Made by a program: the position numbers and the translations under genes
In this document: positions 1 through 64,000 of the stretch, piece by piece
Numbering within the stretch: position 1 is the first letter of the stretch
Layout of the letters: the number at the start of each line of letters is the position of its first letter
Origin: Candidatus Cloacimonadales bacterium
GTDB taxonomy: Bacteria > Cloacimonadota > Cloacimonadia > Cloacimonadales > JAFGVF01
NCBI GenBank assembly: GCA_963677495.2
Contig: CAXXOU010000004.1
Coordinates: forward strand, 384,001-448,000
DNA: 64,000 bases
Direction of reading: 5' to 3'
The notes under the pieces: model-generated
Databases searched by the model: none
Told to the model about the DNA's origin: nothing
What the model saw: only the letters and a program-made list of their open reading frames with translations

Positions 1-295
1 TCCATTTGCGCTATTTTCAACTTTCCCTATTTTCCAAAATCTTTGTAAGTGCTAATGTTTAATAGGTAGGTGAACTTATTTTCGATAATGTTTTGAAGTA
101 TTATTTCTATATTTCATATTTTCCAGCTTCTTATTTAGATAGTTTACTATAATTATACATCAGACAATTTGTTATATTACTATTTAATTTTATCACTCTT
201 TATGAAAGGTATTGTCCTGATATTTAGCCTAAGCTTTATTGCGATCTTAGAAGGATTTCCTTTACAAAATCAGTTAATTTCACTTTGCTACAGCC

Positions 296-916
296 ATGAA
301 TCAAAAAGAAATTTGTTTAAATTATGTAAAAAAATGGCTTCCAAGAACTTCGGATACCGTAATACCTTTACTTGAAAGCTATCACGAACTACTTGTTGAA
401 GTTAATAGTGTCATTAATGTTTATTCTCGTAAAATGGATACAGATGATATTTGGACACTTCATTTTCTTGATAGCCTACTTCTACTCCAAACACAGGTAA
501 AATTATCAGGGAAAGTTCTTGATTTTGGTACTGGTGGAGGATTACCCGGTATTCCATTAAAGATATGTTTCCCTGATATAGATCTTAGCATGCTTGATGC
601 ACGCAGAAAAAAGATCCAAGCGATTGATGAGATGGTTGAAGAGCTCCAGCTCAATAACGTTACAGGCATATGGTCAAGACTTGAAGATTACTGCAAATAT
701 AGAAAAAATAGTTATGACTATATTGTATGCCGAAGCGTGAGGATAACTTCTGAGTTAAAACCATTACTTCTCAAATTGTTAAAACCCAATGGTAAAATTG
801 TCCTTTACAAAAGTAAAAACTTAGATGACGTGGAACAGTTCAGTAATAAGAAAATATTGGACGTAAGTCAACCAGTACTGGGGACACGTAAATTAATTGT
901 AATTGGAAATAAATAA
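296..916 (+). CDS. rsmG: 16S rRNA m7G527 methyltransferase RsmG (GidB)
   Basis: HFLDSL, LDFGTGGGLPGIPL SAM motif; directly upstream of parAB. Confidence 0.93.
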   Translation: MNQKEICLNYVKKWLPRTSDTVIPLLESYHELLVEVNSVINVYSRKMDTDDIWTLHFLDSLLLLQTQVKLSGKVLDFGTGGGLPGIPLKICFPDIDLSMLDARRKKIQAIDEMVEELQLNNVTGIWSRLEDYCKYRKNSYDYIVCRSVRITSELKPLLLKLLKPNGKIVLYKSKNLDDVEQFSNKKILDVSQPVLGTRKLIVIGNK

Positions 917-919
917 TTA

Positions 920-1678
920 ATGGGAAAAATCATCGCAATTGCCAACCAAAAAGGTGGTGTAGGCAAAACAACAACGGCTGTTAATCTTGCTGCTGCTTTA
1001 AGTATACTAGAAAAAAAGACCTTACTTATTGATCTGGATCCACAAGGAAACACAACAAGTGCTTATGGGATTGATAAAGACAAACTTGATAGACATATCT
1101 ACCATTGTATAATTAATTATGAACCAATCATAAATATCATCAAAGATACTGATATTGAGTTTCTTAAGATTGCACCAACAAATGTACATCTCGCCGGAGC
1201 AGAAATAGAATTAGTTAAAGATTTCACCAGGGAGAAAAAACTGCGTGAAGTAATAGACCCTGTTAGAAACAGATATGATTATATAATTATTGATTGTCCC
1301 CCATCTCTTAATCTGTTAACTGTCAATGCACTTACTGCATGTACTGATGTGTTGATACCAATCCAATGTGAATATTATGCGTTGGAAGGAGTTAGTCAGT
1401 TGATGAATAGCCTTCGCATTATCCAACAAAGCTTAAATCCTAATCTAAATCTTTTCGGGGTTCTGCTTACAATGTATGATAGCAGACTCAATTTATCTAA
1501 ACAGGTTGCAAAAGAAGTTAGAAGGTACTTCAAAGAGAAAGTATTTGAAACAATCATTATCAGAAATGTAAAACTCAGTGAGGCTCCCGGTTTTGGAAAA
1601 CCTATCTTCCACTATGACATCAAGTCTACCGGGGCAAAAAATTACTTAAAATTTGCAATGGAACTAATTGAAAGATGA
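920..1678 (+). CDS. parA: Chromosome partitioning ATPase ParA/Soj
   Basis: NQKGGVGKTTT deviant Walker A, DLDPQGN, IDCPPSL, PIQCEYYALEG. Confidence 0.96.
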   Translation: MGKIIAIANQKGGVGKTTTAVNLAAALSILEKKTLLIDLDPQGNTTSAYGIDKDKLDRHIYHCIINYEPIINIIKDTDIEFLKIAPTNVHLAGAEIELVKDFTREKKLREVIDPVRNRYDYIIIDCPPSLNLLTVNALTACTDVLIPIQCEYYALEGVSQLMNSLRIIQQSLNPNLNLFGVLLTMYDSRLNLSKQVAKEVRRYFKEKVFETIIIRNVKLSEAPGFGKPIFHYDIKSTGAKNYLKFAMELIER

Positions 1679-2511
1679 AACAAAAACTCGGTAAAGGCTT
1701 AGACGTGCTACTACAGAATATCCCGGAAGCTACTAATGAAACTGCCGGCATAACTACTTTAAGAATTGAAATTGTTAAACCTAATCGTTATCAACCTAGA
1801 AAAGTATTCGATGAAGATAAGCTATCTAATTTAGCCGAATCCATCATAGAAAACGGTATTATTCAACCCATTATTGTTACTAAACGTGAAGACTCTGATT
1901 ATGAGCTCATTGCTGGTGAACGCAGATTAGAAGCTGCTAAAATGGCTGGATTGGAAAGAGTTCCGGTTATTATCAGAAGTGTTTCCAGAAGGGAGCAACT
2001 TCAATATGCTATTATTGAGAATATTCAACGTGAGCAGTTAAACCCTATTGAAGAGGCTCAAGCTTATCAGATGATGATTGATGACTTCAATTATACCCAC
2101 GAGCAACTTGCAATCTCAATGGGCAAAAGTAGATCCCTTGTAACTAATCTACTAAGACTTCTAAAGCTCCCTCAAAAGATTCATGAGTACATTGCAAACG
2201 GAGAGATTACAACTGGACACGCTAAGACTATTCTCTCTTTACCTGAGAATAAGCAATTAGATTTTGCTAACCTGATTATTGAGAAACATCTCTCTGTAAG
2301 ACAAGCTGAAGAGCTTGTTAAAGAGCAAAAGTCTGCACCAAAAGCAAAACCGATCTCAAAACATATTCGACACAAAAACTATGAGGAAAGCCTTAAGCAG
2401 ATTTATGGTGTTAAGATTCAAGTAGTTGAAAATGCCGGCAAAGGCAAAGTTGTTTTCCATTATAAGAACAAAGAAGAACTAACGAAACTCCTGGAAGGAT
2501 TACAGAAATAG
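1675..2511 (+). CDS. parB: Chromosome partitioning protein ParB/Spo0J
   Basis: PNRYQPRK, IAGERRLEA, ENIQREQLNPIEEA, HTH; overlaps parA stop (ATGA). Confidence 0.96.
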   Translation: MKQKLGKGLDVLLQNIPEATNETAGITTLRIEIVKPNRYQPRKVFDEDKLSNLAESIIENGIIQPIIVTKREDSDYELIAGERRLEAAKMAGLERVPVIIRSVSRREQLQYAIIENIQREQLNPIEEAQAYQMMIDDFNYTHEQLAISMGKSRSLVTNLLRLLKLPQKIHEYIANGEITTGHAKTILSLPENKQLDFANLIIEKHLSVRQAEELVKEQKSAPKAKPISKHIRHKNYEESLKQIYGVKIQVVENAGKGKVVFHYKNKEELTKLLEGLQK

Positions 2512-2556
2512 TTAATCTACTATCCAATAAAGCTTTTTCGTGTAATCCGCTTAAGC

Positions 2557-2623
2557 TATGGACTTAAATGGACACTGTCAGTTAGCTTGTCCACTTAAGT
2601 CCACTATCATCCACTAAGTCCAT
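2557..2623. repeat. Phased inverted array, ~10-bp period (TGGAC / GTCCA cores)
   Basis: ATGGAC at 2558, 2568; GTCCAC/ATCCAC/GTCCAT at 2589, 2599, 2609, 2618. Confidence 0.75.
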
Positions 2624-2736
2624 GTATTTTTACTACTTTAAATCATGATGGGGAAGCACACAAAGTCCACATTGCTCATATTGATCCAATATTGACATCA
2701 TTCATCTCATTTCGTCCATGACTATGATTTGCCCCC

Positions 2737-2858
2737 CATTAAAAACATGGAACCAGTTAGGACCCACCAAGGAGCCACCAAGGACCCTCCTTGGCGAAGG
2801 TCAAAGTTATCCACACTATGTGTATAACTTCAGTCACGTGTGAAGTAAGTTTTTAATG
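2737..2858. repeat. Composite element 1: outer 10-bp IR + 11-bp phased (C/T)AAGGA array + inverted DnaA-box pair
   Basis: CATTAAAAAC 2737-2746 / GTTTTTAATG 2849-2858; GG cores at 2749, 2760, 2771, 2782; inverted TCCTTGG at 2788. Confidence 0.75.
2804..2830. promoter_or_regulatory. Head-to-head DnaA-box pair, 3-bp spacer
   Basis: TTATCCACA 2807-2815 (perfect box), CTA, TGTGTATAA 2819-2827 (= TTATACACA on minus). Confidence 0.7.
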
Positions 2859-3111
2859 AAGAGCTGTAATAGGGCAATATGATGACACAGAATTTGGAGG
2901 GTATGGTGGCGAGTATAAGATTTGCAGTAATTGGACAATAGAAACAATTACTACAGCAAATAATAACATTGGACAAATTTCACCTCATAGATTATGAATA
3001 GCGACAAATATAACAGTAATACTATCAAATAAAATTATTCAAAAAGTACTTGACGTTTAAACTTGAGTTCATTAAATCAGTAATGTTCTCTCGAACATTG
3101 GAGGTAATATT

Positions 3112-4167
3112 ATGAAAAAAGTATTGTTATGTATTGTCTTGTTCACATTCGTAAGTATGGTCGGATTGTTTGCCTATTCTGAAAATGAAAGCAATAATAC
3201 TCCAGCATCTGCAGATATGATACCTCGGGGGACACTAGCAAATGTAGTTTTATTCTCAGGGAACATTAACCAAGCAGGTGATGTTGATTGGGTAGGAATA
3301 CCATTGAATGATACGAATAATTGTACTATAGATTTTGTATCATTTGGGTCAGCAAATACTAGTGTTGATTTCTATTCAGATGTGCCACCTACAACAGTCG
3401 AAGGTACAGCAACAACAAGTTCCTCTTATACTTCTGCTGAAGTAAATCAAGGAGATGTTCATTATTACATCAGAATCTATGGTACAGCAGCAACTTATCC
3501 ATCCAGTTATCTGATTAGGATAACTAATGAAGATGATAATACTTTCTTAACTCCTGTAACTCTGTCATCATTTATGGCTGTATATACCAATAATGAAGTT
3601 GGAATTACCTGGGTAACCCAATCAGAGTCAAATCTTGCCGGATACAATGTAATACGGAGTGATTCACAAGATATGACAAAAGGTTTAAACGTAAATGGGG
3701 CTATAATCTATGCTCACAATAGTTCATCAATAACAACATACAATTTTAAAGATGAAGAGATTGAAGCTGGAGGCTCATACTATTATTGGCTTGAAGTAGT
3801 AGAGATTGATGGTGGAATTGATTATCACGGACCTGTAAATGTAGAGATAACAGAGGATGATCATGAAGAGGAGACACCTGACTTAGTATACAGAACCGGA
3901 ATAGTCAGTAGTTATCCAAATCCATTCTCACACAATATCGACTTGCAGGTTGAGATGTCAAAGCTAACTGCAATTGAGCTCTCAGTATATAACATTAAAG
4001 GTGAAAAAGTTGATGTCATTCATAATGGCGAACTAACAGAAGGTACTCACACCTTTAACTGGGATGGAAAAGATGTTCATGGCAGAAGTATAGCCAATGG
4101 TATCTATTTCTTCAGATTAGATAGTTATGAGGGTTCATACACTCGCAAAGTAACCTTCATAAAGTAG
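3112..4167 (+). CDS. Secreted protein with FlgD/T9SS-like C-terminal sorting domain
   Basis: GGAGG RBS, signal peptide, PVTLSSF motif, SYPNPFS...YNIKGEKV...WDGKD...GIYF C-terminus. Confidence 0.85.
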   Translation: MKKVLLCIVLFTFVSMVGLFAYSENESNNTPASADMIPRGTLANVVLFSGNINQAGDVDWVGIPLNDTNNCTIDFVSFGSANTSVDFYSDVPPTTVEGTATTSSSYTSAEVNQGDVHYYIRIYGTAATYPSSYLIRITNEDDNTFLTPVTLSSFMAVYTNNEVGITWVTQSESNLAGYNVIRSDSQDMTKGLNVNGAIIYAHNSSSITTYNFKDEEIEAGGSYYYWLEVVEIDGGIDYHGPVNVEITEDDHEEETPDLVYRTGIVSSYPNPFSHNIDLQVEMSKLTAIELSVYNIKGEKVDVIHNGELTEGTHTFNWDGKDVHGRSIANGIYFFRLDSYEGSYTRKVTFIK

Positions 4168-4182
4168 TAACGATTAAGAGAG

Positions 4183-4219
4183 AACGAAAGGGGTGCTTTA
4201 ACAGTATCCCTTTTCGTTT
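4183..4219 (+). terminator. Intrinsic terminator
   Basis: AACGAAAGGGGTGCT / AGTATCCCTTTTCGTT hairpin after stop. Confidence 0.65.
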
Positions 4220-4364
4220 AGCAATTTAAGACTAGGTAGGTAGGCCAAGTACATTACTTACAGATATACAACCACTTGAAAGAATCGTAATAGAAAGTTA
4301 AGGATTATTTAAAAATTCTTATTGACAAGAACAGGACGATTGGAAACTTTAATCTCACATGTGA

Positions 4365-4440
4365 GCGGGAGTAGCTCAGCTGGTAGAGCGCCACCTTGCC
4401 AAGGTGGTTGTCGCGGGTTCGAATCCCGTCTCCCGCTCCA
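4365..4440 (+). tRNA. tRNA-Gly(GCC)
   Basis: Cloverleaf, anticodon loop TTGCCAA, TTCGAAT, encoded CCA. Confidence 0.97.
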
Positions 4441-4448
4441 ATGTAGAA

Positions 4449-4522
4449 GGCGACATCGCCAAGTGGTAAGGCAGAGGTCTGCAAAATCTCCATCCCCGGT
4501 TCGAATCCGGGTGTCGCCTCCA
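4449..4522 (+). tRNA. tRNA-Cys(GCA)
   Basis: GGCGACA/TGTCGCC acceptor, anticodon loop CTGCAAA, CCA. Confidence 0.96.
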
Positions 4523-4541
4523 CAGAATGTTAAAAAATAGT

Positions 4542-4629
4542 GCCGGAGTGGTGGAATTGGTAGACACAAGGGACTTAAAATCCCTCGAGATTCTATCTCG
4601 TGCCGGTTCAAGTCCGGCCTCTGGTACCA
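4542..4629 (+). tRNA. tRNA-Leu(TAA)
   Basis: Anticodon loop CTTAAAA, long variable arm, TTCAAGT, CCA. Confidence 0.96.
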
Positions 4630-4642
4630 ATAATAAAATCGA

Positions 4643-4718
4643 GCGGGAGTAGCTCAGCTGGTAGAGCGCCACCTTGCCAAGGTGGTTGTCGCGGGTTCGA
4701 ATCCCGTCTCCCGCTCCA
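4643..4718 (+). tRNA. tRNA-Gly(GCC), identical second copy
   Basis: Identical to 4365-4440. Confidence 0.97.
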
Positions 4719-4787
4719 TTTTTATCTCAGCACTAATCTTTAATTCTACTCAAATCAATCCAATCTCCCAAAACTTCATAGAATTCC

Positions 4788-4816
4788 TTGACACTCTCTA
4801 CCTTTTGGTTGATAAT
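4788..4816 (+). promoter_or_regulatory. Sigma70-like promoter of the UGPase-MCE operon
   Basis: TTGACA-17bp-GATAAT. Confidence 0.55.
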
Positions 4817-4846
4817 TTCACTTAAATAAGATTACCAGAGGTAAGT

Positions 4847-6241
4847 ATGGATAAAGTTAAACTATTTATGCAGAAAATGGAAAGGGAACAGCTTGGCAAT
4901 GAAGTGGTTGAAACCTTTACTCAATATTTTAACAGTTTCGTTGCTGGTGATAGGGGTTTGTTAACCAATAAAACTATTTCAGCTCCAGAAGAGGGAGATG
5001 TGATTGACTTCATAACTTTGACCGAGAAAAAAAGCGAATACTTATCCAAACTTGCTATCTGTAAACTAAACGGTGGACTCGGAACTTCAATGGGTTTGAC
5101 TAAAGCAAAATCATTGCTCCCTGTGTTCAATACAAATGAAGGTGAAGAGCTTACCTTTCTTGATGTTACATTGAAGCAACTCGAGAGTTTAAGAAAAAAC
5201 GGTAGTTCAACTACATTCCTTTTGATGAATAGTTACAACACGGATGCAGATACAAAAGAAGCAATCTCTAAATACAATTGGTTAGATGAACAGAAGTTAG
5301 ATACATGTTTCATCCAGAATAAATATCCACGCATTAGAAAAGATGATTTTACACCATTAAACCTTGAAGATGAAGGAGCTAACTGGAATCCACCCGGACA
5401 TGGTGACATCTATACTGCACTTTCTGCTACCGGAATTCTTGATAAGCTGATAGCTGAAGGTATTGAGTACTTGTTTGTTTCAAATTCAGATAATCTTGGA
5501 GCAACTCCAGATATAAAGATATTAACTTATCTAATTGATAATAGTATCCCATTCTTGATGGAAGTATGCAGACGTACTGAGATGGATAAGAAAGGGGGAC
5601 ATTTAGCTAGAAGTAATACTGGTAACTTAGTTCTAAGAGAAGTTACTCAATGTCCTGAAGATGAGATTGGGGAGTTTCAGAATATAAACTTATACTCATT
5701 CTTCAACACAAACAGTTTATGGATTAATCTAAAAAGTTTGAAGCAGTTTATGATTGATAACGATGGAAAAATGAAACTACCATTAATTGTTAACCCGAAG
5801 AGTGTTGAAGGGGTTGATGTAATCCAACTTGAAACTGCTATGGGTGCAGCTATAAGTGTCTTTAATGGTGCTAAAGCTCTGGAAGTTCCACGTAGTAGAT
5901 TTATTCCTGTAAAGAAAACTAATGAACTACTTCTTCTATGGAGCGGGGTTTATATATTAAATGAACACTATGAAGTAGAACTCGCTTCTAAGTTCCGAAA
6001 AGCACCCATAATCCATTTAGATCAGAAATATTATAAAACGGTTGATGCATTAAGAGAGAAGATATGGAAACATAAGCCTGATATGAGTCGCTGTAGGTCA
6101 CTTCATATTGATGGAGATGTGTATATTGGAGAGAATATAGCATTTATAGGTGATGTGAGCATAAACGGCTGTGATAATAAGTATGTGATAAACAATCGAA
6201 GATTGGAAGGATTGACACTCTGTCATCCGGAGATGTTTTAG
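4847..6241 (+). CDS. UTP--glucose-1-phosphate uridylyltransferase, eukaryote-type UDPGP family
   Basis: KLNGGLGTSMG..KAKS, WNPPGHGD, SNSDNLGA, QLETAMGAAI, VPRSRFIPVK. Confidence 0.92.
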   Translation: MDKVKLFMQKMEREQLGNEVVETFTQYFNSFVAGDRGLLTNKTISAPEEGDVIDFITLTEKKSEYLSKLAICKLNGGLGTSMGLTKAKSLLPVFNTNEGEELTFLDVTLKQLESLRKNGSSTTFLLMNSYNTDADTKEAISKYNWLDEQKLDTCFIQNKYPRIRKDDFTPLNLEDEGANWNPPGHGDIYTALSATGILDKLIAEGIEYLFVSNSDNLGATPDIKILTYLIDNSIPFLMEVCRRTEMDKKGGHLARSNTGNLVLREVTQCPEDEIGEFQNINLYSFFNTNSLWINLKSLKQFMIDNDGKMKLPLIVNPKSVEGVDVIQLETAMGAAISVFNGAKALEVPRSRFIPVKKTNELLLLWSGVYILNEHYEVELASKFRKAPIIHLDQKYYKTVDALREKIWKHKPDMSRCRSLHIDGDVYIGENIAFIGDVSINGCDNKYVINNRRLEGLTLCHPEMF

Positions 6242-7026
6242 TGACGCTTGACTTTTTTCTGGTAGATAGTTTTACAGAAGATGCTTTTAAAGGTAATCCT
6301 GCAGGTGTTGTTCTGCTTAAGGAAGAAATTGATGAATCAGTAATGCAAAGTATTGCTTCAGAAGTTAACCTCTCTGAGACAGCTTTTGTACTTAGAACAG
6401 ATGAAGGCAGATATAAAATCAGATGGTTTACGCCCACAACTGAAGTGAATCTATGCGGTCATGCAACTTTAGCGGTTGCAAAAGTATTAAACGATGTGTA
6501 TGGGATCTTGCAGTGTTTCTTTGATAGTCGTATGGATAATTTATTTACTAGGTGTAATGATGGTTTAATAGAGTTATTGTTTCCAACTGCACCTGCTGAA
6601 GTAGAATATAACAATAAAGAGTTACTTATGCAGCTACCAGATTTTCTATGTGCGAAGAAATCGGAGTTATTGGACTATGTCGTTGTTGAACTTGCTTCCA
6701 TAGATAGCTTATACAGTTATCAACCAGATAAGGATAGTTTGTTACAGGCTGATAAAATATCAGGTTTGATCTTGACTTGTAGAGATGAAGAATATGACTT
6801 TGTAAGTAGATTCTTTGACCCTTGGGAAGGTATTCTTGAAGATCCGGTAACAGGGTCTGCTCATTGTGTACTTACTCCATATTGGAGAGATAAGTTAGGG
6901 ATGAGGAAATTAAATGCATACCAAGCTTCAACTAGAGGTGGAAGCTTATTTTGTGAAGATAGGGGAGATGTCGTTTCCATTAAAGGAAATGCAAAGATAA
7001 TAATGAAAGGTAAAATAGAGTTTTAA
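6241..7026 (+). CDS. PhzF family isomerase
   Basis: FKGNPAGV, NLSETAF, EVNLCGHAT, EDPVTGSAH. Confidence 0.92.
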   Translation: MTLDFFLVDSFTEDAFKGNPAGVVLLKEEIDESVMQSIASEVNLSETAFVLRTDEGRYKIRWFTPTTEVNLCGHATLAVAKVLNDVYGILQCFFDSRMDNLFTRCNDGLIELLFPTAPAEVEYNNKELLMQLPDFLCAKKSELLDYVVVELASIDSLYSYQPDKDSLLQADKISGLILTCRDEEYDFVSRFFDPWEGILEDPVTGSAHCVLTPYWRDKLGMRKLNAYQASTRGGSLFCEDRGDVVSIKGNAKIIMKGKIEF

Positions 7027-7036
7027 AGGACAGTTT

Positions 7037-7909
7037 ATGAGAGTAAGTAAGGCTCAAAAGATTAGATTAGGCGTTTTCATCTTTAGTGGTTTTCTGCTAA
7101 TTGCACTATTAGTTGTTATAGTTGCAGGAAACAAGTTGATGGAGAAGAGAGACATATACTATGTTGAGTATGAAGACTCCTCTGTTAATGGCTTATCCAC
7201 CGGTGGAGCTGTCAAATACCATGGTATTGATGTTGGACGAGTAGACAAGATAGAGATAAACCCGGAAGATATTACAAAGGTTATTGTTACAATAAGTGTG
7301 GAAAGTGGAACTCCTATAAAAGAGGACGTAGAAGCTACACTTGTGCCTGTAGGAATAACAGGTTTGAAATCAATCGAGTTAACCGGAGGGACAAATGAAG
7401 CGGATTTACTCCCGCCTTCTGCTAGTATTAAACCCGGCTTATCTACATTTGATAACTTAACAGGTAGAGCTGAATCAATTGCTGAAAAATTGGAACAACT
7501 AGTTAGTAATTTGAATGAACTAACTAATCCCCAAACCCAGAAAGATATAAGTCAGATTATAGAAAGTACTAATGAGATAGTTTCTAATAACAAAGAGTCT
7601 ATTAACAGTACTATTTCAAATCTTGAGAGCATTACTAATAATGCAGATATACTTGTTGAGAATCTCTCAACATTCTCTGACTCACTTGGTAACATTAAGA
7701 TCAGTGAGACTGTTTCAAAACTTAATACTACAATAGATAAATCGAATTTGGCAATAACCAACATTGATAGACTTGTTTCAAAAAATAGAGTTAACTTGGA
7801 TGAATCACTAGAAACTCTTAGAGAAACTCTTGAAAGTCTTAATGAGTTTGCAAGACAGATAAATGAAGATCCATCAGTACTACTTCGTGGTAGTTCAGTA
7901 GGGGAGTAG
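7037..7909 (+). CDS. MCE/MlaD family protein with long helical extension
   Basis: N-terminal TM, GLSTGGAVKYHGIDVGRV MCE motif, heptad tail ending PSVLLRG. Confidence 0.9.
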   Translation: MRVSKAQKIRLGVFIFSGFLLIALLVVIVAGNKLMEKRDIYYVEYEDSSVNGLSTGGAVKYHGIDVGRVDKIEINPEDITKVIVTISVESGTPIKEDVEATLVPVGITGLKSIELTGGTNEADLLPPSASIKPGLSTFDNLTGRAESIAEKLEQLVSNLNELTNPQTQKDISQIIESTNEIVSNNKESINSTISNLESITNNADILVENLSTFSDSLGNIKISETVSKLNTTIDKSNLAITNIDRLVSKNRVNLDESLETLRETLESLNEFARQINEDPSVLLRGSSVGE

Positions 7910-7912
7910 AAT

Positions 7913-10033
7913 ATGAACAAGATAAAATTGATCGCTTTACTTGTATTTACACTGACCTTAGTTGCATGTAGTTTCAACAGACAAATAGAGTCTACAAACT
8001 ATTACATACTTGATTATAATGGTTGTAATGAAGAGGAGAACCTTAAGCTTGAAAAGCCATTTGAATTCAGCGTACAAATAAACGAAACAAGGTTGCCAAG
8101 AACTTATGATAGGAATCAGATAGTATCCAAATATACTTTCAACCAGATATCCTACCTTAAACGCCACCTTTGGAGCTCAAAGCTCTATGATGCGATTCCC
8201 AATCTTATTTCACAAAGAATTAAGTGCTACAATATCTTTGAAAGAGTGGATAGAGAATCAACAGTTGAACTTCCTGATTTCTATATTGATACGAATGTCT
8301 CAAACATTGAGCAGTATTTAGATGAAGGTAAGCAGTTTGCACATCTGAAAATTGAGTTTATTCTAAGGAATGGGAATGATAATAAAGAGCTTTTCAATTA
8401 CAGCAATGATAGAACAAAACGAGTTTACTCTGATGGAATCGATGGTGTTGTAAGTACATTGAATGACTTGATCTTGGAAGAAACAAACACATTCAGTAGA
8501 TTGGTAGTAGGTTATTTAAGTAAAAAAGATATTCCAAGTTATGAATTAATATCCAAATTAGGTGAGGCCAATAAAGATTATGAAGAGATAAGTGGTGATA
8601 TAAACAATGTAGGCGAGCTTCTTGTGCCTGCGATTCATGATAGTGAAGTTGAACCTGAATATTACATCTACTCTAAAAGTGGGGACTTTATAGATGTTGG
8701 CGAGATGGGAAAAGTCATTCGATTACCAAAGGGTTTTTACCAGCTAAAGATTGGGACTGACCAAATGATAACTCAAGAAGTCGATGTACAACCGGGCTAT
8801 AGAAGAGTTGTCAAACCGACATGGGGTGTGCTTGATGTAAGTATAATAGATGAAGATAGAAATGACGTTAAAATGAGATATGAAATTTTCCAGGAAGATG
8901 AAGAACGTGTTAGGTCATTTGGTACTTACTATAGCTCAAGTGATAGAATAACTGAACCATCTGATGCTCATGTATTGCTTCCCGGTATGTATAAACTCAC
9001 TATTAATGGCCGTCCTTTCAATACATATATAGATTTTACTTCTGTTACTATTTCTGAAGATCAGACATATGAACTGACTTTAGTAGTCGAATCATTAGAC
9101 GAAAATGAAGTAACCGCTTCTCGAAAGCTTCTTGGTGCGGGTATTATTAGAGCTGAATCTGATCGCAGAGAGAATCAATATGGCAAATGGGATAATGCTG
9201 TTTACGTTATTGCAAACTTTAACTCTGACAACAAGACAGCAGAAGATGATCGTAAAACTTCAATGACTTTCATCGGTGAATTTGATAACCAGTTTGAATA
9301 CGAGAAGGGACCATTCCATTACAGTATGAAAAGCTTGTATAGTATTGAACTTAACTGGGAAACTGATGAAGACTTCAAAGTCAAGAATGATGATTATAAT
9401 CTTGAGAATACTGTAATCTACAATGTTATGGGTGATCTTGGTGTCTATGGTAGGGTGGATCTTGCCAGCCATTTCACTCCTACTTATGATTATATAAGTA
9501 GTGGTGAAACTCGTGATATTGAGATTAGAGATGTTGATAATGAAATGACAGAGTATTTGTCAGATAAGGATAAGTTCAAGTTTCAACCTATGTTCTTCCC
9601 GCTTGTGCTGAAAGAAGGTGCCGGTTTGAATTATAGATTGTTCCAAAACGTAAGTTCTCTTAAAATGAGTGTTAGAGGTGGTATTGGTTGGGAACAGGAG
9701 ATCTATCATGATACCTATACTCAGCAAAGCAACTCAGATACATTATATGTTTACCGTGAACAAGAAAATGATTTTACTACCGGTTTTGAGCTTTCAGCTT
9801 TAGGCACATTGTCAATGAAGAAACTACCTGTTGATTACACACTAAGTGCTGATTTTCTCTTCCCATTTGATGCTAATGATGAAGCTAAATATGACATTGA
9901 GAATATCCTCACACTGAATTTGATAAAGAATGTTTCCTGGGATATTAAAGCCACATTCACAAAGGGTGTACAAGGCAGAGATTACTGGGTTCTTGATTAC
10001 GGTACTTTCTTAAGATTGTCCCTATTCTACTAA
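7913..10033 (+). CDS. Lipoprotein: PqiC/ABC_trans_aux-like N-domain fused to a putative outer-membrane beta-barrel
   Basis: Lipobox LVAC; NYYIL..LPRTYDRNQIV..HLWS PqiC-like segment; amphipathic strands and terminal FLRLSLFY. Confidence 0.65.
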   Translation: MNKIKLIALLVFTLTLVACSFNRQIESTNYYILDYNGCNEEENLKLEKPFEFSVQINETRLPRTYDRNQIVSKYTFNQISYLKRHLWSSKLYDAIPNLISQRIKCYNIFERVDRESTVELPDFYIDTNVSNIEQYLDEGKQFAHLKIEFILRNGNDNKELFNYSNDRTKRVYSDGIDGVVSTLNDLILEETNTFSRLVVGYLSKKDIPSYELISKLGEANKDYEEISGDINNVGELLVPAIHDSEVEPEYYIYSKSGDFIDVGEMGKVIRLPKGFYQLKIGTDQMITQEVDVQPGYRRVVKPTWGVLDVSIIDEDRNDVKMRYEIFQEDEERVRSFGTYYSSSDRITEPSDAHVLLPGMYKLTINGRPFNTYIDFTSVTISEDQTYELTLVVESLDENEVTASRKLLGAGIIRAESDRRENQYGKWDNAVYVIANFNSDNKTAEDDRKTSMTFIGEFDNQFEYEKGPFHYSMKSLYSIELNWETDEDFKVKNDDYNLENTVIYNVMGDLGVYGRVDLASHFTPTYDYISSGETRDIEIRDVDNEMTEYLSDKDKFKFQPMFFPLVLKEGAGLNYRLFQNVSSLKMSVRGGIGWEQEIYHDTYTQQSNSDTLYVYREQENDFTTGFELSALGTLSMKKLPVDYTLSADFLFPFDANDEAKYDIENILTLNLIKNVSWDIKATFTKGVQGRDYWVLDYGTFLRLSLFY

Positions 10034-10034
10034 T

Positions 10035-11096
10035 ATGCTTGATATTCAAGATAAAACTATACGTTTAAGTGAGAATCTGGACAGAAAAAATGTTCCGGAA
10101 TATTTCTCACAATTAGAAAAAATAAAGGTTATCCCTACTCAAGTTGATCTTTCTGGAGTAACTACTATTGATAGTTCGGGTGTAGCGTTCATAGATACTA
10201 TTATGGAAAGGTACCCCGATGTGATAATTATTGAAGGCAATGACAAAGTTAAGGAAGCTTTAAAGGTTTTCTCATTCACCGGTTATAATAGTGATGAAAC
10301 TATCCAGCGAGTTGGATTCTTTGAAAGGCTTGGAGCTAAGATATATGATACTAAGGAAGATGTTACTGATTTACTATTCCTTGCCTCGGATATAGTATTC
10401 TGGTCCTTCCACGATCTATTTAGCAAAAAAGGGCAACGTAAAGGTTCATTTACTCAGCAATGTCTTTTACTTGGATTGGATGCTGTAGGTATAATAAGCT
10501 TGTTATCAATGATTCTTGGTTTCATTATGGCTATTCAATCCGGTAATCAATTAAGACAGTTTGGAGCAAGTGTATTTCTTGCAGATATGCTTTCAGTTAC
10601 TCTTGTAAATGAGTTAGGTCCAATCTTGACTGCTATTATCATTGCCGGTAGAAGTGGTTCATCGATAGCATCTGAACTAGCTAGTATGCAGGTTATGGAG
10701 GAGATTGATGCTTTGAAGATAATGGCAATAAATCCGATCAGATTTGTGATAGTCCCTAAGTTTCATGCAATCACTGTGTGTATGCCAATTCTCCTCATGA
10801 TTAGTATAGTCGTATCTTTGGGTGCTGGACTTGTTGTCGGTATCACATTCTTAGGGTTGAGTCCGGTTACTTTCTTTGATCGGGCTATTGAGATCCTTGA
10901 TGTTAGAGATGTACTTGTAAGTTTTGTTAAAACAACTTTCTTTGCCTGGGTTATCGTTATTATTGGTAGCCATATGGGCTTGAAAGTTAAAGGTGGGGCA
11001 GAAGGTGTAGGAAAAGCAACAACTGATTCTGTTGTTACCTCCATTTTTGCTGTAATTGTGCTTGATGCACTATTTAGCTTTATATACTTAGTATGA
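10035..11096 (+). CDS. mlaE: STAS-MlaE fusion permease
   Basis: DLSGVTTIDSSG STAS motif; ELGPILTAIIIAGRSGS, EEIDALKIM, GGAEGVGKATT. Confidence 0.9.
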   Translation: MLDIQDKTIRLSENLDRKNVPEYFSQLEKIKVIPTQVDLSGVTTIDSSGVAFIDTIMERYPDVIIIEGNDKVKEALKVFSFTGYNSDETIQRVGFFERLGAKIYDTKEDVTDLLFLASDIVFWSFHDLFSKKGQRKGSFTQQCLLLGLDAVGIISLLSMILGFIMAIQSGNQLRQFGASVFLADMLSVTLVNELGPILTAIIIAGRSGSSIASELASMQVMEEIDALKIMAINPIRFVIVPKFHAITVCMPILLMISIVVSLGAGLVVGITFLGLSPVTFFDRAIEILDVRDVLVSFVKTTFFAWVIVIIGSHMGLKVKGGAEGVGKATTDSVVTSIFAVIVLDALFSFIYLV

Positions 11097-11839
11097 TGAA
11101 TAAACAACCAATAATAGAAGTAAAAGACTTAGTAGCCAAGTATGGTGAGAAAACAATTCTAGATGGAATTACTGTGAACTTCTACCCGAATGAAGTTACA
11201 GTTATACTTGGTGGTAGTGGCTGCGGAAAATCTACATTATTAAAAAACATTCTAAGAATGTATGAACCCCATAGTGGTAGCGTAAAGATGTTTGGAGAAG
11301 AAGTTACTCAACTAGAGACTGATGATTTCGAAAAGGTGCTTAAGCGAATTGGCATGCTTTTTCAATCGGGTTCACTTATAAACTCAATCCCGGTTTGGGA
11401 TAATCTGGCAATTCCATTAGAGCAACATACTAAGATACCTTTTACTGTTATGGATAAAATGATTCGTACAAAGCTTCACTTGGTTCACTTAGATCATGCT
11501 GTACAACTTTTGCCTTCTGAGCTTTCGGGTGGTATGATTAAAAGAGCAGGGCTAGCTCGTTCAATTATCCTTGATCCTGAAATCCTCTTTTGTGATGAAC
11601 CATCAGCCGGTCTTGATCCTCTAACTAGTGAATCTTTGGATAATCTAATCCTGGAACTTAAAAAGCAAATGAATATGAGTATCATTGTTGTTACACATGA
11701 GCTTGCTTCCATACACAGAATTGCAGATAAGGTAATCTTTCTTGATAAAGGTAAGATGTTGTTTCATGGTCCTCTTGAGGATGCAAAGAAAAGTGGTATC
11801 AAAGAAATTGAAACTTTCTTCAATGCCGGTAAATTCTAG
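11093..11839 (+). CDS. mlaF: MlaF-type ABC ATPase
   Basis: GGSGCGKS, PSELSGGM, CDEPSAGLDP. Confidence 0.88.
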   Translation: MMNKQPIIEVKDLVAKYGEKTILDGITVNFYPNEVTVILGGSGCGKSTLLKNILRMYEPHSGSVKMFGEEVTQLETDDFEKVLKRIGMLFQSGSLINSIPVWDNLAIPLEQHTKIPFTVMDKMIRTKLHLVHLDHAVQLLPSELSGGMIKRAGLARSIILDPEILFCDEPSAGLDPLTSESLDNLILELKKQMNMSIIVVTHELASIHRIADKVIFLDKGKMLFHGPLEDAKKSGIKEIETFFNAGKF

Positions 11840-11852
11840 GTTAGCTGGTAAA

Positions 11853-12305
11853 CTAGATATTTTTTAAATCACCTAATAGATATTCCTTATCCTCAGCTTT
11901 ATCTATTGACTCAGCTTCTTTTTTACCTAAAGCAATATACTCATCTTTCTTAGTATTGTCACCAAGTACACTATATGCTCTTGCAACTGCTTCATATGCG
12001 AATGCTTTGTTAAAACCTGTCATATCATTGTCTACACAGATTTGTAAGGACCTTAAACCATGCTTTAATGCTGATTCACCCATCTTTGCGATTGCGTATA
12101 CTCTAGAAACCTGCCATTCTCCGGTATAAATCTGTGTTGGCCCTCCAATCTGCATCCAATGGTACAAAGATGCATGAGCCATGTGAATCATCTCTAAATC
12201 TTGTTCAGGAGTTCTATCTGTCTTATCGATATATTCCCAAGTTCCATTAAATAGATTAACTGCAAAATACTTATGAATTTTTTCCATTTTAGCTTTATCT
12301 GCCAT
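11853..12305 (-). CDS. Conserved hypothetical helical protein
   Basis: GGAGG RBS; protein-like composition (AHASLYHW, EWQVSRVY). Confidence 0.75.
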   Translation of the reverse strand: MADKAKMEKIHKYFAVNLFNGTWEYIDKTDRTPEQDLEMIHMAHASLYHWMQIGGPTQIYTGEWQVSRVYAIAKMGESALKHGLRSLQICVDNDMTGFNKAFAYEAVARAYSVLGDNTKKDEYIALGKKEAESIDKAEDKEYLLGDLKNI

Positions 12306-12401
12306 GTTTTCCTCCTATTAGGATTTCTTTATAACTTTATGTAAGTGTATCTGTTTGCACTTATTATAGTCATTATATTACAAGTTCAAGGAGAAATACA
12401 G

Positions 12402-12902
12402 TTATCTAAGATTCAGAATCTTCTCAACGACCCATTGAGCTATTTCTCCTGTTAAAACGGCACATTTATCACCAAGATTACATTTAAATTCTTTAGATTC
12501 CTCAGCGTTCCAGAAGCTCCATTTTTTTCCTGTGAATTCAGTTTGGTAATCATGACAAGAGTGGCCATTATAACGCTCATTGAAAGTGTCGTAAAGTTCC
12601 TTTGAGTATTGGAAACTCTTAAAGAACCTTCCAGAGCTAAACCCATTTTCTTCTCTTCCACGACCAAAATGAGCACCAAGAGCCAATTGCCCACCGGCCA
12701 GAGCTCCACATGTACCTGCTCCTGCAAGCCCACCTCCACCGGAAAGTGCATGTGCTGCCATAATAACAGTGTTATCTATTCCTCCCACAGTCTCTTGCAC
12801 AGCAGCAAGTACGCACTGTGGACAGCAACCGTATTTCAGATCATAATCATATGCTATCTTGTAGGCCTTTTTCGCCAATGCCTGCTTCTGTCCCTTTTCC
12901 AT
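12402..12902 (-). CDS. C-GCAxxG-C-C family redox protein
   Basis: GCCPQCV, GTCGALAGG, SC and C-terminal C. Confidence 0.85.
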   Translation of the reverse strand: MEKGQKQALAKKAYKIAYDYDLKYGCCPQCVLAAVQETVGGIDNTVIMAAHALSGGGGLAGAGTCGALAGGQLALGAHFGRGREENGFSSGRFFKSFQYSKELYDTFNERYNGHSCHDYQTEFTGKKWSFWNAEESKEFKCNLGDKCAVLTGEIAQWVVEKILNLR

Positions 12903-13022
12903 CTGATACTCCTGTTTTTTTGTATTCCGAACAAATATCCAGATTCGTTAAATGTCAAGTTTACTTTGACAGAATTACATAACTATTATTAACTAAACTA
13001 AAATGTATTACGAGGAATTGAA

Positions 13023-13700
13023 ATGCTTAAACTAGCTTTAGATACAACTTCTTCATCCGGGAGTATTGCAATTGCGAAGGACGATAAGATAATATATGAG
13101 AAGTACTTTAACATAAACATTACTCATTCTGAAACACTAATGCCTAGTATTGATGCTGCTTTAACTGAACTAAAGCTGGCAAAAAAAGATATTGATGAAT
13201 TGATTGTATGTAAAGGTCCCGGTTCTTTCACAGGAATTCGAATTGGTATGGCTACAGCAAAAGGTATTGCATACGGTTTAAACTGTCCTGTAAAAGCTTT
13301 TACATCATTAGAACTTACAGCTGCAAACCTTATTAATAGTGATCTCCCTATTTTAAGTTTTATTGATGCGCGCATGAAAGAAGTCTATGCAGTACTTTAT
13401 GACAATGCATTGAAACCTATTATTGAACCCGGTTGCTACTTGCCGGCTGATATTATTAACAGAATAGATCAACCTGTTTATGTTGTTGGTAGTGGTGTTG
13501 AGCCATATGGAGAACTTTTGCTTGCGAATCTGAACATTAAACTAGCACCAATACATCTGCAAATTGCTCGGGCAAGTTCTCTCTTTACTCTGGATAAGTT
13601 GTTCCCGGAGACCGGTGATTATAATATCGAAAAGCTTTTCAAGTTAGAACCTGAATACATGCGATTATCACAAGCTGAGATGTCCAAGAAGAGCAAATGA
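13023..13700 (+). CDS. tsaB: tRNA t6A biosynthesis protein TsaB
   Basis: LALDTT, HSETLMP, GPGSFTGIRIG, DARMKEVY. Confidence 0.94.
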   Translation: MLKLALDTTSSSGSIAIAKDDKIIYEKYFNINITHSETLMPSIDAALTELKLAKKDIDELIVCKGPGSFTGIRIGMATAKGIAYGLNCPVKAFTSLELTAANLINSDLPILSFIDARMKEVYAVLYDNALKPIIEPGCYLPADIINRIDQPVYVVGSGVEPYGELLLANLNIKLAPIHLQIARASSLFTLDKLFPETGDYNIEKLFKLEPEYMRLSQAEMSKKSK

Positions 13701-14179
13701 AGCCAACTTTTGCAATCATTGTTGCTGTTGATAGAAACAACCTTATAGGTGACGGGCATTCAATGCCATGGAGTATTCCGGAAGATTTGGCATATTTCAA
13801 AAAGACTACAATGGGACATCCTATCGTTATGGGGCGTAAAACCTATGAATCTATCGGTAAACCACTTCCCGGCCGTAAAAATATAGTCTTAAGTTCTAAT
13901 ATTCCTCAAAAAAAGGGTTTTATCATTTGTAGAGCAATTGAAGATTTAGTTAGTTATGTTGAGCATGCTGATTTAGTTTTTATCATTGGTGGTGCATCCG
14001 TATATAATCAGTTTATTGAAAAGGCTGATTTACTATATATAACTCGTATTGATGCTGAGTTCGAAGGATCAGTTTTTTTCTCTAACATAAACTATGACAA
14101 TTGGATGTTAACATCTAAGAAAAATATAATTTCTAAATACCCTCTTAGTTTCGAAATCTATAGAAAGAGATGTAAATAA
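13697..14179 (+). CDS. folA: Dihydrofolate reductase
   Basis: MPWSIPEDLAYFK, MGRKTYESIGKPLPGRKN, IIGGA. Confidence 0.95.
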   Translation: MKPTFAIIVAVDRNNLIGDGHSMPWSIPEDLAYFKKTTMGHPIVMGRKTYESIGKPLPGRKNIVLSSNIPQKKGFIICRAIEDLVSYVEHADLVFIIGGASVYNQFIEKADLLYITRIDAEFEGSVFFSNINYDNWMLTSKKNIISKYPLSFEIYRKRCK

Positions 14180-14234
14180 CATTGTCATTTAGTTTTATGT
14201 GGTGTAATCACTGTATACAGAAAAGCTATAAATG

Positions 14235-14260
14235 AAAAAAGGGAACCATTACCGGTTCCC
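14235..14260 (-). terminator. Intrinsic terminator
   Basis: GGGAACC/GGTTCCC stem followed by U6 on minus strand. Confidence 0.7.
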
Positions 14261-14282
14261 AAATTAATTTTGACCTTCTCAA

Positions 14283-14639
14283 TTATTTAAGAATAACTGT
14301 CTTTTTCTTTGAAATATAACGCTGATTAAGTGTTACATTAACTTCATACTTACCGGCCGCAAGGTAACTACCATCTGAACCATAGCGGTCAAGCACAAAG
14401 ACCATCTCACCTTTTTGCACATCTCCTCTGTAGAATGAGTCAACTAAAACACCATCTTCATTGTACATATCTATTGAAGCATTACCAGCTTCGTTAAAGT
14501 CTACAATAAGTGTAGCAGTTGTTTTGTATTCCTCAGGTTGTACATAGATGCTGACGCCTTCGTTACTAAATGAGACAGCAAGCAAACTTGCTGCAATAGC
14601 AACTAATACCATGAATACGATTCGTTTACTCCAAGACAT
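14283..14639 (-). CDS. Small secreted protein, essentially a single FlgD/CTD-like domain
   Basis: AAGGAG RBS, signal peptide, MYNEDGVLV..DGSYLAAGKY..KKKTVILK. Confidence 0.7.
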   Translation of the reverse strand: MSWSKRIVFMVLVAIAASLLAVSFSNEGVSIYVQPEEYKTTATLIVDFNEAGNASIDMYNEDGVLVDSFYRGDVQKGEMVFVLDRYGSDGSYLAAGKYEVNVTLNQRYISKKKTVILK

Positions 14640-14917
14640 CTTTATCTCCTTTATGTATCATCAATTTTTTCGCTTCACATATAATAATATGCAAGATATA
14701 TTCCAAGAAATAATAAAAGATTTCTATCCATATATCTCTTCTTACAAGACAATAATTATACAACTTACCAATTTTGGCAATAACTTTTTTCCAATTCAGC
14801 CAATTTTATTTTCTAAGCTAACCAAATACTCTATCGATTGAGCCAAGTTATTGTGCCTTAGTAGTATTACATTTTGTGGTTTATCAAGATTAGTTCGCAC
14901 TTTCTATACTCAAATCA

Positions 14918-15265
14918 ACAAAACGCAGTCATCCCACTGTTTTCCCACTGTGCACCCACTGTGCACCCACTGAAACAGTGGGTTGACAGTGCCTTCACAG
15001 TGCAGACACAGTGCAGGCACAGTGCGTTGATGGATAGAGTAGTTAAAGAGTGCAAAAAGGGCATTAAGTATAGCTAAGTAATTGTAAAATGCACTGTGTA
15101 TGTTTTTCTGGAGCTGTCGCAATAGCGACCGGAGGGAGATGGCGAATAGCGGAAATGGTGAATGTACATCACTATGAGTCAAATTCCCTTCGGTCGCTAT
15201 GACTCCAATGATGTAAGTCATTGCAAATTGCACTGCGTATCATATTTAGAATCAGTTACCACTTC
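14918..15265. repeat. ~345-bp dispersed repeat, copy A (11-bp CACTG/CAGTG array + REP-like hairpins)
   Basis: CACTG at 14935/46/57/68, CAGTG at 14976/87/98, 15009/20; aligns end-to-end with the reverse complement of 23244-23590. Confidence 0.9.
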
Positions 15266-15381
15266 AGAACTGTAAAGAGTTTATAGTTCTAACCATTTTT
15301 GAGTATTTCAGAGGTATGAAAGAATAAAATTTTTGTTAATTTGAGGATTGACCTTGACACAGAAAGAGTGATATATATTTA

Positions 15382-15395
15382 TACACTATAGTGTA
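15382..15395. promoter_or_regulatory. Perfect 14-bp palindrome, candidate PadR operator
   Basis: TACACTATAGTGTA between TTGACA (15354) and the PadR start. Confidence 0.5.
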
Positions 15396-15406
15396 ATAAA
15401 CAGTAG

Positions 15407-15796
15407 TTGGAGAAAAAATTGAAATTGTATAAGAATGTTGAGAAGACGCTTGATAGTTGGGATAAAGAGTTCAAAAAAGGACTTACCTCTTATATGATTT
15501 TGTTGCTCTTAAGAAATGGTAAGATGTATGGTTATGAGATAAAACAGCAACTTTGCCATTCCACAGAGGATAAATTAGACTTCAATGAGAGTGCAATATA
15601 TCAGATTTTAAAGAAACTCCAATCAAAAGGTTTTATTGATTCCGAATGGGGTGTTGCCGAGAAAGGACCTAAACGGAAGTACTATTCAATCACCAAGTCC
15701 GGCTTACAGCTTGTTTCTGTATTTACTAGAAACTTTATAATCCCAATGCGTAAGTCACTTGAAACAATTATGCCAAAAGGAAACGAAGATGAATAA
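15407..15796 (+). CDS. PadR family transcriptional regulator
   Basis: MYGYEI, IYQILKKL, GPKRKYYSITKSG; start codon uncertain. Confidence 0.88.
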   Translation: MEKKLKLYKNVEKTLDSWDKEFKKGLTSYMILLLLRNGKMYGYEIKQQLCHSTEDKLDFNESAIYQILKKLQSKGFIDSEWGVAEKGPKRKYYSITKSGLQLVSVFTRNFIIPMRKSLETIMPKGNEDE

Positions 15797-16904
15797 GATA
15801 AAGATGCCGGAATTAAAAATAGGCAATCTAGTTGCCAAAATACCAATTATTCAGGGTGGAATGGGAGTAGGAATATCTCTTTCCGGATTAGCCGCAGCAG
15901 TAGCTAATGAGGGAGGAATAGGTGTTATCTCAGCAGTTGGGCTAGGTATTGAGAAGTGTAAGTCAGTTATCAACTTCAGTGATTTAAACCAGAGATGTTT
16001 AAGAGAAGAAATTCGCAAAGCTCGAGATAAAAGCTCTGGTATAATCGGTGTTAATATCATGTATGCCCTCACAGACTTTGAAGATCTTATGAAAGTTAGC
16101 TTTGAAGAAGAGATAGACATTATCTTTATGGGAGCTGGTTTGCCGGTTGCTTTTCCTAAAGATATGGTTGAGAAGTATTTTTATTCAGATAAGACAAAAC
16201 TGGGTGTTATAGTATCTTCCGGTAGAGCTGCTAAACTGATTCTAAGAACCTGGTTAAGCAGATTTAACAGATTACCGGATGTAATTGTGGTTGAAGGTCC
16301 CCAAGCCGGTGGACACCTTGGTTTCAAGAAGGAACAAATTGATAATCCTGATTTTGCACTTGAAACTATTTTACCGGAAGTAATCAAGAATGTGAAAGAA
16401 TACAGTGCAAAGATAGGGAAAAAAATACCGGTTGTAGCTGGTGGTGGAGTTAATTCCGGAGAAGACATCTATAAAGTTATAGCACTTGGAGCCGATGGTG
16501 TTCAGATGGGTTCAAGATTTGTTGCAACAGATGAATGTGATGCAACTCAGGAGTTTAAAGAGCAATTTATCAGTTGCACGGAGGATGATATAGAGATTAT
16601 CAAGAGCCCTCTTGGTTTACCTGGTAGAGCAATTAAGAACAGTTTTCTGTCTGATGTTGCGTTAGGTAAAAAAGTTCCTTTCAAATGCCCATGGAAATGT
16701 TTGAAAACATGTGAGCTTGAAAAGGCTCCGTTCTGTATAGCTATGGCTCTAGCTAATGCTAAACTCGGAAGAATTAATCATGGTTTCGCTTTCTGTGGAG
16801 CTAAGACATACCTTATAAAGCAAATTCAATCTGTAAAGAGTCTCGTGTCAGACTTAGGTGATGGTTTTAGCAAGATCGTTAAAGAACTAGGCCCGATCAA
16901 GTAA
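15789..16904 (+). CDS. Nitronate monooxygenase/FabK-like flavoprotein
   Basis: PIIQGGMGVGIS, EGPQAGGHLG, GVQMGSRF; ATG overlaps padR end. Confidence 0.88.
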   Translation: MNKIKMPELKIGNLVAKIPIIQGGMGVGISLSGLAAAVANEGGIGVISAVGLGIEKCKSVINFSDLNQRCLREEIRKARDKSSGIIGVNIMYALTDFEDLMKVSFEEEIDIIFMGAGLPVAFPKDMVEKYFYSDKTKLGVIVSSGRAAKLILRTWLSRFNRLPDVIVVEGPQAGGHLGFKKEQIDNPDFALETILPEVIKNVKEYSAKIGKKIPVVAGGGVNSGEDIYKVIALGADGVQMGSRFVATDECDATQEFKEQFISCTEDDIEIIKSPLGLPGRAIKNSFLSDVALGKKVPFKCPWKCLKTCELEKAPFCIAMALANAKLGRINHGFAFCGAKTYLIKQIQSVKSLVSDLGDGFSKIVKELGPIK

Positions 16905-16924
16905 TATTGAATATAAATTGTTTT

Positions 16925-16950
16925 AAAGGGAGTCGATTGACTCCCTTTTT
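16925..16950 (+). terminator. Intrinsic terminator
   Basis: AAAGGGAGTC-GATT-GACTCCCTTTTT. Confidence 0.8.
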
Positions 16951-16962
16951 AACATGTCGTCG

Positions 16963-17095
16963 GTTCCGTTCATTTCGTTTCACTTTATTCAGCTTCTCTC
17001 AGGGTGACAAGATAATGCAACTTGCTTTTGCAAGTTCGGGTGCCCATACAGTCTTCCTGAGCGAAGTGAGTTTTGCGAACGTATCCGAAGGATCT
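16963..17095. repeat. REP-like inverted doublet (GTCxTCCTGAGCGAA...GAAGGATCT type)
   Basis: CTCAGGGTGAC ending 17008 inverted against GTCTTCCTGAG at 17051. Confidence 0.5.
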
Positions 17096-17243
17096 TGCCG
17101 ATAGCTTTAGCCTCCCAGTTACAGATTTACTTTAACTGATATTGTTTGAGCTAACAGCTAAAGTCACCATTTTATGATTAATTCCATTGACAGAAGAAAG
17201 CAATACTTAAGAAGTATTCAAAAAGCAACTAAGGAGATTTGGA

Positions 17244-17957
17244 ATGATAGCTTTAGGTGTAAACATTGACCATGTAGCAACAATTCGTCAAGCACGTCAG
17301 GGCATTGAACCTGAACCAATTTTTGCAGCACAGATTGCAGAGCAATCAGGTGCAGATCAGATTACTGTTCATCTTAGAGAAGATAGACGTCACATTCAAT
17401 ACCGAGATGTAAAGCTTCTAAGAGAACTTGTACAGACTAAACTAAATCTTGAAATGGCACCAACGATTGAGATGGTTACAATTGCAAAAGAATTGAAACC
17501 GGACACAGTTACTCTAGTTCCAGAGAAGAGGGAAGAAGTGACAACTGAAGGTGGACTTAACCTTGAAAAACCGGGATTAGATAAGGTTATCAACGATTTA
17601 AAAGAGGCCGGGATTGAAGTTAGTCTGTTTATCGAGCCTGATGTGAGTATGATTAAGCTTGGTGACAGATTAGGTGCAGATGCTATTGAGATTCATACTG
17701 GTGCATATGCAAATGCTAAATCTGACAATGATAGAAATGCAGAACTGCAGAGAATTAAGAAAGGTGCAAAGGTAGTAAAATCCAGTGGGATGCGTTGTGT
17801 TGCAGGGCATGGGATAAACTATAAGAATATCTATCCACTTTTGGATTTAGGAATATTTGAAGAATATAATATCGGTCATAGCATTATCTCAAGGGCTGTC
17901 TTCACAGGTTTGGAAGAAGCTGTGTCCGAAATGAAAGCTATAATTAATCAAGAATAA
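17244..17957 (+). CDS. pdxJ: Pyridoxine 5'-phosphate synthase
   Basis: LGVNIDHVATIRQAR, HLREDRRHI, TTEGGL, NIGHSII. Confidence 0.97.
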   Translation: MIALGVNIDHVATIRQARQGIEPEPIFAAQIAEQSGADQITVHLREDRRHIQYRDVKLLRELVQTKLNLEMAPTIEMVTIAKELKPDTVTLVPEKREEVTTEGGLNLEKPGLDKVINDLKEAGIEVSLFIEPDVSMIKLGDRLGADAIEIHTGAYANAKSDNDRNAELQRIKKGAKVVKSSGMRCVAGHGINYKNIYPLLDLGIFEEYNIGHSIISRAVFTGLEEAVSEMKAIINQE

Positions 17958-18027
17958 ATGATTCCTACTTGACTAATAATAAACAGAATTTTGATTGAAT
18001 TAAAATAAATACTCTTTGGAGGTTAGA

Positions 18028-19215
18028 ATGTTTGGAAAAATGAAAACTGATTTACGTACGACTCTCGATGGTCTTAAAGAAAAGGGACTCTATAAAGAGG
18101 AACGTATTATCACAAGCATGCAGCAGGCTGAGATTGAAGTTAATAATGACAAGAAAGTGCTTAACTTCTGCGCAAATAACTACCTCGGACTTGCTAACAA
18201 TCCTCAGGTTATTCAAGCTGCAAAAGATATGATGGATAGAAGAGGTTTCGGACTCTCTTCAGTTCGTTTTATTTGCGGTACACAGGATATACATCGTGAA
18301 CTCGAAAAGAAAGTTGCTACTTTCCTCGGACAAGAAGATGCAATTCTTTACGCTGCTTGCTTCGATGCAAACGGCGGTGTTTTTGAACCACTCTTAGAGA
18401 AAGATAGTGCTATAATCTCTGATGAACTTAACCACGCTTCTATTATCGATGGTGTTCGTCTTTGTAAAGCTCAGCGTTTCCGCTATAAACATGCTGATAT
18501 GGCTGACCTTGAACAGCAACTTATCGCTGCGAAAGATGCAACATATCGTATAGTTGTTACTGATGGTGTGTTCTCAATGGACGGAGATATGGCTAAGCTT
18601 GACCAGATCTGTGACCTTGCAGAGAAGTATGACGCGCTCGTGATGGTTGATGAATCTCATGCAACAGGTTACCTTGGTGCTACAGGTCGCGGTACTATTG
18701 AGCATTTCGGTGTGATGGATAGAGTTGATATTGTTACTACTACATTCGGTAAAGCTATGGGTGGCGGTAATGGTGGTTGCACAGCAGCCAGAAAAGAGAT
18801 TATTGAGATGCTTAGACAGCGTTCAAGACCTTATCTCTTCTCTAATACTCTCGCTCCTGCGATTGTTGGTGCTACTATGCAAGTTATCGATATGCTTGAA
18901 GCTTCAAGTGAACTTGTAAACAAAGTTAAAAGTAGTGCTGACTATTTCCGTACAGAGATGACAAAAGCAGGTTTTGACCTTGTTCCCGGTAACACAGCTA
19001 TCGTTTCTGTGATGTTCTACGATGAACCACTCGCTATCAAAGTTGCTGACCGTCTTCTTAAAGAAGGCATCTACGTTATCGGTTTCTGTTTCCCTGTTGT
19101 TCCAAGAGGAAAAGCAAGAATCCGTGTACAGATCTCAGCTGCTCATTCAAGAGAAGATATCCAGAAATGTATCGATGCATTTGTAAAAGTAAAAGCAGAG
19201 ATGGACGCAGAATAA
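18028..19215 (+). CDS. kbl: Glycine C-acetyltransferase (2-amino-3-ketobutyrate CoA ligase)
   Basis: [46 protein letters not shown] before ATG 18028. Confidence 0.95.
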
Positions 19216-19240
19216 GCTGATATCTTAAATACATTGAAAC

Positions 19241-19265
19241 GGGCACGAGCGATCGTGCCCATTTT
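19241..19265 (+). terminator. Intrinsic terminator
   Basis: GGGCACGA-GCGA-TCGTGCCC-ATTTT. Confidence 0.7.
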
Positions 19266-19404
19266 AACATAGATGATGTTTTCTCAAAATCACCTGCTTT
19301 TTGAAACGCTCTCCTCAGCTTTGAAGCTTTAATATGTAAAAAAGTACAATAGAAATAAACAACAGACGTAAGCTGGAATAGCTTTTAACTTCAAGTGTAG
19401 GCAC

Positions 19405-19430
19405 AAAAAAAGGACACCGTACGGTGTCCT
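19405..19430 (-). terminator. Intrinsic terminator
   Basis: AGGACACCG-TA-CGGTGTCCT followed by U-tract on minus strand. Confidence 0.75.
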
Positions 19431-19451
19431 AAATAAGAATCTAATCAGCCT

Positions 19452-20327
19452 TTATTTAACAAGGATAACTACATATTTGTTCTGAGCAAATGTCTCGAGG
19501 TCTGTTACTTTAAGAACAGATTCTGTTTCACTCATATCAGTGATAGCATAAGAAGCAGCGTTTTGGTCGGACATAACCTTAACTCTGTTCATAGTAGATG
19601 GAAGGATGATCTCATCACTATCAAGAAGGTTCATTTCTTGGAACATTGATGTGTCATAGTTCTTAGCTACGTCTGTAACTCTACCGAACCAAAGGAATCC
19701 ACCTTTCTTAGTTGCAAGACCTTTCTCAATAAGCTCTTTCTTTGTACCGATAACATAATAAACATTATATTTTGAACGGTGTTTACTTCTGATCTCTTCC
19801 TCTTTCTCAGAGATAGTTTTTTCTTTTGCTGCAATAGCAGTTTTGTGCTGAGCTCTTTCTGTCTGGATAGTAAGATTAAGCTTTTCAATCTGAGAGTTAA
19901 GCTCAATAATCATAGCTTCTTTCTCTTCGATTGTTTTCTGAAGTTGAGCAACCATTTTGTTCAATTTGTTGAAACGGATGTTCTTACCTTTAAGCTTCTT
20001 TTCAAGATCAGCAAGGTCTTTTTTGTAACCTTCGATCTGAGCATTGATGTCGCCGATAGCTTTCATCATGTGAGCTTTTCTTTCGCTTAAAGAAGCATCA
20101 CTAGGTACTTCAGTTTTCTTCATAATCTCTTTAACTGATTCAGGATTAATAGCATCCAGACTGCTCTGTATGTCACTGATAACAGTTGTAGCTTCTTCAT
20201 AAGAAGCGATGATTTGGTCTTTCTCTGCCATTACAGCAGTCTTTTCTTTCATTACGACTCCGAGATAAGCCCCGGCTGCAATTGTTGTGATTGCAAGGAT
20301 AATAGTTAAAACCTTGAATGCGTTCAT
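19452..20327 (-). CDS. Membrane-anchored coiled-coil protein (resembles Bacteroidota Cbp1-like proteins)
   Basis: N-terminal TM, long heptads, C-domain YYVIGTKKELIEKG..KGGFL. Confidence 0.7.
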   Translation of the reverse strand: MNAFKVLTIILAITTIAAGAYLGVVMKEKTAVMAEKDQIIASYEEATTVISDIQSSLDAINPESVKEIMKKTEVPSDASLSERKAHMMKAIGDINAQIEGYKKDLADLEKKLKGKNIRFNKLNKMVAQLQKTIEEKEAMIIELNSQIEKLNLTIQTERAQHKTAIAAKEKTISEKEEEIRSKHRSKYNVYYVIGTKKELIEKGLATKKGGFLWFGRVTDVAKNYDTSMFQEMNLLDSDEIILPSTMNRVKVMSDQNAASYAITDMSETESVLKVTDLETFAQNKYVVILVK

Positions 20328-20616
20328 TGTGTTCTCCTTGATTAGTTATATTTTTATGTCCTAATAATATCGCCAATACTTATAATATACCATAAATCCT
20401 AATGTCAAGCAAAATCTCTTTTGATTATTACTGTGAGAGCTAAGATTATTTTCTTCACTTTTCTGTCAATCTAACACTGTAATGATCTTATCTGGTAAAG
20501 TTACTAACCAAAACAAACCAATATAATGCTAAATTCATTTAAGATGTTATACCATTTTATGCGAGATTGAACATGTCTTTTTTTCTATGAAATGTGGCAT
20601 ACCAATGGCATTCTTG

Positions 20617-20699
20617 ACAACGGGTTGACCACGGGTAATCCACGGGTTGACCACGGCTTCTGTGGTTTGGGCGTGGATTACCCGTGGTTCAGCCGTGGT
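20617..20699. repeat. 11-bp phased inverted array (CCACGG / CCGTGG)
   Basis: ACGG at 20620/31/42/53; (C/T)GTGG at 20661/72/83/94; centre CCACGG-CTT-CTGTGG. Confidence 0.9.
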
Positions 20700-20780
20700 T
20701 AGATAACACATTCATGACAGTCTTGGCTCAGAGAAAATAGTTTCAATTGACATTTAATATGCCTAAATAAGTATGATTCC

Positions 20781-22217
20781 ATGAAATGGATATATTTAAA
20801 ACAATGGATAGATGAAATAGATTTACCTAAAACAGGACTTGAGAGTATTACTTCATTTGAAGACCAATACTTGATAAGCTTCAAGAAGCAAAAGAAACAG
20901 TTGCAGGTTAACCTTAACCAAGCTGATTGCTTTATCTTTCAAACAGAAAGGGCGGAGCTTCCGTTCAAGATTGACTCAAAGATAAATAACATATCACAAA
21001 TGCTACTCTCTGCTCGAATCGACTCAATTGAAATTGATGAGAATGACCGCATCATGAAGTTGCATTTCCTTAAACGTGACATTTATAATCAGACAACACA
21101 TTATGTGCTTGTTCTTGAGTTAATTCCTCGCTTTCAGAATATTGTACTCTGTCGGAAGGAGAACGAAAAGCTGATTATTGTTGAAGCTCTTAGGAAGTTT
21201 AGTCTCGCTGAGAATAGTCAACGGCAAATCCTTCTCAATATTGATTATCTTCAACCGGAAACGGACTTCAAAATTAGCAAAGATGTAGAAGAGGAACATA
21301 GTAACATTAACTCATGGTTTGAAAGCCTTTTCTATGATATTGAGTTGCAAAAAAGAGTTGGAAACCTAAAGAAGCAAAAAGTCAATTCTATAAAGCGAAC
21401 TATCAAGAAAACAGAGAAGAAGCTTTCAAAACAGGAAGCAGAGTTGAGCTCAGCAAATAGGCAAGAGGAGTGGCATCAAAAGGCGGAATTGCTAAAGTAC
21501 AGCCTACATTCTATCAAGCCCGGAGCAACTGAACTTGTAACTGTGAACTATTATTCTCCTAATCAGGATGAGATAACTATTAAGCTGTTCCCTGAGAAGA
21601 AACCGCAAGAGAACCTGCAATACTACCTCAAAAAGTATCGCAAAGCACGCTCTGGATTAGAGAGAATCAAGAACAATATCAAAGCTACAAAAGAGGAGAT
21701 TCAACAACTCCGACATGAGCATGAAAGAGTTATTAATATTGATTCCTATACAGAGATGCTGGAAATCTCCGGTAAACGGGGATCAAAGCATAAGAAGCAT
21801 CAACAATCCCTACCTTTCCGTCGTTTGAGAATCAATGCTGATTGGGAGATTATGATTGGTCGTAAAGCACGAGAAAATGATTTGCTTACAACTAGAGTTG
21901 CTAAGTCGAATGACTGGTGGTTCCATACGCGCATTTACCAAGGCACGCATGTTGTGCTCAGAAACTATTCAAAACTAAACCCACCAGATAACCTAATGGA
22001 ATTGTGCTGTCGTCTTGCTGCCTATTACAGTAAAGCTAAGACCTCTGTAAACGTACCTGTCGATTATACCCAAATCAGATATGTAACCAAACCTCGTGGT
22101 GCTGTTCCGGGTTATGTAATCTACAAGAACCAAAAGACAGTTTATGTAAATCCTCTGGATTTCAGAGATGCACGGTCGGCTCTAGAAAAACTAGGTTATA
22201 TAGCTCCTACTGAATAG
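20781..22217 (+). CDS. NFACT family protein (RqcH/FbpA-like)
   Basis: NDRI motif, coiled coil, NFACT-R IGRKARENDLLT..WFH..GTHV..AAYYSK..VPVDYT. Confidence 0.87.
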   Translation: MKWIYLKQWIDEIDLPKTGLESITSFEDQYLISFKKQKKQLQVNLNQADCFIFQTERAELPFKIDSKINNISQMLLSARIDSIEIDENDRIMKLHFLKRDIYNQTTHYVLVLELIPRFQNIVLCRKENEKLIIVEALRKFSLAENSQRQILLNIDYLQPETDFKISKDVEEEHSNINSWFESLFYDIELQKRVGNLKKQKVNSIKRTIKKTEKKLSKQEAELSSANRQEEWHQKAELLKYSLHSIKPGATELVTVNYYSPNQDEITIKLFPEKKPQENLQYYLKKYRKARSGLERIKNNIKATKEEIQQLRHEHERVINIDSYTEMLEISGKRGSKHKKHQQSLPFRRLRINADWEIMIGRKARENDLLTTRVAKSNDWWFHTRIYQGTHVVLRNYSKLNPPDNLMELCCRLAAYYSKAKTSVNVPVDYTQIRYVTKPRGAVPGYVIYKNQKTVYVNPLDFRDARSALEKLGYIAPTE

Positions 22218-22219
22218 AT

Positions 22220-22987
22220 ATGTCTCAGATCTCTACCAGATGCTTTGTTCTTAGACTCACGGATTACAGCGAGACCAGCTACGTTCTTCTTCTCTTAAGT
22301 AAAGAGCATGGTCTCTTTTCTGCTATAGCAAAGGGAGCTAAGCGTCCTAAGAATCGTTTTTCCTCTGTATTTGGGTTACTGAACGAATTTGACGGTGAGT
22401 TTTCGAAATCAGCTAACAGTGAACTCTGGACTGTTGTTGAAGCTAAACCTGTTGAATTTCATCTCTTAAAACAGAAGTATAGTACTGTTCAGCTACTTTC
22501 AGCTGCTGCCGAACTCTATCAACAAAGCATTATTCATGAAGATGAAGCAGGGGAGTTTTACGTTTTACTTGAAAAGTATCTCCGATTCTTACCAACAATC
22601 AAGAAGAATGGAATACTTATCTTTTGGAGGTTCCTGACCAGCTATCTAAAACTCAACGGTATTCCACTGAGTTTTGAAATATGCCCACATTGCAGTACAC
22701 CACTAACTGATAATCTTTGTTATTCCTACAGCCTTGGTGGTTTTGTCTGCCAAAAATGCAGACAGAATGATGGTATTGTCTCCGAACTTATGGGTGTAAG
22801 CTCAGAAGATTATCTATCTTCCATAGAAAGTGATATTCTTAAAAAGCTACCTACTATAGGAAACTACATTGATGAGATTTCTATCCCTCAATCATCAATT
22901 GACAGACTAAACAAACTGTTTCTACACTACATATCTTTCCATTTTCATAAGAAGTTTCATCTGAATAGCCTGAAAGGTTTTAGATAA
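22220..22987 (+). CDS. recO: DNA repair protein RecO
   Basis: DYSETS, AKGAKRPKNRF, CPHC..CQKC zinc finger. Confidence 0.88.
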   Translation: MSQISTRCFVLRLTDYSETSYVLLLLSKEHGLFSAIAKGAKRPKNRFSSVFGLLNEFDGEFSKSANSELWTVVEAKPVEFHLLKQKYSTVQLLSAAAELYQQSIIHEDEAGEFYVLLEKYLRFLPTIKKNGILIFWRFLTSYLKLNGIPLSFEICPHCSTPLTDNLCYSYSLGGFVCQKCRQNDGIVSELMGVSSEDYLSSIESDILKKLPTIGNYIDEISIPQSSIDRLNKLFLHYISFHFHKKFHLNSLKGFR

Positions 22988-23048
22988 CAATAACTGCATT
23001 TCAGGGAGTTTGTCAGAGCGAATGTGAAAACGGACTTCTTGAATTGAA

Positions 23049-23100
23049 CTTTGGAGTGCATCTACTGCGTAGATGCGTCTTGTCACGTAACCCACTTGAT
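23049..23100. repeat. TGGAGT-type REP, partial inverted copy of the REPIN at 34975/39301
   Basis: TGGAGTGCATCTACTGCGTAGATGC...GTAACC; second half-copy at ~23594-23622. Confidence 0.65.
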
Positions 23101-23162
23101 GCGAGCTTGCGACTACGATGCCAAGCGAAATATAGCAGAATAATTTTTAGTCACTGAACTAG

Positions 23163-23253
23163 ATTTCGCAATTCCCCATACTCCCGTTGGTCGTACAGGT
23201 GACCTCTTCTGAATTTCGCATTTTCCCGAACTCCCGTTGGTCTAAATGGTGAC
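23163..23253. repeat. Tandem ~50-bp REP-like repeat
   Basis: ATTTCGCA.TT.CCC..ACTCCCGTTGGTC..A..GGTGAC twice. Confidence 0.65.
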
Positions 23254-23590
23254 TGCTACATAATTACATACACAGTGCGATTACCAATAACTTACAACGT
23301 TGGAGTCATAACGAGTTTACGAGTTGGACTCATAGCGTTGTACCTTTGCCACTTTTCGCTATTCGCCCATCTCCCTTTGGTCGCTATTGCTACAGCTTCA
23401 GTTTACTCACACAGTGTCATTTGCAATAACTTAGCTACATTTCTTGCCCTTTTTACTCTCTTTCACTGCTCTATCCATCAACGCACTGTGCACGCACTGT
23501 GATACCACTGTGAAGGCACTGCCAACCCACTGTTTCACTGGGTGCACAGTGCGTGCACAGTGGGAAAACAGTGGGATGACTGCGTTTTGG
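23244..23590. repeat. ~345-bp dispersed repeat, copy B (inverted relative to copy A)
   Basis: Reverse complement matches 14918-15265 including the 11-bp array. Confidence 0.9.
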
Positions 23591-23737
23591 TTTATGGATT
23601 GCATCAACTGCGTAGATGTAACAGACTATCTTTGCGATGTATGTCCGAGTTTAAATCATTTGACATAAAAATAATAGCTGGTAATAATCGTTCCTAGATC
23701 TTTAAACGTGATGCTTTCACAACTAACTTAGGAGGAT

Positions 23738-26416
23738 ATGATGACGAAAAGTTATCTGCTTCCATTGGTTATATCCCTTTTGTCGACAATACTAATGGCA
23801 GACGGAATACAACCAATCGGGGCCGGAACCGAGTCTGATCCCTATCAGGTGGAGATTCTGGATAATCTACTTTGGATTACCACAAATCCTGATTCTTGGG
23901 ACAGCCACTTTATACAAACAAATGATATTGATGCTATTACTACGCAAAACTGGTACGATGGTGATGGGTATAATCCAATCGGTGTACTTAATCTAACATC
24001 ATGGAATGTTGATTCCATTGTAACATCAGGAGTTCCTTTTACAGGCTCATACGATGGACAAGGATTTTCAATAAGTAATATTATATGCAACTCAAATCCT
24101 CAAGGTGATATAATTGCATTGTTTAGCTATACTGAAGATGCAACTATTAAAGATGTTCATATCAACTCATTAACAAATCAAACACACAAACAAACAGCCG
24201 GGATAGTTGGACATGCAATTGATTCCACAATTGAAGATTGCTCTTTTAGTGGATCTATGACTAAAACAGATAACAACAATATTGGATGTGCAGGTATTGT
24301 TTGGTTTGCTCAAAACAGTTTAATATCCAGATGTACGAATGATGGAGAGACTAATAGTCGTAGTTGGTATGGCATTTCTTACTACATTGACAATACTGAT
24401 ATTGAGTACTGCTCTGTGAATCTAAATATAGACACTCTAATGTCTTGCTATGGCTTTGTAGATCATTGCTTGAATTTAAGTACAATATCGTTTTGTGAAT
24501 CTACAGTAAACTCTAGTATTAGATTGTGGTATTATGCTGGCTTTGTTAATCTGTTAAACCATTCTAGAATAGAGGATTGTGTAATTAATTCGGGAGCTAT
24601 TGATTGTGCTGAAGGTGCTGGGATAGCCCTTACAATGACCAACCATTCAAGAGTTATTGATTGTACGAATAATGGAAATCTATACGGTGATCGTCGTTTA
24701 GCTGGAATCGCATCAAGGTGTTTCTTAAACAGTGTAATATCAAACTGTATTAATAATGGGGATCTTCTCCCATCTCAATATTCCTGGCTCGTAACAAGAG
24801 CGTCTGGTATTGCTATATCTGTATCTGATAGTAGAATTGATTACTGTACTAACAATGGGAATCTAAATTCTTATGAAGGAGCTGGAATTGTAAATGGAAT
24901 TACAAGTTATGGTATTATTGAAAATTGTGTAAACAATGGAGAAATTGTTGGTAGTACAGTAGGAGGTATAGTTAACAATTGTAATGTTTCCAATATACGT
25001 TATTGCGTAAACAATGGAAACATCATCTCTTACATCTCAGGAGGAGGTGTTTGCCAAACAGCAAGTGGAAGCAGTCATATAGAGGAATGTGTAAATTATG
25101 GGAATTTATCCCATTCCAATAATGGAGATTGGACTATTGAAGCATTAGGTGGTATAATATCAGTGATAGAAAATGGTGTTAGTATTACTAAATGTATCAA
25201 CTATGGAGATATTGCATCGTTGCTCAAAGGGGGAGCTTTGATAGGTTCGTTAAATGGTTATGATATTAACATATCTAACTCATACTATGGGAGAACTCAA
25301 AGCGAAGTAGTAGCTTCTGAACTATGTTTAATAGGAAGAACTGAAGACTATCTGTTTAGCGAATGGGAAGAAAACGGTTATTGCTTAAATCCTAGTGATT
25401 ATTTTCAGTTATCTGATGGTGACAGTTTTGTATTAAGTTGTCCGGATGATATCAGAAAACTATCAGTATTTTCAGAAGAGGGATATTCTTTTAGCATTTC
25501 AGAAGATATAGATTTATCTACTTTACCAGATACATTTCTTCCTTACTTCCAAGGAAAGATTGAAGGCAATGGTCGGAAAATCAGCAGTTTAAATATTGCG
25601 GATAACAGATATAACAATATAGGTTTCATAGGTATATTGAACCAAGCAGAGATTACCAAACTTGGAGTTACAGACTTTTTTTATCAAGGTAATAAGTACG
25701 CAGGTGGCTTTACATCAGTTTCATCAAATAGCATGATTGAGAATTGTTATGCCAAAGGTACAATTGACAGCACATTGGATGTTGGTGGTTTTGTATATAC
25801 TAACGCTTCAAGTGTCTCTAAATGCTACTCAGCATGCACATTGCCCATACTAGAAAATACATCTGGTTTTTGTCATTTAAACGATGGCACTATCACCAAC
25901 TCCTTCTGGGACATGGAAGTATCAGGGATAGATCATAGCGATGGAGGAGAGGGTAAAACCAATTTAGAGATGAGACAGTATAACACATATTTCTTATCAG
26001 GTTGGGATTTCACTAATGAAACTGTGAATGGAGAAGAGAATATCTGGTTCATTCATCCTCAAGTAAATGATGGATATCCTCATCATATAGTGCAAGAGGT
26101 TGTTTCAAATAATGAGCAAGTTCTCGAAACTACAAACAGAGCAACTCAACTAATAGGTAACTACCCGAATCCCTTTAATCCTGAAACTACTATCGAGTTT
26201 AACTCAGATAAGAATCAGCAGATAGAAATCACAGTTTATAACATAAAAGGTCAGAAAGTGAAAACAGTAACTGACCAGACTTTTGGAGAGGGTAAACATA
26301 AAGTAGTCTGGACCGGAATCGATGATTCCGGTCTCCCTGTTAGTAGTGGATACTATCTCTGCCGTCTTAAAAACAGAGATAGTACAGATCTTAAGAAACT
26401 TTTACTGATGCAGTAG
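23738..26416 (+). CDS. Secreted GLUG-motif/beta-helix protein with FlgD/T9SS-like CTD
   Basis: Signal peptide, GAGTESDPYQ, repeated CxNNG turns, GNYPNPFNPETTI CTD. Confidence 0.87.
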   Translation: MMTKSYLLPLVISLLSTILMADGIQPIGAGTESDPYQVEILDNLLWITTNPDSWDSHFIQTNDIDAITTQNWYDGDGYNPIGVLNLTSWNVDSIVTSGVPFTGSYDGQGFSISNIICNSNPQGDIIALFSYTEDATIKDVHINSLTNQTHKQTAGIVGHAIDSTIEDCSFSGSMTKTDNNNIGCAGIVWFAQNSLISRCTNDGETNSRSWYGISYYIDNTDIEYCSVNLNIDTLMSCYGFVDHCLNLSTISFCESTVNSSIRLWYYAGFVNLLNHSRIEDCVINSGAIDCAEGAGIALTMTNHSRVIDCTNNGNLYGDRRLAGIASRCFLNSVISNCINNGDLLPSQYSWLVTRASGIAISVSDSRIDYCTNNGNLNSYEGAGIVNGITSYGIIENCVNNGEIVGSTVGGIVNNCNVSNIRYCVNNGNIISYISGGGVCQTASGSSHIEECVNYGNLSHSNNGDWTIEALGGIISVIENGVSITKCINYGDIASLLKGGALIGSLNGYDINISNSYYGRTQSEVVASELCLIGRTEDYLFSEWEENGYCLNPSDYFQLSDGDSFVLSCPDDIRKLSVFSEEGYSFSISEDIDLSTLPDTFLPYFQGKIEGNGRKISSLNIADNRYNNIGFIGILNQAEITKLGVTDFFYQGNKYAGGFTSVSSNSMIENCYAKGTIDSTLDVGGFVYTNASSVSKCYSACTLPILENTSGFCHLNDGTITNSFWDMEVSGIDHSDGGEGKTNLEMRQYNTYFLSGWDFTNETVNGEENIWFIHPQVNDGYPHHIVQEVVSNNEQVLETTNRATQLIGNYPNPFNPETTIEFNSDKNQQIEITVYNIKGQKVKTVTDQTFGEGKHKVVWTGIDDSGLPVSSGYYLCRLKNRDSTDLKKLLLMQ

Positions 26417-26431
26417 CGGATCTACCTCATC

Positions 26432-26470
26432 AATCCACCTGGTAAGGGGTCGAGACTTATCAGGTGGATT
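26432..26470. repeat. Hairpin between convergent genes (terminator or REP)
   Basis: AATCCACCTGGTAAG / CTTATCAGGTGGATT; no U-tract. Confidence 0.55.
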
Positions 26471-26588
26471 CCCAAATTTATCAATAAGAGATAGTTTGTC
26501 TGTTAGTACAATCTTTATGAAGTATGGCTACTTTAGGAAGTTATTCATTAAACAAGCTTCTCTTAAATATTGTAATATGTTCTACTAG

Positions 26589-28460
26589 CTATTTAATCTT
26601 CAAAATCCTTTTAGTAATATAATTATTTTCTGAAGTCATTTGAATAAAGTAATAACCGGTCTTTACTTCTATTCCATATTTATTCCTACCATCCCAATTT
26701 AGCATATAATCACCAGAAGAATATGTTGGAAAACTCATTACTTTCTGACCTCTTAAGTTATAAATAGAGATTTCTGCTTGGTCGTAGTCTGCGACTTTCA
26801 AACTAAACTGAAAATTCGAAGTAAATGGAGAAGGATATGGATTTGTAATATAAGATTTTGCACAAAGAGCAGGTTGCTCAATAACACCATTCGGAGTAAT
26901 CCCCCCAGTAGTGAAGTGCCATAAACCACCCCAGTACTCGTTTTCTGCACTAATTGCTTTAACTTTCCACCAGTATTCAGTATATGGCTGCAGTTCTAGT
27001 GGATAAATATATGTGTTTTCTATTACATTTTCTCCTATCCCAATATAGGCTAGACTATCTGCTGAATTACCTAGATAGATTTCATAAGTAGCAACAATGT
27101 CAAAGTTTCCGTACCAAGAAAGTGTTCTTCCTACTGGTACATTGACCTCATCTCTAAATGGAATTGGGTAACATGGTGCGAAGTAGTTTATATCATAATC
27201 ATAATGTAGATAGTTCCAGTTCCAATCGATAATATCGATGTGCTCATTCTGTGCTTCTAGAGAAAGTGGATTAGACTGCAAAGTAATTCTTGCATTAAAC
27301 AGCTCCTGATTTGAAGCAAGATATGAAATGTCAGTTATCTCATTATGATCTAAAAACAGCCAATTCAATTCTCCAAAATCTGACAAACACGATATATCTG
27401 ATATATTGTTTCCACGAAGATTCAAAGTACCAATATCTACGAAACCAGCTAAACATGAAATATCAGATATCTGATTGTAACTAAGTCCTAAATCTCTAGG
27501 ATCGGAAAGTTCGGATAGGAATGATATGTCATTTACATGATTATTATCTATTCTTAACGTACTTAACTCAGTCAGAACTGATAAACAAGACACATCTGTT
27601 AACTGATTATTTTGGAGAAATAAACTATGTAATTCAGAAAGATCTGTCAAACATGAGACATCTGATATCTGATTATTAGATATCCACAGTAGAGTTAGCT
27701 CATACAATGTAGATAAGGGAGTTACATCTGAAATTAAATTATCAGATAGCCATAATAAACTTAAGTTGGACATCCCAGAAAGAGGAGAAATGCTGGAGAT
27801 TAGATTATCTCGAAGATCTAATGTTCTTAAATTAGTTAAATATTGTAATGAGGAGATATCTTCAATTTGATTACTATTTAATTTGAGCCACTGCATATTG
27901 ACAAATGATGAGAGAATAGAGATATCTCTTATATAATTCTGAGTCAAAATAAGTTCCACGAGTTCAGTCATCCCCGATAAATAGAATATATCTGTTGTCC
28001 TGCTTCCACAAAAACCTGTTCTGTTCAAAGACAAACTTCGTAAATTAGTTAATCCGGAAAGGTATGAAAAATCCGTTATCTGACTCTCCGATATATTAAG
28101 GGTCTCAAGATTGACTAAAGATTCCAAAGGTGAAATATCAGATATATTATTTTGTTGAAGATCTAAATACTCTAGGTTTGTTAAGCCAGATAATGGTGAT
28201 ATATCGGAAATATCATTATCACCAAAGTATAAGTAAGTTACATTTATTAGGTACTGTGCTCCTTCAATTGATGATATATCTAAATCCCAACAATCTAAAT
28301 GACCTGCTAAAGAGTTTAAGTCAGTGATTGTAGGACTATAGTTATCGAGATGTCCTGTGGCGCGAGCTAAAAAGACTCTAAAATTCCTATCGGGCACTAT
28401 ATGAGAAAACAGATAAGAAGTGAACAGAATGCATATTAGAACGATTATTGTTTTCTTCAT
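26589..28460 (-). CDS. Secreted internalin-like leucine-rich-repeat protein with CTD
   Basis: Signal peptide; 22-aa LxxLxLxxNxISDISPL repeats; PYPSPF..IYNLRGQKV CTD. Confidence 0.9.
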   Translation of the reverse strand: MKKTIIVLICILFTSYLFSHIVPDRNFRVFLARATGHLDNYSPTITDLNSLAGHLDCWDLDISSIEGAQYLINVTYLYFGDNDISDISPLSGLTNLEYLDLQQNNISDISPLESLVNLETLNISESQITDFSYLSGLTNLRSLSLNRTGFCGSRTTDIFYLSGMTELVELILTQNYIRDISILSSFVNMQWLKLNSNQIEDISSLQYLTNLRTLDLRDNLISSISPLSGMSNLSLLWLSDNLISDVTPLSTLYELTLLWISNNQISDVSCLTDLSELHSLFLQNNQLTDVSCLSVLTELSTLRIDNNHVNDISFLSELSDPRDLGLSYNQISDISCLAGFVDIGTLNLRGNNISDISCLSDFGELNWLFLDHNEITDISYLASNQELFNARITLQSNPLSLEAQNEHIDIIDWNWNYLHYDYDINYFAPCYPIPFRDEVNVPVGRTLSWYGNFDIVATYEIYLGNSADSLAYIGIGENVIENTYIYPLELQPYTEYWWKVKAISAENEYWGGLWHFTTGGITPNGVIEQPALCAKSYITNPYPSPFTSNFQFSLKVADYDQAEISIYNLRGQKVMSFPTYSSGDYMLNWDGRNKYGIEVKTGYYFIQMTSENNYITKRILKIK

Positions 28461-28724
28461 GAGAAACCTCCAACTACTTCGGAATATAGTTAGATATTAT
28501 ATTATGTCAAGCATATTATTCAGTTAAGAATGTTACTATGATCCTAAGACCGAAATTGGATTATCTTATCTAATAAAATGAGTTTCGGCAAATAAATAGT
28601 AATTTATGTAATCAAAATGTACGAATGCATTTTCATATGTAGTAATGATACCCTTTTATTGCAAAATCCTTGCACAATCTGCAGTTAGTTTATTCTTGGT
28701 TCTAATCTTAGCAATGGAGAAGAT

Positions 28725-30716
28725 TTGAAAATGAAACCTGAATTATTATTACCTGCCGGAAACATAGAAGCTTTAGCTGCAGCCATCGATGGTGGTGCTG
28801 ATGCTGTATATCTTGGAATAGATAGATTTAATGCCAGAAACAGAGCTGTGAACTTTAAGCTCTTTGAATTAACATCACTCGTTGATTATGCCCATAAACA
28901 TAACACAAAAATATATCTTACACTCAATACCCTCATCAAAAACAATGAGTTGATGCAACTTGCCAACACTATACATATGTTAGGACAAACAGGTGTGGAT
29001 GCGTTCATTATTCAAGACTGGGCAGTGTATTCTCTTGCAAAAAGACTTACAGAGGTGGAGATACATGCCAGCACACAGATGGGTTTTCACAACTCTGCAG
29101 GTGCAAATCTTTGCGAAACTCTCAAAATGCCACGAGTGATTCTAGCTCGTGAGCTCACGATACCAGAGATGAAGGCAGTTAATGATGAATCTAACATAGA
29201 GCTTGAAACTTTTGTGCATGGTGCTCTATGCTATTCATTCTCAGGTAAATGTCTCTTTAGTAGTTATTGTGGTGGTATGAGTGCTAATCGTGGGCAGTGT
29301 CGACAGCCATGTCGTAGAATATACCAGAATAAGAAGGATAGTGCATATCTCTTTAGTTTGAAAGATTTGGAAGCAATTGAAATGGTCCCTAAACTCGCTG
29401 AGATTGGAGTCAAAAGCCTTAAGATCGAGGGGCGTATGAAACGTCCTGAATATGTGTATCGTGTTGCAAAAGCTTACCGTATGGTGATTGATGACCCTAC
29501 TAAGATAGAAGAAGCTAAGCTTATACTACAAGATGACTATGCACGTGAGAAAACAGGTTACTTCATGGGTGGAAACATCAAAGAAGCAATCGGCTCGGAA
29601 GTTTTTACAGGCAAACGAATTGGTGAAGTTACAGTTACAGGTAAGAAAGTTCTAACTATGGTTCTTGACTTCCCGCTCGAGAAGGGATCATTGATAAGGG
29701 TTAGACCGGTTGATGGTAGAGATGCTCCTCCAATCAAAGTGAAGCAGATGATTGATGCTGAAACCGGTGAAGTTACTGAATATGCTGGAGCCGGGGATCA
29801 GGTTTATATACCTGATATTGATATGTACGTTAGAAGAGGAGAGCAAATCTACCTTGTCTCCGATAACAGCTACAGACCTCCACGCATAAGAGTAAAGAAT
29901 AGTAAACGATTATCACAATTATCGCAAGAGGAGCAACGTAAACTTGTTTCAGATTTAAGATATAAAACTACAGGTATCCCCAAAGGTCTTTTTTTACGTA
30001 TAAATGATCAGAAATGGTTAGATGTACTGGATGTTCGTAAGTTTGCCGGTGTGATCATGAGAATTGAGTTTGATAAGACTCTCCAAGTTCCTCAGCTTAA
30101 ATCCAGTTTGCTGAAGAACATCTATCTGGAACTGCCATACTTTATACCTGAATATAACATAGAACAGGTAAAAGATGTATTGGAACAGCTTGTTTCTATG
30201 GGCTATTACAACTACTCACTAAGCAGTGTAAGCCAGAAAGAGCTTTTCCCGAATGAGAAAAGTCTTGTCTTCATAACTAACGAAAAAGAGTATTGCCTTA
30301 ACGATTTGAGTATTGATTTCTTACAACGTCAGAATATTGCTTCTGTGATTTACCCACTTGAAAACGATTTTCCGAATCTTTCTCAATACAAGCTTAAAAC
30401 AGGTATAGTACCAATCTATTTCTATCCTGAGCTTTTTGTGAGTAGAATGCCTGTTTACTCTGATGAGTTTAGGGATGAGGATAACAAGTACAATATCGAC
30501 CATAGAAGTGGTATTACCTACGTTTTACCTAAACACCCTGTGGCAGTATTCAATCTTAAGAAGAGACTCCAGGATAAGGGTTTTAGAAGCTTCCTGATTG
30601 ATCTGTCATACACTAAGCCGGGAAATAACCTGATTAAACAGCTACTTAACTTTTACGGCAAAGGAACTAACCCACCAAACACAACAAGGTTTAACTACAA
30701 AAAAGGACTTTGGTAA
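28725..30716 (+). CDS. Peptidase U32 family protein (RlhA-like RNA hydroxylase)
   Basis: PELLLPAG, GADAVYLG, HGALCYSFSGKC, NRGQCRQPCR, KIEGRMK; start may be ATG 28731. Confidence 0.88.
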   Translation: MKMKPELLLPAGNIEALAAAIDGGADAVYLGIDRFNARNRAVNFKLFELTSLVDYAHKHNTKIYLTLNTLIKNNELMQLANTIHMLGQTGVDAFIIQDWAVYSLAKRLTEVEIHASTQMGFHNSAGANLCETLKMPRVILARELTIPEMKAVNDESNIELETFVHGALCYSFSGKCLFSSYCGGMSANRGQCRQPCRRIYQNKKDSAYLFSLKDLEAIEMVPKLAEIGVKSLKIEGRMKRPEYVYRVAKAYRMVIDDPTKIEEAKLILQDDYAREKTGYFMGGNIKEAIGSEVFTGKRIGEVTVTGKKVLTMVLDFPLEKGSLIRVRPVDGRDAPPIKVKQMIDAETGEVTEYAGAGDQVYIPDIDMYVRRGEQIYLVSDNSYRPPRIRVKNSKRLSQLSQEEQRKLVSDLRYKTTGIPKGLFLRINDQKWLDVLDVRKFAGVIMRIEFDKTLQVPQLKSSLLKNIYLELPYFIPEYNIEQVKDVLEQLVSMGYYNYSLSSVSQKELFPNEKSLVFITNEKEYCLNDLSIDFLQRQNIASVIYPLENDFPNLSQYKLKTGIVPIYFYPELFVSRMPVYSDEFRDEDNKYNIDHRSGITYVLPKHPVAVFNLKKRLQDKGFRSFLIDLSYTKPGNNLIKQLLNFYGKGTNPPNTTRFNYKKGLW

Positions 30717-30717
30717 T

Positions 30718-30985
30718 GTAGTCCGATCACCCTTGATCGGACTTAAGTTGCACTTCCACCCACCTTTGGAATGGTCGAAGACCTTGCAAATGGTGAGTTC
30801 GTAGGACACTCTGCCAGCTAGTCAGATTAGCGGAGCTAAGCAATTCCACGCTTAGAGGTATCGTTTTCACGACGAAGTGTTTCTTCCTTCGAAGTGTACC
30901 ATTTGCAAGGTCTTCGACCATTCCAAAGGTACGGATAAGCTGATCATGAGGACCGGGAAGCGGACAGGATGTCCGCGAACCCAGT
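30718..30985. repeat. Cluster of nested REP-like elements including a perfect 33-bp inverted repeat
   Basis: ACCTTTGGAATGGTCGAAGACCTTGCAAATGGT 30762-30794 / reverse complement 30898-30930; GTAG-led hairpins at 30718 and 30801; GCGGACAGGATGTCCGC at 30960. Confidence 0.85.
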
Positions 30986-30990
30986 TAAAG

Positions 30991-33900
30991 TTATTTCAAA
31001 AGAACCATCTTCTTAGATTTCGTATAAGATCCTGCTTTTAGCTTATAGAAATAAACACCTGATGCAGTTGCTTGGTTACTGCTATCAAGCCCATCCCAAG
31101 AAACACTGTGATTTCCTTGCGGTTTAACATCATTTACTAATGTTCTAACATGCTGACCACGAACATTAAATACTTCTAGAGAAACATTCTGTTGCTTATC
31201 AAGATAGAAGCTGATACCAGTGGTGGGATTGAAAGGATTAGGATAACAACCAATAAGCTTTGTATTTTTAATAGCTTGCTGGTTCTCATCATTAGATACA
31301 ACCCTTTGATCAAATGTACAATCATCAATTGCGAGGGCTATTGCATCCTCTGTTATGCAATTAATGGCAACTCTGACTCTCTGACCAATAAAGTCTGTAA
31401 GTGAGAAGGCGTATTCTGTCCACTGTTCAGGTGGCTCTAAATAGTCGCCTGAAGATAGTTGAACAAAGTCTTCCGGGTTAGTAGAACCAGTTGAAATCAT
31501 AACTCTGATTCTATCATTCCCATAGCTATCATCAATTGTCTTTGCGAAGAAGCTGAAGGCAGAGTTCTCAATAACATCATAGTTAGGTGAGATCAGCCAA
31601 TCATCATTGGTTGAACCATTACTGGAGTTAGCTGAGAAAGCAACCATCTCTTTTGCTCCACTATGTGGTGTCCAGTTACCTGAAAGGGGAGGTACAGTTG
31701 CAGATGGGTTGAACAATATGAAAGAGGTGGATGCACCATTACCGGGGAAGGTTACGTTCATAGGATAGTTCTGAGTCTGATCCAAGTCAGCACTATGCCA
31801 AGGGTAAAGGTCTTGCGTGAAATCAGTGTAAACTTCAAAATCATCAGTCCAAGGAGTAGGGCTGAGGTTAAAGTCAATATTAACAGTCTCAGTATTTGAT
31901 TGTTCTGATTCACCTTCGGCATATACAGATGTGACATAATATTCTTCAAGCCCCTCTTCAGGTCCAATCTCCAGATATGATGTCTGTTCCCAATCATCGA
32001 TATTTGCCAGCAAAGAACCATTCTTATAAAGATTATATGAATCCGGGATATAAGAACGAGTGTATCCGGCATCCGTAAGTACTATCTCAATAAGCCAATC
32101 ACCATTCCAATCATAATCATCATGGGCTGATTGCCAGTTATCATTTACTCTAATTAAATCACTGATACCTTCGTCATAAGTGACATTATCCGAACCAAAT
32201 GTAGCATTAGCACCGGAACTTGCTTCTATAGCAACAATTATATCATTGTCAGCATTAGGAGTAAAAGGAGTTTCGATTAAAACATCTGTGAAACCTATGG
32301 GATTGATCTCTGGAATTGCTTGAGAAAGTGACAATGAACCATCAGATTCGTTATAAACATTGAGAGTATAGCTACAGGTTGTATCATTTGCATAGAACCT
32401 TACTCTATGCAGGTAAAGGCCTTCATAATCAGCTAAATCACTGCTTTCATATTTACATCCAACTTCGAAAGAAGTATCTATGCCAAGATTGAAATGTTCA
32501 TCAAGCTCAAGGTTTGAGTAGCTAAGCTCAAAATAGTCGCTTCCAAGAATATTCGGCATTGACCATTCCAGATAAACATTATTCTCATCTGTTAGATAAC
32601 CGTTTAAGGTTGTAGGTATCATAAGGGGATTGTATCCAGGTCCATTCCAATAGTCGAATGTTATAACCTGCCCACTCTCTGTTATACTTTCCACCGGGCG
32701 ATCGGTTGGTTGATTATTCCATGTTAAGGATGCAGGGTCTGTTTCATCCGTGAATGCATCATTTGTACCATGTGGGAAAGGGGCACTATAGCTGTTAAGT
32801 TCACCATTGGCAGATTCTATCTGAAGTCCTTTATGATTAGAATTATTAACATCATTAGATGATAAATGTTGTAAAATATATCCTTCATCGACATGGACGA
32901 TTAGCAAGCCGTGTCCCGGTACACTACCATTGTATCCAATCTGCTGCCTATTCTCAAGATAGAACCATTCATTATAGCCCGGGGTTTCTATAGCATAAGC
33001 TGTGTTGTTTGAGTTGGAATGAGTAATTGAATAGTTATCAGGAACTTCCAATATCTCACGATCCATCCAACCTAGAAAGTATTTACTCCAAGCGTTGTGA
33101 TGTGCAGGTTCCCATGAATTATTATTCCATGCACCTGAAGACATCAAATCCCATTCTCCAACACAGTCGGGGTCTTCTCCTGATGTTGTATTGTAATAGT
33201 CAGGTAGCCCTAACAGATGCCCAAATTCATGTGCACTAACACCAACACCTGCCTGCAAGCCCCAACTTCCTGACTCTCCTACTATTGCATAGTGAGAAAC
33301 TGTCACTCCATCGACATTTACGGGTATAGAAAAATTGGACATATGTGACCAGATGTCATTTGCACTACCGGATGTCTCCTGTCCCTGCCCTGCGTGTATA
33401 ATAATTACCCCTTCCACTGTGTTATCATTATCATTATCGAAATCTGCAAAGTTCACATAGGCATTGGCAGCCTGTACAGCGTGTGTTGCAAATGTTCTCC
33501 ATTGATCCTGGGGACCATAATAATCGTGTGTATTGTTTACTGTTACTATCGGACTAACAGTGGCTGTAGGGCTAAAAGTACCATAGGAGTTCTCTTCATA
33601 GTATGATTTGAAACATCCTGTGAAATTACCGGGATTATTCATCATATTCTCAAATGAGTTTGTTGTGTAGCTCATATTGTAATCTGTAAACTGGGCCGGA
33701 ATGACAAGAATATCAACATTACCAGATGTTGGAAAGTTACCCAGGCGTGTGGTTCTATTCGCTTCTCGCTTAACTACACATTGCTGACTACTGAATCTAA
33801 GGTGCTTCGAAATAGTTTGTATAAAGGTAGTTTCTTCTGAAGAACGAGACTCAATTGCGGAAGCTCGTACTTTAGAAGGTATCATATCACCTTTAGAATT

Positions 33901-34110
33901 GAGTATTGAGTATACTTTCCATCCATCATTATCTAATAGAGTGTAACCGTCAGAAGTTTCAGACCAGTGAATCCACTCATCACCCATCTGCTTGATTGTT
34001 AAGGTGGAACCATCCGGTTGAATGTACTCTATTAATCTTTTAGGTGCAGGAACTGACATCAAACTCATTACTAATACGGATATAAGTATAATCATTACTA
34101 ACTTTTTCAT
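30991..34110 (-). CDS. M6 (immune inhibitor A) metalloprotease with cleaved-adhesin-like domain and CTD
   Basis: GGAGG RBS, signal peptide, QPDG..GDE propeptide, HEFGHLLGLPD, WDLMSSG, NDDWLISP, CYPNPFNP. Confidence 0.92.
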   Translation of the reverse strand: MKKLVMIILISVLVMSLMSVPAPKRLIEYIQPDGSTLTIKQMGDEWIHWSETSDGYTLLDNDGWKVYSILNSKGDMIPSKVRASAIESRSSEETTFIQTISKHLRFSSQQCVVKREANRTTRLGNFPTSGNVDILVIPAQFTDYNMSYTTNSFENMMNNPGNFTGCFKSYYEENSYGTFSPTATVSPIVTVNNTHDYYGPQDQWRTFATHAVQAANAYVNFADFDNDNDNTVEGVIIIHAGQGQETSGSANDIWSHMSNFSIPVNVDGVTVSHYAIVGESGSWGLQAGVGVSAHEFGHLLGLPDYYNTTSGEDPDCVGEWDLMSSGAWNNNSWEPAHHNAWSKYFLGWMDREILEVPDNYSITHSNSNNTAYAIETPGYNEWFYLENRQQIGYNGSVPGHGLLIVHVDEGYILQHLSSNDVNNSNHKGLQIESANGELNSYSAPFPHGTNDAFTDETDPASLTWNNQPTDRPVESITESGQVITFDYWNGPGYNPLMIPTTLNGYLTDENNVYLEWSMPNILGSDYFELSYSNLELDEHFNLGIDTSFEVGCKYESSDLADYEGLYLHRVRFYANDTTCSYTLNVYNESDGSLSLSQAIPEINPIGFTDVLIETPFTPNADNDIIVAIEASSGANATFGSDNVTYDEGISDLIRVNDNWQSAHDDYDWNGDWLIEIVLTDAGYTRSYIPDSYNLYKNGSLLANIDDWEQTSYLEIGPEEGLEEYYVTSVYAEGESEQSNTETVNIDFNLSPTPWTDDFEVYTDFTQDLYPWHSADLDQTQNYPMNVTFPGNGASTSFILFNPSATVPPLSGNWTPHSGAKEMVAFSANSSNGSTNDDWLISPNYDVIENSAFSFFAKTIDDSYGNDRIRVMISTGSTNPEDFVQLSSGDYLEPPEQWTEYAFSLTDFIGQRVRVAINCITEDAIALAIDDCTFDQRVVSNDENQQAIKNTKLIGCYPNPFNPTTGISFYLDKQQNVSLEVFNVRGQHVRTLVNDVKPQGNHSVSWDGLDSSNQATASGVYFYKLKAGSYTKSKKMVLLK

Positions 34111-34269
34111 TGTACCTCCAGAGAAGCTGATACATAAATATGAAAACCTAATTCTATGCGTCAATAAATACTTTATTACTTAGGCTGTTAGGATATGTTT
34201 TTGTGAGAATGAAAAAACGGGTAAAGCGACCATTCTAAAAGTAGTAACATGAACTATGAGTCGATTCGT

Positions 34270-34310
34270 AAGTGTACCATTTAGAAGGTTTACAACCATT
34301 CTAAAGGTAG
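34270..34310. repeat. Degenerate copy of the 30892-30931 REP
   Basis: AAGTGTACCATTTAGAAGGTTTACAACCATTCTAAAGGTAG. Confidence 0.65.
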
Positions 34311-34348
34311 TTTAAATGCAATTCATTTATCCGTTTTTTCCAAAATTG

Positions 34349-34522
34349 CCCTGCTTCTTCCCTTCCAGTTCCCTGACATGGAAAGGTGTTTCAAAGGTTT
34401 CCCACAGGTGACCCTCTCGTGACCCTCTCGTGGAATGCCATAAGTTATTCACATCGTGTGGATAACTTGAATATTTATGGAAAACCTTCATTAGTCAGGG
34501 AACCGGAAGGGGGGGAGACAGG
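34349..34522. repeat. Composite element 2: outer IR + 11-bp phased arrays + inverted DnaA-box pair
   Basis: CCCT at 34349/60/71; GT-core at 34386/97, 34408/19/30; TTATTCACA-TCG-TGTGGATAA 34445-34465; IR 34360-34377 / 34494-34511 (1 mismatch). Confidence 0.8.
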
Positions 34523-34664
34523 CACAAATCAATTTCAATCAAAACCGGGTAGGTTTACCTTGGTATCATTTAGAAGTTCCTAATTCATAATTAGTAATTC
34601 TATTCGTAACTCATCATTAACACAAAACTTAAGAAGTAGAATGAAAATAGTTGCAATTTTTTAT

Positions 34665-34693
34665 TTGACATGATTTCGGTGATTAAATAGGTT
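34665..34693 (+). promoter_or_regulatory. Sigma70-like promoter for tRNA-Asp pair
   Basis: TTGACA-17bp-TAGGTT. Confidence 0.55.
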
Positions 34694-34740
34694 GCTTTCA
34701 CACGCAGTTGGCGTGGATATAGAGTGAATTAAGAGTATGC

Positions 34741-34817
34741 GGGGGTGTAGTTCAGTTGGTTAGAACGTCTGCCTGTCACGCAGAAGGTCGCGAGTTCGAG
34801 TCCCGTCACTCCCGCCA
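34741..34817 (+). tRNA. tRNA-Asp(GTC)
   Basis: GGGGGTG/CACTCCC acceptor, anticodon loop CTGTCAC, G73-CCA. Confidence 0.96.
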
Positions 34818-34854
34818 GTTTTTAAAACAAGCATACTCATTAATAGATCCCTTT

Positions 34855-34931
34855 GGGGGTGTAGTTCAGTTGGTTAGAACGTCTGCCTGTCACGCAGAAG
34901 GCCGCGAGTTCGAGTCCCGTCACTCCCGCCA
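34855..34931 (+). tRNA. tRNA-Asp(GTC), second copy
   Basis: Same as 34741-34817 except one variable-loop base. Confidence 0.96.
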
Positions 34932-34935
34932 GTTT

Positions 34936-34969
34936 AAAAAGCCTATTCACGAAAGTGGATAGGCTTTTT
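34936..34969 (+). terminator. Intrinsic terminator of tRNA-Asp operon
   Basis: AAAAAGCCTATTCAC-GAAA-GTGGATAGGCTTTTT. Confidence 0.85.
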
Positions 34970-34974
34970 CTATA

Positions 34975-35160
34975 TGAAGTTAACCGACTGCTTGTCGGGG
35001 CGTAGCTTTTAGCGAAGACTGATGTCGGTTTGCCTTGTAACGCATAGTTAAGTAGCTGATTGTATCGTAATTATTACCATCAAAGGTTACATGGCAGTAG
35101 CATCGACACAGACGATGCAGTCCAAAAGTGCTAACCCCGAAAGAGTTACCTCTGAGTAGC
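34975..35160. repeat. REPIN-like repeat, left copy (with nested insertion)
   Basis: GTTAACCGACTG[...]ATGTCGGTTTG...GGTTACATGGCAGTAGCATCGAC..GATGCAGTCCAAAAGTGCTAACCCCGAAAGAGTTACCTCTGAGTAGC matches 39425-39578. Confidence 0.8.
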
Positions 35161-35327
35161 TAAAAAAGTGATAGTACGATTTCACTTAAACATTTTGTAA
35201 ACCACTTCACATTCAACTAAAAAACTTCTTGTGTTCTAAAGATAATTGGAAATAGTATGTCACCAAGAATATCGGATGGAGATCTTAATGATACTCGGTG
35301 AGAAGGTCTTGCTAAAGGTGGTGTAGT

Positions 35328-36107
35328 ATGAGTAAATTATTCGACAGGCCAAAAGTAGTTCTTTATGTTTGTGTATCTATAGATGGGAGAATTACATTCG
35401 GGCCAAATACAACAATGTTTGATGCTTTTAACCTACCTGAACTTCATCAAATGCTTTGCACAAATGAAGAATGGGAAATCTTTTCTAAAGCAGTATTTTC
35501 TATTCATAAACCTGATATGTTTCTGGAAGGGAGTAATATGGTAGTAGCTGAAAATGAAGCATTAAAGGAACTTCCTAAATTCAAGGAAGACATAAATAAT
35601 TTGTTTGAAGATTTTATACCGGAATATATTTTGAACCATAAAAACAGAAAAACATGGACAGCAATAGTTGATGGAAGAGGTAGATTTCGAAATGGCTATA
35701 CGGCCGTTACAGATGACCCTGAAACATATATGGTACATCTTACAACCGAAACTGTTCCTCCCGATTATCTGGCTTTTTTGAGGTCAAAAAATATTCCTTA
35801 CATCATAGAAGGGCAGAATAAAGTTAACCTTCCTAAAGCATTGCAAAAAGTAAAAACAAAACTCAATGTAGATACAATTGCAACAAGCTCCGGTGGACGC
35901 TTGAGTGGTGCCCTTATTAGAAGTTCTCTCCTTGACGAGGTAAATTTACTACTCAGCCCTATAGTGATAGGAGGAGATAAAACACCTAAACTATTTACTT
36001 CTCCTGAATTGAATTGGCCTTCAATAAAACCTAGTATACTCACCCTTTTAGAGATGAAAGATATGAAGAATGGTAAGGTCTGGTTAAGGTATAAAGTTAA
36101 TTCCTAA
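35328..36107 (+). CDS. RibD C-terminal/DHFR-like reductase
   Basis: RPKV..VSIDGRI, IVDGRGR, GGRLSGAL..LLDEVNLLLSP. Confidence 0.82.
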   Translation: MSKLFDRPKVVLYVCVSIDGRITFGPNTTMFDAFNLPELHQMLCTNEEWEIFSKAVFSIHKPDMFLEGSNMVVAENEALKELPKFKEDINNLFEDFIPEYILNHKNRKTWTAIVDGRGRFRNGYTAVTDDPETYMVHLTTETVPPDYLAFLRSKNIPYIIEGQNKVNLPKALQKVKTKLNVDTIATSSGGRLSGALIRSSLLDEVNLLLSPIVIGGDKTPKLFTSPELNWPSIKPSILTLLEMKDMKNGKVWLRYKVNS

Positions 36108-36125
36108 TCAATTTTCATGTCTTAA

Positions 36126-36665
36126 ATGAATAACATTATAATTAGATACGCAACACTTTCAGATGCGAAAGCTATTACAGAACTGAAAGTTTCATGTTGG
36201 AAATCAGCATATCGGGGGATATTACCGGATGAGATGCTTGAAAAGTCTTCTGAACAGATGAAGAATGAAACTGAACATCGCGCAAAATGTATTGTAGAGA
36301 ACACTGATAATGGTTGGCCTAATATTGTTGCTGTACATTCTGGTCAAGTTATAGGATGGTGTGCCGGAGGGGTTAATCAAAATCCTGCATATAAACATGA
36401 AACTGATTTACAGGCAATATACATTCTTAAGGAGTACCAAAGAAAGGGCATAGGTAAGCTAATGGTAAAGGCATTTATTGATTTAATGCATGAACACGGT
36501 ATGCAATCAATGCTCATCTGGGTTCTAAAAGAGAATCACAATGCTATTAGATTCTATACAAAACTTGGTGGCAAGATAGTAGGAGAGAAGCTGTATCTCA
36601 AAAAGTATCCCGTGATAGGATTTGGTTGGGATGATGTAAAACAATTGGGGAGGAATAGTGGATAA
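36126..36665 (+). CDS. GNAT family N-acetyltransferase
   Basis: QRKGIGK acetyl-CoA motif, WVLKENHNAIRFY. Confidence 0.9.
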   Translation: MNNIIIRYATLSDAKAITELKVSCWKSAYRGILPDEMLEKSSEQMKNETEHRAKCIVENTDNGWPNIVAVHSGQVIGWCAGGVNQNPAYKHETDLQAIYILKEYQRKGIGKLMVKAFIDLMHEHGMQSMLIWVLKENHNAIRFYTKLGGKIVGEKLYLKKYPVIGFGWDDVKQLGRNSG

Positions 36666-36757
36666 GGAATTTGGCTCATTTAGTCACATACAGCTCAATG
36701 TCACTTCAAACATGTGATTCGACTATTTCCTCAAGATAATATATATATTTTCAGATC

Positions 36758-37318
36758 CTATATATTAACCACAGATCTCCAATACATCTTAAATGAGGAC
36801 TCTAAGAACTCATCAGTGTATTTATCAGGCATTATGTTTAGAAATGTGATAGTTGAGTTTGCAGCACCCATTGTGTAGATCATCAAGTAATTGATATCTT
36901 CATATATAATTGCACCATCCTCTACTGCATTTCTAAATACTTCAGCAAAGAAATCAAAGTGCTTTGAGGCTTCTTCAACTGTAGAAGACTTGATGTTAGT
37001 AGAACCAGAGAAGTTAATAAAGAATCTCATTAACTCTTTGTTCTCATATCCCCATTTTATATATGACTTCCAATAACTAAAAAGAGTATTCTTATGAGAT
37101 TCACTAAAATCCATATTCTCTTGGATATAGGTTGCAATGGTTACTTTAGCATAGAAATAAGCAGAATTAATCAATTCATCTTTATTCTTGAAATAGTGGA
37201 ACACTGTCCCATTGGATAATCCTGATCCCTTAACTATCTTTGCAACAGATGCTCCATTGAACCCAAACTCCAGGAAAATCTTTATGGCTGACTCTAATAT
37301 TTTCTCTCTATTACTCAT
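36758..37318 (-). CDS. TetR/AcrR family regulator
   Basis: REKILESA..F...GF..ASVAKI...SGLSNGTVFHYFKNKDEL. Confidence 0.92.
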   Translation of the reverse strand: MSNREKILESAIKIFLEFGFNGASVAKIVKGSGLSNGTVFHYFKNKDELINSAYFYAKVTIATYIQENMDFSESHKNTLFSYWKSYIKWGYENKELMRFFINFSGSTNIKSSTVEEASKHFDFFAEVFRNAVEDGAIIYEDINYLMIYTMGAANSTITFLNIMPDKYTDEFLESSFKMYWRSVVNI

Positions 37319-37380
37319 AATTACCTCTAACTCAATAGCTGTTTCTTAACTTTTTTTGTCAAGCCATAAATATAGAAAAA

Positions 37381-37465
37381 TAGAGAGTCTACTCTAATAT
37401 TAAGCAGGATGTATAGTGCAGAGGTATATAAATATCTTGACAGTAGAGTGAATGCTCTATAGCCT
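37381..37465. promoter_or_regulatory. Two TAGAG-N6-CTCTA operators; second lies in a TTGACA-17-TAGCCT promoter spacer
   Basis: TAGAGAGTCTACTCTA 37381-37396; TAGAGTGAATGCTCTA 37444-37459. Confidence 0.7.
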
Positions 37466-37510
37466 GTCTCCAGATTATGAAGAATAGTGTGATGTTTAGA
37501 AGGAGTGAAA

Positions 37511-38302
37511 ATGAAAACATTATATTTTACAGCTACAGGTAATAGCTTGCATATTGCTAAATCGATAGGCGGAGAGTTGCTCTCAATCCCGAAAATGGTT
37601 AAAGAGGGGATATTTGAGTTTACTGATGATAAGGTAGGTATTGTGTTTCCGGTTTATGGACACGGAGTCCCTTCCTATGTAGTAGATTTCTTAGAGAAAG
37701 CTAAGTTCAATACAAACTACCTCTTCGCAGTTGCAACATTTGGGGTTTACTCAGGTGCAGTAGCCACTCACATAATTGATGTCAGCAAGCAAGCAGGATA
37801 TTCCTTTTCCTACATAAATGCAATCTCGATGGTTGATAACTACTTACCAACTTTTGACATGAAGAAGGAGATAGCGAATGAGCCTAAGAAGAAAGTCGAT
37901 GAGAACCTTAGACAAATAAAGGCAGATATTGCCAGTTCAAAGAAATGGGTAATCCGTGAAAACTTCTTGCGGAAGCAGGGATTTAAGCTTCTGCATAGTA
38001 GGAAGAAACCCTTTAGTAAAAAACAGTTAAAGCTTCATATATATGGGGAAGGGATTGAGAACTATCAGTATAATGATAACAACTGCACCGGTTGTGGAAT
38101 CTGTGCAAAAGTATGCCCTGTGGACAATATTGTCGTAGATAGAGAGAATAAGAAGATAGAGCTTCAAAACAAGTGCTTCGCATGCTTTGCCTGCATCCAG
38201 AATTGTCCCTCACAGGCTATTCATATCAGAGGTGAGGTAAACGGTAACAGATACAGAAATAAAGATATTAATCTACAAGAGATAATCAAAGCAAATGATT
38301 AG
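37511..38302 (+). CDS. EFR1-type flavodoxin/4Fe-4S ferredoxin
   Basis: YFTATGNS, CTGCGICAKVCP, CFACFACIQNCP; AGGAG RBS. Confidence 0.87.
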   Translation: MKTLYFTATGNSLHIAKSIGGELLSIPKMVKEGIFEFTDDKVGIVFPVYGHGVPSYVVDFLEKAKFNTNYLFAVATFGVYSGAVATHIIDVSKQAGYSFSYINAISMVDNYLPTFDMKKEIANEPKKKVDENLRQIKADIASSKKWVIRENFLRKQGFKLLHSRKKPFSKKQLKLHIYGEGIENYQYNDNNCTGCGICAKVCPVDNIVVDRENKKIELQNKCFACFACIQNCPSQAIHIRGEVNGNRYRNKDINLQEIIKAND

Positions 38303-38320
38303 ATTACGAGGAGAGTAATA

Positions 38321-39268
38321 ATGGATTATAGCTTTGGAAAGAATGGTTGGACACCGGATAGAATTAGGGACTTAACAGGCAAAACATTCCTAATAACAGG
38401 TGCTACAAGTGGCACAGGTTTTGAAGCAGCTAAGATACTTGCATCCAAAGGTGCAAAAGTAGTAATGCTAAACCGGAACCCTAAGAAATCAGAAGGTGTG
38501 ATTGCAACTATCAAACAGGAAATCGGTAGCAAAGCAGATGTTTCTTACATAACTATGGACCTTGGAGTTCAAGCTTCAGTAAAAAAGGCAGCATCAGAGG
38601 TATTGAATACAGTTTCACGCATCGATGCTTTGATGTGTAATGGAGCGATAGCACAAGTACCCAAGCAACAGTTCACAGTGGATGGTTTTGAGAGCCAGCT
38701 TGGTGTTAATCACTATGGACACTTTACTCTACAAGCCCTGCTCTTTCCCTTGATCGAGAAATCTAAAGGTCGAATAGTTACGGTGGGAAGTATGGGCTAT
38801 AATATGGGCATTAAAACAATCAAGTTCGACGATATGAACTGGGATAAGAACTATAAACCAAACGATGCTTATAGTCAGAGTAAACTAGCGCAGATAATGT
38901 CTATTTATGAATTGCAGGATAGATTAGCTAAAGCCGGCAGAACAGATGTTAAAGCTTATGCCTGCCATCCCGGCTCCTCAAAAACATCACTCATAACAAC
39001 AAGTGGTAATCTGGCAACTCGCATCATGTTTAAACTAATGACCTTATCACCGATGGTTCAATCCGCAGAGAAAGGAGCATATCCTGAACTTATGTGTGCT
39101 ACAGAACCTAATCTTGATCAGAAAGGTTTCTATGGTCCGACAGGTCGCAGTTACTGGGTAGGTCCGGTAGGCGAGTGTAAGCTTGAACCACATGCAAAGG
39201 ATAAGAAAGTATCAAAGAGATTATGGGAAGTCTCAGAGAAAGCAACTGGTATTAAGTGGGATATATGA
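38321..39268 (+). CDS. SDR family oxidoreductase
   Basis: ITGATSGTG, DGFESQLGVNHYGHF, YSQSK, CHPG. Confidence 0.92.
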   Translation: MDYSFGKNGWTPDRIRDLTGKTFLITGATSGTGFEAAKILASKGAKVVMLNRNPKKSEGVIATIKQEIGSKADVSYITMDLGVQASVKKAASEVLNTVSRIDALMCNGAIAQVPKQQFTVDGFESQLGVNHYGHFTLQALLFPLIEKSKGRIVTVGSMGYNMGIKTIKFDDMNWDKNYKPNDAYSQSKLAQIMSIYELQDRLAKAGRTDVKAYACHPGSSKTSLITTSGNLATRIMFKLMTLSPMVQSAEKGAYPELMCATEPNLDQKGFYGPTGRSYWVGPVGECKLEPHAKDKKVSKRLWEVSEKATGIKWDI

Positions 39269-39269
39269 A

Positions 39270-39545
39270 TATGGATTTAACCGACGATGTCGGTCAAAAT
39301 GTGGAGTTAACCGACTGCGTCGGTTTGTCTTGTAATAGATAGTTTATTGGCAAAAATTAGTTTCATTATGCTTTCTGAAGGTTACATTGGCAGTTGCATC
39401 TACATAGTATATGCAGTCCAAAATATGGAATTAACCGACAATGTCGGTTTGTCCTGTGGCTCTTGGTTTAATGGCTAATTTTGTTTCATTATGCTTTCTG
39501 AAGGTTCCATTGCAGTTGCATCTACATAGTATATGCAGTCCAAAA
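39270..39545. repeat. Tandem ~124-bp REPIN units (TGGAGT-led palindromes)
   Basis: Units at ~39301 and ~39425; TAACCGAC-N3-GTCGGT and GCATCTAC-ATA-GTATATGC-AGTCCA; extra half at 39272. Confidence 0.85.
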
Positions 39546-39549
39546 GTGC

Positions 39550-39940
39550 TAACCCTGAAAGGGTTACCTATGAGTAGCACCGAATACAATTCGGGGTTTA
39601 GGAATACAGATTTATCCTAACCCCAACGGGGTTAAATTTGTTCAAGATTATGTTATGGCATATTCGACCCCGTTGGGGTCGCTGGCTCTTATGGGACATC
39701 CGACCATGCATTGCATGGCTACTCACATGCTATCCCTCTGGGATAAGCAAAGAGGACAGCAATAATGCTACCCTCATTTAACATAATCTCATACTTCAAG
39801 AAATGTGGGATAATGGCTTCAATGTTTATTAGCTGACTTATGTTATAGCATTTTATCCTGAAGGGATAACCTAATAATAGCCATGGTGCTTTAGCTCATG
39901 GATAAGATTTGATTTCCAAATCCCGACCCTGAAGGGGTCG
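39550..39940. repeat. Multi-hairpin REP-like elements (AACCC..GGGTT / CGACCCC..GGGGTCG type)
   Basis: Hairpins at ~39551, 39619, 39665, 39731, 39854, 39924; TGAGTAGC/GCTACTCA inverted linker. Confidence 0.75.
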
Positions 39941-40182
39941 CCCTTTTCACAGAATAACAATTTCAAAATTATCAATCACAATGAAATCTAAACAATTATC
40001 ACCCCTCATTGCACCATCACAATACCCAACCAGAAGTTGTCCGATTCCGGTGAGTCTCTTGAGGCTCTCTGGGGAAAATTAATAAGAGACTGACAAGATA
40101 AGGGGTAGAAAATGAAAGCTAATGTATCATTATTATGATAGTGGAATGAGAGACTCCAGCATTGCAATGAGAGCATAAACCA

Positions 40183-40332
40183 TTCCCCAGAACCACCAGA
40201 TTCATCTGGTGGCTTTGAACCATGTTTAAGCTTAATCCCCTCCCTCTTCGCTTTCCTAATGAAAGCGTAGAGGGAGGGGAGGAAAATAGTTTTAGAGTAC
40301 CTCCACCACTTGAAAGTGGTGGTTCTGGGGAA
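40183..40332. repeat. Nested inverted repeat (CCACC REP pair enclosing a CCCCTCCCTCT hairpin)
   Basis: TTCCCCAGAACCACCA 40183 / TGGTGGTTCTGGGGAA ending 40332; inner hairpin 40237-40279. Confidence 0.8.
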
Positions 40333-40373
40333 GCCAATATCCTATAGCCACTAAATATTACTACTCAATCGCT

Positions 40374-40503
40374 CCCTTTCAATTCCAACTCGACACTTAC
40401 TTCTCACTTACTAGACACTTACTACTCTCTTACTCAAACCAGTAAGTTAGACACAAGTTGTTGATAACTAACTAGATTTTGAATAGTATTTATTGAATGG
40501 GAG
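40374..40503. repeat. Composite element 3: outer IR + 11-bp CTTACT array + degenerate DnaA-box pair
   Basis: CTTACT at 40396, 40407/18/29; AGTAAG 40441; TTAGACACA-AGT-TGTTGATAA 40447-40467; CTCCCTTTCAA / TTGAATGGGAG flanks. Confidence 0.7.
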
Positions 40504-40561
40504 GAGAAAGAGGGAAGAAGTATTATCTCCCCATTCTTTCCTTAATCTCTCAGCAGTAATC

Positions 40562-40667
40562 GCTGGTAAACACTTGGCCAACCCTTGCCCAACACTTGGT
40601 CAATCCTTGGCCTATTTACCAAGAATATACCATTTTATAACCAAGCTGTTACCATTTTAAAGCCACT
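40562..40667. repeat. 11-bp phased inverted array (CTTGG / CCAAG)
   Basis: Left cores at 40562/73/84/95, 40606; right CCA cores at 40619/30/41/52/63. Confidence 0.85.
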
Positions 40668-41050
40668 AATTATTCGAGAAAGTAGAAGGGGCAGGGAGTG
40701 AGATTAGATTAATGTTTGAGTAGGTTAAAAAGGTCAGGGAGGCTGTAGGATAAATGCATTGACTAAATAATATATCTTTTACAAATTATAATTAACCGTA
40801 TGAAAAAATGAGATGATATAGGTTGAATTGACCAATGAAACGAGTAAACGATAGTTCCTTATCAAACTATGGAATGTCATCAATAGTGTAACCCCCTTAT
40901 GCTTATTTATGAAGAGTTTTTTAATGAATAAAGAGGAGTGTTGGGATGAGTCTTTTTTCTTAATGTAAATTACTATCGTTAGACGAGGTATTTATAAAAA
41001 AGTTTGTATTATCAAGTAGGCACAAACAATATGATGGTTGACTATATCAT

Positions 41051-41083
41051 AAAAAGAAGCCTAATCAAATAGTGAATAGGCTT
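41051..41083 (-). terminator. Intrinsic terminator of the 66-aa ORF
   Basis: AAGCCTA/TAGGCTT stem then CTTTTT on minus strand. Confidence 0.55.
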
Positions 41084-41106
41084 ATAGGTTGATTAAAAAC
41101 ATTTGA

Positions 41107-41307
41107 TTATTTCTTGTTGCTTCTTGGAATTACTTTTGTAACAAGTTCGACAGCAGCATCTTCAGCTAATTCTTTCACTGGGTTAGTACCTTTAACAAGA
41201 CCCAATGTTATTGCACTTATTGCTTTTCTTGTTCCCCTTCTAATTGAGCGACCTAACAAATCATCATAAGTTGTGTAGGCTTTGGCATCATCTTCTTTTT
41301 TACTCAT
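41107..41307 (-). CDS. Small hypothetical protein (66 aa)
   Basis: GGAGG RBS 5 nt before ATG, downstream terminator. Confidence 0.6.
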   Translation of the reverse strand: MSKKEDDAKAYTTYDDLLGRSIRRGTRKAISAITLGLVKGTNPVKELAEDAAVELVTKVIPRSNKK

Positions 41308-41578
41308 GAGTTCCTCCAGATTGTTTAGTGTAACTATAATATATTGAGTTAAAATAGTATTGCAAGAAAAAGAATAGTCACAATCAAAATAATAGAAAAG
41401 AGATGCTTGTTCATAATAGGCTTATTTGCATAGATATATTTACATTAGCAGGTTTACTGACCTACATGAAAAGATACAAAGAATTAGTTGACATACTTAA
41501 ATTATCTACAAGGATGGCGTTAAAGATTTCTGTGTTAAATAGATAGATTTGATTTCCATAATAACTTTGGAGAGTGAA

Positions 41579-44500
41579 ATGGTAAAACCTAATTGGGATA
41601 ATTTTAAAGCAAAATTTAGTGAAAATCCTCAAAACAATTTCGAATGGTTATGTTACTTGCTATTCTGCAAGGAATTTAATCAAGAACTAGGCATTTTTCG
41701 ATATAAAAATCAATCCAGGATAGAAACTAATCCTATTATAATAGATAACGATGTGATAGGATGGCAAGCAAAATTTTATGAATCTTCTCTTTCAAGACAT
41801 TCTGATGAACTGCTAAAAATTGTTGAAAAAGTAAGAGATGACTATCCTAATATTACTAAGTTATACATTTATAGTAATGAAGAATGGGGGCAAGGGAGGA
41901 AAAAGGGAAGTAAACCAAAAGGTTTAAAAGCGATAGAAAAATTAGCCACAGAAAAGAAAATAAGTATAGTATGGAAGACTGCTAGTTTTTTTGAATCAGA
42001 ATTTGTTACTACAAGTAATGCAGTTATAGTAAAGCACTTCTTTACTTTCGATCGAAGTATTGTTACTCTAATGAATGAATTGAAAGAACATACTGAGTGT
42101 ATTTTAAATCTCATTCAATCAGAGTTTTGCTTAAACGACAAGAAATTTGAGATAAATAGGGATGCGTATGTTGAAGAACTAAACAATGAAGAAAAACCCG
42201 TTTCAATCTTGAGTGGTTCAGGAGGAGTAGGTAAAACGGTAATAGTTAAGAAATTGTATAGGAGACTGAGAAATAATATACCATTTTATGTTTTCAAAGC
42301 TACGGAATTTGAACTAAGTAATATCGATAAAATATTTACGGAATTCAGTTTCTATGAATTTACAGAAGGGCTTCGAGAGCAAAAAGATAAAATAATTGTT
42401 ATTGATTCTGCAGAAAAACTGCTAAACTTAAACAATACTGACCCTTTTAAAGAGTTCTTATCCATTCTTTTGAAAGATAGATGGAGAATAATTTTTACTA
42501 CAAGAAATAACTATTTAGAAGACCTAAACTACCAATTCTTTGAAATCTATAAGATAGCACCAACAAATATCACGATTCAAAAATTAGAATTAGGAGAACT
42601 TTTCGAAATTGCAGAAGTGTATGATTTCTTAATACCTAATGATGAAAAATTGATAGAGTTAATTAGAATTCCATTTTATCTAAACGAATATATTTCATTA
42701 TATGATGATGATTCAAAAGAGTTAAAATATGTCGAATTCAAGAATAGAATATGGAAAAAGAGTATTAAAAAATCACAACCTAACAGAGAAGTTTGTTTTC
42801 TGCAGATTGCATTAGAAAGAGCTAATAGTGGGCAATTCTTTCTTAACCCCGATTGTAATACAAATACTCTAGCAGACTTTACAAAAGATGGTGTATTGGG
42901 TTACGAAGAGGCAGGTTACTTTATTTCTCATGATATCTATGAAGAATGGGCTCTTGAAAGAATAATTGAAAGGGAGTTTAAAATAAAGGATTCAGATTTG
43001 ACTTTCTTTAATAGAATAGGTCACTCTCTCCCAATGAGAAGGAGTTTTAGAAACTGGTTATCAGAGGGATTGCTTTTAAATAGAAACGATATCAGAATCT
43101 TTATTGATGAATTAATTAAGAATCAGGAAGTTGAAGCATTTTGGAAAGATGAAACTTTTGTATCAATTCTTCTGTCAGACCATTCAGAAACATTTTTTGA
43201 TAACTTTCAAGATGAATTGTTAGAAGATGGATGTTTGTTATTAAAAAAGATTACCTTCATTTTGAGAATTGCTTGCAAAGAAGTTGATAACAATTTTTAT
43301 GCACAAATTGGTTTGAAGTATTTCAATCAACTAACTTTAAAACACATTCTAACAAAACCCAAGGGACAAGGTTGGGAAAGCACTATTGAGTTCGCTTATG
43401 TGAATTTGGAATCAATTGGTTTTGGGCAAATTTCTTTCCTAATCCCCATATTGGTTGAATGGAACAGGAAAATAGGAAAAGGAAAAACAACAAGGTTAGC
43501 AGGTCTAATAGCACTCAGGTTTTATCAATGGATTATGGGAAACGATGTCTTGTATTATTACAAAGATAGAGTAAAAGAGTTAATTTCGATTATTCTTCTA
43601 GGTTCTGTAGAGTTGAAATCTGAGTTAGAGCCAATTTTTCAAAGTATAATAGAAAATAAATGGAAGAGTTATGGTGATCCATATTATGGATTTTCACTTA
43701 CAATACTCACAGAAATGATAGGATATACTATAACAAAAGCTATGCCAGAATGTGTTATGAAGCTAGCCTATCTATTTTGGTCTAAAGATGTTCAAGAAGA
43801 CGATAGTTTGTATCATTCTGCCATGGAGAGTGAACATCATTTTGGAATCGAAAAGGTGGGTAATGGATATTCCCCAGCAAGTGCTTTTCAAACCCCTGTT
43901 TACTGGTTGTTAAATACTAGACTAAAAGAGACATTAGATTTTATTCTAGAATTTACTAACAAATCTATAGAAGAATATGCTTCATCCGGATATGATCATA
44001 GTGTTTATCAAGTAGATGTGCATATTGATGATAGTATTAAGATTGAACAATACTCAAGTCATTGTCTTTGGAATATGTATAGAGGTTCGGGCTCACCTGT
44101 TTGCCCTTATCTACTACAATCTATACATATGGCATTGGAGAAGTATTTTTTAAATACTGGCAAGATTAAAGACTCACAAGAGCTTGAGTCTTGGTTAATA
44201 TACCTTTTGAAGAACTCGAAATCCGCTTCTATCACTTCTGTAATTACAAGTGTTGTTTTAGCTTTCCCAGAAAAAACATTTAATGTTGCAAAAATTCTGT
44301 TTAGGACAAGAGATTTTATTAGGGAAGATACACTTAGAATTGTTTTTGAGTCTGACGCAAAATCATTATATTCTTTTAGTAAGGAGCTCGGATTTAAAAA
44401 TACTGAAGTATATGATGATGAAAGGATAAAAACATGTGAAGATAAGCATCGCCAGTTTTGCTTGGAACACATTTTTCTGCAATATCAGTGGTTTAAGAGC

Positions 44501-46300
44501 GAGGAAATCAGTGATGAAGAAGTTAAAGAAAGACAAGAAGAATTATGGCGAATTTTAGATGAATATTATTCTGAATTATCTTCTGAATCTGAACAGACTG
44601 ATGATGATAGAACATGGAGATTGTTTTTAGCTAGAATGGATAGAAGAGGGATGAAGGTTGAAACAGAAGAAACAGATAATGGAATAGCAATACAGTTTAT
44701 TCCTAATGTTACACCTGACATTAAAGAGCAGAGTGACAAAGCGGTAACAAAACACAATGAACAAACAAAGTATTTCTCATTATTAATGTGGTCGAAGCAG
44801 AGATATGATTATAATGAGCAATACAAACAATATAAAAAATATGAAGAGGAACCCAAACTTGCGCTATTTGAAGCAAAAGAGATATATGAAAAAATAGCCA
44901 CTAATAATGAAACTATTATGAATTCAGGAGATGAAGACTTCCTCTTGTTTCATCATTCAATCCCTGCTTATGTTTGTAGTGTGTTATTACGAGAGTTTCT
45001 TGATTTGCTAACAGATGAGGATAAAGCACTGTGTTCAGAGATATTGATGTCTAAAGCGGTGTCAGCTCTAAATCCAAAATATAGCTATCAAATGTCTGAT
45101 GGTGTTCAAGCAGCGATATCTGCATTACCAATTCTTTTTAAAATAGTCCCAGAAGAAAAAGGATCAATAAAATTTGTTTTGTTGATGTGTCTTTTCTTTA
45201 ACCATACAATTGATCAAATAAATAAGTTCAGCATTTTCTCTATCATGGCGATCAAAGAAATGTGGAAGGATAATGCCTTAGATGCTTACTCAATATTTCT
45301 TGGTTACATTTACTTAAGACCTAAGTATGAAGACCTAAGTGAGGGATATCGCTCAGAGAGAAATCACATGATCAATTTTCGCTTTAATGACCGGGCTCCA
45401 GCAAAAGAGTTTATCGAAAACCATGAAGAAGAAATTAATGCGATAATTGATAATACAATTACTCTGAGAAGCTTAGAAGACCTAAGATCTTTAGATGTAA
45501 TTATGTTAGAAATCTTATTCAAAATGATACCTACTAAAATTGATGAATCGGAGCTTAAAGAAATTACCTTGTATGTTGTTAAGACTATATTTCATAATCT
45601 CTTAGATAATGGAGATGATGATAAAGTAAAAAGTATAAAGTATAGCTTTCTTAGGTTTTATGCCAATTTTATATTAAATATACCTGAGACTGAAATAGTG
45701 GACTATTTAGCACCTGTACTAAGCAGCTTCAGACTCTCAGAGTTATTTGCAGATTTGTTAAAAGATATTGTACTTGCTGAAGATAGGCTGAATACATATG
45801 ATAATTTTTGGTTTATTTGGGAAACAGTCCAACCACAATTGATTGAATTAAGTAATAACTCTGACAATTCTTGGTACCGGGATAGCATTATAAAAAGCTA
45901 TCTATTTGCGAATATCCCTTGGAAGGAAACAGCCCAAGACTGGCGTTCATTTAAAGATGAGAACGCTAATTTCTTTGCAGAGATTTCAGAAGAAATTGGA
46001 CACTGCCCCTCAGTTTTGTATGCTATATCGAAATTGTTAAATGATATTGGGAGCCCATATTTAGATAAAGGTGTATTTTGGATTAATACGATTCTTAGAA
46101 ATAACCCAGGTTACAGTGATAAGAAGTTAGAAGTAAATACGATTTATTATATAGAGAATGCTATGCGTAAGTATGTGTTTAAACATAAAGAGGAGATCAA
46201 AAAGAAAAAGATTCTCAGAAACAAGCTTATACTGATAATGAATTTTCTGGTTAGTCAGAATTCAGAAATCGGTTATATGCTAAGAGAATCCATAATTTAG
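41579..46300 (+). CDS. avs4: AVAST type 4 anti-phage STAND ATPase/nuclease Avs4
   Basis: N-terminus MVKPNWDNFKAKFSENPQNNFEW matches my recollection of Avs4; Mrr-like GWQAKFY; Walker A GSGGVGKT, Walker B VIDSAE; long helical C-terminus; 1573 aa from ATG 41579. Confidence 0.88.
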   Translation: MVKPNWDNFKAKFSENPQNNFEWLCYLLFCKEFNQELGIFRYKNQSRIETNPIIIDNDVIGWQAKFYESSLSRHSDELLKIVEKVRDDYPNITKLYIYSNEEWGQGRKKGSKPKGLKAIEKLATEKKISIVWKTASFFESEFVTTSNAVIVKHFFTFDRSIVTLMNELKEHTECILNLIQSEFCLNDKKFEINRDAYVEELNNEEKPVSILSGSGGVGKTVIVKKLYRRLRNNIPFYVFKATEFELSNIDKIFTEFSFYEFTEGLREQKDKIIVIDSAEKLLNLNNTDPFKEFLSILLKDRWRIIFTTRNNYLEDLNYQFFEIYKIAPTNITIQKLELGELFEIAEVYDFLIPNDEKLIELIRIPFYLNEYISLYDDDSKELKYVEFKNRIWKKSIKKSQPNREVCFLQIALERANSGQFFLNPDCNTNTLADFTKDGVLGYEEAGYFISHDIYEEWALERIIEREFKIKDSDLTFFNRIGHSLPMRRSFRNWLSEGLLLNRNDIRIFIDELIKNQEVEAFWKDETFVSILLSDHSETFFDNFQDELLEDGCLLLKKITFILRIACKEVDNNFYAQIGLKYFNQLTLKHILTKPKGQGWESTIEFAYVNLESIGFGQISFLIPILVEWNRKIGKGKTTRLAGLIALRFYQWIMGNDVLYYYKDRVKELISIILLGSVELKSELEPIFQSIIENKWKSYGDPYYGFSLTILTEMIGYTITKAMPECVMKLAYLFWSKDVQEDDSLYHSAMESEHHFGIEKVGNGYSPASAFQTPVYWLLNTRLKETLDFILEFTNKSIEEYASSGYDHSVYQVDVHIDDSIKIEQYSSHCLWNMYRGSGSPVCPYLLQSIHMALEKYFLNTGKIKDSQELESWLIYLLKNSKSASITSVITSVVLAFPEKTFNVAKILFRTRDFIREDTLRIVFESDAKSLYSFSKELGFKNTEVYDDERIKTCEDKHRQFCLEHIFLQYQWFKSEEISDEEVKERQEELWRILDEYYSELSSESEQTDDDRTWRLFLARMDRRGMKVETEETDNGIAIQFIPNVTPDIKEQSDKAVTKHNEQTKYFSLLMWSKQRYDYNEQYKQYKKYEEEPKLALFEAKEIYEKIATNNETIMNSGDEDFLLFHHSIPAYVCSVLLREFLDLLTDEDKALCSEILMSKAVSALNPKYSYQMSDGVQAAISALPILFKIVPEEKGSIKFVLLMCLFFNHTIDQINKFSIFSIMAIKEMWKDNALDAYSIFLGYIYLRPKYEDLSEGYRSERNHMINFRFNDRAPAKEFIENHEEEINAIIDNTITLRSLEDLRSLDVIMLEILFKMIPTKIDESELKEITLYVVKTIFHNLLDNGDDDKVKSIKYSFLRFYANFILNIPETEIVDYLAPVLSSFRLSELFADLLKDIVLAEDRLNTYDNFWFIWETVQPQLIELSNNSDNSWYRDSIIKSYLFANIPWKETAQDWRSFKDENANFFAEISEEIGHCPSVLYAISKLLNDIGSPYLDKGVFWINTILRNNPGYSDKKLEVNTIYYIENAMRKYVFKHKEEIKKKKILRNKLILIMNFLVSQNSEIGYMLRESII

Positions 46301-46556
46301 ACATATCATCTTTTACCTCCTCATTATGAGTTTTTCTTATTTGGCAAATTATCTAACATTAAACAAAGAATACAGCAAAAAAAAAACAATATACAGCAGA
46401 AAGGGTTATTTCGTAGAGGTGGTTTTCATTCTTACGTCTCTTTTCTTCTTCGTAATAGCTAGAGAAAAGCTTAAGGGTCATTACTTTGAAAAAACAAAAC
46501 CCCACGCAACAATGTCGCATGGGGCTATTAAACTTATGCTCCTGTAGAGCTGAAGA

Positions 46557-46585
46557 GTGCCGGCAGGATGCCAGCGTACCCGGTT
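46557..46585. repeat. REP-like palindrome, same family as 30960
   Basis: GCCGGCAGGATGCCAGCGTACCCGGTT vs GCGGACAGGATGTCCGCGAACCCAGTT. Confidence 0.6.
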
Positions 46586-46602
46586 AGTATCGCAGTACTA
46601 AT

Positions 46603-49600
46603 CTATTCCATATCACTCACAACAATCTTAAAGAAAAGCTTGTTAGGAGCTGATATGTTTATGTTGATATGATTATTCATTGTTGTACTATGATAAGTAC
46701 TCTCTTCACATATGAAGTCAGGGTTGTCAGATGAATAGACATTATACCAAACTCCATTGAGCTCAGGATAAGAATTGCCCTGATATGTTCCTTGTGTGAC
46801 TTCATCCCAGTTTAGTGTTACTGAGTTTGTTCGTGTATCATTAACAGCAATTCTGACGTTTGTAGCTTCATCAGGAGCAATATTATCTAATGAGTAACCT
46901 GACATCTCATCTGAGCAGTAGTACACAAATGGGGAAGTAGTATGAGCAGAAACGAAGAAAGTAGAAGGATTATCTTCTGTTGCAGATGAATCCCGGTAAG
47001 TCGTAGCTGTCATTGTGTATTGATCCCATCCCATAGCATAAGTCGCACCTACCGATATCCATAGATCGTTATCTCTGCTAAGAAGAACTTGATTATGTCT
47101 ATCAAGTGAGTTACTGCTTCTTAACTGAATAGTATTGGCTGCTCTTGCTTCTTCAATAGAGGTAGTAACACGTAGTCCTCTGGTTGCGAATGGATATTTA
47201 ATCCACAAGTTATAACTTACAATTGGGTCAGAGCTACCGGGTTCATCAAAGCTACTCTTTTCCCAGCACACATTTATGCGTCGACCTTGGTCATTTGGTA
47301 CATCATAGATAGTCGCTATTTTAGGAGCTTGATTACCATTAGCAAACTCAGGATAAGAATTACTATGAATAATCCAGATATTATCGCTTCCATTAGCTGT
47401 CTCATCGACAAAATCCCATCCGGCATTAAGATATGTACTCTCTGTTTGCATGTTTGCAGTTGTGAGTCCTGCTCCTCCTGAACTGATATTTTGCTGTGAT
47501 GTATCTGTATCCCAGAAACAACCTGTAACAGAACTTGATGATGATGTTAAACCAATTAAACCACCGACACTATTAGTCCCTTGCACTAAACCGGTAGAAT
47601 AGCAGTTAGTAACTTGGGAGCTAAGTGAGTTCTTACCAATCAGACCACCAACGTATGTATCGCCATTAACATTACAAGAACTAAAACAATCTGAGATACT
47701 TGAACTATCAAAGTTCTCACCGACAAGTCCACCAACATAGTTATCACTTGCAGTTACAGATCCACTTGAAGAACACTCAGTTATGCTTGATTCAAGACTC
47801 TTACCAACTAAAGCTGCTACAAATCCGTTACCGGATATTGTAACGTTTTCTAATGTTAGAGATGTAATAACTGCTGATTGAGTGAAACCAAACAGCCCAA
47901 TATAATCATCATCCTGACGTGAAATGTAAAGATTGCTTATAGAATAGTCATCACCATCATACTGACCTGTGAAGCTTAAACTGTTTTGGCCAATGGGACT
48001 GAAACCTTCTCCTGAATTCCAGTTCTGTGTATCGCTTGCATCAATATCGGTTGTCTGCACAAAATATGCATCCCAATAACTATGATTCTCACTAATAAAT
48101 CTTAACTCATCTAAGTTTGCTATTTGATATGGGTCTTGCTCTGTACCTGAACCTGATAGCTCAATATCTTCAGATACTGTTATGTAGTCTATTTGAGTAT
48201 GTACATCAGTTCCATGTTCATTAATAGCAGTTAGACTTACACTATAAGTCCCCGGTTCTGAATATGAATGGGAACAGTTTTCTGTAGTATAATCCACAAC
48301 TCCATCACCATCAATATCCCATTGCCATTGACAATTAGCATTACCGGTATGGGAAGTATTACTGAAGTTAACAATTTGGCTTAAACTAGGATTTGAAATA
48401 TCAGCATTGAAGTTAGCTACCGGAGCAGTTTCCTGCCAAGCGAGTCTTGGATAATCATTTTCAATGAAAACCCAATAGTCATCAGTTCCATTAGTATCTT
48501 CTCCATAGAAATCCCACCCTGCATTTGTGAAGGAACTGAGTGTCTGCATTTCTGAAGTTGTAAGTTCTGTTGCAGGGCTGTGATTGGAATAATAAGTTAT
48601 ATCTCCATCAAAAAAACAGTTGTATATGAGGTTTGTGCTACCACTGCCGGCAAAGGGTTCAACATTGTCCCAGCCGTCCACTGTTGCCGCATTGTAGCAA
48701 TTTGTAATTGTTGCACCAGTTCTATTGAGCAAAACAAAACCACCAACATCTTCACCAGATATAGACTTAGTATTGTAACAGTTATCGATTGTCGAATTTT
48801 CCTCATTTATTACAACAAATCCAGCTCCATCAGTTGGGTGTACATCATCTCCGGTAGTGTAACAGTTAGAAATGGATGAACCTGAACTATTTATACCGAC
48901 AAATCCTGAACATTCCTCAGCACTGGAAGTTTGCATAGTACAGTAGCTGTATGTGATTGAAGAAGCATTATTGTTTTTACCTACTAATCCTCCAACAAGC
49001 CATCCATGGGTATATCCTGAATAGCCATAACAATAAGTTATTGAAGAGCCATTGTCGTTAACTCCGACTAAACCTCCAGTAAAATCACGACCATAAACAT
49101 CACCTGAGATATGACAGTTGTTGATAATTGTATTGGAACAATAGCCCACTAAACCACCAGTGTTTTCTCCACCTGTGATATCGACATTAGTTAGTCCAAT
49201 ATTTGATATCTCAGCTCCGCTTACATAACCAAAAAGTCCTATGTTATCACGAACAGTTGTGTTATATCCGAATTCAATATATAGGCTATCGATTATATAT
49301 TCTTGTCCATCGTATGTTCCGGTAAAATTGACAATATCATTACCAATAGGTGAGAATCCGGTACCATTATTTAGTGATGAAGTTGAAGCTGCATTGATAT
49401 CTGCTGTTTGAATGTAGTGCTTATCCCAAAATGTACTGTCAGAACTTACGAAAACCAAAGCATCAAGCGACGAAATCCGGTATGGATTCCCAATGGTTCC
49501 TTCACCTAACATAGGTGTTTCGAATGTCATTTCATCACCATACCCTATCCCCACATCATTAGCTGCATAAGCTCTATAATAGTATGTTGTTAGAGGTTCT

Positions 49601-50817
49601 AAACCATATATCTCTGAAGAGAATACTCCAATCCCTGAACCATCATTGGTGTACGTATCAGTTATAACGGGATTAGGATCAGTGCTCCAACAGACACCTC
49701 TTTGTGTAACCTGGAGACTACTATAAGTTATCTCTCCACCTGAAGTTGCTGAAGACCCGGTTATATTATCTGCAATTGTTGTCGACAATACAGGAGGAGT
49801 AGCGCTCATAGTTGTGAAAGAATATTCTTCTCCATAGACAGTATTGTGAGAGTTGGATGTATATGCTCTATAAAAGTATTCAGTTTCCGGTAGTAAGCCT
49901 GTTAGATTGGAAGTATATTCTCCATATCCAGAACCTTCGTCAGTAGAAAAGTCATCAATTGTAGGGTTAGGACTTGTACTCCAACAGACACCTCTACTAA
50001 CAATAGCATCTGTGTTATGAACATTATTACCTCCTGCGATAGCACTTGCCTCTCCAATTGCTGATGCAACTGTAGTCGAAACTATCGGTACTAATGGAAT
50101 AGATGATGCTACTCTTGCACTGTCATTCATGTTGTTAAGTACCATATCATCAGTACCAACAAGGTCTTGTACAGTGGACCCTGTAGATTCATTGAATTGA
50201 TAATAGTTTGTAAGGCCGATTTCAGAGCCATCTAATGTTGAATACATATTATCTGCAATTTCAGCTTCTGTACGAATTACATCCCAGAATCTTAACTCAT
50301 CGTAAACACAATTACCGGGGTCATTCAAGTTGTTTCCACCGGCTAAATAAAACTCAGATCCGGAACCAGACCAGGTAGAATTGTCACTAGCACGAAGAAC
50401 TCCATCAACATATAAAGAATAACTAGCTGTATGACTTAAAACTCTATCCCATGTTACTGCAATATGATACCAATGCTCTGCTCCACTGAGGGTATTTAAA
50501 TCAAACCTAACATCTCCATTATACATCCGGACTCTTAATTCTCCATTATCATATATCCACATCTCCCATATATTGCCACCTGAATTGGTGTCAAAGATTG
50601 TGTTATAATTATAGAATGAGTTTGGGTAAACCCATAATTCAATTGTCCCGGAATCAGGCAGAGACTTGTTTATTGTGGCATAATCATTAAATCCATCAAC
50701 TTCTAAGGCATTCCCTGCAAAGTCATCAATTGAAAATATGGTAGTTACAGACATGAACAGTATTGCGATTAGCAAAACACTTTTAAATCCAAAAAAACAG
50801 TTCTTAAAATCAAACAT
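46603..50817 (-). CDS. Large secreted LamG/FN3-like/GLUG/PKD protein
   Basis: GAGGAG RBS, signal peptide, LamG (WYHIAVT, DELRFW), 2x RGVCWST..YRAY, 2x GLUG blocks, PKD WDIDGDG. Confidence 0.87.
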   Translation of the reverse strand: MFDFKNCFFGFKSVLLIAILFMSVTTIFSIDDFAGNALEVDGFNDYATINKSLPDSGTIELWVYPNSFYNYNTIFDTNSGGNIWEMWIYDNGELRVRMYNGDVRFDLNTLSGAEHWYHIAVTWDRVLSHTASYSLYVDGVLRASDNSTWSGSGSEFYLAGGNNLNDPGNCVYDELRFWDVIRTEAEIADNMYSTLDGSEIGLTNYYQFNESTGSTVQDLVGTDDMVLNNMNDSARVASSIPLVPIVSTTVASAIGEASAIAGGNNVHNTDAIVSRGVCWSTSPNPTIDDFSTDEGSGYGEYTSNLTGLLPETEYFYRAYTSNSHNTVYGEEYSFTTMSATPPVLSTTIADNITGSSATSGGEITYSSLQVTQRGVCWSTDPNPVITDTYTNDGSGIGVFSSEIYGLEPLTTYYYRAYAANDVGIGYGDEMTFETPMLGEGTIGNPYRISSLDALVFVSSDSTFWDKHYIQTADINAASTSSLNNGTGFSPIGNDIVNFTGTYDGQEYIIDSLYIEFGYNTTVRDNIGLFGYVSGAEISNIGLTNVDITGGENTGGLVGYCSNTIINNCHISGDVYGRDFTGGLVGVNDNGSSITYCYGYSGYTHGWLVGGLVGKNNNASSITYSYCTMQTSSAEECSGFVGINSSGSSISNCYTTGDDVHPTDGAGFVVINEENSTIDNCYNTKSISGEDVGGFVLLNRTGATITNCYNAATVDGWDNVEPFAGSGSTNLIYNCFFDGDITYYSNHSPATELTTSEMQTLSSFTNAGWDFYGEDTNGTDDYWVFIENDYPRLAWQETAPVANFNADISNPSLSQIVNFSNTSHTGNANCQWQWDIDGDGVVDYTTENCSHSYSEPGTYSVSLTAINEHGTDVHTQIDYITVSEDIELSGSGTEQDPYQIANLDELRFISENHSYWDAYFVQTTDIDASDTQNWNSGEGFSPIGQNSLSFTGQYDGDDYSISNLYISRQDDDYIGLFGFTQSAVITSLTLENVTISGNGFVAALVGKSLESSITECSSSGSVTASDNYVGGLVGENFDSSSISDCFSSCNVNGDTYVGGLIGKNSLSSQVTNCYSTGLVQGTNSVGGLIGLTSSSSSVTGCFWDTDTSQQNISSGGAGLTTANMQTESTYLNAGWDFVDETANGSDNIWIIHSNSYPEFANGNQAPKIATIYDVPNDQGRRINVCWEKSSFDEPGSSDPIVSYNLWIKYPFATRGLRVTTSIEEARAANTIQLRSSNSLDRHNQVLLSRDNDLWISVGATYAMGWDQYTMTATTYRDSSATEDNPSTFFVSAHTTSPFVYYCSDEMSGYSLDNIAPDEATNVRIAVNDTRTNSVTLNWDEVTQGTYQGNSYPELNGVWYNVYSSDNPDFICEESTYHSTTMNNHININISAPNKLFFKIVVSDME

Positions 50818-50970
50818 AAATAACTCCTCAGTTCTCAGACCCTCAATCTTCTATAGCTGTTTAGACGGCATATATAGAAAAGTTAGGGAGTTTATTGTAA
50901 ATAATTGAGAAGTTAATAATTGTATATGTATATGTCAAGGAAAGATTTCTTCATAAGAATAGGGTTAGTT

Positions 50971-51005
50971 TATGGAGTTAACTGACTATTTCGGTTTGTC
51001 TTGAA
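50971..51005. repeat. Degenerate TGGAGT-REP half
   Basis: TATGGAGTTAACTGACTATTTCGGTTTGTCTTG. Confidence 0.6.
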
Positions 51006-51050
51006 ACAGATAACTTAGTGGTTAGTATTAGTTCCATAATTCCATAACTT

Positions 51051-51112
51051 CCAATCTACACCCAATCCAATTCCCGTTATCATTAACGTGTTTCTAACTG
51101 GAAGCTAACGGG
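51051..51112. repeat. Short 11-bp phased inverted array (CCCGTTA / TAACnnG)
   Basis: TAAC at 51084/95, 51106; CCCGTTA at 51073, CC in phase at 51051/62. Confidence 0.5.
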
Positions 51113-51255
51113 TAACAGATAAGTAGTAAGAAGATGTATTGAAAACGAATCATGGGCTTGGCGCGCAGACATCTTTGTCCGTGTATTGTCCTGAAAAAAA
51201 GCCACAGATTTCTCGGATTATCTCAGGCAAGAGTATTTCGACATTGCATGTCGAA

Positions 51256-51307
51256 TTCGTAGGACACGCTGCCAGCTTGTCCACTTAGCGGAGCTAAGTA
51301 GCTCCAC
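51256..51307. repeat. GTAG-led REP-like element, copy of 30798-30848
   Basis: TTCGTAGGACAC.CTGCCAGCT.GTC...TTAGCGGAGCTAAG. Confidence 0.75.
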
Positions 51308-51487
51308 TGACGGTAACTGGTGTTAATTGGTTAAGTTCTTTGGAGAACATTATCAGGTTCTGGTGACAGCTACGAATGCACCGTTGCTGCATTCCATATA
51401 GAAAAAAGTAAATATATTGACATGAATTCATACTTCGTTGATAAATAGATATTAGAATTAAATATAACAGGTGCATAAGGTTGTCTG

Positions 51488-53671
51488 ATGGAAAACTTAC
51501 AAGAGAAAGCATTACAAGTACTGAATGACATTTTTGGTTATAAAGAGTTTAGAAAGTATCAGTTGAATATAATTGAGAGCTTAGTACAGGGGCAGAATAG
51601 TGTAGTCATCATGCCGACAGGTAGCGGAAAGTCACTTTGCTACCAGATACCTGCACTTATGCAGAATGGAACTGCGATTGTTATCTCACCTTTAATCTCT
51701 TTGATGAAGAACCAAGTTAATCAGTTGCAGCAGTTTGGAGTTGATGCTGCATATTTAAACAGTTCGCTTTCTCGGGATGAGTATTTTGACACTATTGGTA
51801 AGGTGAAATCTAATAAAGTAAAACTCCTCTATTTAGCTCCTGAGACTTTGATGTTACCTCAGACCTTTAACCTTTTGAATCAACTTAAAATCTCTTTAAT
51901 AGCTGTTGATGAAGCACATTGTATCTCGGAATGGGGACATGACTTCAGACCTGAATACAGGCAGATTGCTGAACTACGAGCTAAGCTTAATAACCCTCCT
52001 ACAATAGCCTTAACAGCTACTGCAACTCCATTGGTACAAGAAGATATATCCAAGAACCTTAGTTTGGATAAGTACTCCCTCTTTAAAACCAGCTTTGATA
52101 GACCAAACCTGTTCATTGAAGTGAAGATGAAGACTGATGCTGTTATGCAAGTAGTAGAAACACTGGAAAGGTTTAAGAATCAATCTGTGATTATTTATTG
52201 CTTCTCCCGTAGGGGAGTTGATCAACTTGCTGAGAAGCTACACAAAATGGGATTCAAAGTTCTACCTTATCATGCAGGATTGGATAGTGTGACCCGGAAA
52301 CATAATCAGGAAAGATTCATTAATGATGATGTTGATATTATTGTGGCAACAATTGCCTTTGGGATGGGAATCGATAAACCTGATGTGAGATGTGTTATAC
52401 ATTATGACCTACCGAAAGATGTGGAAAGCTACTATCAGCAGATAGGACGTGCCGGTCGTGATGGGGAAGATGCATATTGTCTTTTACTGTTTTCGTATGG
52501 TGATCCGGCAAAGATAAAGTTTCTCTTTCAAGACAAAGAGGAGCGTGAGAAGATTGTTGCTTATAATCACCTGGAAGCGATGGTAAACTTTGTTGAGGAC
52601 GAGGCTTGCAGACGCTCCTTTATCCTTTCCTATTTCGGTGAGGAGCATGAAGAGCAGAACTGTGGGACTTGTGATAACTGCGTGAAGGATGTGAAACCAA
52701 AAGAGGACTTGACTGTTATTGTTCAGAAGTTTCTCTCATGTGTTTATAGGACAAATCAGATGTTTGGTGCAAATCATATTGCAAAGATACTTAGGGGCTC
52801 GAAGGATAAGAAGATTATTGGTAGAGGGCATGACCAGCTATCTACTTATGGAATTGGTGTAGATCAATCATTAAAGCAATGGATGTTTGTGTATCGACAA
52901 CTCCTAAGAACAAAGGTTATTGTTTTAGATGAGCAATATGGAAGTATAAAGCTTACTGACAAAGCTAAAGAGATTTTGCAGAATAAAGAAACGTTTATGG
53001 GTCATCTGATAGAGGAAAAGGTTAAATACAAATCTAAAGCTGATATTACTGATTATAATGTTGAGTTGTTTGAACTATTGAGAGCAAAGAGAAAAGAACT
53101 GGCGGACGAGAAAGAGATTCCACCATATACAATCTTCCACGATAAGACAATCAAAGAGTTGTCGGCATTGTATCCCCAAACTGAAGCACAGTTGCTACAG
53201 ATTAGCGGAATCGGTAAGGCAAAGCTGGATAACTATGGTAGTATCTTACTCGACATTATTGTTCCGTTCTGTACTAAGAATAATCTGCAACCCAAGGTGC
53301 AATCAACACATCTTAACCTGCGAGAAGTAGAAATGGTTAGAGCATCAGGTAAAGGAGCAAGAGCTAAAGCAGCATCCAAAATGTTCAATGATGGTTACTC
53401 GATAGAAGATATTCAGAAAGAGTATGGTGTCAAGCGAACTACAGTGTTTGGTTATTTTCAAGACTATCTGTTGGAAGGGAATGTTCTAACTCAATCTTTA
53501 GAAAGCTATTTAGAAGTAAGTCATGAGGATTGTGTGAGAGCTTACGAGATGTTTCGAGAGATGGAGATACTAAGACTCAGGCCTGTGTATGACCTGTTTG
53601 GGGGTAAATATACATATGACCAGCTAAGAATATGTGCATTGATTTTTAATAATGAACTGAACAAGGTGTAG
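51488..53671 (+). CDS. recQ: ATP-dependent DNA helicase RecQ
   Basis: MPTGSGKSLCYQ, DEAHCISEWGHDFRPEY, AFGMGIDK, GRAGRDG, Zn/RQC, HRDC. Confidence 0.96.
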   Translation: MENLQEKALQVLNDIFGYKEFRKYQLNIIESLVQGQNSVVIMPTGSGKSLCYQIPALMQNGTAIVISPLISLMKNQVNQLQQFGVDAAYLNSSLSRDEYFDTIGKVKSNKVKLLYLAPETLMLPQTFNLLNQLKISLIAVDEAHCISEWGHDFRPEYRQIAELRAKLNNPPTIALTATATPLVQEDISKNLSLDKYSLFKTSFDRPNLFIEVKMKTDAVMQVVETLERFKNQSVIIYCFSRRGVDQLAEKLHKMGFKVLPYHAGLDSVTRKHNQERFINDDVDIIVATIAFGMGIDKPDVRCVIHYDLPKDVESYYQQIGRAGRDGEDAYCLLLFSYGDPAKIKFLFQDKEEREKIVAYNHLEAMVNFVEDEACRRSFILSYFGEEHEEQNCGTCDNCVKDVKPKEDLTVIVQKFLSCVYRTNQMFGANHIAKILRGSKDKKIIGRGHDQLSTYGIGVDQSLKQWMFVYRQLLRTKVIVLDEQYGSIKLTDKAKEILQNKETFMGHLIEEKVKYKSKADITDYNVELFELLRAKRKELADEKEIPPYTIFHDKTIKELSALYPQTEAQLLQISGIGKAKLDNYGSILLDIIVPFCTKNNLQPKVQSTHLNLREVEMVRASGKGARAKAASKMFNDGYSIEDIQKEYGVKRTTVFGYFQDYLLEGNVLTQSLESYLEVSHEDCVRAYEMFREMEILRLRPVYDLFGGKYTYDQLRICALIFNNELNKV

Positions 53672-53686
53672 TCAATTTTGGAAAGA

Positions 53687-53720
53687 AACAGCCTAATTCA
53701 TAATAATAAATTAGGCTGTT
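53687..53720. terminator. Hairpin between convergent genes, probable bidirectional terminator
   Basis: AACAGCCTAATT / AATTAGGCTGTT. Confidence 0.6.
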
Positions 53721-53731
53721 CTATTATTAAT

Positions 53732-54340
53732 TTACTTCCACCACTCCTTTTCAGGAGTGAAGGGGTTGTCTTCTTTTCTACGTAGTTCTACCCAGTCTTG
53801 AATTTGCTTAACAGTTTTGCATAGGCTGTTCTTGCTTGTGTCAAACACTTCAACATTCCATCTTGGGTCGTCATTGGTAATAGAAGTCCACCTTTCATGA
53901 TGATAGTCACCCGGATTTCTATTGATAACTATTCTTTGCTCCCATTCCGGTTCTTTAGCATGCATTCGATGATATGCAGCCCAACAGAGAGTATCCATTA
54001 TTAAGGACCACTCTTCGAACATAGGTCTGTTACGGTATCTTTTTACTCTGATATAGTCATGACAATCCAGTAAGCAAGCTGAGATCCCATTAAACTGAAT
54101 TGCTTCATTACTACCAAGCAACTGCCCGAATGGCATGTGTGAGGTGAGAAGGAAATCTTTACCCTCTTTCTGGCATTCTAAAGCTCTGTCAAACCAACTT
54201 TTGAATCTTTCGTAAGCGTATTGTTCTTCGTACTTAATCTCATCTTCGCAATGACACTCAACATTTGCTAGTGCTTCTTGTAGATGAGGTACAATACTTG
54301 ATTTTCCTGAAGCAGCAGCTCCTGATATTAAGAAAAACAT
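53732..54340 (-). CDS. P-loop kinase-like hypothetical protein
   Basis: AGGAG RBS before ATG 54340; ISGAAASGKS Walker A. Confidence 0.7.
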   Translation of the reverse strand: MFFLISGAAASGKSSIVPHLQEALANVECHCEDEIKYEEQYAYERFKSWFDRALECQKEGKDFLLTSHMPFGQLLGSNEAIQFNGISACLLDCHDYIRVKRYRNRPMFEEWSLIMDTLCWAAYHRMHAKEPEWEQRIVINRNPGDYHHERWTSITNDDPRWNVEVFDTSKNSLCKTVKQIQDWVELRRKEDNPFTPEKEWWK

Positions 54341-54568
54341 GGTAACTCCTTTGTACGTTATGTACATGTAATGTATTTTGGAGTTCTGTTCATAAAAGAG
54401 CCAGAGCGTATAAAAACGGTAATCCAATTGTGATTTAATAATGTGAAAATAGTTTATAGTGTCAAGAATAATGTCAACGGGTTAGTGCTATAATAGAATA
54501 CTTAACTTTATTTATTTGACAACATCTTTGAGTATATGCAAGTTTATTATAATTGTTTAGGAGGGGAT

Positions 54569-55321
54569 ATGTGTGATTTTAGAAAACATTACATTGAATA
54601 TCTTGGAATCAACTCGGATGACTTTGAAGAGGGTGCAAGGATCTTTTATAAAGAGATAAGAAATATGGCTTATCCGGGGTATTTCTTTTACAATATGATT
54701 ATTTCATCTTATAAAGCACAAACTGTAATTACTATCCATCCTGAGTTTTCAAAGAGATTTACTTCAGAGGAATTGGTCAGTTTGCTAAAACTTGATAGAG
54801 AGGATATTCTACAATACCTAAGAAACAAGTTTAATGACTTACAAAAAGGAGCCTTTGTTAGTAGAATGTATCGTTATAGTGTTACAAGTGATGAGCTAAT
54901 GAGGTCAATAGATAAAGAAGCTGTTCTATTTACTAAACAGATGAAACCATTCTTTTATAAAAGATTTGAGAAGGCAGGTAAAGAGATTGCAGACTATCAT
55001 TGGAAAGAATCTCAGATTCTTTTTGAAAAGAAACGTTCATTCATTTGCTGCTCTGACGTGGAGTACTTCTCAATGAGTCATATCACAAATATTATTGATA
55101 ATGGTGGTAACATTGCAGTAGGTACTAATAGTCGCTACAGGGTGCGTGGATATGGAAAAGCTACTGTTATTAAAGCAGTAGAATGGTGTTTCAAGAATTC
55201 TGTTGTTCCTGTCTATTTAGTTGATTCAGCAAATGAACCCTCTATTAAACTTGCAGAATCTTTAGGTATGACAAGAAAGGCAGATGAGATTGTTGTAGGC
55301 TCAGAAAGGTTTGGGTATTAA
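54569..55321 (+). CDS. GNAT family acetyltransferase
   Basis: GGAGG RBS; YRVRGYGKA, NEPSIKLAESLG. Confidence 0.8.
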   Translation: MCDFRKHYIEYLGINSDDFEEGARIFYKEIRNMAYPGYFFYNMIISSYKAQTVITIHPEFSKRFTSEELVSLLKLDREDILQYLRNKFNDLQKGAFVSRMYRYSVTSDELMRSIDKEAVLFTKQMKPFFYKRFEKAGKEIADYHWKESQILFEKKRSFICCSDVEYFSMSHITNIIDNGGNIAVGTNSRYRVRGYGKATVIKAVEWCFKNSVVPVYLVDSANEPSIKLAESLGMTRKADEIVVGSERFGY

Positions 55322-55323
55322 AG

Positions 55324-56166
55324 CTAAGCCTGCTTTCTCCATCTGGCACAAGTTCCGGCTGGAAGATCATTACCATGCTCTGATTCTATCGCTAGTGTGA
55401 ATGTATCGATACTTCCTTTCTTAAGCTTTTGCATACTATTCAGCAGAGTTCTAAGCTCTGAAACACCAAACTCTTGATCATGACATGATAGGATGAAGAA
55501 ATCAGGGTTTGTACTAAGAACTTTCTCAACGAGTTTTATTAGTTTAGGCATATCTTTCCCAATCTTCCAAATCCCACCTTTCTTACTACGCCCAAAGGCC
55601 GGTGGATCGAGGATGATACCGTCATATCTGTTACCACGCTTACCTTCACGCTTCAAGAAGGTTAGTATATCCTCGGTTATCCATCTAATCTTATTATCTT
55701 GCTTGTTGGAAACAATTGAGTTTTCTCGAGCCCAATTTACGCTACTTGAGGCAGCATCAATATGAGTGACTTCAGACATTGAGGAAGAGGAAGCAATGCT
55801 CATTGCACCTGTATAAGCAAAGCCATTCAATATTGACAAATTATTAGCAGATTTGCTAACAATATCTTCAACCCATTGCCAATTTGTCATTTGCTCAGGA
55901 AATACTCCAATCTGACCATTTGCAGATAATCGCGTCTGAATCTTTACAGCACTAAAGACAAAAACAGGTAGTTCTTTTTCGCTTTTCACAATCCATTCAG
56001 ATGACAATGCATCAAATCTAGCATTAAAATTATTCCAGATCTCTTTATCCAGTTTTCGTTGCCAATTGGCTTGAGGTGCTGATCGTCGGAATATATAATC
56101 CCCAACCTGCTCAAGCTTCTCAAAGTCTCCGCAATCAAGTAGTTTATAGTTTGTTTCCTTAGTCAT
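55324..56166 (-). CDS. Class I SAM-dependent methyltransferase (RlmI/RlmK-like)
   Basis: YKLLDCGDFEKLE, GVFPEQ, LNGFAYTG, ILDPPAFG. Confidence 0.87.
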   Translation of the reverse strand: MTKETNYKLLDCGDFEKLEQVGDYIFRRSAPQANWQRKLDKEIWNNFNARFDALSSEWIVKSEKELPVFVFSAVKIQTRLSANGQIGVFPEQMTNWQWVEDIVSKSANNLSILNGFAYTGAMSIASSSSMSEVTHIDAASSSVNWARENSIVSNKQDNKIRWITEDILTFLKREGKRGNRYDGIILDPPAFGRSKKGGIWKIGKDMPKLIKLVEKVLSTNPDFFILSCHDQEFGVSELRTLLNSMQKLKKGSIDTFTLAIESEHGNDLPAGTCARWRKQA

Positions 56167-56230
56167 GACTAAGTAGAAATTTTTGCTGGCTTATTTGTAA
56201 AGGGAAAAAACTATATCTTCACATGCTTAA

Positions 56231-56302
56231 CTCTAACCCCTCCCTTGGGTTTCCCTTGCAAGCCAAGGGAAGGGCAAGGGAAACCCAAGAGTAAAATAAG
56301 AG
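56231..56302. repeat. 11-bp phased inverted array (CCCTTG / CAAGGG)
   Basis: CCCTT at 56242/53 (degenerate 56231); (C/T)AAG at 56264/75/86/97. Confidence 0.8.
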
Positions 56303-56431
56303 TAGTGAATTCTCTGTAATGGGATTAACCTACGTTTTCGTATATATCCGAAAAGAATAGCCATACAAAAAACTTGACTCAACATCTGAGTAATCAATGT
56401 TAGCTAAATCATAAGAATAAAAGGATTAGAG

Positions 56432-58219
56432 ATGTTAGATTTACTCGGAAACATAAAAAGAACAGATTATTGTACAGACTTAAATGTAGAATCAATTGGT
56501 AAAGAAGTTGTTGTAATGGGTTGGGTTCATCGTAGAAGAGACCTTGGTGGACTTATCTTTGTAGATTTAAGAGATAGAACAGGGATTGTACAGGTTGTTT
56601 TTGATCCAGAAAATGAAGAAGTTCTTGCAAAAGCTTCACGTCTAAGAAACGAGTATGTCATGGCAGTCAAAGGTGAAGTAATTGCCAGGGAAGGTAATAT
56701 CAATGAGAAAATGGCTACCGGTGCTATTGAGATTAAAGCCCAGGAACTATATCTACTAAACGAGAGCTCTCCTCTTCCTGTTCAGGTAAATGAGGGTACT
56801 CTTGCTGATGAAGATCTTAGACTTGAATATCGTTACCTTGATTTAAGAAGAGAGACAATAAAGAGTAAAATCATGCTTAGACATGAGATTGTTGCCAAGA
56901 TTAGAGAGTTCTTAAATGGAGCAGGTTTCCTTGATATTGAAACTCCTATCCTCATGAAGTCTACTCCGGAAGGAGCACGTGACTATCTTGTGCCGAGTAG
57001 AATCCATCCCGGTACTTTCTTTGCTCTTCCACAATCACCACAGCTTTACAAGCAGTTGCTGATGATTTCAGGTTTTGATAAGTATTACCAAATCGCTCGT
57101 TGTTTCCGTGATGAAGACCTTAGAGCTGATAGGCAACCTGAGTTCACACAGCTTGACCTTGAAATGAGTTTTGTAACTGAAGAGGATGTTTATAAAGTTA
57201 TTGAAGACCTTTTGGTTTATGTATATAAGACTACAATTGATGCAGATATTGAGAAGCAATTCCCTCGTATGACTTACAACGAAGCGATGGAAAGATATGG
57301 TTGTGATAAGCCTGATACACGTTTTGCTATGGAACTTAATGATTTATCAGAAGTTCTTGCTAAATCTGAATTCAAAGTATTCTCAGGTGCATTATCTAAT
57401 AATGGTACAGTTCGTTGTATCGTAGCTCAGGGTTGTGCTACATATAGTAGAAAACAGATTGATGGTTTAATAGATATTGCCAAACATCTGGGTGGAAAAG
57501 GTCTGGCTTTTGCTAAAGTTAAAGATGGAACTCTGGATGCCGGTATATCAAAATTCCTTACAGATGATGAGAAAGCAGGAATCCTTACAAAGACCGGTGC
57601 TAATGAGGGTGATTTAGTTCTCTTTGGTGCAGATTCCAAAGAGATAGTTTTAAAAGTACTTGCAGGTGTTAGAAATCATCTTGGTGCAGAGCTTGGTTTG
57701 ATTGATGATAGCAAGTTCAAATTCTTATGGGTAACACGCTTCCCAATGTTTGAGTATAATGCTGACCAAAATAGATGGGAACCATTACATCATATGTTCA
57801 GTATGCCACAGGAAGAGCATCTTGAGCTTCTTGATGACCCAAGCAGATATGGTGAGATTGAGGGTCAGATTTATGACTTGGTTTGTAATGGTGTTGAGCT
57901 TGCTTCCGGTAGTATCAGATGCCACAGACAGGATATTCAGGAGAAGATTTTCAATATAGTTGGATTTAGCAAAGAGGAACAGGAACTCAAGTTTGGTTTC
58001 TTCCTTAATGCCTTACAATATGGTACACCACCTCATGGTGGTATTGCACCGGGTATAGACAGAATGGTTATGCAGATGACAAAAGCTGAATCGATTCGTG
58101 ACGTAATAGCATTCCCTAAAACTCTCAAAGCTGCTGACCTTATGAGCAAAGCTCCGGGTGTTGTAGATAAAGCTCAGTTGGATGAACTTCACATAAGTGT
58201 GATTGAGAAAAGCGAATAA
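56432..58219 (+). CDS. aspS: Aspartate--tRNA ligase
   Basis: [52 protein letters not shown]. Confidence 0.97.
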
Positions 58220-58220
58220 T

Positions 58221-58805
58221 ATGAAAGAATTTAGAATAGCAGTCTTCACTTCCGGAATGAGCCGTGGTTCGAACTTCGAAGCAATGGTTAATGTATTTAA
58301 AGAAATGAAACTGCCTATTAAAATAGAATTTGTCCTTATTACAAGACGCAACGCTCCAATCAAGGAGCGTTGTGAACGTCTTGGAATTCCGATATTCCAT
58401 GCAGGTACAAAAGACTGGAAAGCTTTTGAAGCGAAGATTATTACTAAGTGTAAAGAATCGAATCTCGATTTGATTGCTTTAGCCGGCTTTATGAAACAGA
58501 TTACTCCGACTATCATTGATGGTGTTGGTTGTCCGATGCTCAACATTCATCCCGCCCTGTTGCCAAACTATGGTGGAAAAGGTATGTTTGGCTCTAATGT
58601 CCATAAGGCTGTATTCGCGGACGGTTGTAAAGAATCAGGTGCTACTGTTCATCAAGTGAATGAGCATTACGATGAAGGTGATATAGTTGCACAAGAACGA
58701 GTAGATATAACTAAATGTAATTCACCGGAAGAGATTGCAAAAGCAGTTCTAAAGATTGAGCATTCTGTCTACGGAAGAGCAGTCTGGAACTTCCTTAATA
58801 AGTAA
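58221..58805 (+). CDS. purN: Phosphoribosylglycinamide formyltransferase
   Basis: SG..RGSN, LAGFM, NIHPALLP..GG, SGATVH. Confidence 0.93.
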   Translation: MKEFRIAVFTSGMSRGSNFEAMVNVFKEMKLPIKIEFVLITRRNAPIKERCERLGIPIFHAGTKDWKAFEAKIITKCKESNLDLIALAGFMKQITPTIIDGVGCPMLNIHPALLPNYGGKGMFGSNVHKAVFADGCKESGATVHQVNEHYDEGDIVAQERVDITKCNSPEEIAKAVLKIEHSVYGRAVWNFLNK

Positions 58806-60085
58806 TGAAAATTGCCATTAAGACTCTTGGGTGCAAGATTAATCAATATGAATCATCCTGTATCTTAGAACCCTTCGTAAAAGATGGATATGCAGTTGTC
58901 CCATTTGACTCAGAAGCTGATATCTATATTGTCAACACATGTACTGTAACAAATAGAACCGATTTTAAATCCCGCAATTTTATTAGAAAGGCGATAAAGC
59001 ATAAAGAGGTAAATCCACATGTGAAGATAGTGGTTACCGGTTGTTTTGCTCAGCGTGAACCCCAACAGATTGAGGAGATGGGAGCTATAGATATCATAGT
59101 TGATAATCAGCAAAAGGGTGAGATCTATAATTTACTTAAAACTCAGAAATTTGAGTTTCATGATATCCTCACTGAACAATACTTTCCTGAGATGCAGACA
59201 ACATCCATGAATGAACATAGTAGAGTCTTTCTAAAAGTTCAGGATGGATGTGATTTCTATTGCTCTTATTGTGCCATCCCTTATGCTCGTGGTCATTCCC
59301 GAAGTAGACAGCCTGAAAAGGTGTTAGAACAAGTGGAGCTTCTTGCCAAACAGGGTTATCATGAGTTTGTACTCGGTGGTATCAATATGGGTTTATATGG
59401 TAGGGATATGAAACAGGATTATCATCTTGAACACTTGATCAGTGATATAAGCTCAATATCGGGTGTTGAGTTGATTAGACTCAGTTCTGTTGAACCTCAA
59501 CTCTTCACTGAAGGAATGAAACTGGAAATTGAGAGGAATAGGAAGATTTGCTCGCATCTACATATCCCGCTTCAGTCAGGTTGTGATGCTATCCTTAAGG
59601 CAATGCAGAGACGCTATATTACTGCCCAGTTCAAGTCACAGATAGATGACTTACTACAAATCCGACCTGATATGGCACTTGGTTTTGACGTGATAACCGG
59701 ATTTCCCGGAGAAACTGATGAGCTGTTTGAAGAAACATATAGCTTCTTAGAGACGATTCCGTTTACGTATCTACATAATTTCACTTATTCTCGTAGAAAT
59801 GGCACTCCAGCTGCATCTATGAAAGGACAGGTAAATGGTAAGATAGCTAATGAGCGGATTAATCGCATGGAAGCTTTATCTCTTGAGAATAAGAAAGCTT
59901 ATACACAATATCTACTTGAGAATAAGGTTTCTCTAAAAGGTGTGGTTGAGAAGGTTGTTGATTGTAACTGGACATCTCTTTCAGATCATTATATCAGAAT
60001 GAATGGAAACACTGAAGTTAGGCAGGGTGAATTGATTGAGATTACACCTACAGAGATAATCAGCGATGGGGTAGAGGTAAAGTAG
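58805..60085 (+). CDS. mtaB: tRNA ms2t6A methylthiotransferase MtaB
   Basis: TLGCKINQYES, NTCTVT, VTGC.AQ, GCDFYCSYCAIP.ARG. Confidence 0.92.
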   Translation: MKIAIKTLGCKINQYESSCILEPFVKDGYAVVPFDSEADIYIVNTCTVTNRTDFKSRNFIRKAIKHKEVNPHVKIVVTGCFAQREPQQIEEMGAIDIIVDNQQKGEIYNLLKTQKFEFHDILTEQYFPEMQTTSMNEHSRVFLKVQDGCDFYCSYCAIPYARGHSRSRQPEKVLEQVELLAKQGYHEFVLGGINMGLYGRDMKQDYHLEHLISDISSISGVELIRLSSVEPQLFTEGMKLEIERNRKICSHLHIPLQSGCDAILKAMQRRYITAQFKSQIDDLLQIRPDMALGFDVITGFPGETDELFEETYSFLETIPFTYLHNFTYSRRNGTPAASMKGQVNGKIANERINRMEALSLENKKAYTQYLLENKVSLKGVVEKVVDCNWTSLSDHYIRMNGNTEVRQGELIEITPTEIISDGVEVK

Positions 60086-60086
60086 G

Positions 60087-60779
60087 ATGATAAAAGTAGA
60101 GAATTTAAGTGTAAGATTCGGTGAAAAACTCGTATTAAACAATATAGATTTAACTATTCCTAAAGGTAAATCGACAGTTATTATCGGTCGTAGCGGCTGT
60201 GGTAAGACAGTTCTGATAAAAAGTATTATCGGTTTAGTTGAATATCAACAGGGCAAGATAGAAGTTTCAACACTAACGCATACAGTTCTTGATAAGAAAA
60301 GCATGGTAGATGTAAGAAAGAAGATATCCATGGTATTTCAGAATTCAGCATTATTTGATTCCATGAATGTTTTCCAGAACGTGGCATTCCCATTGGTTGA
60401 ACATACTGATTATAAACCAACCTTAATCAAGAAGATTGTAGAGGAAAAACTCTCAATGGTTGGATTGAAGGGAATAGAAGAGTTAATGCCTTCAGAGCTA
60501 TCGGGTGGTATGAGAAAGCGTGTAGGACTTGCGCGAGCTATCGTTTTAGAACCTGAATATGTTTTCTATGATGAACCTACAACCGGTCTTGACCCTGAAA
60601 CTACTGAAGAAATAATCAATCTTATGAGGGAGCTTGATGTGAAAGGGAATTGGACATCAGTTATTATCACTCATGATAAGAAAGTACTGGAAGCATTTCC
60701 TGAGAATATTGTGCTATTAAAAGAGGGTACGATAACATATCAGGGACACTTTAACAGCCTGACAAATCATAAGTTCTAG
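60087..60779 (+). CDS. MlaF-like ABC ATPase
   Basis: GRSGCGKT, FQNSALFDSM, PSELSGGMRKRVGLAR, DEPTTGLDP. Confidence 0.88.
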   Translation: MIKVENLSVRFGEKLVLNNIDLTIPKGKSTVIIGRSGCGKTVLIKSIIGLVEYQQGKIEVSTLTHTVLDKKSMVDVRKKISMVFQNSALFDSMNVFQNVAFPLVEHTDYKPTLIKKIVEEKLSMVGLKGIEELMPSELSGGMRKRVGLARAIVLEPEYVFYDEPTTGLDPETTEEIINLMRELDVKGNWTSVIITHDKKVLEAFPENIVLLKEGTITYQGHFNSLTNHKF

Positions 60780-60840
60780 AGCAATAATGTTATTTTGTAA
60801 AAGCTACCAAGATATGGTCGCTTTTCTCATATAAATTTAA

Positions 60841-60868
60841 AAGGGGAATGCTATTTAGCATTCCCCTT
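60841..60868. terminator. Bidirectional terminator
   Basis: AAGGGGAATGCTA-TT-TAGCATTCCCCTT between convergent genes. Confidence 0.8.
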
Positions 60869-60886
60869 AATTCTATAATAGAACGA

Positions 60887-63800
60887 TTACTTCATAAGTA
60901 CCATTTTATTAACTTTAGTTTGTCCACCATTCTCAAGTTTGTAGAAGTAAACACCACTTGTATGGTTGTCTGCACTCCAAACTATCTCGTTAGAACCCTT
61001 AGTTACGTTGCCGTTTACAAGAGTATCAACTAACTGACCTCTCATGTTGTAAACTTTAAGTGTTGTGTGACCTGTAGTAGGTACACTATACTTAATAGTA
61101 GTTTCTGGGTTGAATGGATTAGGGAAGTTGTTAAGTTCAAATTTTTGAACAGCAACTTGGTCATCATTGTCAGTGCTAAGGTCGATTGTAGCACGCATCA
61201 TGATGTTACCATCAGCGATCATAGTCCAAGCACCAGTACCTTCTTTAAGGTATGAGTTTCCATTAGCACCAGTGTCTTTACCGAATGCACTTGCATTAGC
61301 AGTTTCAAGAACACATACGTAGAAGATACCGTCATCAGTATCTTGGTATTCCTGACCTTCAGGAAGAAGTACGTTATTCCAACCTTCAACGAGGTTAGCT
61401 GGAGCAACAGTAGTTTGAAGTGCTTGTGTACCAGGCATTCCATCGTTACCATCGTTATTGAAAATACGATAGATAATTGGAGCTGTTCCTACTGAATCTA
61501 AGTAGAAATGAACCATTCTAAGAGTAGCATCAGTTGTACCTTCGAATTTAACACCCATCTGGTTAGTAACACCAGCATTGATTGGTTCATCTGACATACC
61601 ATCATCATAAGTAATAGTTTCATATGTATCTGGCATTACGAAAAGGTTAGCTTCTGCAGGCTCAGATGCAGAACCGTTATACATTGCTTTAACTTGGTAG
61701 AAGTTAAATGATTCAAATACTGGAGCAGTATGTGAATATGTAGTTTCTGTAACAGTTTCTAACATTGTATATGTTGTTCCGTCAGCTGAATGATAAACTT
61801 CGTAACCATCAGCGTCACGTGTTGGGTTAACTGTATAAACAGCTTTACCTCTAACGTTCCAGTTACCATTAATCTGTCCCTGTGAGCTATCGAAGATAGA
61901 TTCCCAAGCACTACCTGATTTGATCATGTCACCATAACCTGCAACTGCTGGACCTAAGTCAACAGGAGCCGGATGTGTACCTTGAGTGTTACAGCGTAAA
62001 CCGAACCAAAGTTCTTGTGTCATATCAATCTGGATTGGAGTAGCTAAAGCATAAGTATTCCATTCACCGATTGTTGGGCTTGCAACAACTTCATCAACAA
62101 TGATATTTGATGCATTAGCACCAGTCCAAACGCGTACTGAGTATTCGCATTCTGCTTCATAAGCGAAGAATTCGATTTCAGAGAGGTACATGCCATGATA
62201 TGGAAGTAACTGTGGAAGAGTCCAACGTGTAGCGATATCGAAGTCAGCTGGTTCGCCGAAACCGATTGCATCGTTATTCTCGTCACCACTATATCCCATT
62301 GTTTCGAAGTCTGGAGTTTCAGGAGCAGTCCATGTTAAATCAACATTACTACCATTCTGTACAACAGCTAAGTCTGTAGGCTCATAGAAGAAACCTGCAG
62401 GCATATATGTGAATGTAAGTTCTACAGCTTCTGATTCACCTTCATGATAAACTGCTGTGATACCTGCAAGGTGGTTAGAACCTGAAGCAAGACCATCAAA
62501 TACATAAGCATCATTCTGAACACCTGTAGCTACCTGAGTACCATCTAAGTAGATGTTGTAACCAATAAGTGAACGTTCTTGTCTTGAAGTAACTTCAACT
62601 GCACCAGCTGTAAAGCTTTCTGTAATTGTTGGCTCAGCATGCTGTGGAGCAGGAGTAGGTAATTGCATCGCAGTTCTTGTGCCGTTTTCGAATACGAATG
62701 CCTGGATAGACCAGTTATAATCGAAATCACCAAGGTCTGATAAGTTATCCCATGTTCCACCGGTTGAGATTTTGTCACCATAACCAACAACAGCAGGACC
62801 TTCGTCACCACTGGCAGGATAAGCGCCGGCAGCATGGTTATTAACTGTATAACCAACCCAAAGTTCTTGAGTACCGTCGATAGTTAAAGGAGATGGAAGC
62901 TGAACTTCATTCCAAACACCAACGTCGAATTCTGTGATTTCCTGTGACCAGATAAGGTTAGCAGCATCGTTGCCAGTCCAAATCTTCATTGTATATGTGT
63001 TGTCAGCAGATCCAGGAACGAATCGCATCATTACAATGTTTTGTCCGTCATAGTCTGTTAAACTTGCAGTATCGAAACGTGAAGCTACTGAGAAAGTACC
63101 ACCACTTGTTAAACCAATACCGTTTCCACCTTCAGAATCAGAACACCAAGACATCCATTCACCAGGAAGCTCAGGTTGATCCCAAGTAAGGATTCCACCA
63201 GGATTGATAACTTCAACATTTGAAGGAGGGTAGATACCGTAGAAAGCAGGTGTAAATGTGAAAGTGTAGTCAACAACTACAGATTCACCTGAATCGTGAA
63301 CAGCACTAACACCGGCTGTGAAATCAGCATTTGGTGTAAGGTCAGCAGGATTAAGCTGGTATGAACGTGCTTGAACGTTAGAAGCGATTAAGCTACCTTC
63401 AAGGTATACGTTGAAGCCTTGTAATTCACGAGAGTTTCTTGAAGTTGGAAGGTTACCGGCCATAAGACCAGGATTCTCAACAGTTTCAACTTCCATTGGT
63501 TCAACATTCTGTCTTTCGAGAACAACAGGTCTGCCTGTAGCATCCATAGCATAAGCCTGAAGGTTCCAGTTATAATCAAGACCCATACCTGAAATAGGAG
63601 ACCAAGCACCACCGGTAGAGATCATATCACCATAACCTGCAACTGCTGGACCTGCATCGCAACCACATGGATAACCTGTAGTTGTGTTAGCATTAACGCC
63701 AACCCAAAGTTCTTGTGTTCCATCGATTACGTGAGGAGTAGGCAATGTTATTGTGTTCCAAGCATCAATTGTTGGATTAGGAACAGCTACTGATACTGCT

Positions 63801-64000
63801 TCTGATGCAGCATTAGCTCCTTCCCAAATTTTAACTGCGTAAGTACATGCAGCTTCTTTTGGGAAGAATTTTACTTCAGTAATTGTAAGGCCTGCATAAG
63901 GTGCAAGACCTGCAACATCCCAACGTACTGCATAGTTTATATCTGCAGCTGCGTTAGTTCCGATACCATCATTATTAGTACCACTATCATAATGCATCCA
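60887..64000 (-). CDS. Large repetitive secreted protein with FlgD/T9SS-like CTD (5' end outside window)
   Basis: Three ~270-aa repeats (GPAVAGYGD..YNW) each followed by an FN3-like module; NNFPNPFNPETTI CTD; frame open to the window edge. Confidence 0.87.
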   Translation of the reverse strand, partial: WMHYDSGTNNDGIGTNAAADINYAVRWDVAGLAPYAGLTITEVKFFPKEAACTYAVKIWEGANAASEAVSVAVPNPTIDAWNTITLPTPHVIDGTQELWVGVNANTTTGYPCGCDAGPAVAGYGDMISTGGAWSPISGMGLDYNWNLQAYAMDATGRPVVLERQNVEPMEVETVENPGLMAGNLPTSRNSRELQGFNVYLEGSLIASNVQARSYQLNPADLTPNADFTAGVSAVHDSGESVVVDYTFTFTPAFYGIYPPSNVEVINPGGILTWDQPELPGEWMSWCSDSEGGNGIGLTSGGTFSVASRFDTASLTDYDGQNIVMMRFVPGSADNTYTMKIWTGNDAANLIWSQEITEFDVGVWNEVQLPSPLTIDGTQELWVGYTVNNHAAGAYPASGDEGPAVVGYGDKISTGGTWDNLSDLGDFDYNWSIQAFVFENGTRTAMQLPTPAPQHAEPTITESFTAGAVEVTSRQERSLIGYNIYLDGTQVATGVQNDAYVFDGLASGSNHLAGITAVYHEGESEAVELTFTYMPAGFFYEPTDLAVVQNGSNVDLTWTAPETPDFETMGYSGDENNDAIGFGEPADFDIATRWTLPQLLPYHGMYLSEIEFFAYEAECEYSVRVWTGANASNIIVDEVVASPTIGEWNTYALATPIQIDMTQELWFGLRCNTQGTHPAPVDLGPAVAGYGDMIKSGSAWESIFDSSQGQINGNWNVRGKAVYTVNPTRDADGYEVYHSADGTTYTMLETVTETTYSHTAPVFESFNFYQVKAMYNGSASEPAEANLFVMPDTYETITYDDGMSDEPINAGVTNQMGVKFEGTTDATLRMVHFYLDSVGTAPIIYRIFNNDGNDGMPGTQALQTTVAPANLVEGWNNVLLPEGQEYQDTDDGIFYVCVLETANASAFGKDTGANGNSYLKEGTGAWTMIADGNIMMRATIDLSTDNDDQVAVQKFELNNFPNPFNPETTIKYSVPTTGHTTLKVYNMRGQLVDTLVNGNVTKGSNEIVWSADNHTSGVYFYKLENGGQTKVNKMVLMK

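Follow-up and report, generated by a model that had tools for sequence, protein, structure and literature searches.

Phased arrays in intergenic DNA

What are the inverted arrays, phased at 11 bp, that recur between the genes of this Candidatus Cloacimonadales genome (G000), and what maintains them? A preliminary description listed nine such arrays in the window, that is, the entire 64,000-nt stretch analyzed here, and all nine are present where it placed them, with cores 11 nt apart followed by the complementary cores. Their number is far beyond chance: 1,045 intergenic gaps contain 120 inverted lag-11 arrays, compared to 0-1 in eight dinucleotide shuffles of these gaps, and 124 inverted arrays were counted at lag 11, compared to 0-5 at the other lags from 7 to 16. 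The 5-mer autocorrelation of non-coding DNA reaches 10.45 per 1000 at lag 11 (1.45-3.66 at other lags between 5 and 16), and that of coding DNA at this lag is 1.36 per 1000. In the window, a strict detector finds 5 arrays and none in 200 shuffles. Among background loci (matches of an AspRS scan, distant phyla only), an 11-bp array occurs in 1 of 108 long gaps. An Rfam search of the window at the gathering score returned 6 tRNAs only and no match to an array.

Genome-wide, the arrays fall into about 15 multicopy families with 338 copies, none of them within an ORF of at least 200 aa. The core was thought to differ at each locus; instead, the window arrays all come from dispersed families, each with 5-68 copies in the genome, and the nine represent eight families. 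The arrays first noted at 14933 and 23483 belong to one family, F0 (CACTG, 68 copies), and lie in opposite orientations at 14902..15107 (minus strand) and 23404..23606 (plus strand). Solo arrays on the plus strand also represent F2 (CCACG, 41 copies; 20609..20706), F5 (24 copies; 34340..34530, a single phased arm) and F7 (CTTAC, 12 copies; 40369..40507), and those on the minus strand represent F11 (5 copies; 2721..2840, HMM core 2766-2815), F1 (CTTGG, 49 copies; 40537..40689), F4 (CCGTT, 29 copies; 51048..51133, partial) and F9 (CTTGC, 10 copies; 56210..56302). In several families (the copies at 34340, 40369, 2721 and 51048), only one arm is well formed. A degenerate GGAC/GTCC hairpin at 2557..2626 (16-nt arms, 94%) also shows some 11-nt spacing; BLAST found no further copy, so it is single-copy.

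Dispersal and turnover of the families

The linkers do not vary freely, as had been supposed: in any one family, those at the center hardly change, and the variation is peripheral. The F0 centers are invariant across 68 non-identical copies. Linkers have been exchanged among units and arms, and 18 of the 26 indels of at least 3 bp are multiples of 11, so that the phase is retained. All six distinct syntenic loci compared in congeners lack the solo copy; the F2 array at 20609..20706 is missing from the syntenic gap of three congeneric genomes (G001, G002 and G003). The same array is spanned with zero differences by one contig in each of four runs from one sample, the reads of which contain no empty-site joint. 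A separate origin of the geometry at each locus is not supported; the arrays are dispersed repeat families with dynamics resembling those of mobile elements: gene-less copies disperse and turn over, and their indels keep phase. In 10 families, the two ends of a copy shared no longer substrings with each other than with the ends of other copies, giving no sign of target-site duplication, although very short duplications could escape detection at such fuzzy ends; a test for flank complementarity was negative as well. Only F0 (45:23) and F2 (12:29) show a replichore bias, the replichores having been assigned by a crude skew call.

A family of small proteins linked to the arrays

The genome encodes 22 paralogs of an uncharacterized protein of about 150 aa. 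Two clades are array-less, accounting for the 8 paralogs without a family array; all 14 remaining paralogs carry an array 128-1140 bp upstream, with 11 families represented, among them F0, F1, F2, F5, F6, F9 and F11 (at G000:C4:693k). In addition to these 11, F10 precedes a truncated gene copy. F4 and F15 (16 copies) have no gene-linked copy in this genome. On the downstream side, none of the 22 paralogs has an element within 700 bp. Within 700 bp upstream, an element occurs in 11 of the 22, which is not above the frequency for other genes with gaps of at least 400 bp (269 of 495), elements occupying 54% of long upstream gaps. The diversity of families among the linked paralogs has a post hoc probability of about 0.005 under random insertion.

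The array family follows the protein tree over four congeneric genomes. F0, F1, F3 and F8 each accompany the same clade in different species, and locus L166 of G001 bears an F11-like array; in G001, an F0 array and a 150-aa gene adjoin the orthologue of the right-hand flank of 14902..15107. A label for the presence of DnaA boxes (12 of 40 rows) requires 5 changes on the tree, compared to about 10.5 when shuffled, with none of 500 shuffles as low. Such clustering can come from shared descent of the cassette without binding. In two recent duplicate pairs, the shared sequence extends from the outer end of the array through the gene, and recent cassette duplicates stop at the stop codon or just past it. 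The order is a phased array, promoter and leader, the ~150-aa gene and, usually, a terminator; the array type is co-inherited with the paralog clade, and array and gene are duplicated as a unit.

A comparable asymmetry is observed beyond the genus. Arrays lie upstream of the homolog at 20 of 70 other Cloacimonadota loci and downstream at 2 of 70; the respective counts are 11 and 2 of 20 in a second Cloacimonadota set and 3 and 0 of 5 for new distant homologs. Counting against this pattern, family f4 yields, with a stricter detector, one upstream and one downstream array among 28 best-hit loci. Upstream of the homologs in G013 and G014, the main dispersed cores of these genomes occur as well; G024 and G031 have no homologs, and none turned up in the 100 kb searched in each.

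For the 150-aa proteins, the searches identified neither a fold nor a family nor a catalytic motif; Arg33 and Tyr72 are close to invariant among them. Fold searches with two models gave best Z scores of 4.5 and 3.8 without a clear match and with residues 1-38 barely covered, Foldseek returned nothing at E≤0.001, and sequence searches of the PDB were empty. In structure comparison, ribbon-helix-helix (RHH) chains align only at Z 3-4 (rmsd 2.3-3.5, about 45-50 residues). HMG-box and Cox-like matches, restricted to 1-2 of 135 members, were taken as chance. A weak search found no longer or fused forms, and no array-linked gene has a Y1 match. The isoelectric point is at least 7.8 in 13 of the 14 array-linked paralogs and at most 5.8 in 7 of the 8 array-less ones, these data points not being independent.

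Among the closest known counterparts is DUF6266 (PF19781), an uncharacterized family of Bacteroidota that likewise forms multicopy single-gene loci with 11-bp arrays upstream (18 of 34 loci, compared to 0 of 30 downstream), often with extra 9- or 10-bp arrays beside the promoter. The two families have a similar N-terminal SGK-x-G...R motif, and their atlas score is 0.87; the HHalign match to the DUF6266 N-terminal domain is weak (probability 43%, E 2.5e-4, 68 columns). The C-terminus is helical in the 150-aa family and fibronectin-like, by a weak match, in DUF6266. PF19781 is not among 25 of the 29 families listed for the 135 members and has no match in the genome at E≤1. No catalytic motif is common to the two families, and DUF6266 goes unmentioned in the papers searched.

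DnaA boxes within the arrays

Four families embed back-to-back DnaA boxes. Three window copies contain such a pair, overlooked in the preliminary description: with a 3-nt spacer at 2807..2827 within the F11 array, at 34445-34465 in F5, and in degenerate form in F7. In or beside the elements lie 97 of the 154 (63%) perfect TTATCCACA boxes of the genome, so that a selfish repeat may be reshaping the titration of the initiator. The spacer is 3 nt in 68 pairs and different in one, and the pair consensus recurs at the likely origin beside dnaA. In E. coli oriC, low-affinity DnaA sites form arrays phased at 11 bp. On these observations, the arrays could serve as tracks along which DnaA forms filaments, or as DnaA-titrating sites; as a general account, this is most improbable, given that the boxes are limited to four families, that most cores do not resemble boxes, and that among 41 genomes the pair is confined to 4 from a single genus, with 58, 53, 1 and 2 copies.

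Proposed system and alternative explanations

The arrays are gene-less copies of at least a dozen families, most of which also precede their own version of the protein gene. The reading we prefer, to which we give an even chance, is that the array families are 5' modules of one-gene cassettes and that the solo copies are selfish derivatives recognized by a predicted binder. The cognate protein would bind duplex DNA cooperatively, placing one unit every 11 bp along a single face of the helix, and would probably control its own promoter in the manner of ParR at parC. Paralogs and cores would diverge together, with each protein keeping to a word of its own. Solo copies, including the nine in the window, would be non-autonomous selfish elements kept or spread through cognate recognition, following the logic of REP/RAYT with a different protein. 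Some families also move fused to RAYT-type repeats. A protein landing pad on one helix face had been proposed already; it has gained a candidate binder, the co-inherited ~150-aa family, and the indels also keep the phase.

A rather unlikely competitor holds that the arrays are operators of cognate small regulators that have no role in spread, and that solo copies hitch-hike in mosaic repeats moved by RAYT/IS200 enzymes or recombination, perhaps being co-opted as regulatory or nucleoid sites. The genome has 14 Y1_Tnp matches, RAYT repeats occur in 115 of 271 gaps with elements compared to 76 of 282 without, and the lack of a catalytic motif common to the 150-aa and DUF6266 families also speaks for it. 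In F0, 37 of the 68 copies abut RAYT-flank repeats, so that a mobilizer other than the cognate protein may act, and 31 of the 68 have an R11/R12 repeat of this kind on the same side. Such neighbors are, however, scarce in F2 (5/41), F3 (6/39), F6 (3/24), F9 (0/10) and F11 (0/5), and the RAYT genes, considered as cognate partners, were rejected: their flanks bear other repeats, not 11-bp arrays. It is unlikely that the unit works in single-stranded form, as DNA or RNA folded into a long hairpin in which each A-form turn contains one paired core and which the cognate protein binds or cuts. The window copies do fold (z -1.1 to -9.9, plus strand), the centers are tight (2-6 nt), and the family consensuses form long stems; however, the in-cis paired fraction of F2 is 0.687 compared to 0.686 when permuted, wobble-type strand bias at paired sites is not strong (13:26 at most), many of the arrays in G013 and at DUF6266 loci consist of tandem units only, and arrays often end, by eye, just upstream of a sigma-70-like promoter. 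With no in-cis covariation and no strong strand bias, the RNA-hairpin and cruciform readings offered earlier are unsupported. An excess of GT in F2 (151 vs 37) reflects inherited consensus positions, the counts for rare variants only being 41 vs 31.

Very unlikely, in our assessment, is a neutral origin, in which slippage, template switching and gene conversion yield sequences that gather in the long intergenic junk also housing, by chance, the 150-aa genes. The crowding of long upstream gaps and the swapped linkers would fit, and slippage also yields indels in 11-bp steps; nevertheless, such a process fails to account for one period over unrelated cores and phyla, the strictly upstream position at DUF6266 loci, the invariant centers and the tracking of clades by families. 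The one-gene cassette reading could be extended across phyla, to selfish cassettes whose small protein, of undescribed fold, polymerizes on the 11-bp array and itself drives the copying of such arrays or homing into them, with orthogonal pairs of paralog and word and with some families recruiting DnaA through their boxes, a tie to replication. We regard this extension as rather unlikely; if true, it would imply repeats that move without any of the known transposases and a naturally occurring collection of orthogonal protein-DNA filament pairs.

Comparison with known systems

Altogether, the data point to a previously undescribed system of repeats and partner proteins in Cloacimonadota, and Bacteroidota show a similar arrangement; a search of openly available papers found no description of such a system. 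To our knowledge, neither a partner nor a means of spreading is known for most short dispersed bacterial repeats. That array words and paralogs can be paired one to one makes a direct binding matrix testable, in E. coli or in vitro, and offers an initial functional approach to DUF6266 and to the corresponding family of Cloacimonadota.

The arrays share with parC/ParR type II partition the placement of 11-bp iterons next to the promoter of a small gene. In plasmid R1, the 11-bp iterons of parC form two groups of about five each at the promoter of the ParR gene, with about one ParR dimer per iteron and autoregulation (PMC2241845). These iterons run as direct repeats on either side of the promoter, single-copy on the plasmid and served by the ParM ATPase; the arms described here are inverted, upstream and chromosomal, with hundreds of solo copies, and no actin-like ATPase was seen in the cassette, the 200-nt downstream flanks of which hold hairpins or repeats. 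MITEs are similarly short, non-coding, multicopy and hairpin-shaped, with empty orthologous sites, whereas the present arrays show no target-site duplication, have fuzzy, variable ends, and conserve the center instead of the termini. Like REP/REPIN elements with their RAYTs (PMC3337134, PMC6006769), the arrays form several extragenic inverted-repeat families dispersed over one genome, with roughly one cognate gene for each family, patchy copy numbers and non-identical copies. The partner here, however, is not an HUH/Y1 protein and the array is one-sided, upstream of the gene; its cores are 4-7-nt words in 11-bp phase, whereas REPs are 20-40-nt palindromes with a GTAG-type guide, none of which is apparent by eye in the family consensuses. 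Finally, REPtrons reportedly do not transpose as a unit (PMC3337134, PMC6006769), whereas the array and gene described here are duplicated together.

Phased array families in the genome

All nine arrays of the preliminary description are present in the window, where they lie between ordinary genes; an Rfam search of the window matched tRNAs only. The window is C4:384001-448000 of the genome under study (G000; 3.41 Mb, 37% GC), whose assignment to Cloacimonadota is based only on which taxa its homologous proteins come from. In the non-coding DNA of G000, the autocorrelation of 5-mers is highest at lag 11, with 10.45 per 1000, against 6.24 at lag 22, 1.45-3.66 at the remaining lags from 5 to 16, and 1.36 in coding DNA. 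A search for inverted arrays gave 124 at lag 11 versus 0-5 at lags 7-16, and the comparison with shuffled sequence bears out their excess (120 in 1,045 gaps versus 0-1 in 8 shuffles).

Clustering and profile search of G000 assigned 338 copies, 48 kb of sequence in total, to 15 families; none lies within an ORF of at least 200 aa. The nine window arrays belong to eight of these multicopy families, so that the cores are family-specific rather than, as originally proposed, different at each locus. Similarly, linkers were thought to vary freely, yet those in the centre of a family are nearly invariant along with the rest of the centre, and variation is peripheral. Pairwise identity among the 68 copies of the CACTG family (F0) is at most 94.5%. 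There are 54 internal indels, 26 of at least 3 bp, and 18 of these 26 measure 11, 22 or 33 bp.

A lag 7 peak in the non-coding DNA reflects a second periodic class, 7-bp arrays. G000 also carries a tRNA-Sec gene (C2:364622-364716). Window positions 41549-46300 encode Avs4, a full-length anti-phage nuclease of AVAST type 4, and the F7 and F1 arrays lie some 0.9 kb upstream of it.

Turnover and neighbouring repeats

Syntenic gaps were compared with those of congeners in 30 cases: 22 had no element in either genome, and 8, representing 6 distinct loci, contained one in G000 only; none of the three relatives has an element at the site of the array at window position 20609. The CACTG family is present in 3/3 congeners and in 0/27 other relatives. 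Neither target-site duplication at array ends nor in-cis flank complementarity was found when looked for. The repeats flanking 14 Y1 transposase loci differ from the 11-bp arrays, and 37 of the 68 F0 copies adjoin repeats of the kind that flank RAYT genes. Families of such RAYT-flank-like repeats occupy about 290 loci across the genome, including window positions 39302-39545, 39620-39679 and 40183-40332 (123-bp tandem units and hairpins). Synteny with the congener G001 (C1:779.3k and 851.7k) breaks at the F0 site at window 14792-15383, and in G001 each of the two flanks has a homolog of the ~150-aa protein described below beside it.

A paralogous gene family linked to the arrays

Counting array neighbours per paralog cluster in G000 singled out a family of ~150-aa proteins with 22 members, of which 11 are encoded next to an array, always on its downstream side. 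Simple enrichment fails: an element lies within 700 bp upstream of 11/22 paralogs versus 269/495 other genes (gaps of at least 400 bp). Other observations support the link. In the protein tree, two clades comprising 8 of the 22 lack family arrays (one of the eight is flagged by a looser detector), and each of the remaining 14 has an array 128-1140 bp upstream. These arrays represent 11 different families, including rare ones, a diversity with a chance probability of P ~0.005 (post hoc, 13 draws). A truncated paralog has an F10 array 91 bp upstream; no gene-linked copy of F4 or F15 was found in G000. For F0, F1, F3 and F8, array family tracks paralog clade across species. G000 and the congener G002 each contain a recently duplicated pair whose two copies are similar throughout array, leader and gene, the likeness starting at the array's outer end and stopping at the stop codon or slightly past it; array and gene therefore make up one unit.

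In two genomes from other families (200 kb sampled each), the main dispersed cores also occur upstream of homologs, and in two genomes that lack a homolog, no array occurs in the 100 kb sampled in each. Across Cloacimonadota, arrays are found upstream versus downstream of homologs at 20 versus 2 of 70 loci (a few of low complexity) and, in another count, at 11 versus 2 of 20; a stricter detector gives 15 versus 1 of 96, and only 1 versus 1 at 28 best-hit loci of family f4. The protein family is present in 96 of the 151 Cloacimonadota genomes searched (1-25 copies each), so that many members are without a detectable array.

The 7-bp arrays occur at 28/70 of the ~150-aa gene loci upstream versus 12/70 downstream. 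Many of these genes are directly preceded by a TATA...AGAGG motif, before which stand two words of 7-9 nt with a spacing of ~21 bp (for example, at G000:C4:58625, C3 297146 and 1447705, and at loci L144 and L143). The words are paralog-specific in sequence and retain their geometry; this arrangement is present at 27/96 loci upstream versus 8/96 downstream, and 10 of its 29 non-coding matches in G000 precede paralogs.

DnaA boxes

Arrays of F3, F5, F7 and F11 hold two back-to-back DnaA boxes, separated by 3 nt in 68/69 pairs. Of the 154 perfect boxes in the genome, 97 are inside an element or no more than 40 bp from one, and these share the consensus of the cluster beside dnaA; from this consensus, DnaA is expected to bind them. 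The nearest gene-linked copies are ordered array, box pair, gene. Pair counts within the genus are 58, 53, 1 and 2, with none in 37 other genomes. On the protein tree, the box-pair label changes 5 times versus ~10.5 when shuffled (0/500 as low; 12/40 rows labelled), a clustering that counts in favour of the link between arrays and paralogs but that kinship alone can explain. Box clusters outside the array families and away from dnaA were observed at G000:C1:766199-766412 and C4:1492840 and 1496977.

The protein and its likeness to DUF6266

The predicted structure (pLDDT 96) consists of three short strands followed by helices. Pfam, PHROG, PDB and viral matches are all absent, and in structure comparison RHH proteins reach only Z 3-4. 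Array-linked paralogs are mostly basic, whereas the main array-less clade is acidic. The N-terminal 80 residues are similar to clusters of DUF6266 (0.87; HHalign 43%, E 2.5e-4), which we treat as a lead rather than as membership. Among the near-invariant residues Lys2, Gly14, Arg33, Tyr72, Leu109 and Leu136, only Gly14 and Arg33 are common to DUF6266, which argues that the two families have a putative binding module, and not an active site, in common.

Lag-11 arrays lie upstream of DUF6266 genes at 18/34 loci and downstream at 0/30 (some rows are near relatives), and these loci additionally carry 9- and 10-bp arrays; five more distant homologs, retrieved with a joint N-terminal profile, give 3 versus 0. 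At loci L283-L292 and L264, a conserved leader of self-complementary hexamers separates the promoter from the DUF6266 start. At L274 and L275, DUF6266 genes without an 11-bp array have virus-like or satellite-like surroundings, which at L274 include, as read by eye, a small membrane protein and a small tyrosine-recombinase-like ORF.

Possible mechanism and nearest known systems

The elements are able to fold, and the preliminary description had offered RNA hairpins as one reading. This reading is disfavoured: the F2 arms show no covariation, wobble-type strand bias is not strong in any family, and a large number of the homologous arrays have a tandem arrangement alone; these same sequence features favour recognition of the arrays as duplex DNA. 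An 11-bp period is commonly tied to the helical pitch of DNA under negative supercoiling (PMC4132750), a reading questioned elsewhere (PMC7537859).

The most likely reading, to which we give an even chance, is that the arrays serve the cognate paralog as phased tracks to bind along, with gene-less copies acting as selfish dispersed repeats. Each paralog would bind its own array, might regulate itself and might play some role in array mobility. The literature listings searched contained no description of such a system. The arrays are not members of the REP/RAYT or parC/ParR systems, and their families fall outside MITEs; nevertheless, they resemble parC/ParR in geometry (PMC2241845) and REP/RAYT in organisation (PMC3337134), where each type of REP has roughly one tnpA-REP gene (PMC6006769).

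Follow-up and report, generated by a model that had tools for sequence, protein, structure and literature searches.

The 64,000-nt window (the whole stretch of DNA that was analysed) contains three copies of a dispersed, symmetric repeat in which an array of short words in 11-bp phase adjoins an inverted pair of DnaA boxes. Judged from sequence, there is roughly an even chance that these elements are orphan promoter-operator copies of the gene for a ~150-aa protein, which would read the 11-bp-phased words of its own family while DnaA would read the adjoining pair. For each repeat family, the likely ancestor is the control region of that family's own copy of the ~150-aa gene. The interpretation put forward in the earlier note, of dispersed DnaA-binding modules coupled to a second protein array, is partly supported.

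Elements of the window and their architecture

Three composite elements had been described, and they are present. The palindromes are in place (box 1 starts at 2807, 34445 and 40447), each box pair has the reported 3-bp spacer, and each pair sits 3′ of an 11-bp array (TRF rows 2759-2787, 34408-34432 and 40394-40434). Outer inverted arms enclose all three (2737-2746/2849-2858, 34347-34393/34478-34524 and 40372-40383/40492-40503), although the third begins at 40372 and not at 40374 as first given. The features are as follows.

2737..2858, + strand: element 1, family C (6 copies in the genome holding the window, G000); 122 bp between outer hexamers, inclusive; an orphan copy with parB on one side and a FlgD-domain gene on the other
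2745..2794, + strand: element 1, 11-bp array, words CCAAGG/CCTTGG
2789..2806, unstranded: element 1, inner word-N6-word′ dyad, CCTTGG/TCAAAG, imperfect; axis 2797.5
2807..2827, unstranded: element 1, inverted DnaA-box pair, 3-bp spacer
2853..2858, + strand: element 1, right outer hexamer TTAATG; the same position is a −35-like TTGACT in the gene-linked family C copy
34347..34524, + strand: element 2, family A (24 copies), with the long outer arms; flanked by divergent M6 peptidase and tRNA-Asp genes
34383..34432, + strand: element 2, 11-bp array, GTGACCCTCTC; DnaA-box-like unit at −47, in family A only
34427..34444, unstranded: element 2, inner dyad, CTCGTG/CATAAG; axis 34435.5
34445..34465, unstranded: element 2, inverted DnaA-box pair, 3-bp spacer
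34491..34496, + strand: element 2, right outer hexamer TTAGTC; TTGACC in gene-linked family A copies
40372..40503, + strand: element 3, family D (11-12 copies)
40385..40434, + strand: element 3, 11-bp array, word CTTACT
40429..40446, unstranded: element 3, inner dyad, perfect CTTACT-N6-AGTAAG; axis 40437.5
40447..40467, unstranded: element 3, decayed inverted DnaA-box pair, 3 mismatches versus the consensus

The element is a single symmetric, non-coding unit of fixed geometry around a central word-N6-word′ dyad. Three to five further words lie to the left of the dyad at 11-bp steps, and to the right the DnaA-box pair stands in place of the mirror words. The outer arms are 122 bp apart, hexamer to hexamer. 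These arms had been called unrelated to the rest, which is not the case; they share a symmetry axis with the inner dyad of the array, and every G000 family (A-D) has that axis 9.5 bp before box 1, as do the examined copies from three congeners. Pairing within the dyad is kept as the word changes, with 68 % paired in 105 copies versus 47 % with the halves shuffled. In family B the left and right halves are unlinked (r 0.10), with correlations within a side of 0.42 and 0.63. A copy's own arms are slightly more complementary than arms taken across copies in families A (P=0.011) and B (P=0.0006), with no significant difference in C and D, and whole elements fold modestly (z −2.9, −2.3 and −1.0).

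Two other readings of the structure were rejected. A single-stranded hairpin with a DnaA box in its stem is the ABC-primosome type, and here the two free positions match in just 32 of the 105 copies. Likewise, array units are not well described as degenerate, low-affinity DnaA boxes in one register; against column-permuted units the fit is weak in family A (P=0.02) and absent in B (0.89), C (0.39) and D (0.90).

The DnaA-box pair

The recognition of the palindrome as a DnaA-box pair is borne out: the same pair lies directly before dnaA in 5/5 sister-genus genomes checked, and of 53 metagenome loci scanned, 10 have an inverted pair with a 3-bp spacer beside dnaA. The TTATNCACA consensus is also in use at the organism's oriC and dnaA promoter, and the box variants at oriC are those of the element. 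In G000 a spacer of 3 occurs in 75 inverted pairs, every other spacer from 0 to 12 occurs in at most one, and a reversed control pattern of the pair has no matches. The single PF08299 domain of this genome is DnaA's own. Its domain IV keeps the recognition residues R399, D433, H434, T435 and T436, with Lys in place of P423. DnaA thus appears the likely ligand of the inverted pair beside the array words. It is extremely improbable that the palindrome is instead the operator of another dimeric regulator; the best-documented double boxes of E. coli are tandem rather than inverted (PMC11317965), as such a reading would have it, but the pairs at dnaA speak against it, as does the independent variation, between the two halves, of the box's free base (position 5).

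Copy number and distribution

The elements are scattered through G000, in keeping with the dispersed modules first proposed, at about 77 copies, and are present in all four genomes of the genus (G000 and the other genomes compared, G001-G003). Box pairs number 14 to 75 per congener genome and at most two in each of 198 other genomes of the phylum. A search of G000 for box-N3-box found 80 pairs with no more than 3 mismatches, 76 of them beside a lag-11 array; such an array adjoins 0/48 pairs at 4 mismatches and 1.8 % of randomly chosen places. Pairs in the genus do accompany arrays. Signatures of families A and B number 21 and 34 in G000 and 1 and 0 in G001, and element positions are not conserved between congeners. 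No strand bias by replichore was found in G000. A literature search, with most subscription papers beyond its reach, returned no description of the element.

The oriC itself is elsewhere: it maps to C1:869.6-869.9 kb, on the downstream side of dnaA, and has trios, with parS sites close by. The suggestion that the elements are origin-like units is not supported; nor do they gather around oriC. An origin would show a cluster of boxes with DnaA-trios close to dnaA or the skew minimum, whereas a further box within 300 bp is absent for 52 of 77 elements. The suggested identity with DARS or datA is not supported either. DARS have boxes with a 5-bp gap plus a third box (PMC6868365), and E. coli carries one or two DARS/datA as opposed to ~77 elements. 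Two opposed DnaA boxes outside oriC are common to both, and the orientation is that of DARS1 boxes I-II. However, the spacer here is 3 and not 5, no box III is adjacent, the consensus for IHF, which has a binding site in DARS2 and datA, is unenriched (2/76 versus 20/671, using the E. coli consensus, which may not fit the IHF/HU of this lineage), and the Gln208 position of DnaA is Asn.

These differences bear on the broader idea that selection keeps the elements as chromosome-wide titration or nucleotide-switch sites. Elements hold 94 of the 154 perfect DnaA boxes of G000 (61 %), they are spaced more evenly than random (CV 0.61 versus 0.91; P=0.004 versus random subsets of array sites), and families A and B have 0/59 copies in C4 700-1200 kb, the 0.5 Mb around the inferred terminus (P=9e-5, for an interval picked post hoc). 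All of this would suit such selection. Even spacing is nevertheless rejected as a DnaA-specific trait, its control having failed: the box-less CACTG family is also evenly spaced (CV 0.53), as are all arrays pooled, and evenness fails on C4. Against the idea too are the spread of copy number within the genus and its near absence elsewhere, together with the turnover of sites between congeners. We regard it as very unlikely; titration of DnaA is likely a side effect of the elements. In B. subtilis, deletion of six DnaA-box clusters leads to early initiation (PMC2533591, PMC3245932). Those clusters are likewise DnaA sites outside oriC, yet they are few, conserved and multi-box, whereas the elements are many two-box sites within a repeat, unfixed between congeners.

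Association with genes for a ~150-aa protein

In one clade of a ~150-aa protein family, upstream DNA is available for 10 genes, and 9 of these, from four genomes, have a pair element directly upstream in the same orientation. The background is 89 of 651 genes with a pair element within 1.3 kb (binomial 1.5e-7); the clade has 11 rows (support 80/85, drawn open), of which two row pairs are near-duplicate, leaving about 7 independent cases. Families A-D are each represented upstream of a paralog of their own, with the array first, then the pair, then the gene; the paralogs concerned are at C2:33661 (A), C1:522547 (B), C4:692506-692958 (C) and C4:777579 (D), and that of the box-less CACTG family is at C4:1447755. 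Orthologues keep the word, C and CACTG both doing so in G000 and G001; orthologues of the A and B paralogs were not found in the 87 % of G001 read. In the larger clade, 14 of 15 genes have some array family at most 1.3 kb upstream (288/651 in the background), and 11 different families precede the 14 genes. Additionally, for 6 of G001's 7 largest array families, one copy lies upstream of a paralog. Among homologues in other families, arrays lie upstream at 5 of 14 loci (P<0.004) and at a sixth with P 0.017, in a scan that took top-scoring matches without a background for those genomes and left 8 of 14 loci without a clear array. Repeat families thus each have a distinct cognate gene of their own next to a family member, with two exceptions; no paralog-linked copy was seen for the 27-copy CCCGTT family of G000 or the 14-copy CTCGGG family of G001 in the parts read.

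Sequence searches with the protein against Pfam, PHROG and PDB found no match, Foldseek none at E≤0.001 in the pdb and viral sets, and VIA wide none at Z≥5 (best Z 3.9). Many of its weak fold matches are ribbon-helix-helix proteins (Z 2.8-3.9, helical part only). Protein atlas matches are unnamed Cloacimonadota clusters only, and a genome-collection scan with one distant homologue returned 3 loci only. Because sequence matches are lacking and fold scores reach only that level, we infer DNA binding by the protein from its gene context. The second protein that had been proposed to read the phased array is plausible, and the gene link supplies this candidate.

Sigma70-like promoters in the right arm

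In families A, B and C the gene-linked copy has the family's best sigma70-like promoter, located in the right arm. Linked copies rank 1 and 2 of 24 in A, 1/35 in B, 1/6 in C and 1/11 in G001, under a scoring window picked after examples had been seen, and all of these carry TTGACN at +46. Dispersed copies have decayed promoters. Counting against the operator reading, the D-linked copy ranks 8/11 and an unlinked copy in G003 reaches the scores of linked copies. A strict promoter scan came up empty at the C-linked copy of G000, which has a poor −10. The rank of the linked copies, the match of word to clade and the upstream arrays together favour the operator reading. The ~150-aa protein would nucleate at the central dyad, extend cooperatively along one helix face and, with DnaA, control its own promoter. 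The ~75 promoter-decayed copies would be docking sites amplified across the genome, and may act as crossover points in rearrangements.

Breakpoints and mobility

Elements mark gene-order breakpoints between species: 2 of 17 direct junctions at elements are syntenic with G001, versus 73 of 116 array-free junctions (P=1e-4). Families A and B have no target-site duplication signal. No clean empty site was found in G001, which is too diverged for such sites to be recognised, intergenic DNA turning over fast, and no joints were found in contigs from four sequencing runs of one sample. A RAYT, a serine recombinase or an extra tyrosine recombinase was rejected as a partner in G000: its 14 Y1 transposases are flanked by other repeats (RAYT-like flanks compared), serine recombinase PF00239 has 0 matches in G000, G001 and G002 (IS607 TnpA is thus missing), and the only tyrosine recombinases are two.

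The ~150-aa protein could itself move or recombine the elements in a RAYT-like role, as a small transposase or recombinase of a new type, with DnaA as a host factor tying its activity to replication as at Tn5 ends. The pairing of one distinct paralog with each repeat family, as for RAYTs and REPINs (PMC3337134), would fit, as would Arg33 and Tyr72, near-invariant in 141 homologues, the rigid 122-bp geometry with its 6-bp spacer, the breakpoints, the unlinked halves of family B and the DnaA site in Tn5 ends (PMC3347997). However, the homologue alignment has no conserved His pair or acidic triad, the matches listed include no HUH, tyrosine or serine recombinase fold, and the lack of a duplication signal in A and B, of clean empty sites in the diverged G001 and of joints in the one sample weighs against it. 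An enzyme of this kind is unlikely.

Repeats and ~150-aa genes may also simply gather at the same variable loci. The elements would then be MITE-like repeats moved by an unrelated transposase, and the outward −35 of a terminal repeat would have been captured as a promoter. Terminal inverted repeats, a feature of MITEs, are present, and the genus-restricted expansion and fast intergenic turnover agree with this. Left unexplained are the word-by-clade concordance across genomes, the variety of array families before the larger clade and the arrays before homologues elsewhere; the Y1 transposases of G000, with their other repeats, and its serine and tyrosine recombinase complement also count against it, and the excess of accessory genes at element-bearing gaps is modest (54/74 versus 286/481). 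We find this account quite improbable.

Relation to known systems and significance

The promoter-operator reading places the elements near REPIN-RAYT systems, which are also dispersed palindromic intergenic families, each with one small gene beside a member (PMC3337134). The linked protein here is not a Y1/HUH transposase by Pfam or conserved His. The elements consist of 11-bp-phased arrays and a DnaA pair, lie upstream only and hold the gene's likely promoter, and the real RAYT-like genes of G000 have other repeats. The type II plasmid centromere parC-ParR is similar in its direct repeats upstream of a small gene and its paralog-specific words; R1 ParR requires 11-bp repeats (PMC9426499). The ribbon-helix-helix matches extend this likeness, the fold being a candidate only. 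Unlike parC, the elements are chromosomal and in dozens of copies, with no ParM neighbour among the unannotated flanking ORFs listed. The outside end of Tn5/IS50 also has a DnaA site within a mobile-element end (PMC3347997), but the elements have no linked transposase and their boxes are internal, not terminal.

It is possible, though we hold it tentatively, that Cloacimonadota possess an undescribed repeat-and-reader class. Its reader protein, of unmatched fold, would have diversified into paralogs, each with a private 11-bp word, that spread or maintain dozens of sites; one clade would co-occupy ~77 evenly spaced loci with DnaA, setting breakpoints and holding most of the high-affinity DnaA capacity. 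A genome-wide repeat family tied to a candidate reader offers directly testable protein-site pairs. If true, this would add a second case, here without a transposase, of partnerships of the REPIN-RAYT type; what such partnerships are for is a standing question. Congeners range from 14 to 75 strong double DnaA sites, with 61 % of perfect boxes in elements in G000, and so would also provide a natural experiment on initiator titration.

Copies and families of the element

The three palindromes that the earlier note had described in the window were all found where it had placed them, each with its 11 bp array and outer arms; one belongs to family C, one to A and one to D. The window is C4:384001–448000 of the genome under study (G000; 3.41 Mb in contigs C1–C4). 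One of its genes has a 66 % identical homologue assigned to Candidatus Zophobacter, and protein-atlas clusters come mainly from Cloacimonadota. Throughout G000 the adjacency of pair and array holds: of the 80 inverted pairs with no more than 3 mismatches, 76 adjoin a lag-11 array, compared with 0 of 48 pairs that have 4 mismatches and 1.8 % of places chosen at random. The spacer is 3 bp in 75 inverted pairs, and any other spacer occurs at most once. The number of copies analysed varies between 76 and 78, as some tests include two manually added copies, one having a shortened array and the other a 5 bp spacer. Four families are distinguished, with 24 (A), 35 (B), 6 (C) and 11 (D) copies; about nine more array families in G000 lack the pair, and arrays total 341.

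The expansion is common to all four genomes of the genus. Pairs with at most one mismatch number 75 in G000, 14 in congener G001 and 58 in congener G002, and congener G003 has 66 at up to two mismatches. None of 198 other genomes of the phylum contains more than two pairs. The words repeated in the arrays are not the same from species to species.

Symmetry of the element

In coordinates relative to the start of box 1, the central dyad consists of the word (−18 to −13), six nucleotides and the mirrored word (−6 to −1). Its halves covary across families (CTTACT/AGTAAG, CTTGAT/ATCAAG, CTTAGT/ACTAAG and CTCGGG/CCCGAG) and pair in 68 % of cells versus 47 % after shuffling (105 copies); the family B dyad is imperfect. 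Leftward of the dyad the word recurs at 11 bp steps. The AAG described earlier as a flank is the end of the mirrored word. The outer arms are mirrored about −9.5, the dyad's own axis, in families A, B, C and D and in congener copies (11 in G001, 15 in G002, 7 in G003), with a mean arm complementarity of 0.57–0.69 versus at most 0.47 at any other axis. Because the arms share this axis, and because hexamers at −70 and +46 set a constant span of 122 bp, the element is one symmetric unit, with the DnaA pair sitting in the right-hand mirror of the array.

Identity of the box pair

Several lines support the earlier reading of the palindrome as a DnaA-box pair, and binding by DnaA is predicted. The only PF08299 domain in G000 lies within DnaA itself, whose recognition residues are kept. 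The origin downstream of dnaA (C1:869630–869910), confirmed by trios, the skew minimum and three parS-like sites, uses TTATCCACA, TTATACACA and TTATGCACA, variants also seen in the elements. In all five sister-genus genomes checked, dnaA has a pair about 350 bp upstream of its AAA domain; the pair in G004 is 58 bp upstream of the dnaA start codon. The gene following oriC is a probable lipoprotein gene, not dnaN, in G000, G001 and G002, and a box cluster downstream of dnaA is absent from G004.

The same 27-mer occurs at at least 115 metagenome loci, at least 75 of them distinct. Among the matches listed, 36 of the 75 distinct loci have at least three extra boxes and only 9 of the 115 have the array type of the genus. 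Of the 108 flanking ORFs listed, 70 were scanned, which covered 53 loci; the pair lies beside dnaA at 10 loci and beside a ribonucleotide reductase gene at 2.

Genomic location and gene order

A crude ORF call places all copies between genes, apart from one overlap. Family A is over-represented in divergent gaps (14/24, p=0.0015); the elements have no strand bias in G000. They are evenly spaced along C1 (p<5e-5) and C3 (p=0.004), not along C2 or C4. Box-less arrays likewise show even spacing, though sites with a pair are more regular than subsets drawn at random from all array sites (p=0.004, one set among the 28 tried). Families A and B are missing around the inferred terminus, as placed with the contigs ordered by skew.

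Gene order was compared with 87 % of G001 (1513 orthologue pairs at 80 % identity). It is kept at 11 of 75 pair-element junctions and 28 of 143 other-array junctions. Between adjacent orthologues with gaps of at least 200 bp, order is kept in 2/17 cases with a pair element, 15/55 with another array and 73/116 without arrays; none of 11 G001 elements lies within a syntenic junction. In B and D, though not clearly in A, left and right halves are no longer linked; recombination between copies in the core would have this effect. The gidB-parA-parB cluster (window 296–2511; C4 at 385 kb) is far from the origin, which with the three parS-like sites lies at C1 869–898 kb, consistent with heavy rearrangement.

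Other features were observed in the window:

2557–2622: another 10–11 bp array, with flipping word GGAC/GTCCAC, just after parB and 115 bp before element 1
14932–15025 and 23480–23562: members of the CACTG/CAGTG array family, which lacks boxes
20614–20698, 40569–40659 and 56263–56289: copies matching words of the box-less CCACGG, CACTTGG and CAAGGG families
39268–39545 and 40180–40335: REP-like repeats, like the flanks of Y1 transposases C2:265320 and C4:22181
41549–46300: 1583 aa ORF within a low-GC stretch, with no Pfam match at 1e-5

The CACTG/CAGTG family has 68 arrays in G000, is the most evenly spaced (CV 0.53) and has a copy upstream of the ~150 aa paralog C4:1447755 and of its G001 orthologue; the CCACGG, CACTTGG and CAAGGG families each have a copy upstream of such a paralog elsewhere. 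There are 14 Y1 genes in G000, several with their own repeat families.

The linked gene family

The largest paralog family in G000 encodes a ~150 aa protein in 22 copies. Within its larger clade, an array family lies up to 1.3 kb upstream of 14/15 genes versus 288/651 background genes (within 600 bp, 10/15); the other clade has an upstream array at 1/7. A 40-row tree, built without one broken G001 sequence, unites the genes behind A, B and C elements with their G001–G003 counterparts (support 80/85; subclades 99/93 and 99/97), and the order array-pair-gene is found in 9 of the 10 members having upstream DNA. Two D-type elements lie upstream of other paralogs. A paralog and its upstream family A element have recently been duplicated together (C2:33661–34500 and C3:24324–25160), so the two are able to travel jointly.

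Among 41 related genomes, 28 encode the family, which counts 367 representatives at E≤0.001. Arrays precede homologues at 6 of 14 outside loci, 5 at p<0.004. The predicted structure (pLDDT 96) is a beta-hairpin followed by five helices, for which structure searches returned no good match; K2, G14, R33, Y72 and L109 are near-invariant. The window itself contains no paralog, the closest being 5.5 kb past its end, and a broken one (C-terminal half) directly follows a small-family array at C4:469520–469766. A TATA(A/T)TA(T/G)AGAGG-like motif shortly precedes many of these genes in different families, the array-less clade among them.

Promoter and proposed function

Gene-linked copies carry TTGACN at +46, where orphan copies, the window's three included, have TTAATG, TTAGTC or TTGAAT. 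By a simple sigma70 score the best copy is a linked one in A, B, C and G001, and the linked copies of G002 score 15.5–16, the D-type one excepted. The simplest account of the link to the gene, the agreement between words and clades, the covarying dyad and this promoter is that the element would be an operator of its paralog. Against it, the D-linked copy ranks only 8 of 11, a strict scan found no promoter at the C-linked copy, and two array families have no linked paralog in the sequence read. The ~150 aa protein could instead be a mobilising enzyme, or gene and element could have co-accumulated at variable loci. As an operator, the element would be bound at its dyad by the paralog, which would then spread over the phased half-sites and control its own predicted promoter, with DnaA, if it binds as predicted, placed between array and promoter. 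Scattered copies would be candidate docking sites whose promoter has been lost.

Perfect DnaA boxes in G000 fall within elements in 94 of 154 cases. Titration of DnaA (for E. coli, see PMC12371093) is likely a by-product. The features tested for DARS, datA or origin-like units, the roles first proposed, were not found in the element. Its organisation is like that of REPIN-RAYT and its arrays are reminiscent of parC-ParR, yet as tested it belongs to neither, and a literature search found no description of it. The present analysis adds the axis common to dyad and arms with its constant span, the pairing of repeat families with paralogs in four genomes, the predicted promoter of linked copies, the location of the pair at the dnaA promoter in the sister genus, and the association of elements with gene-order breakpoints.
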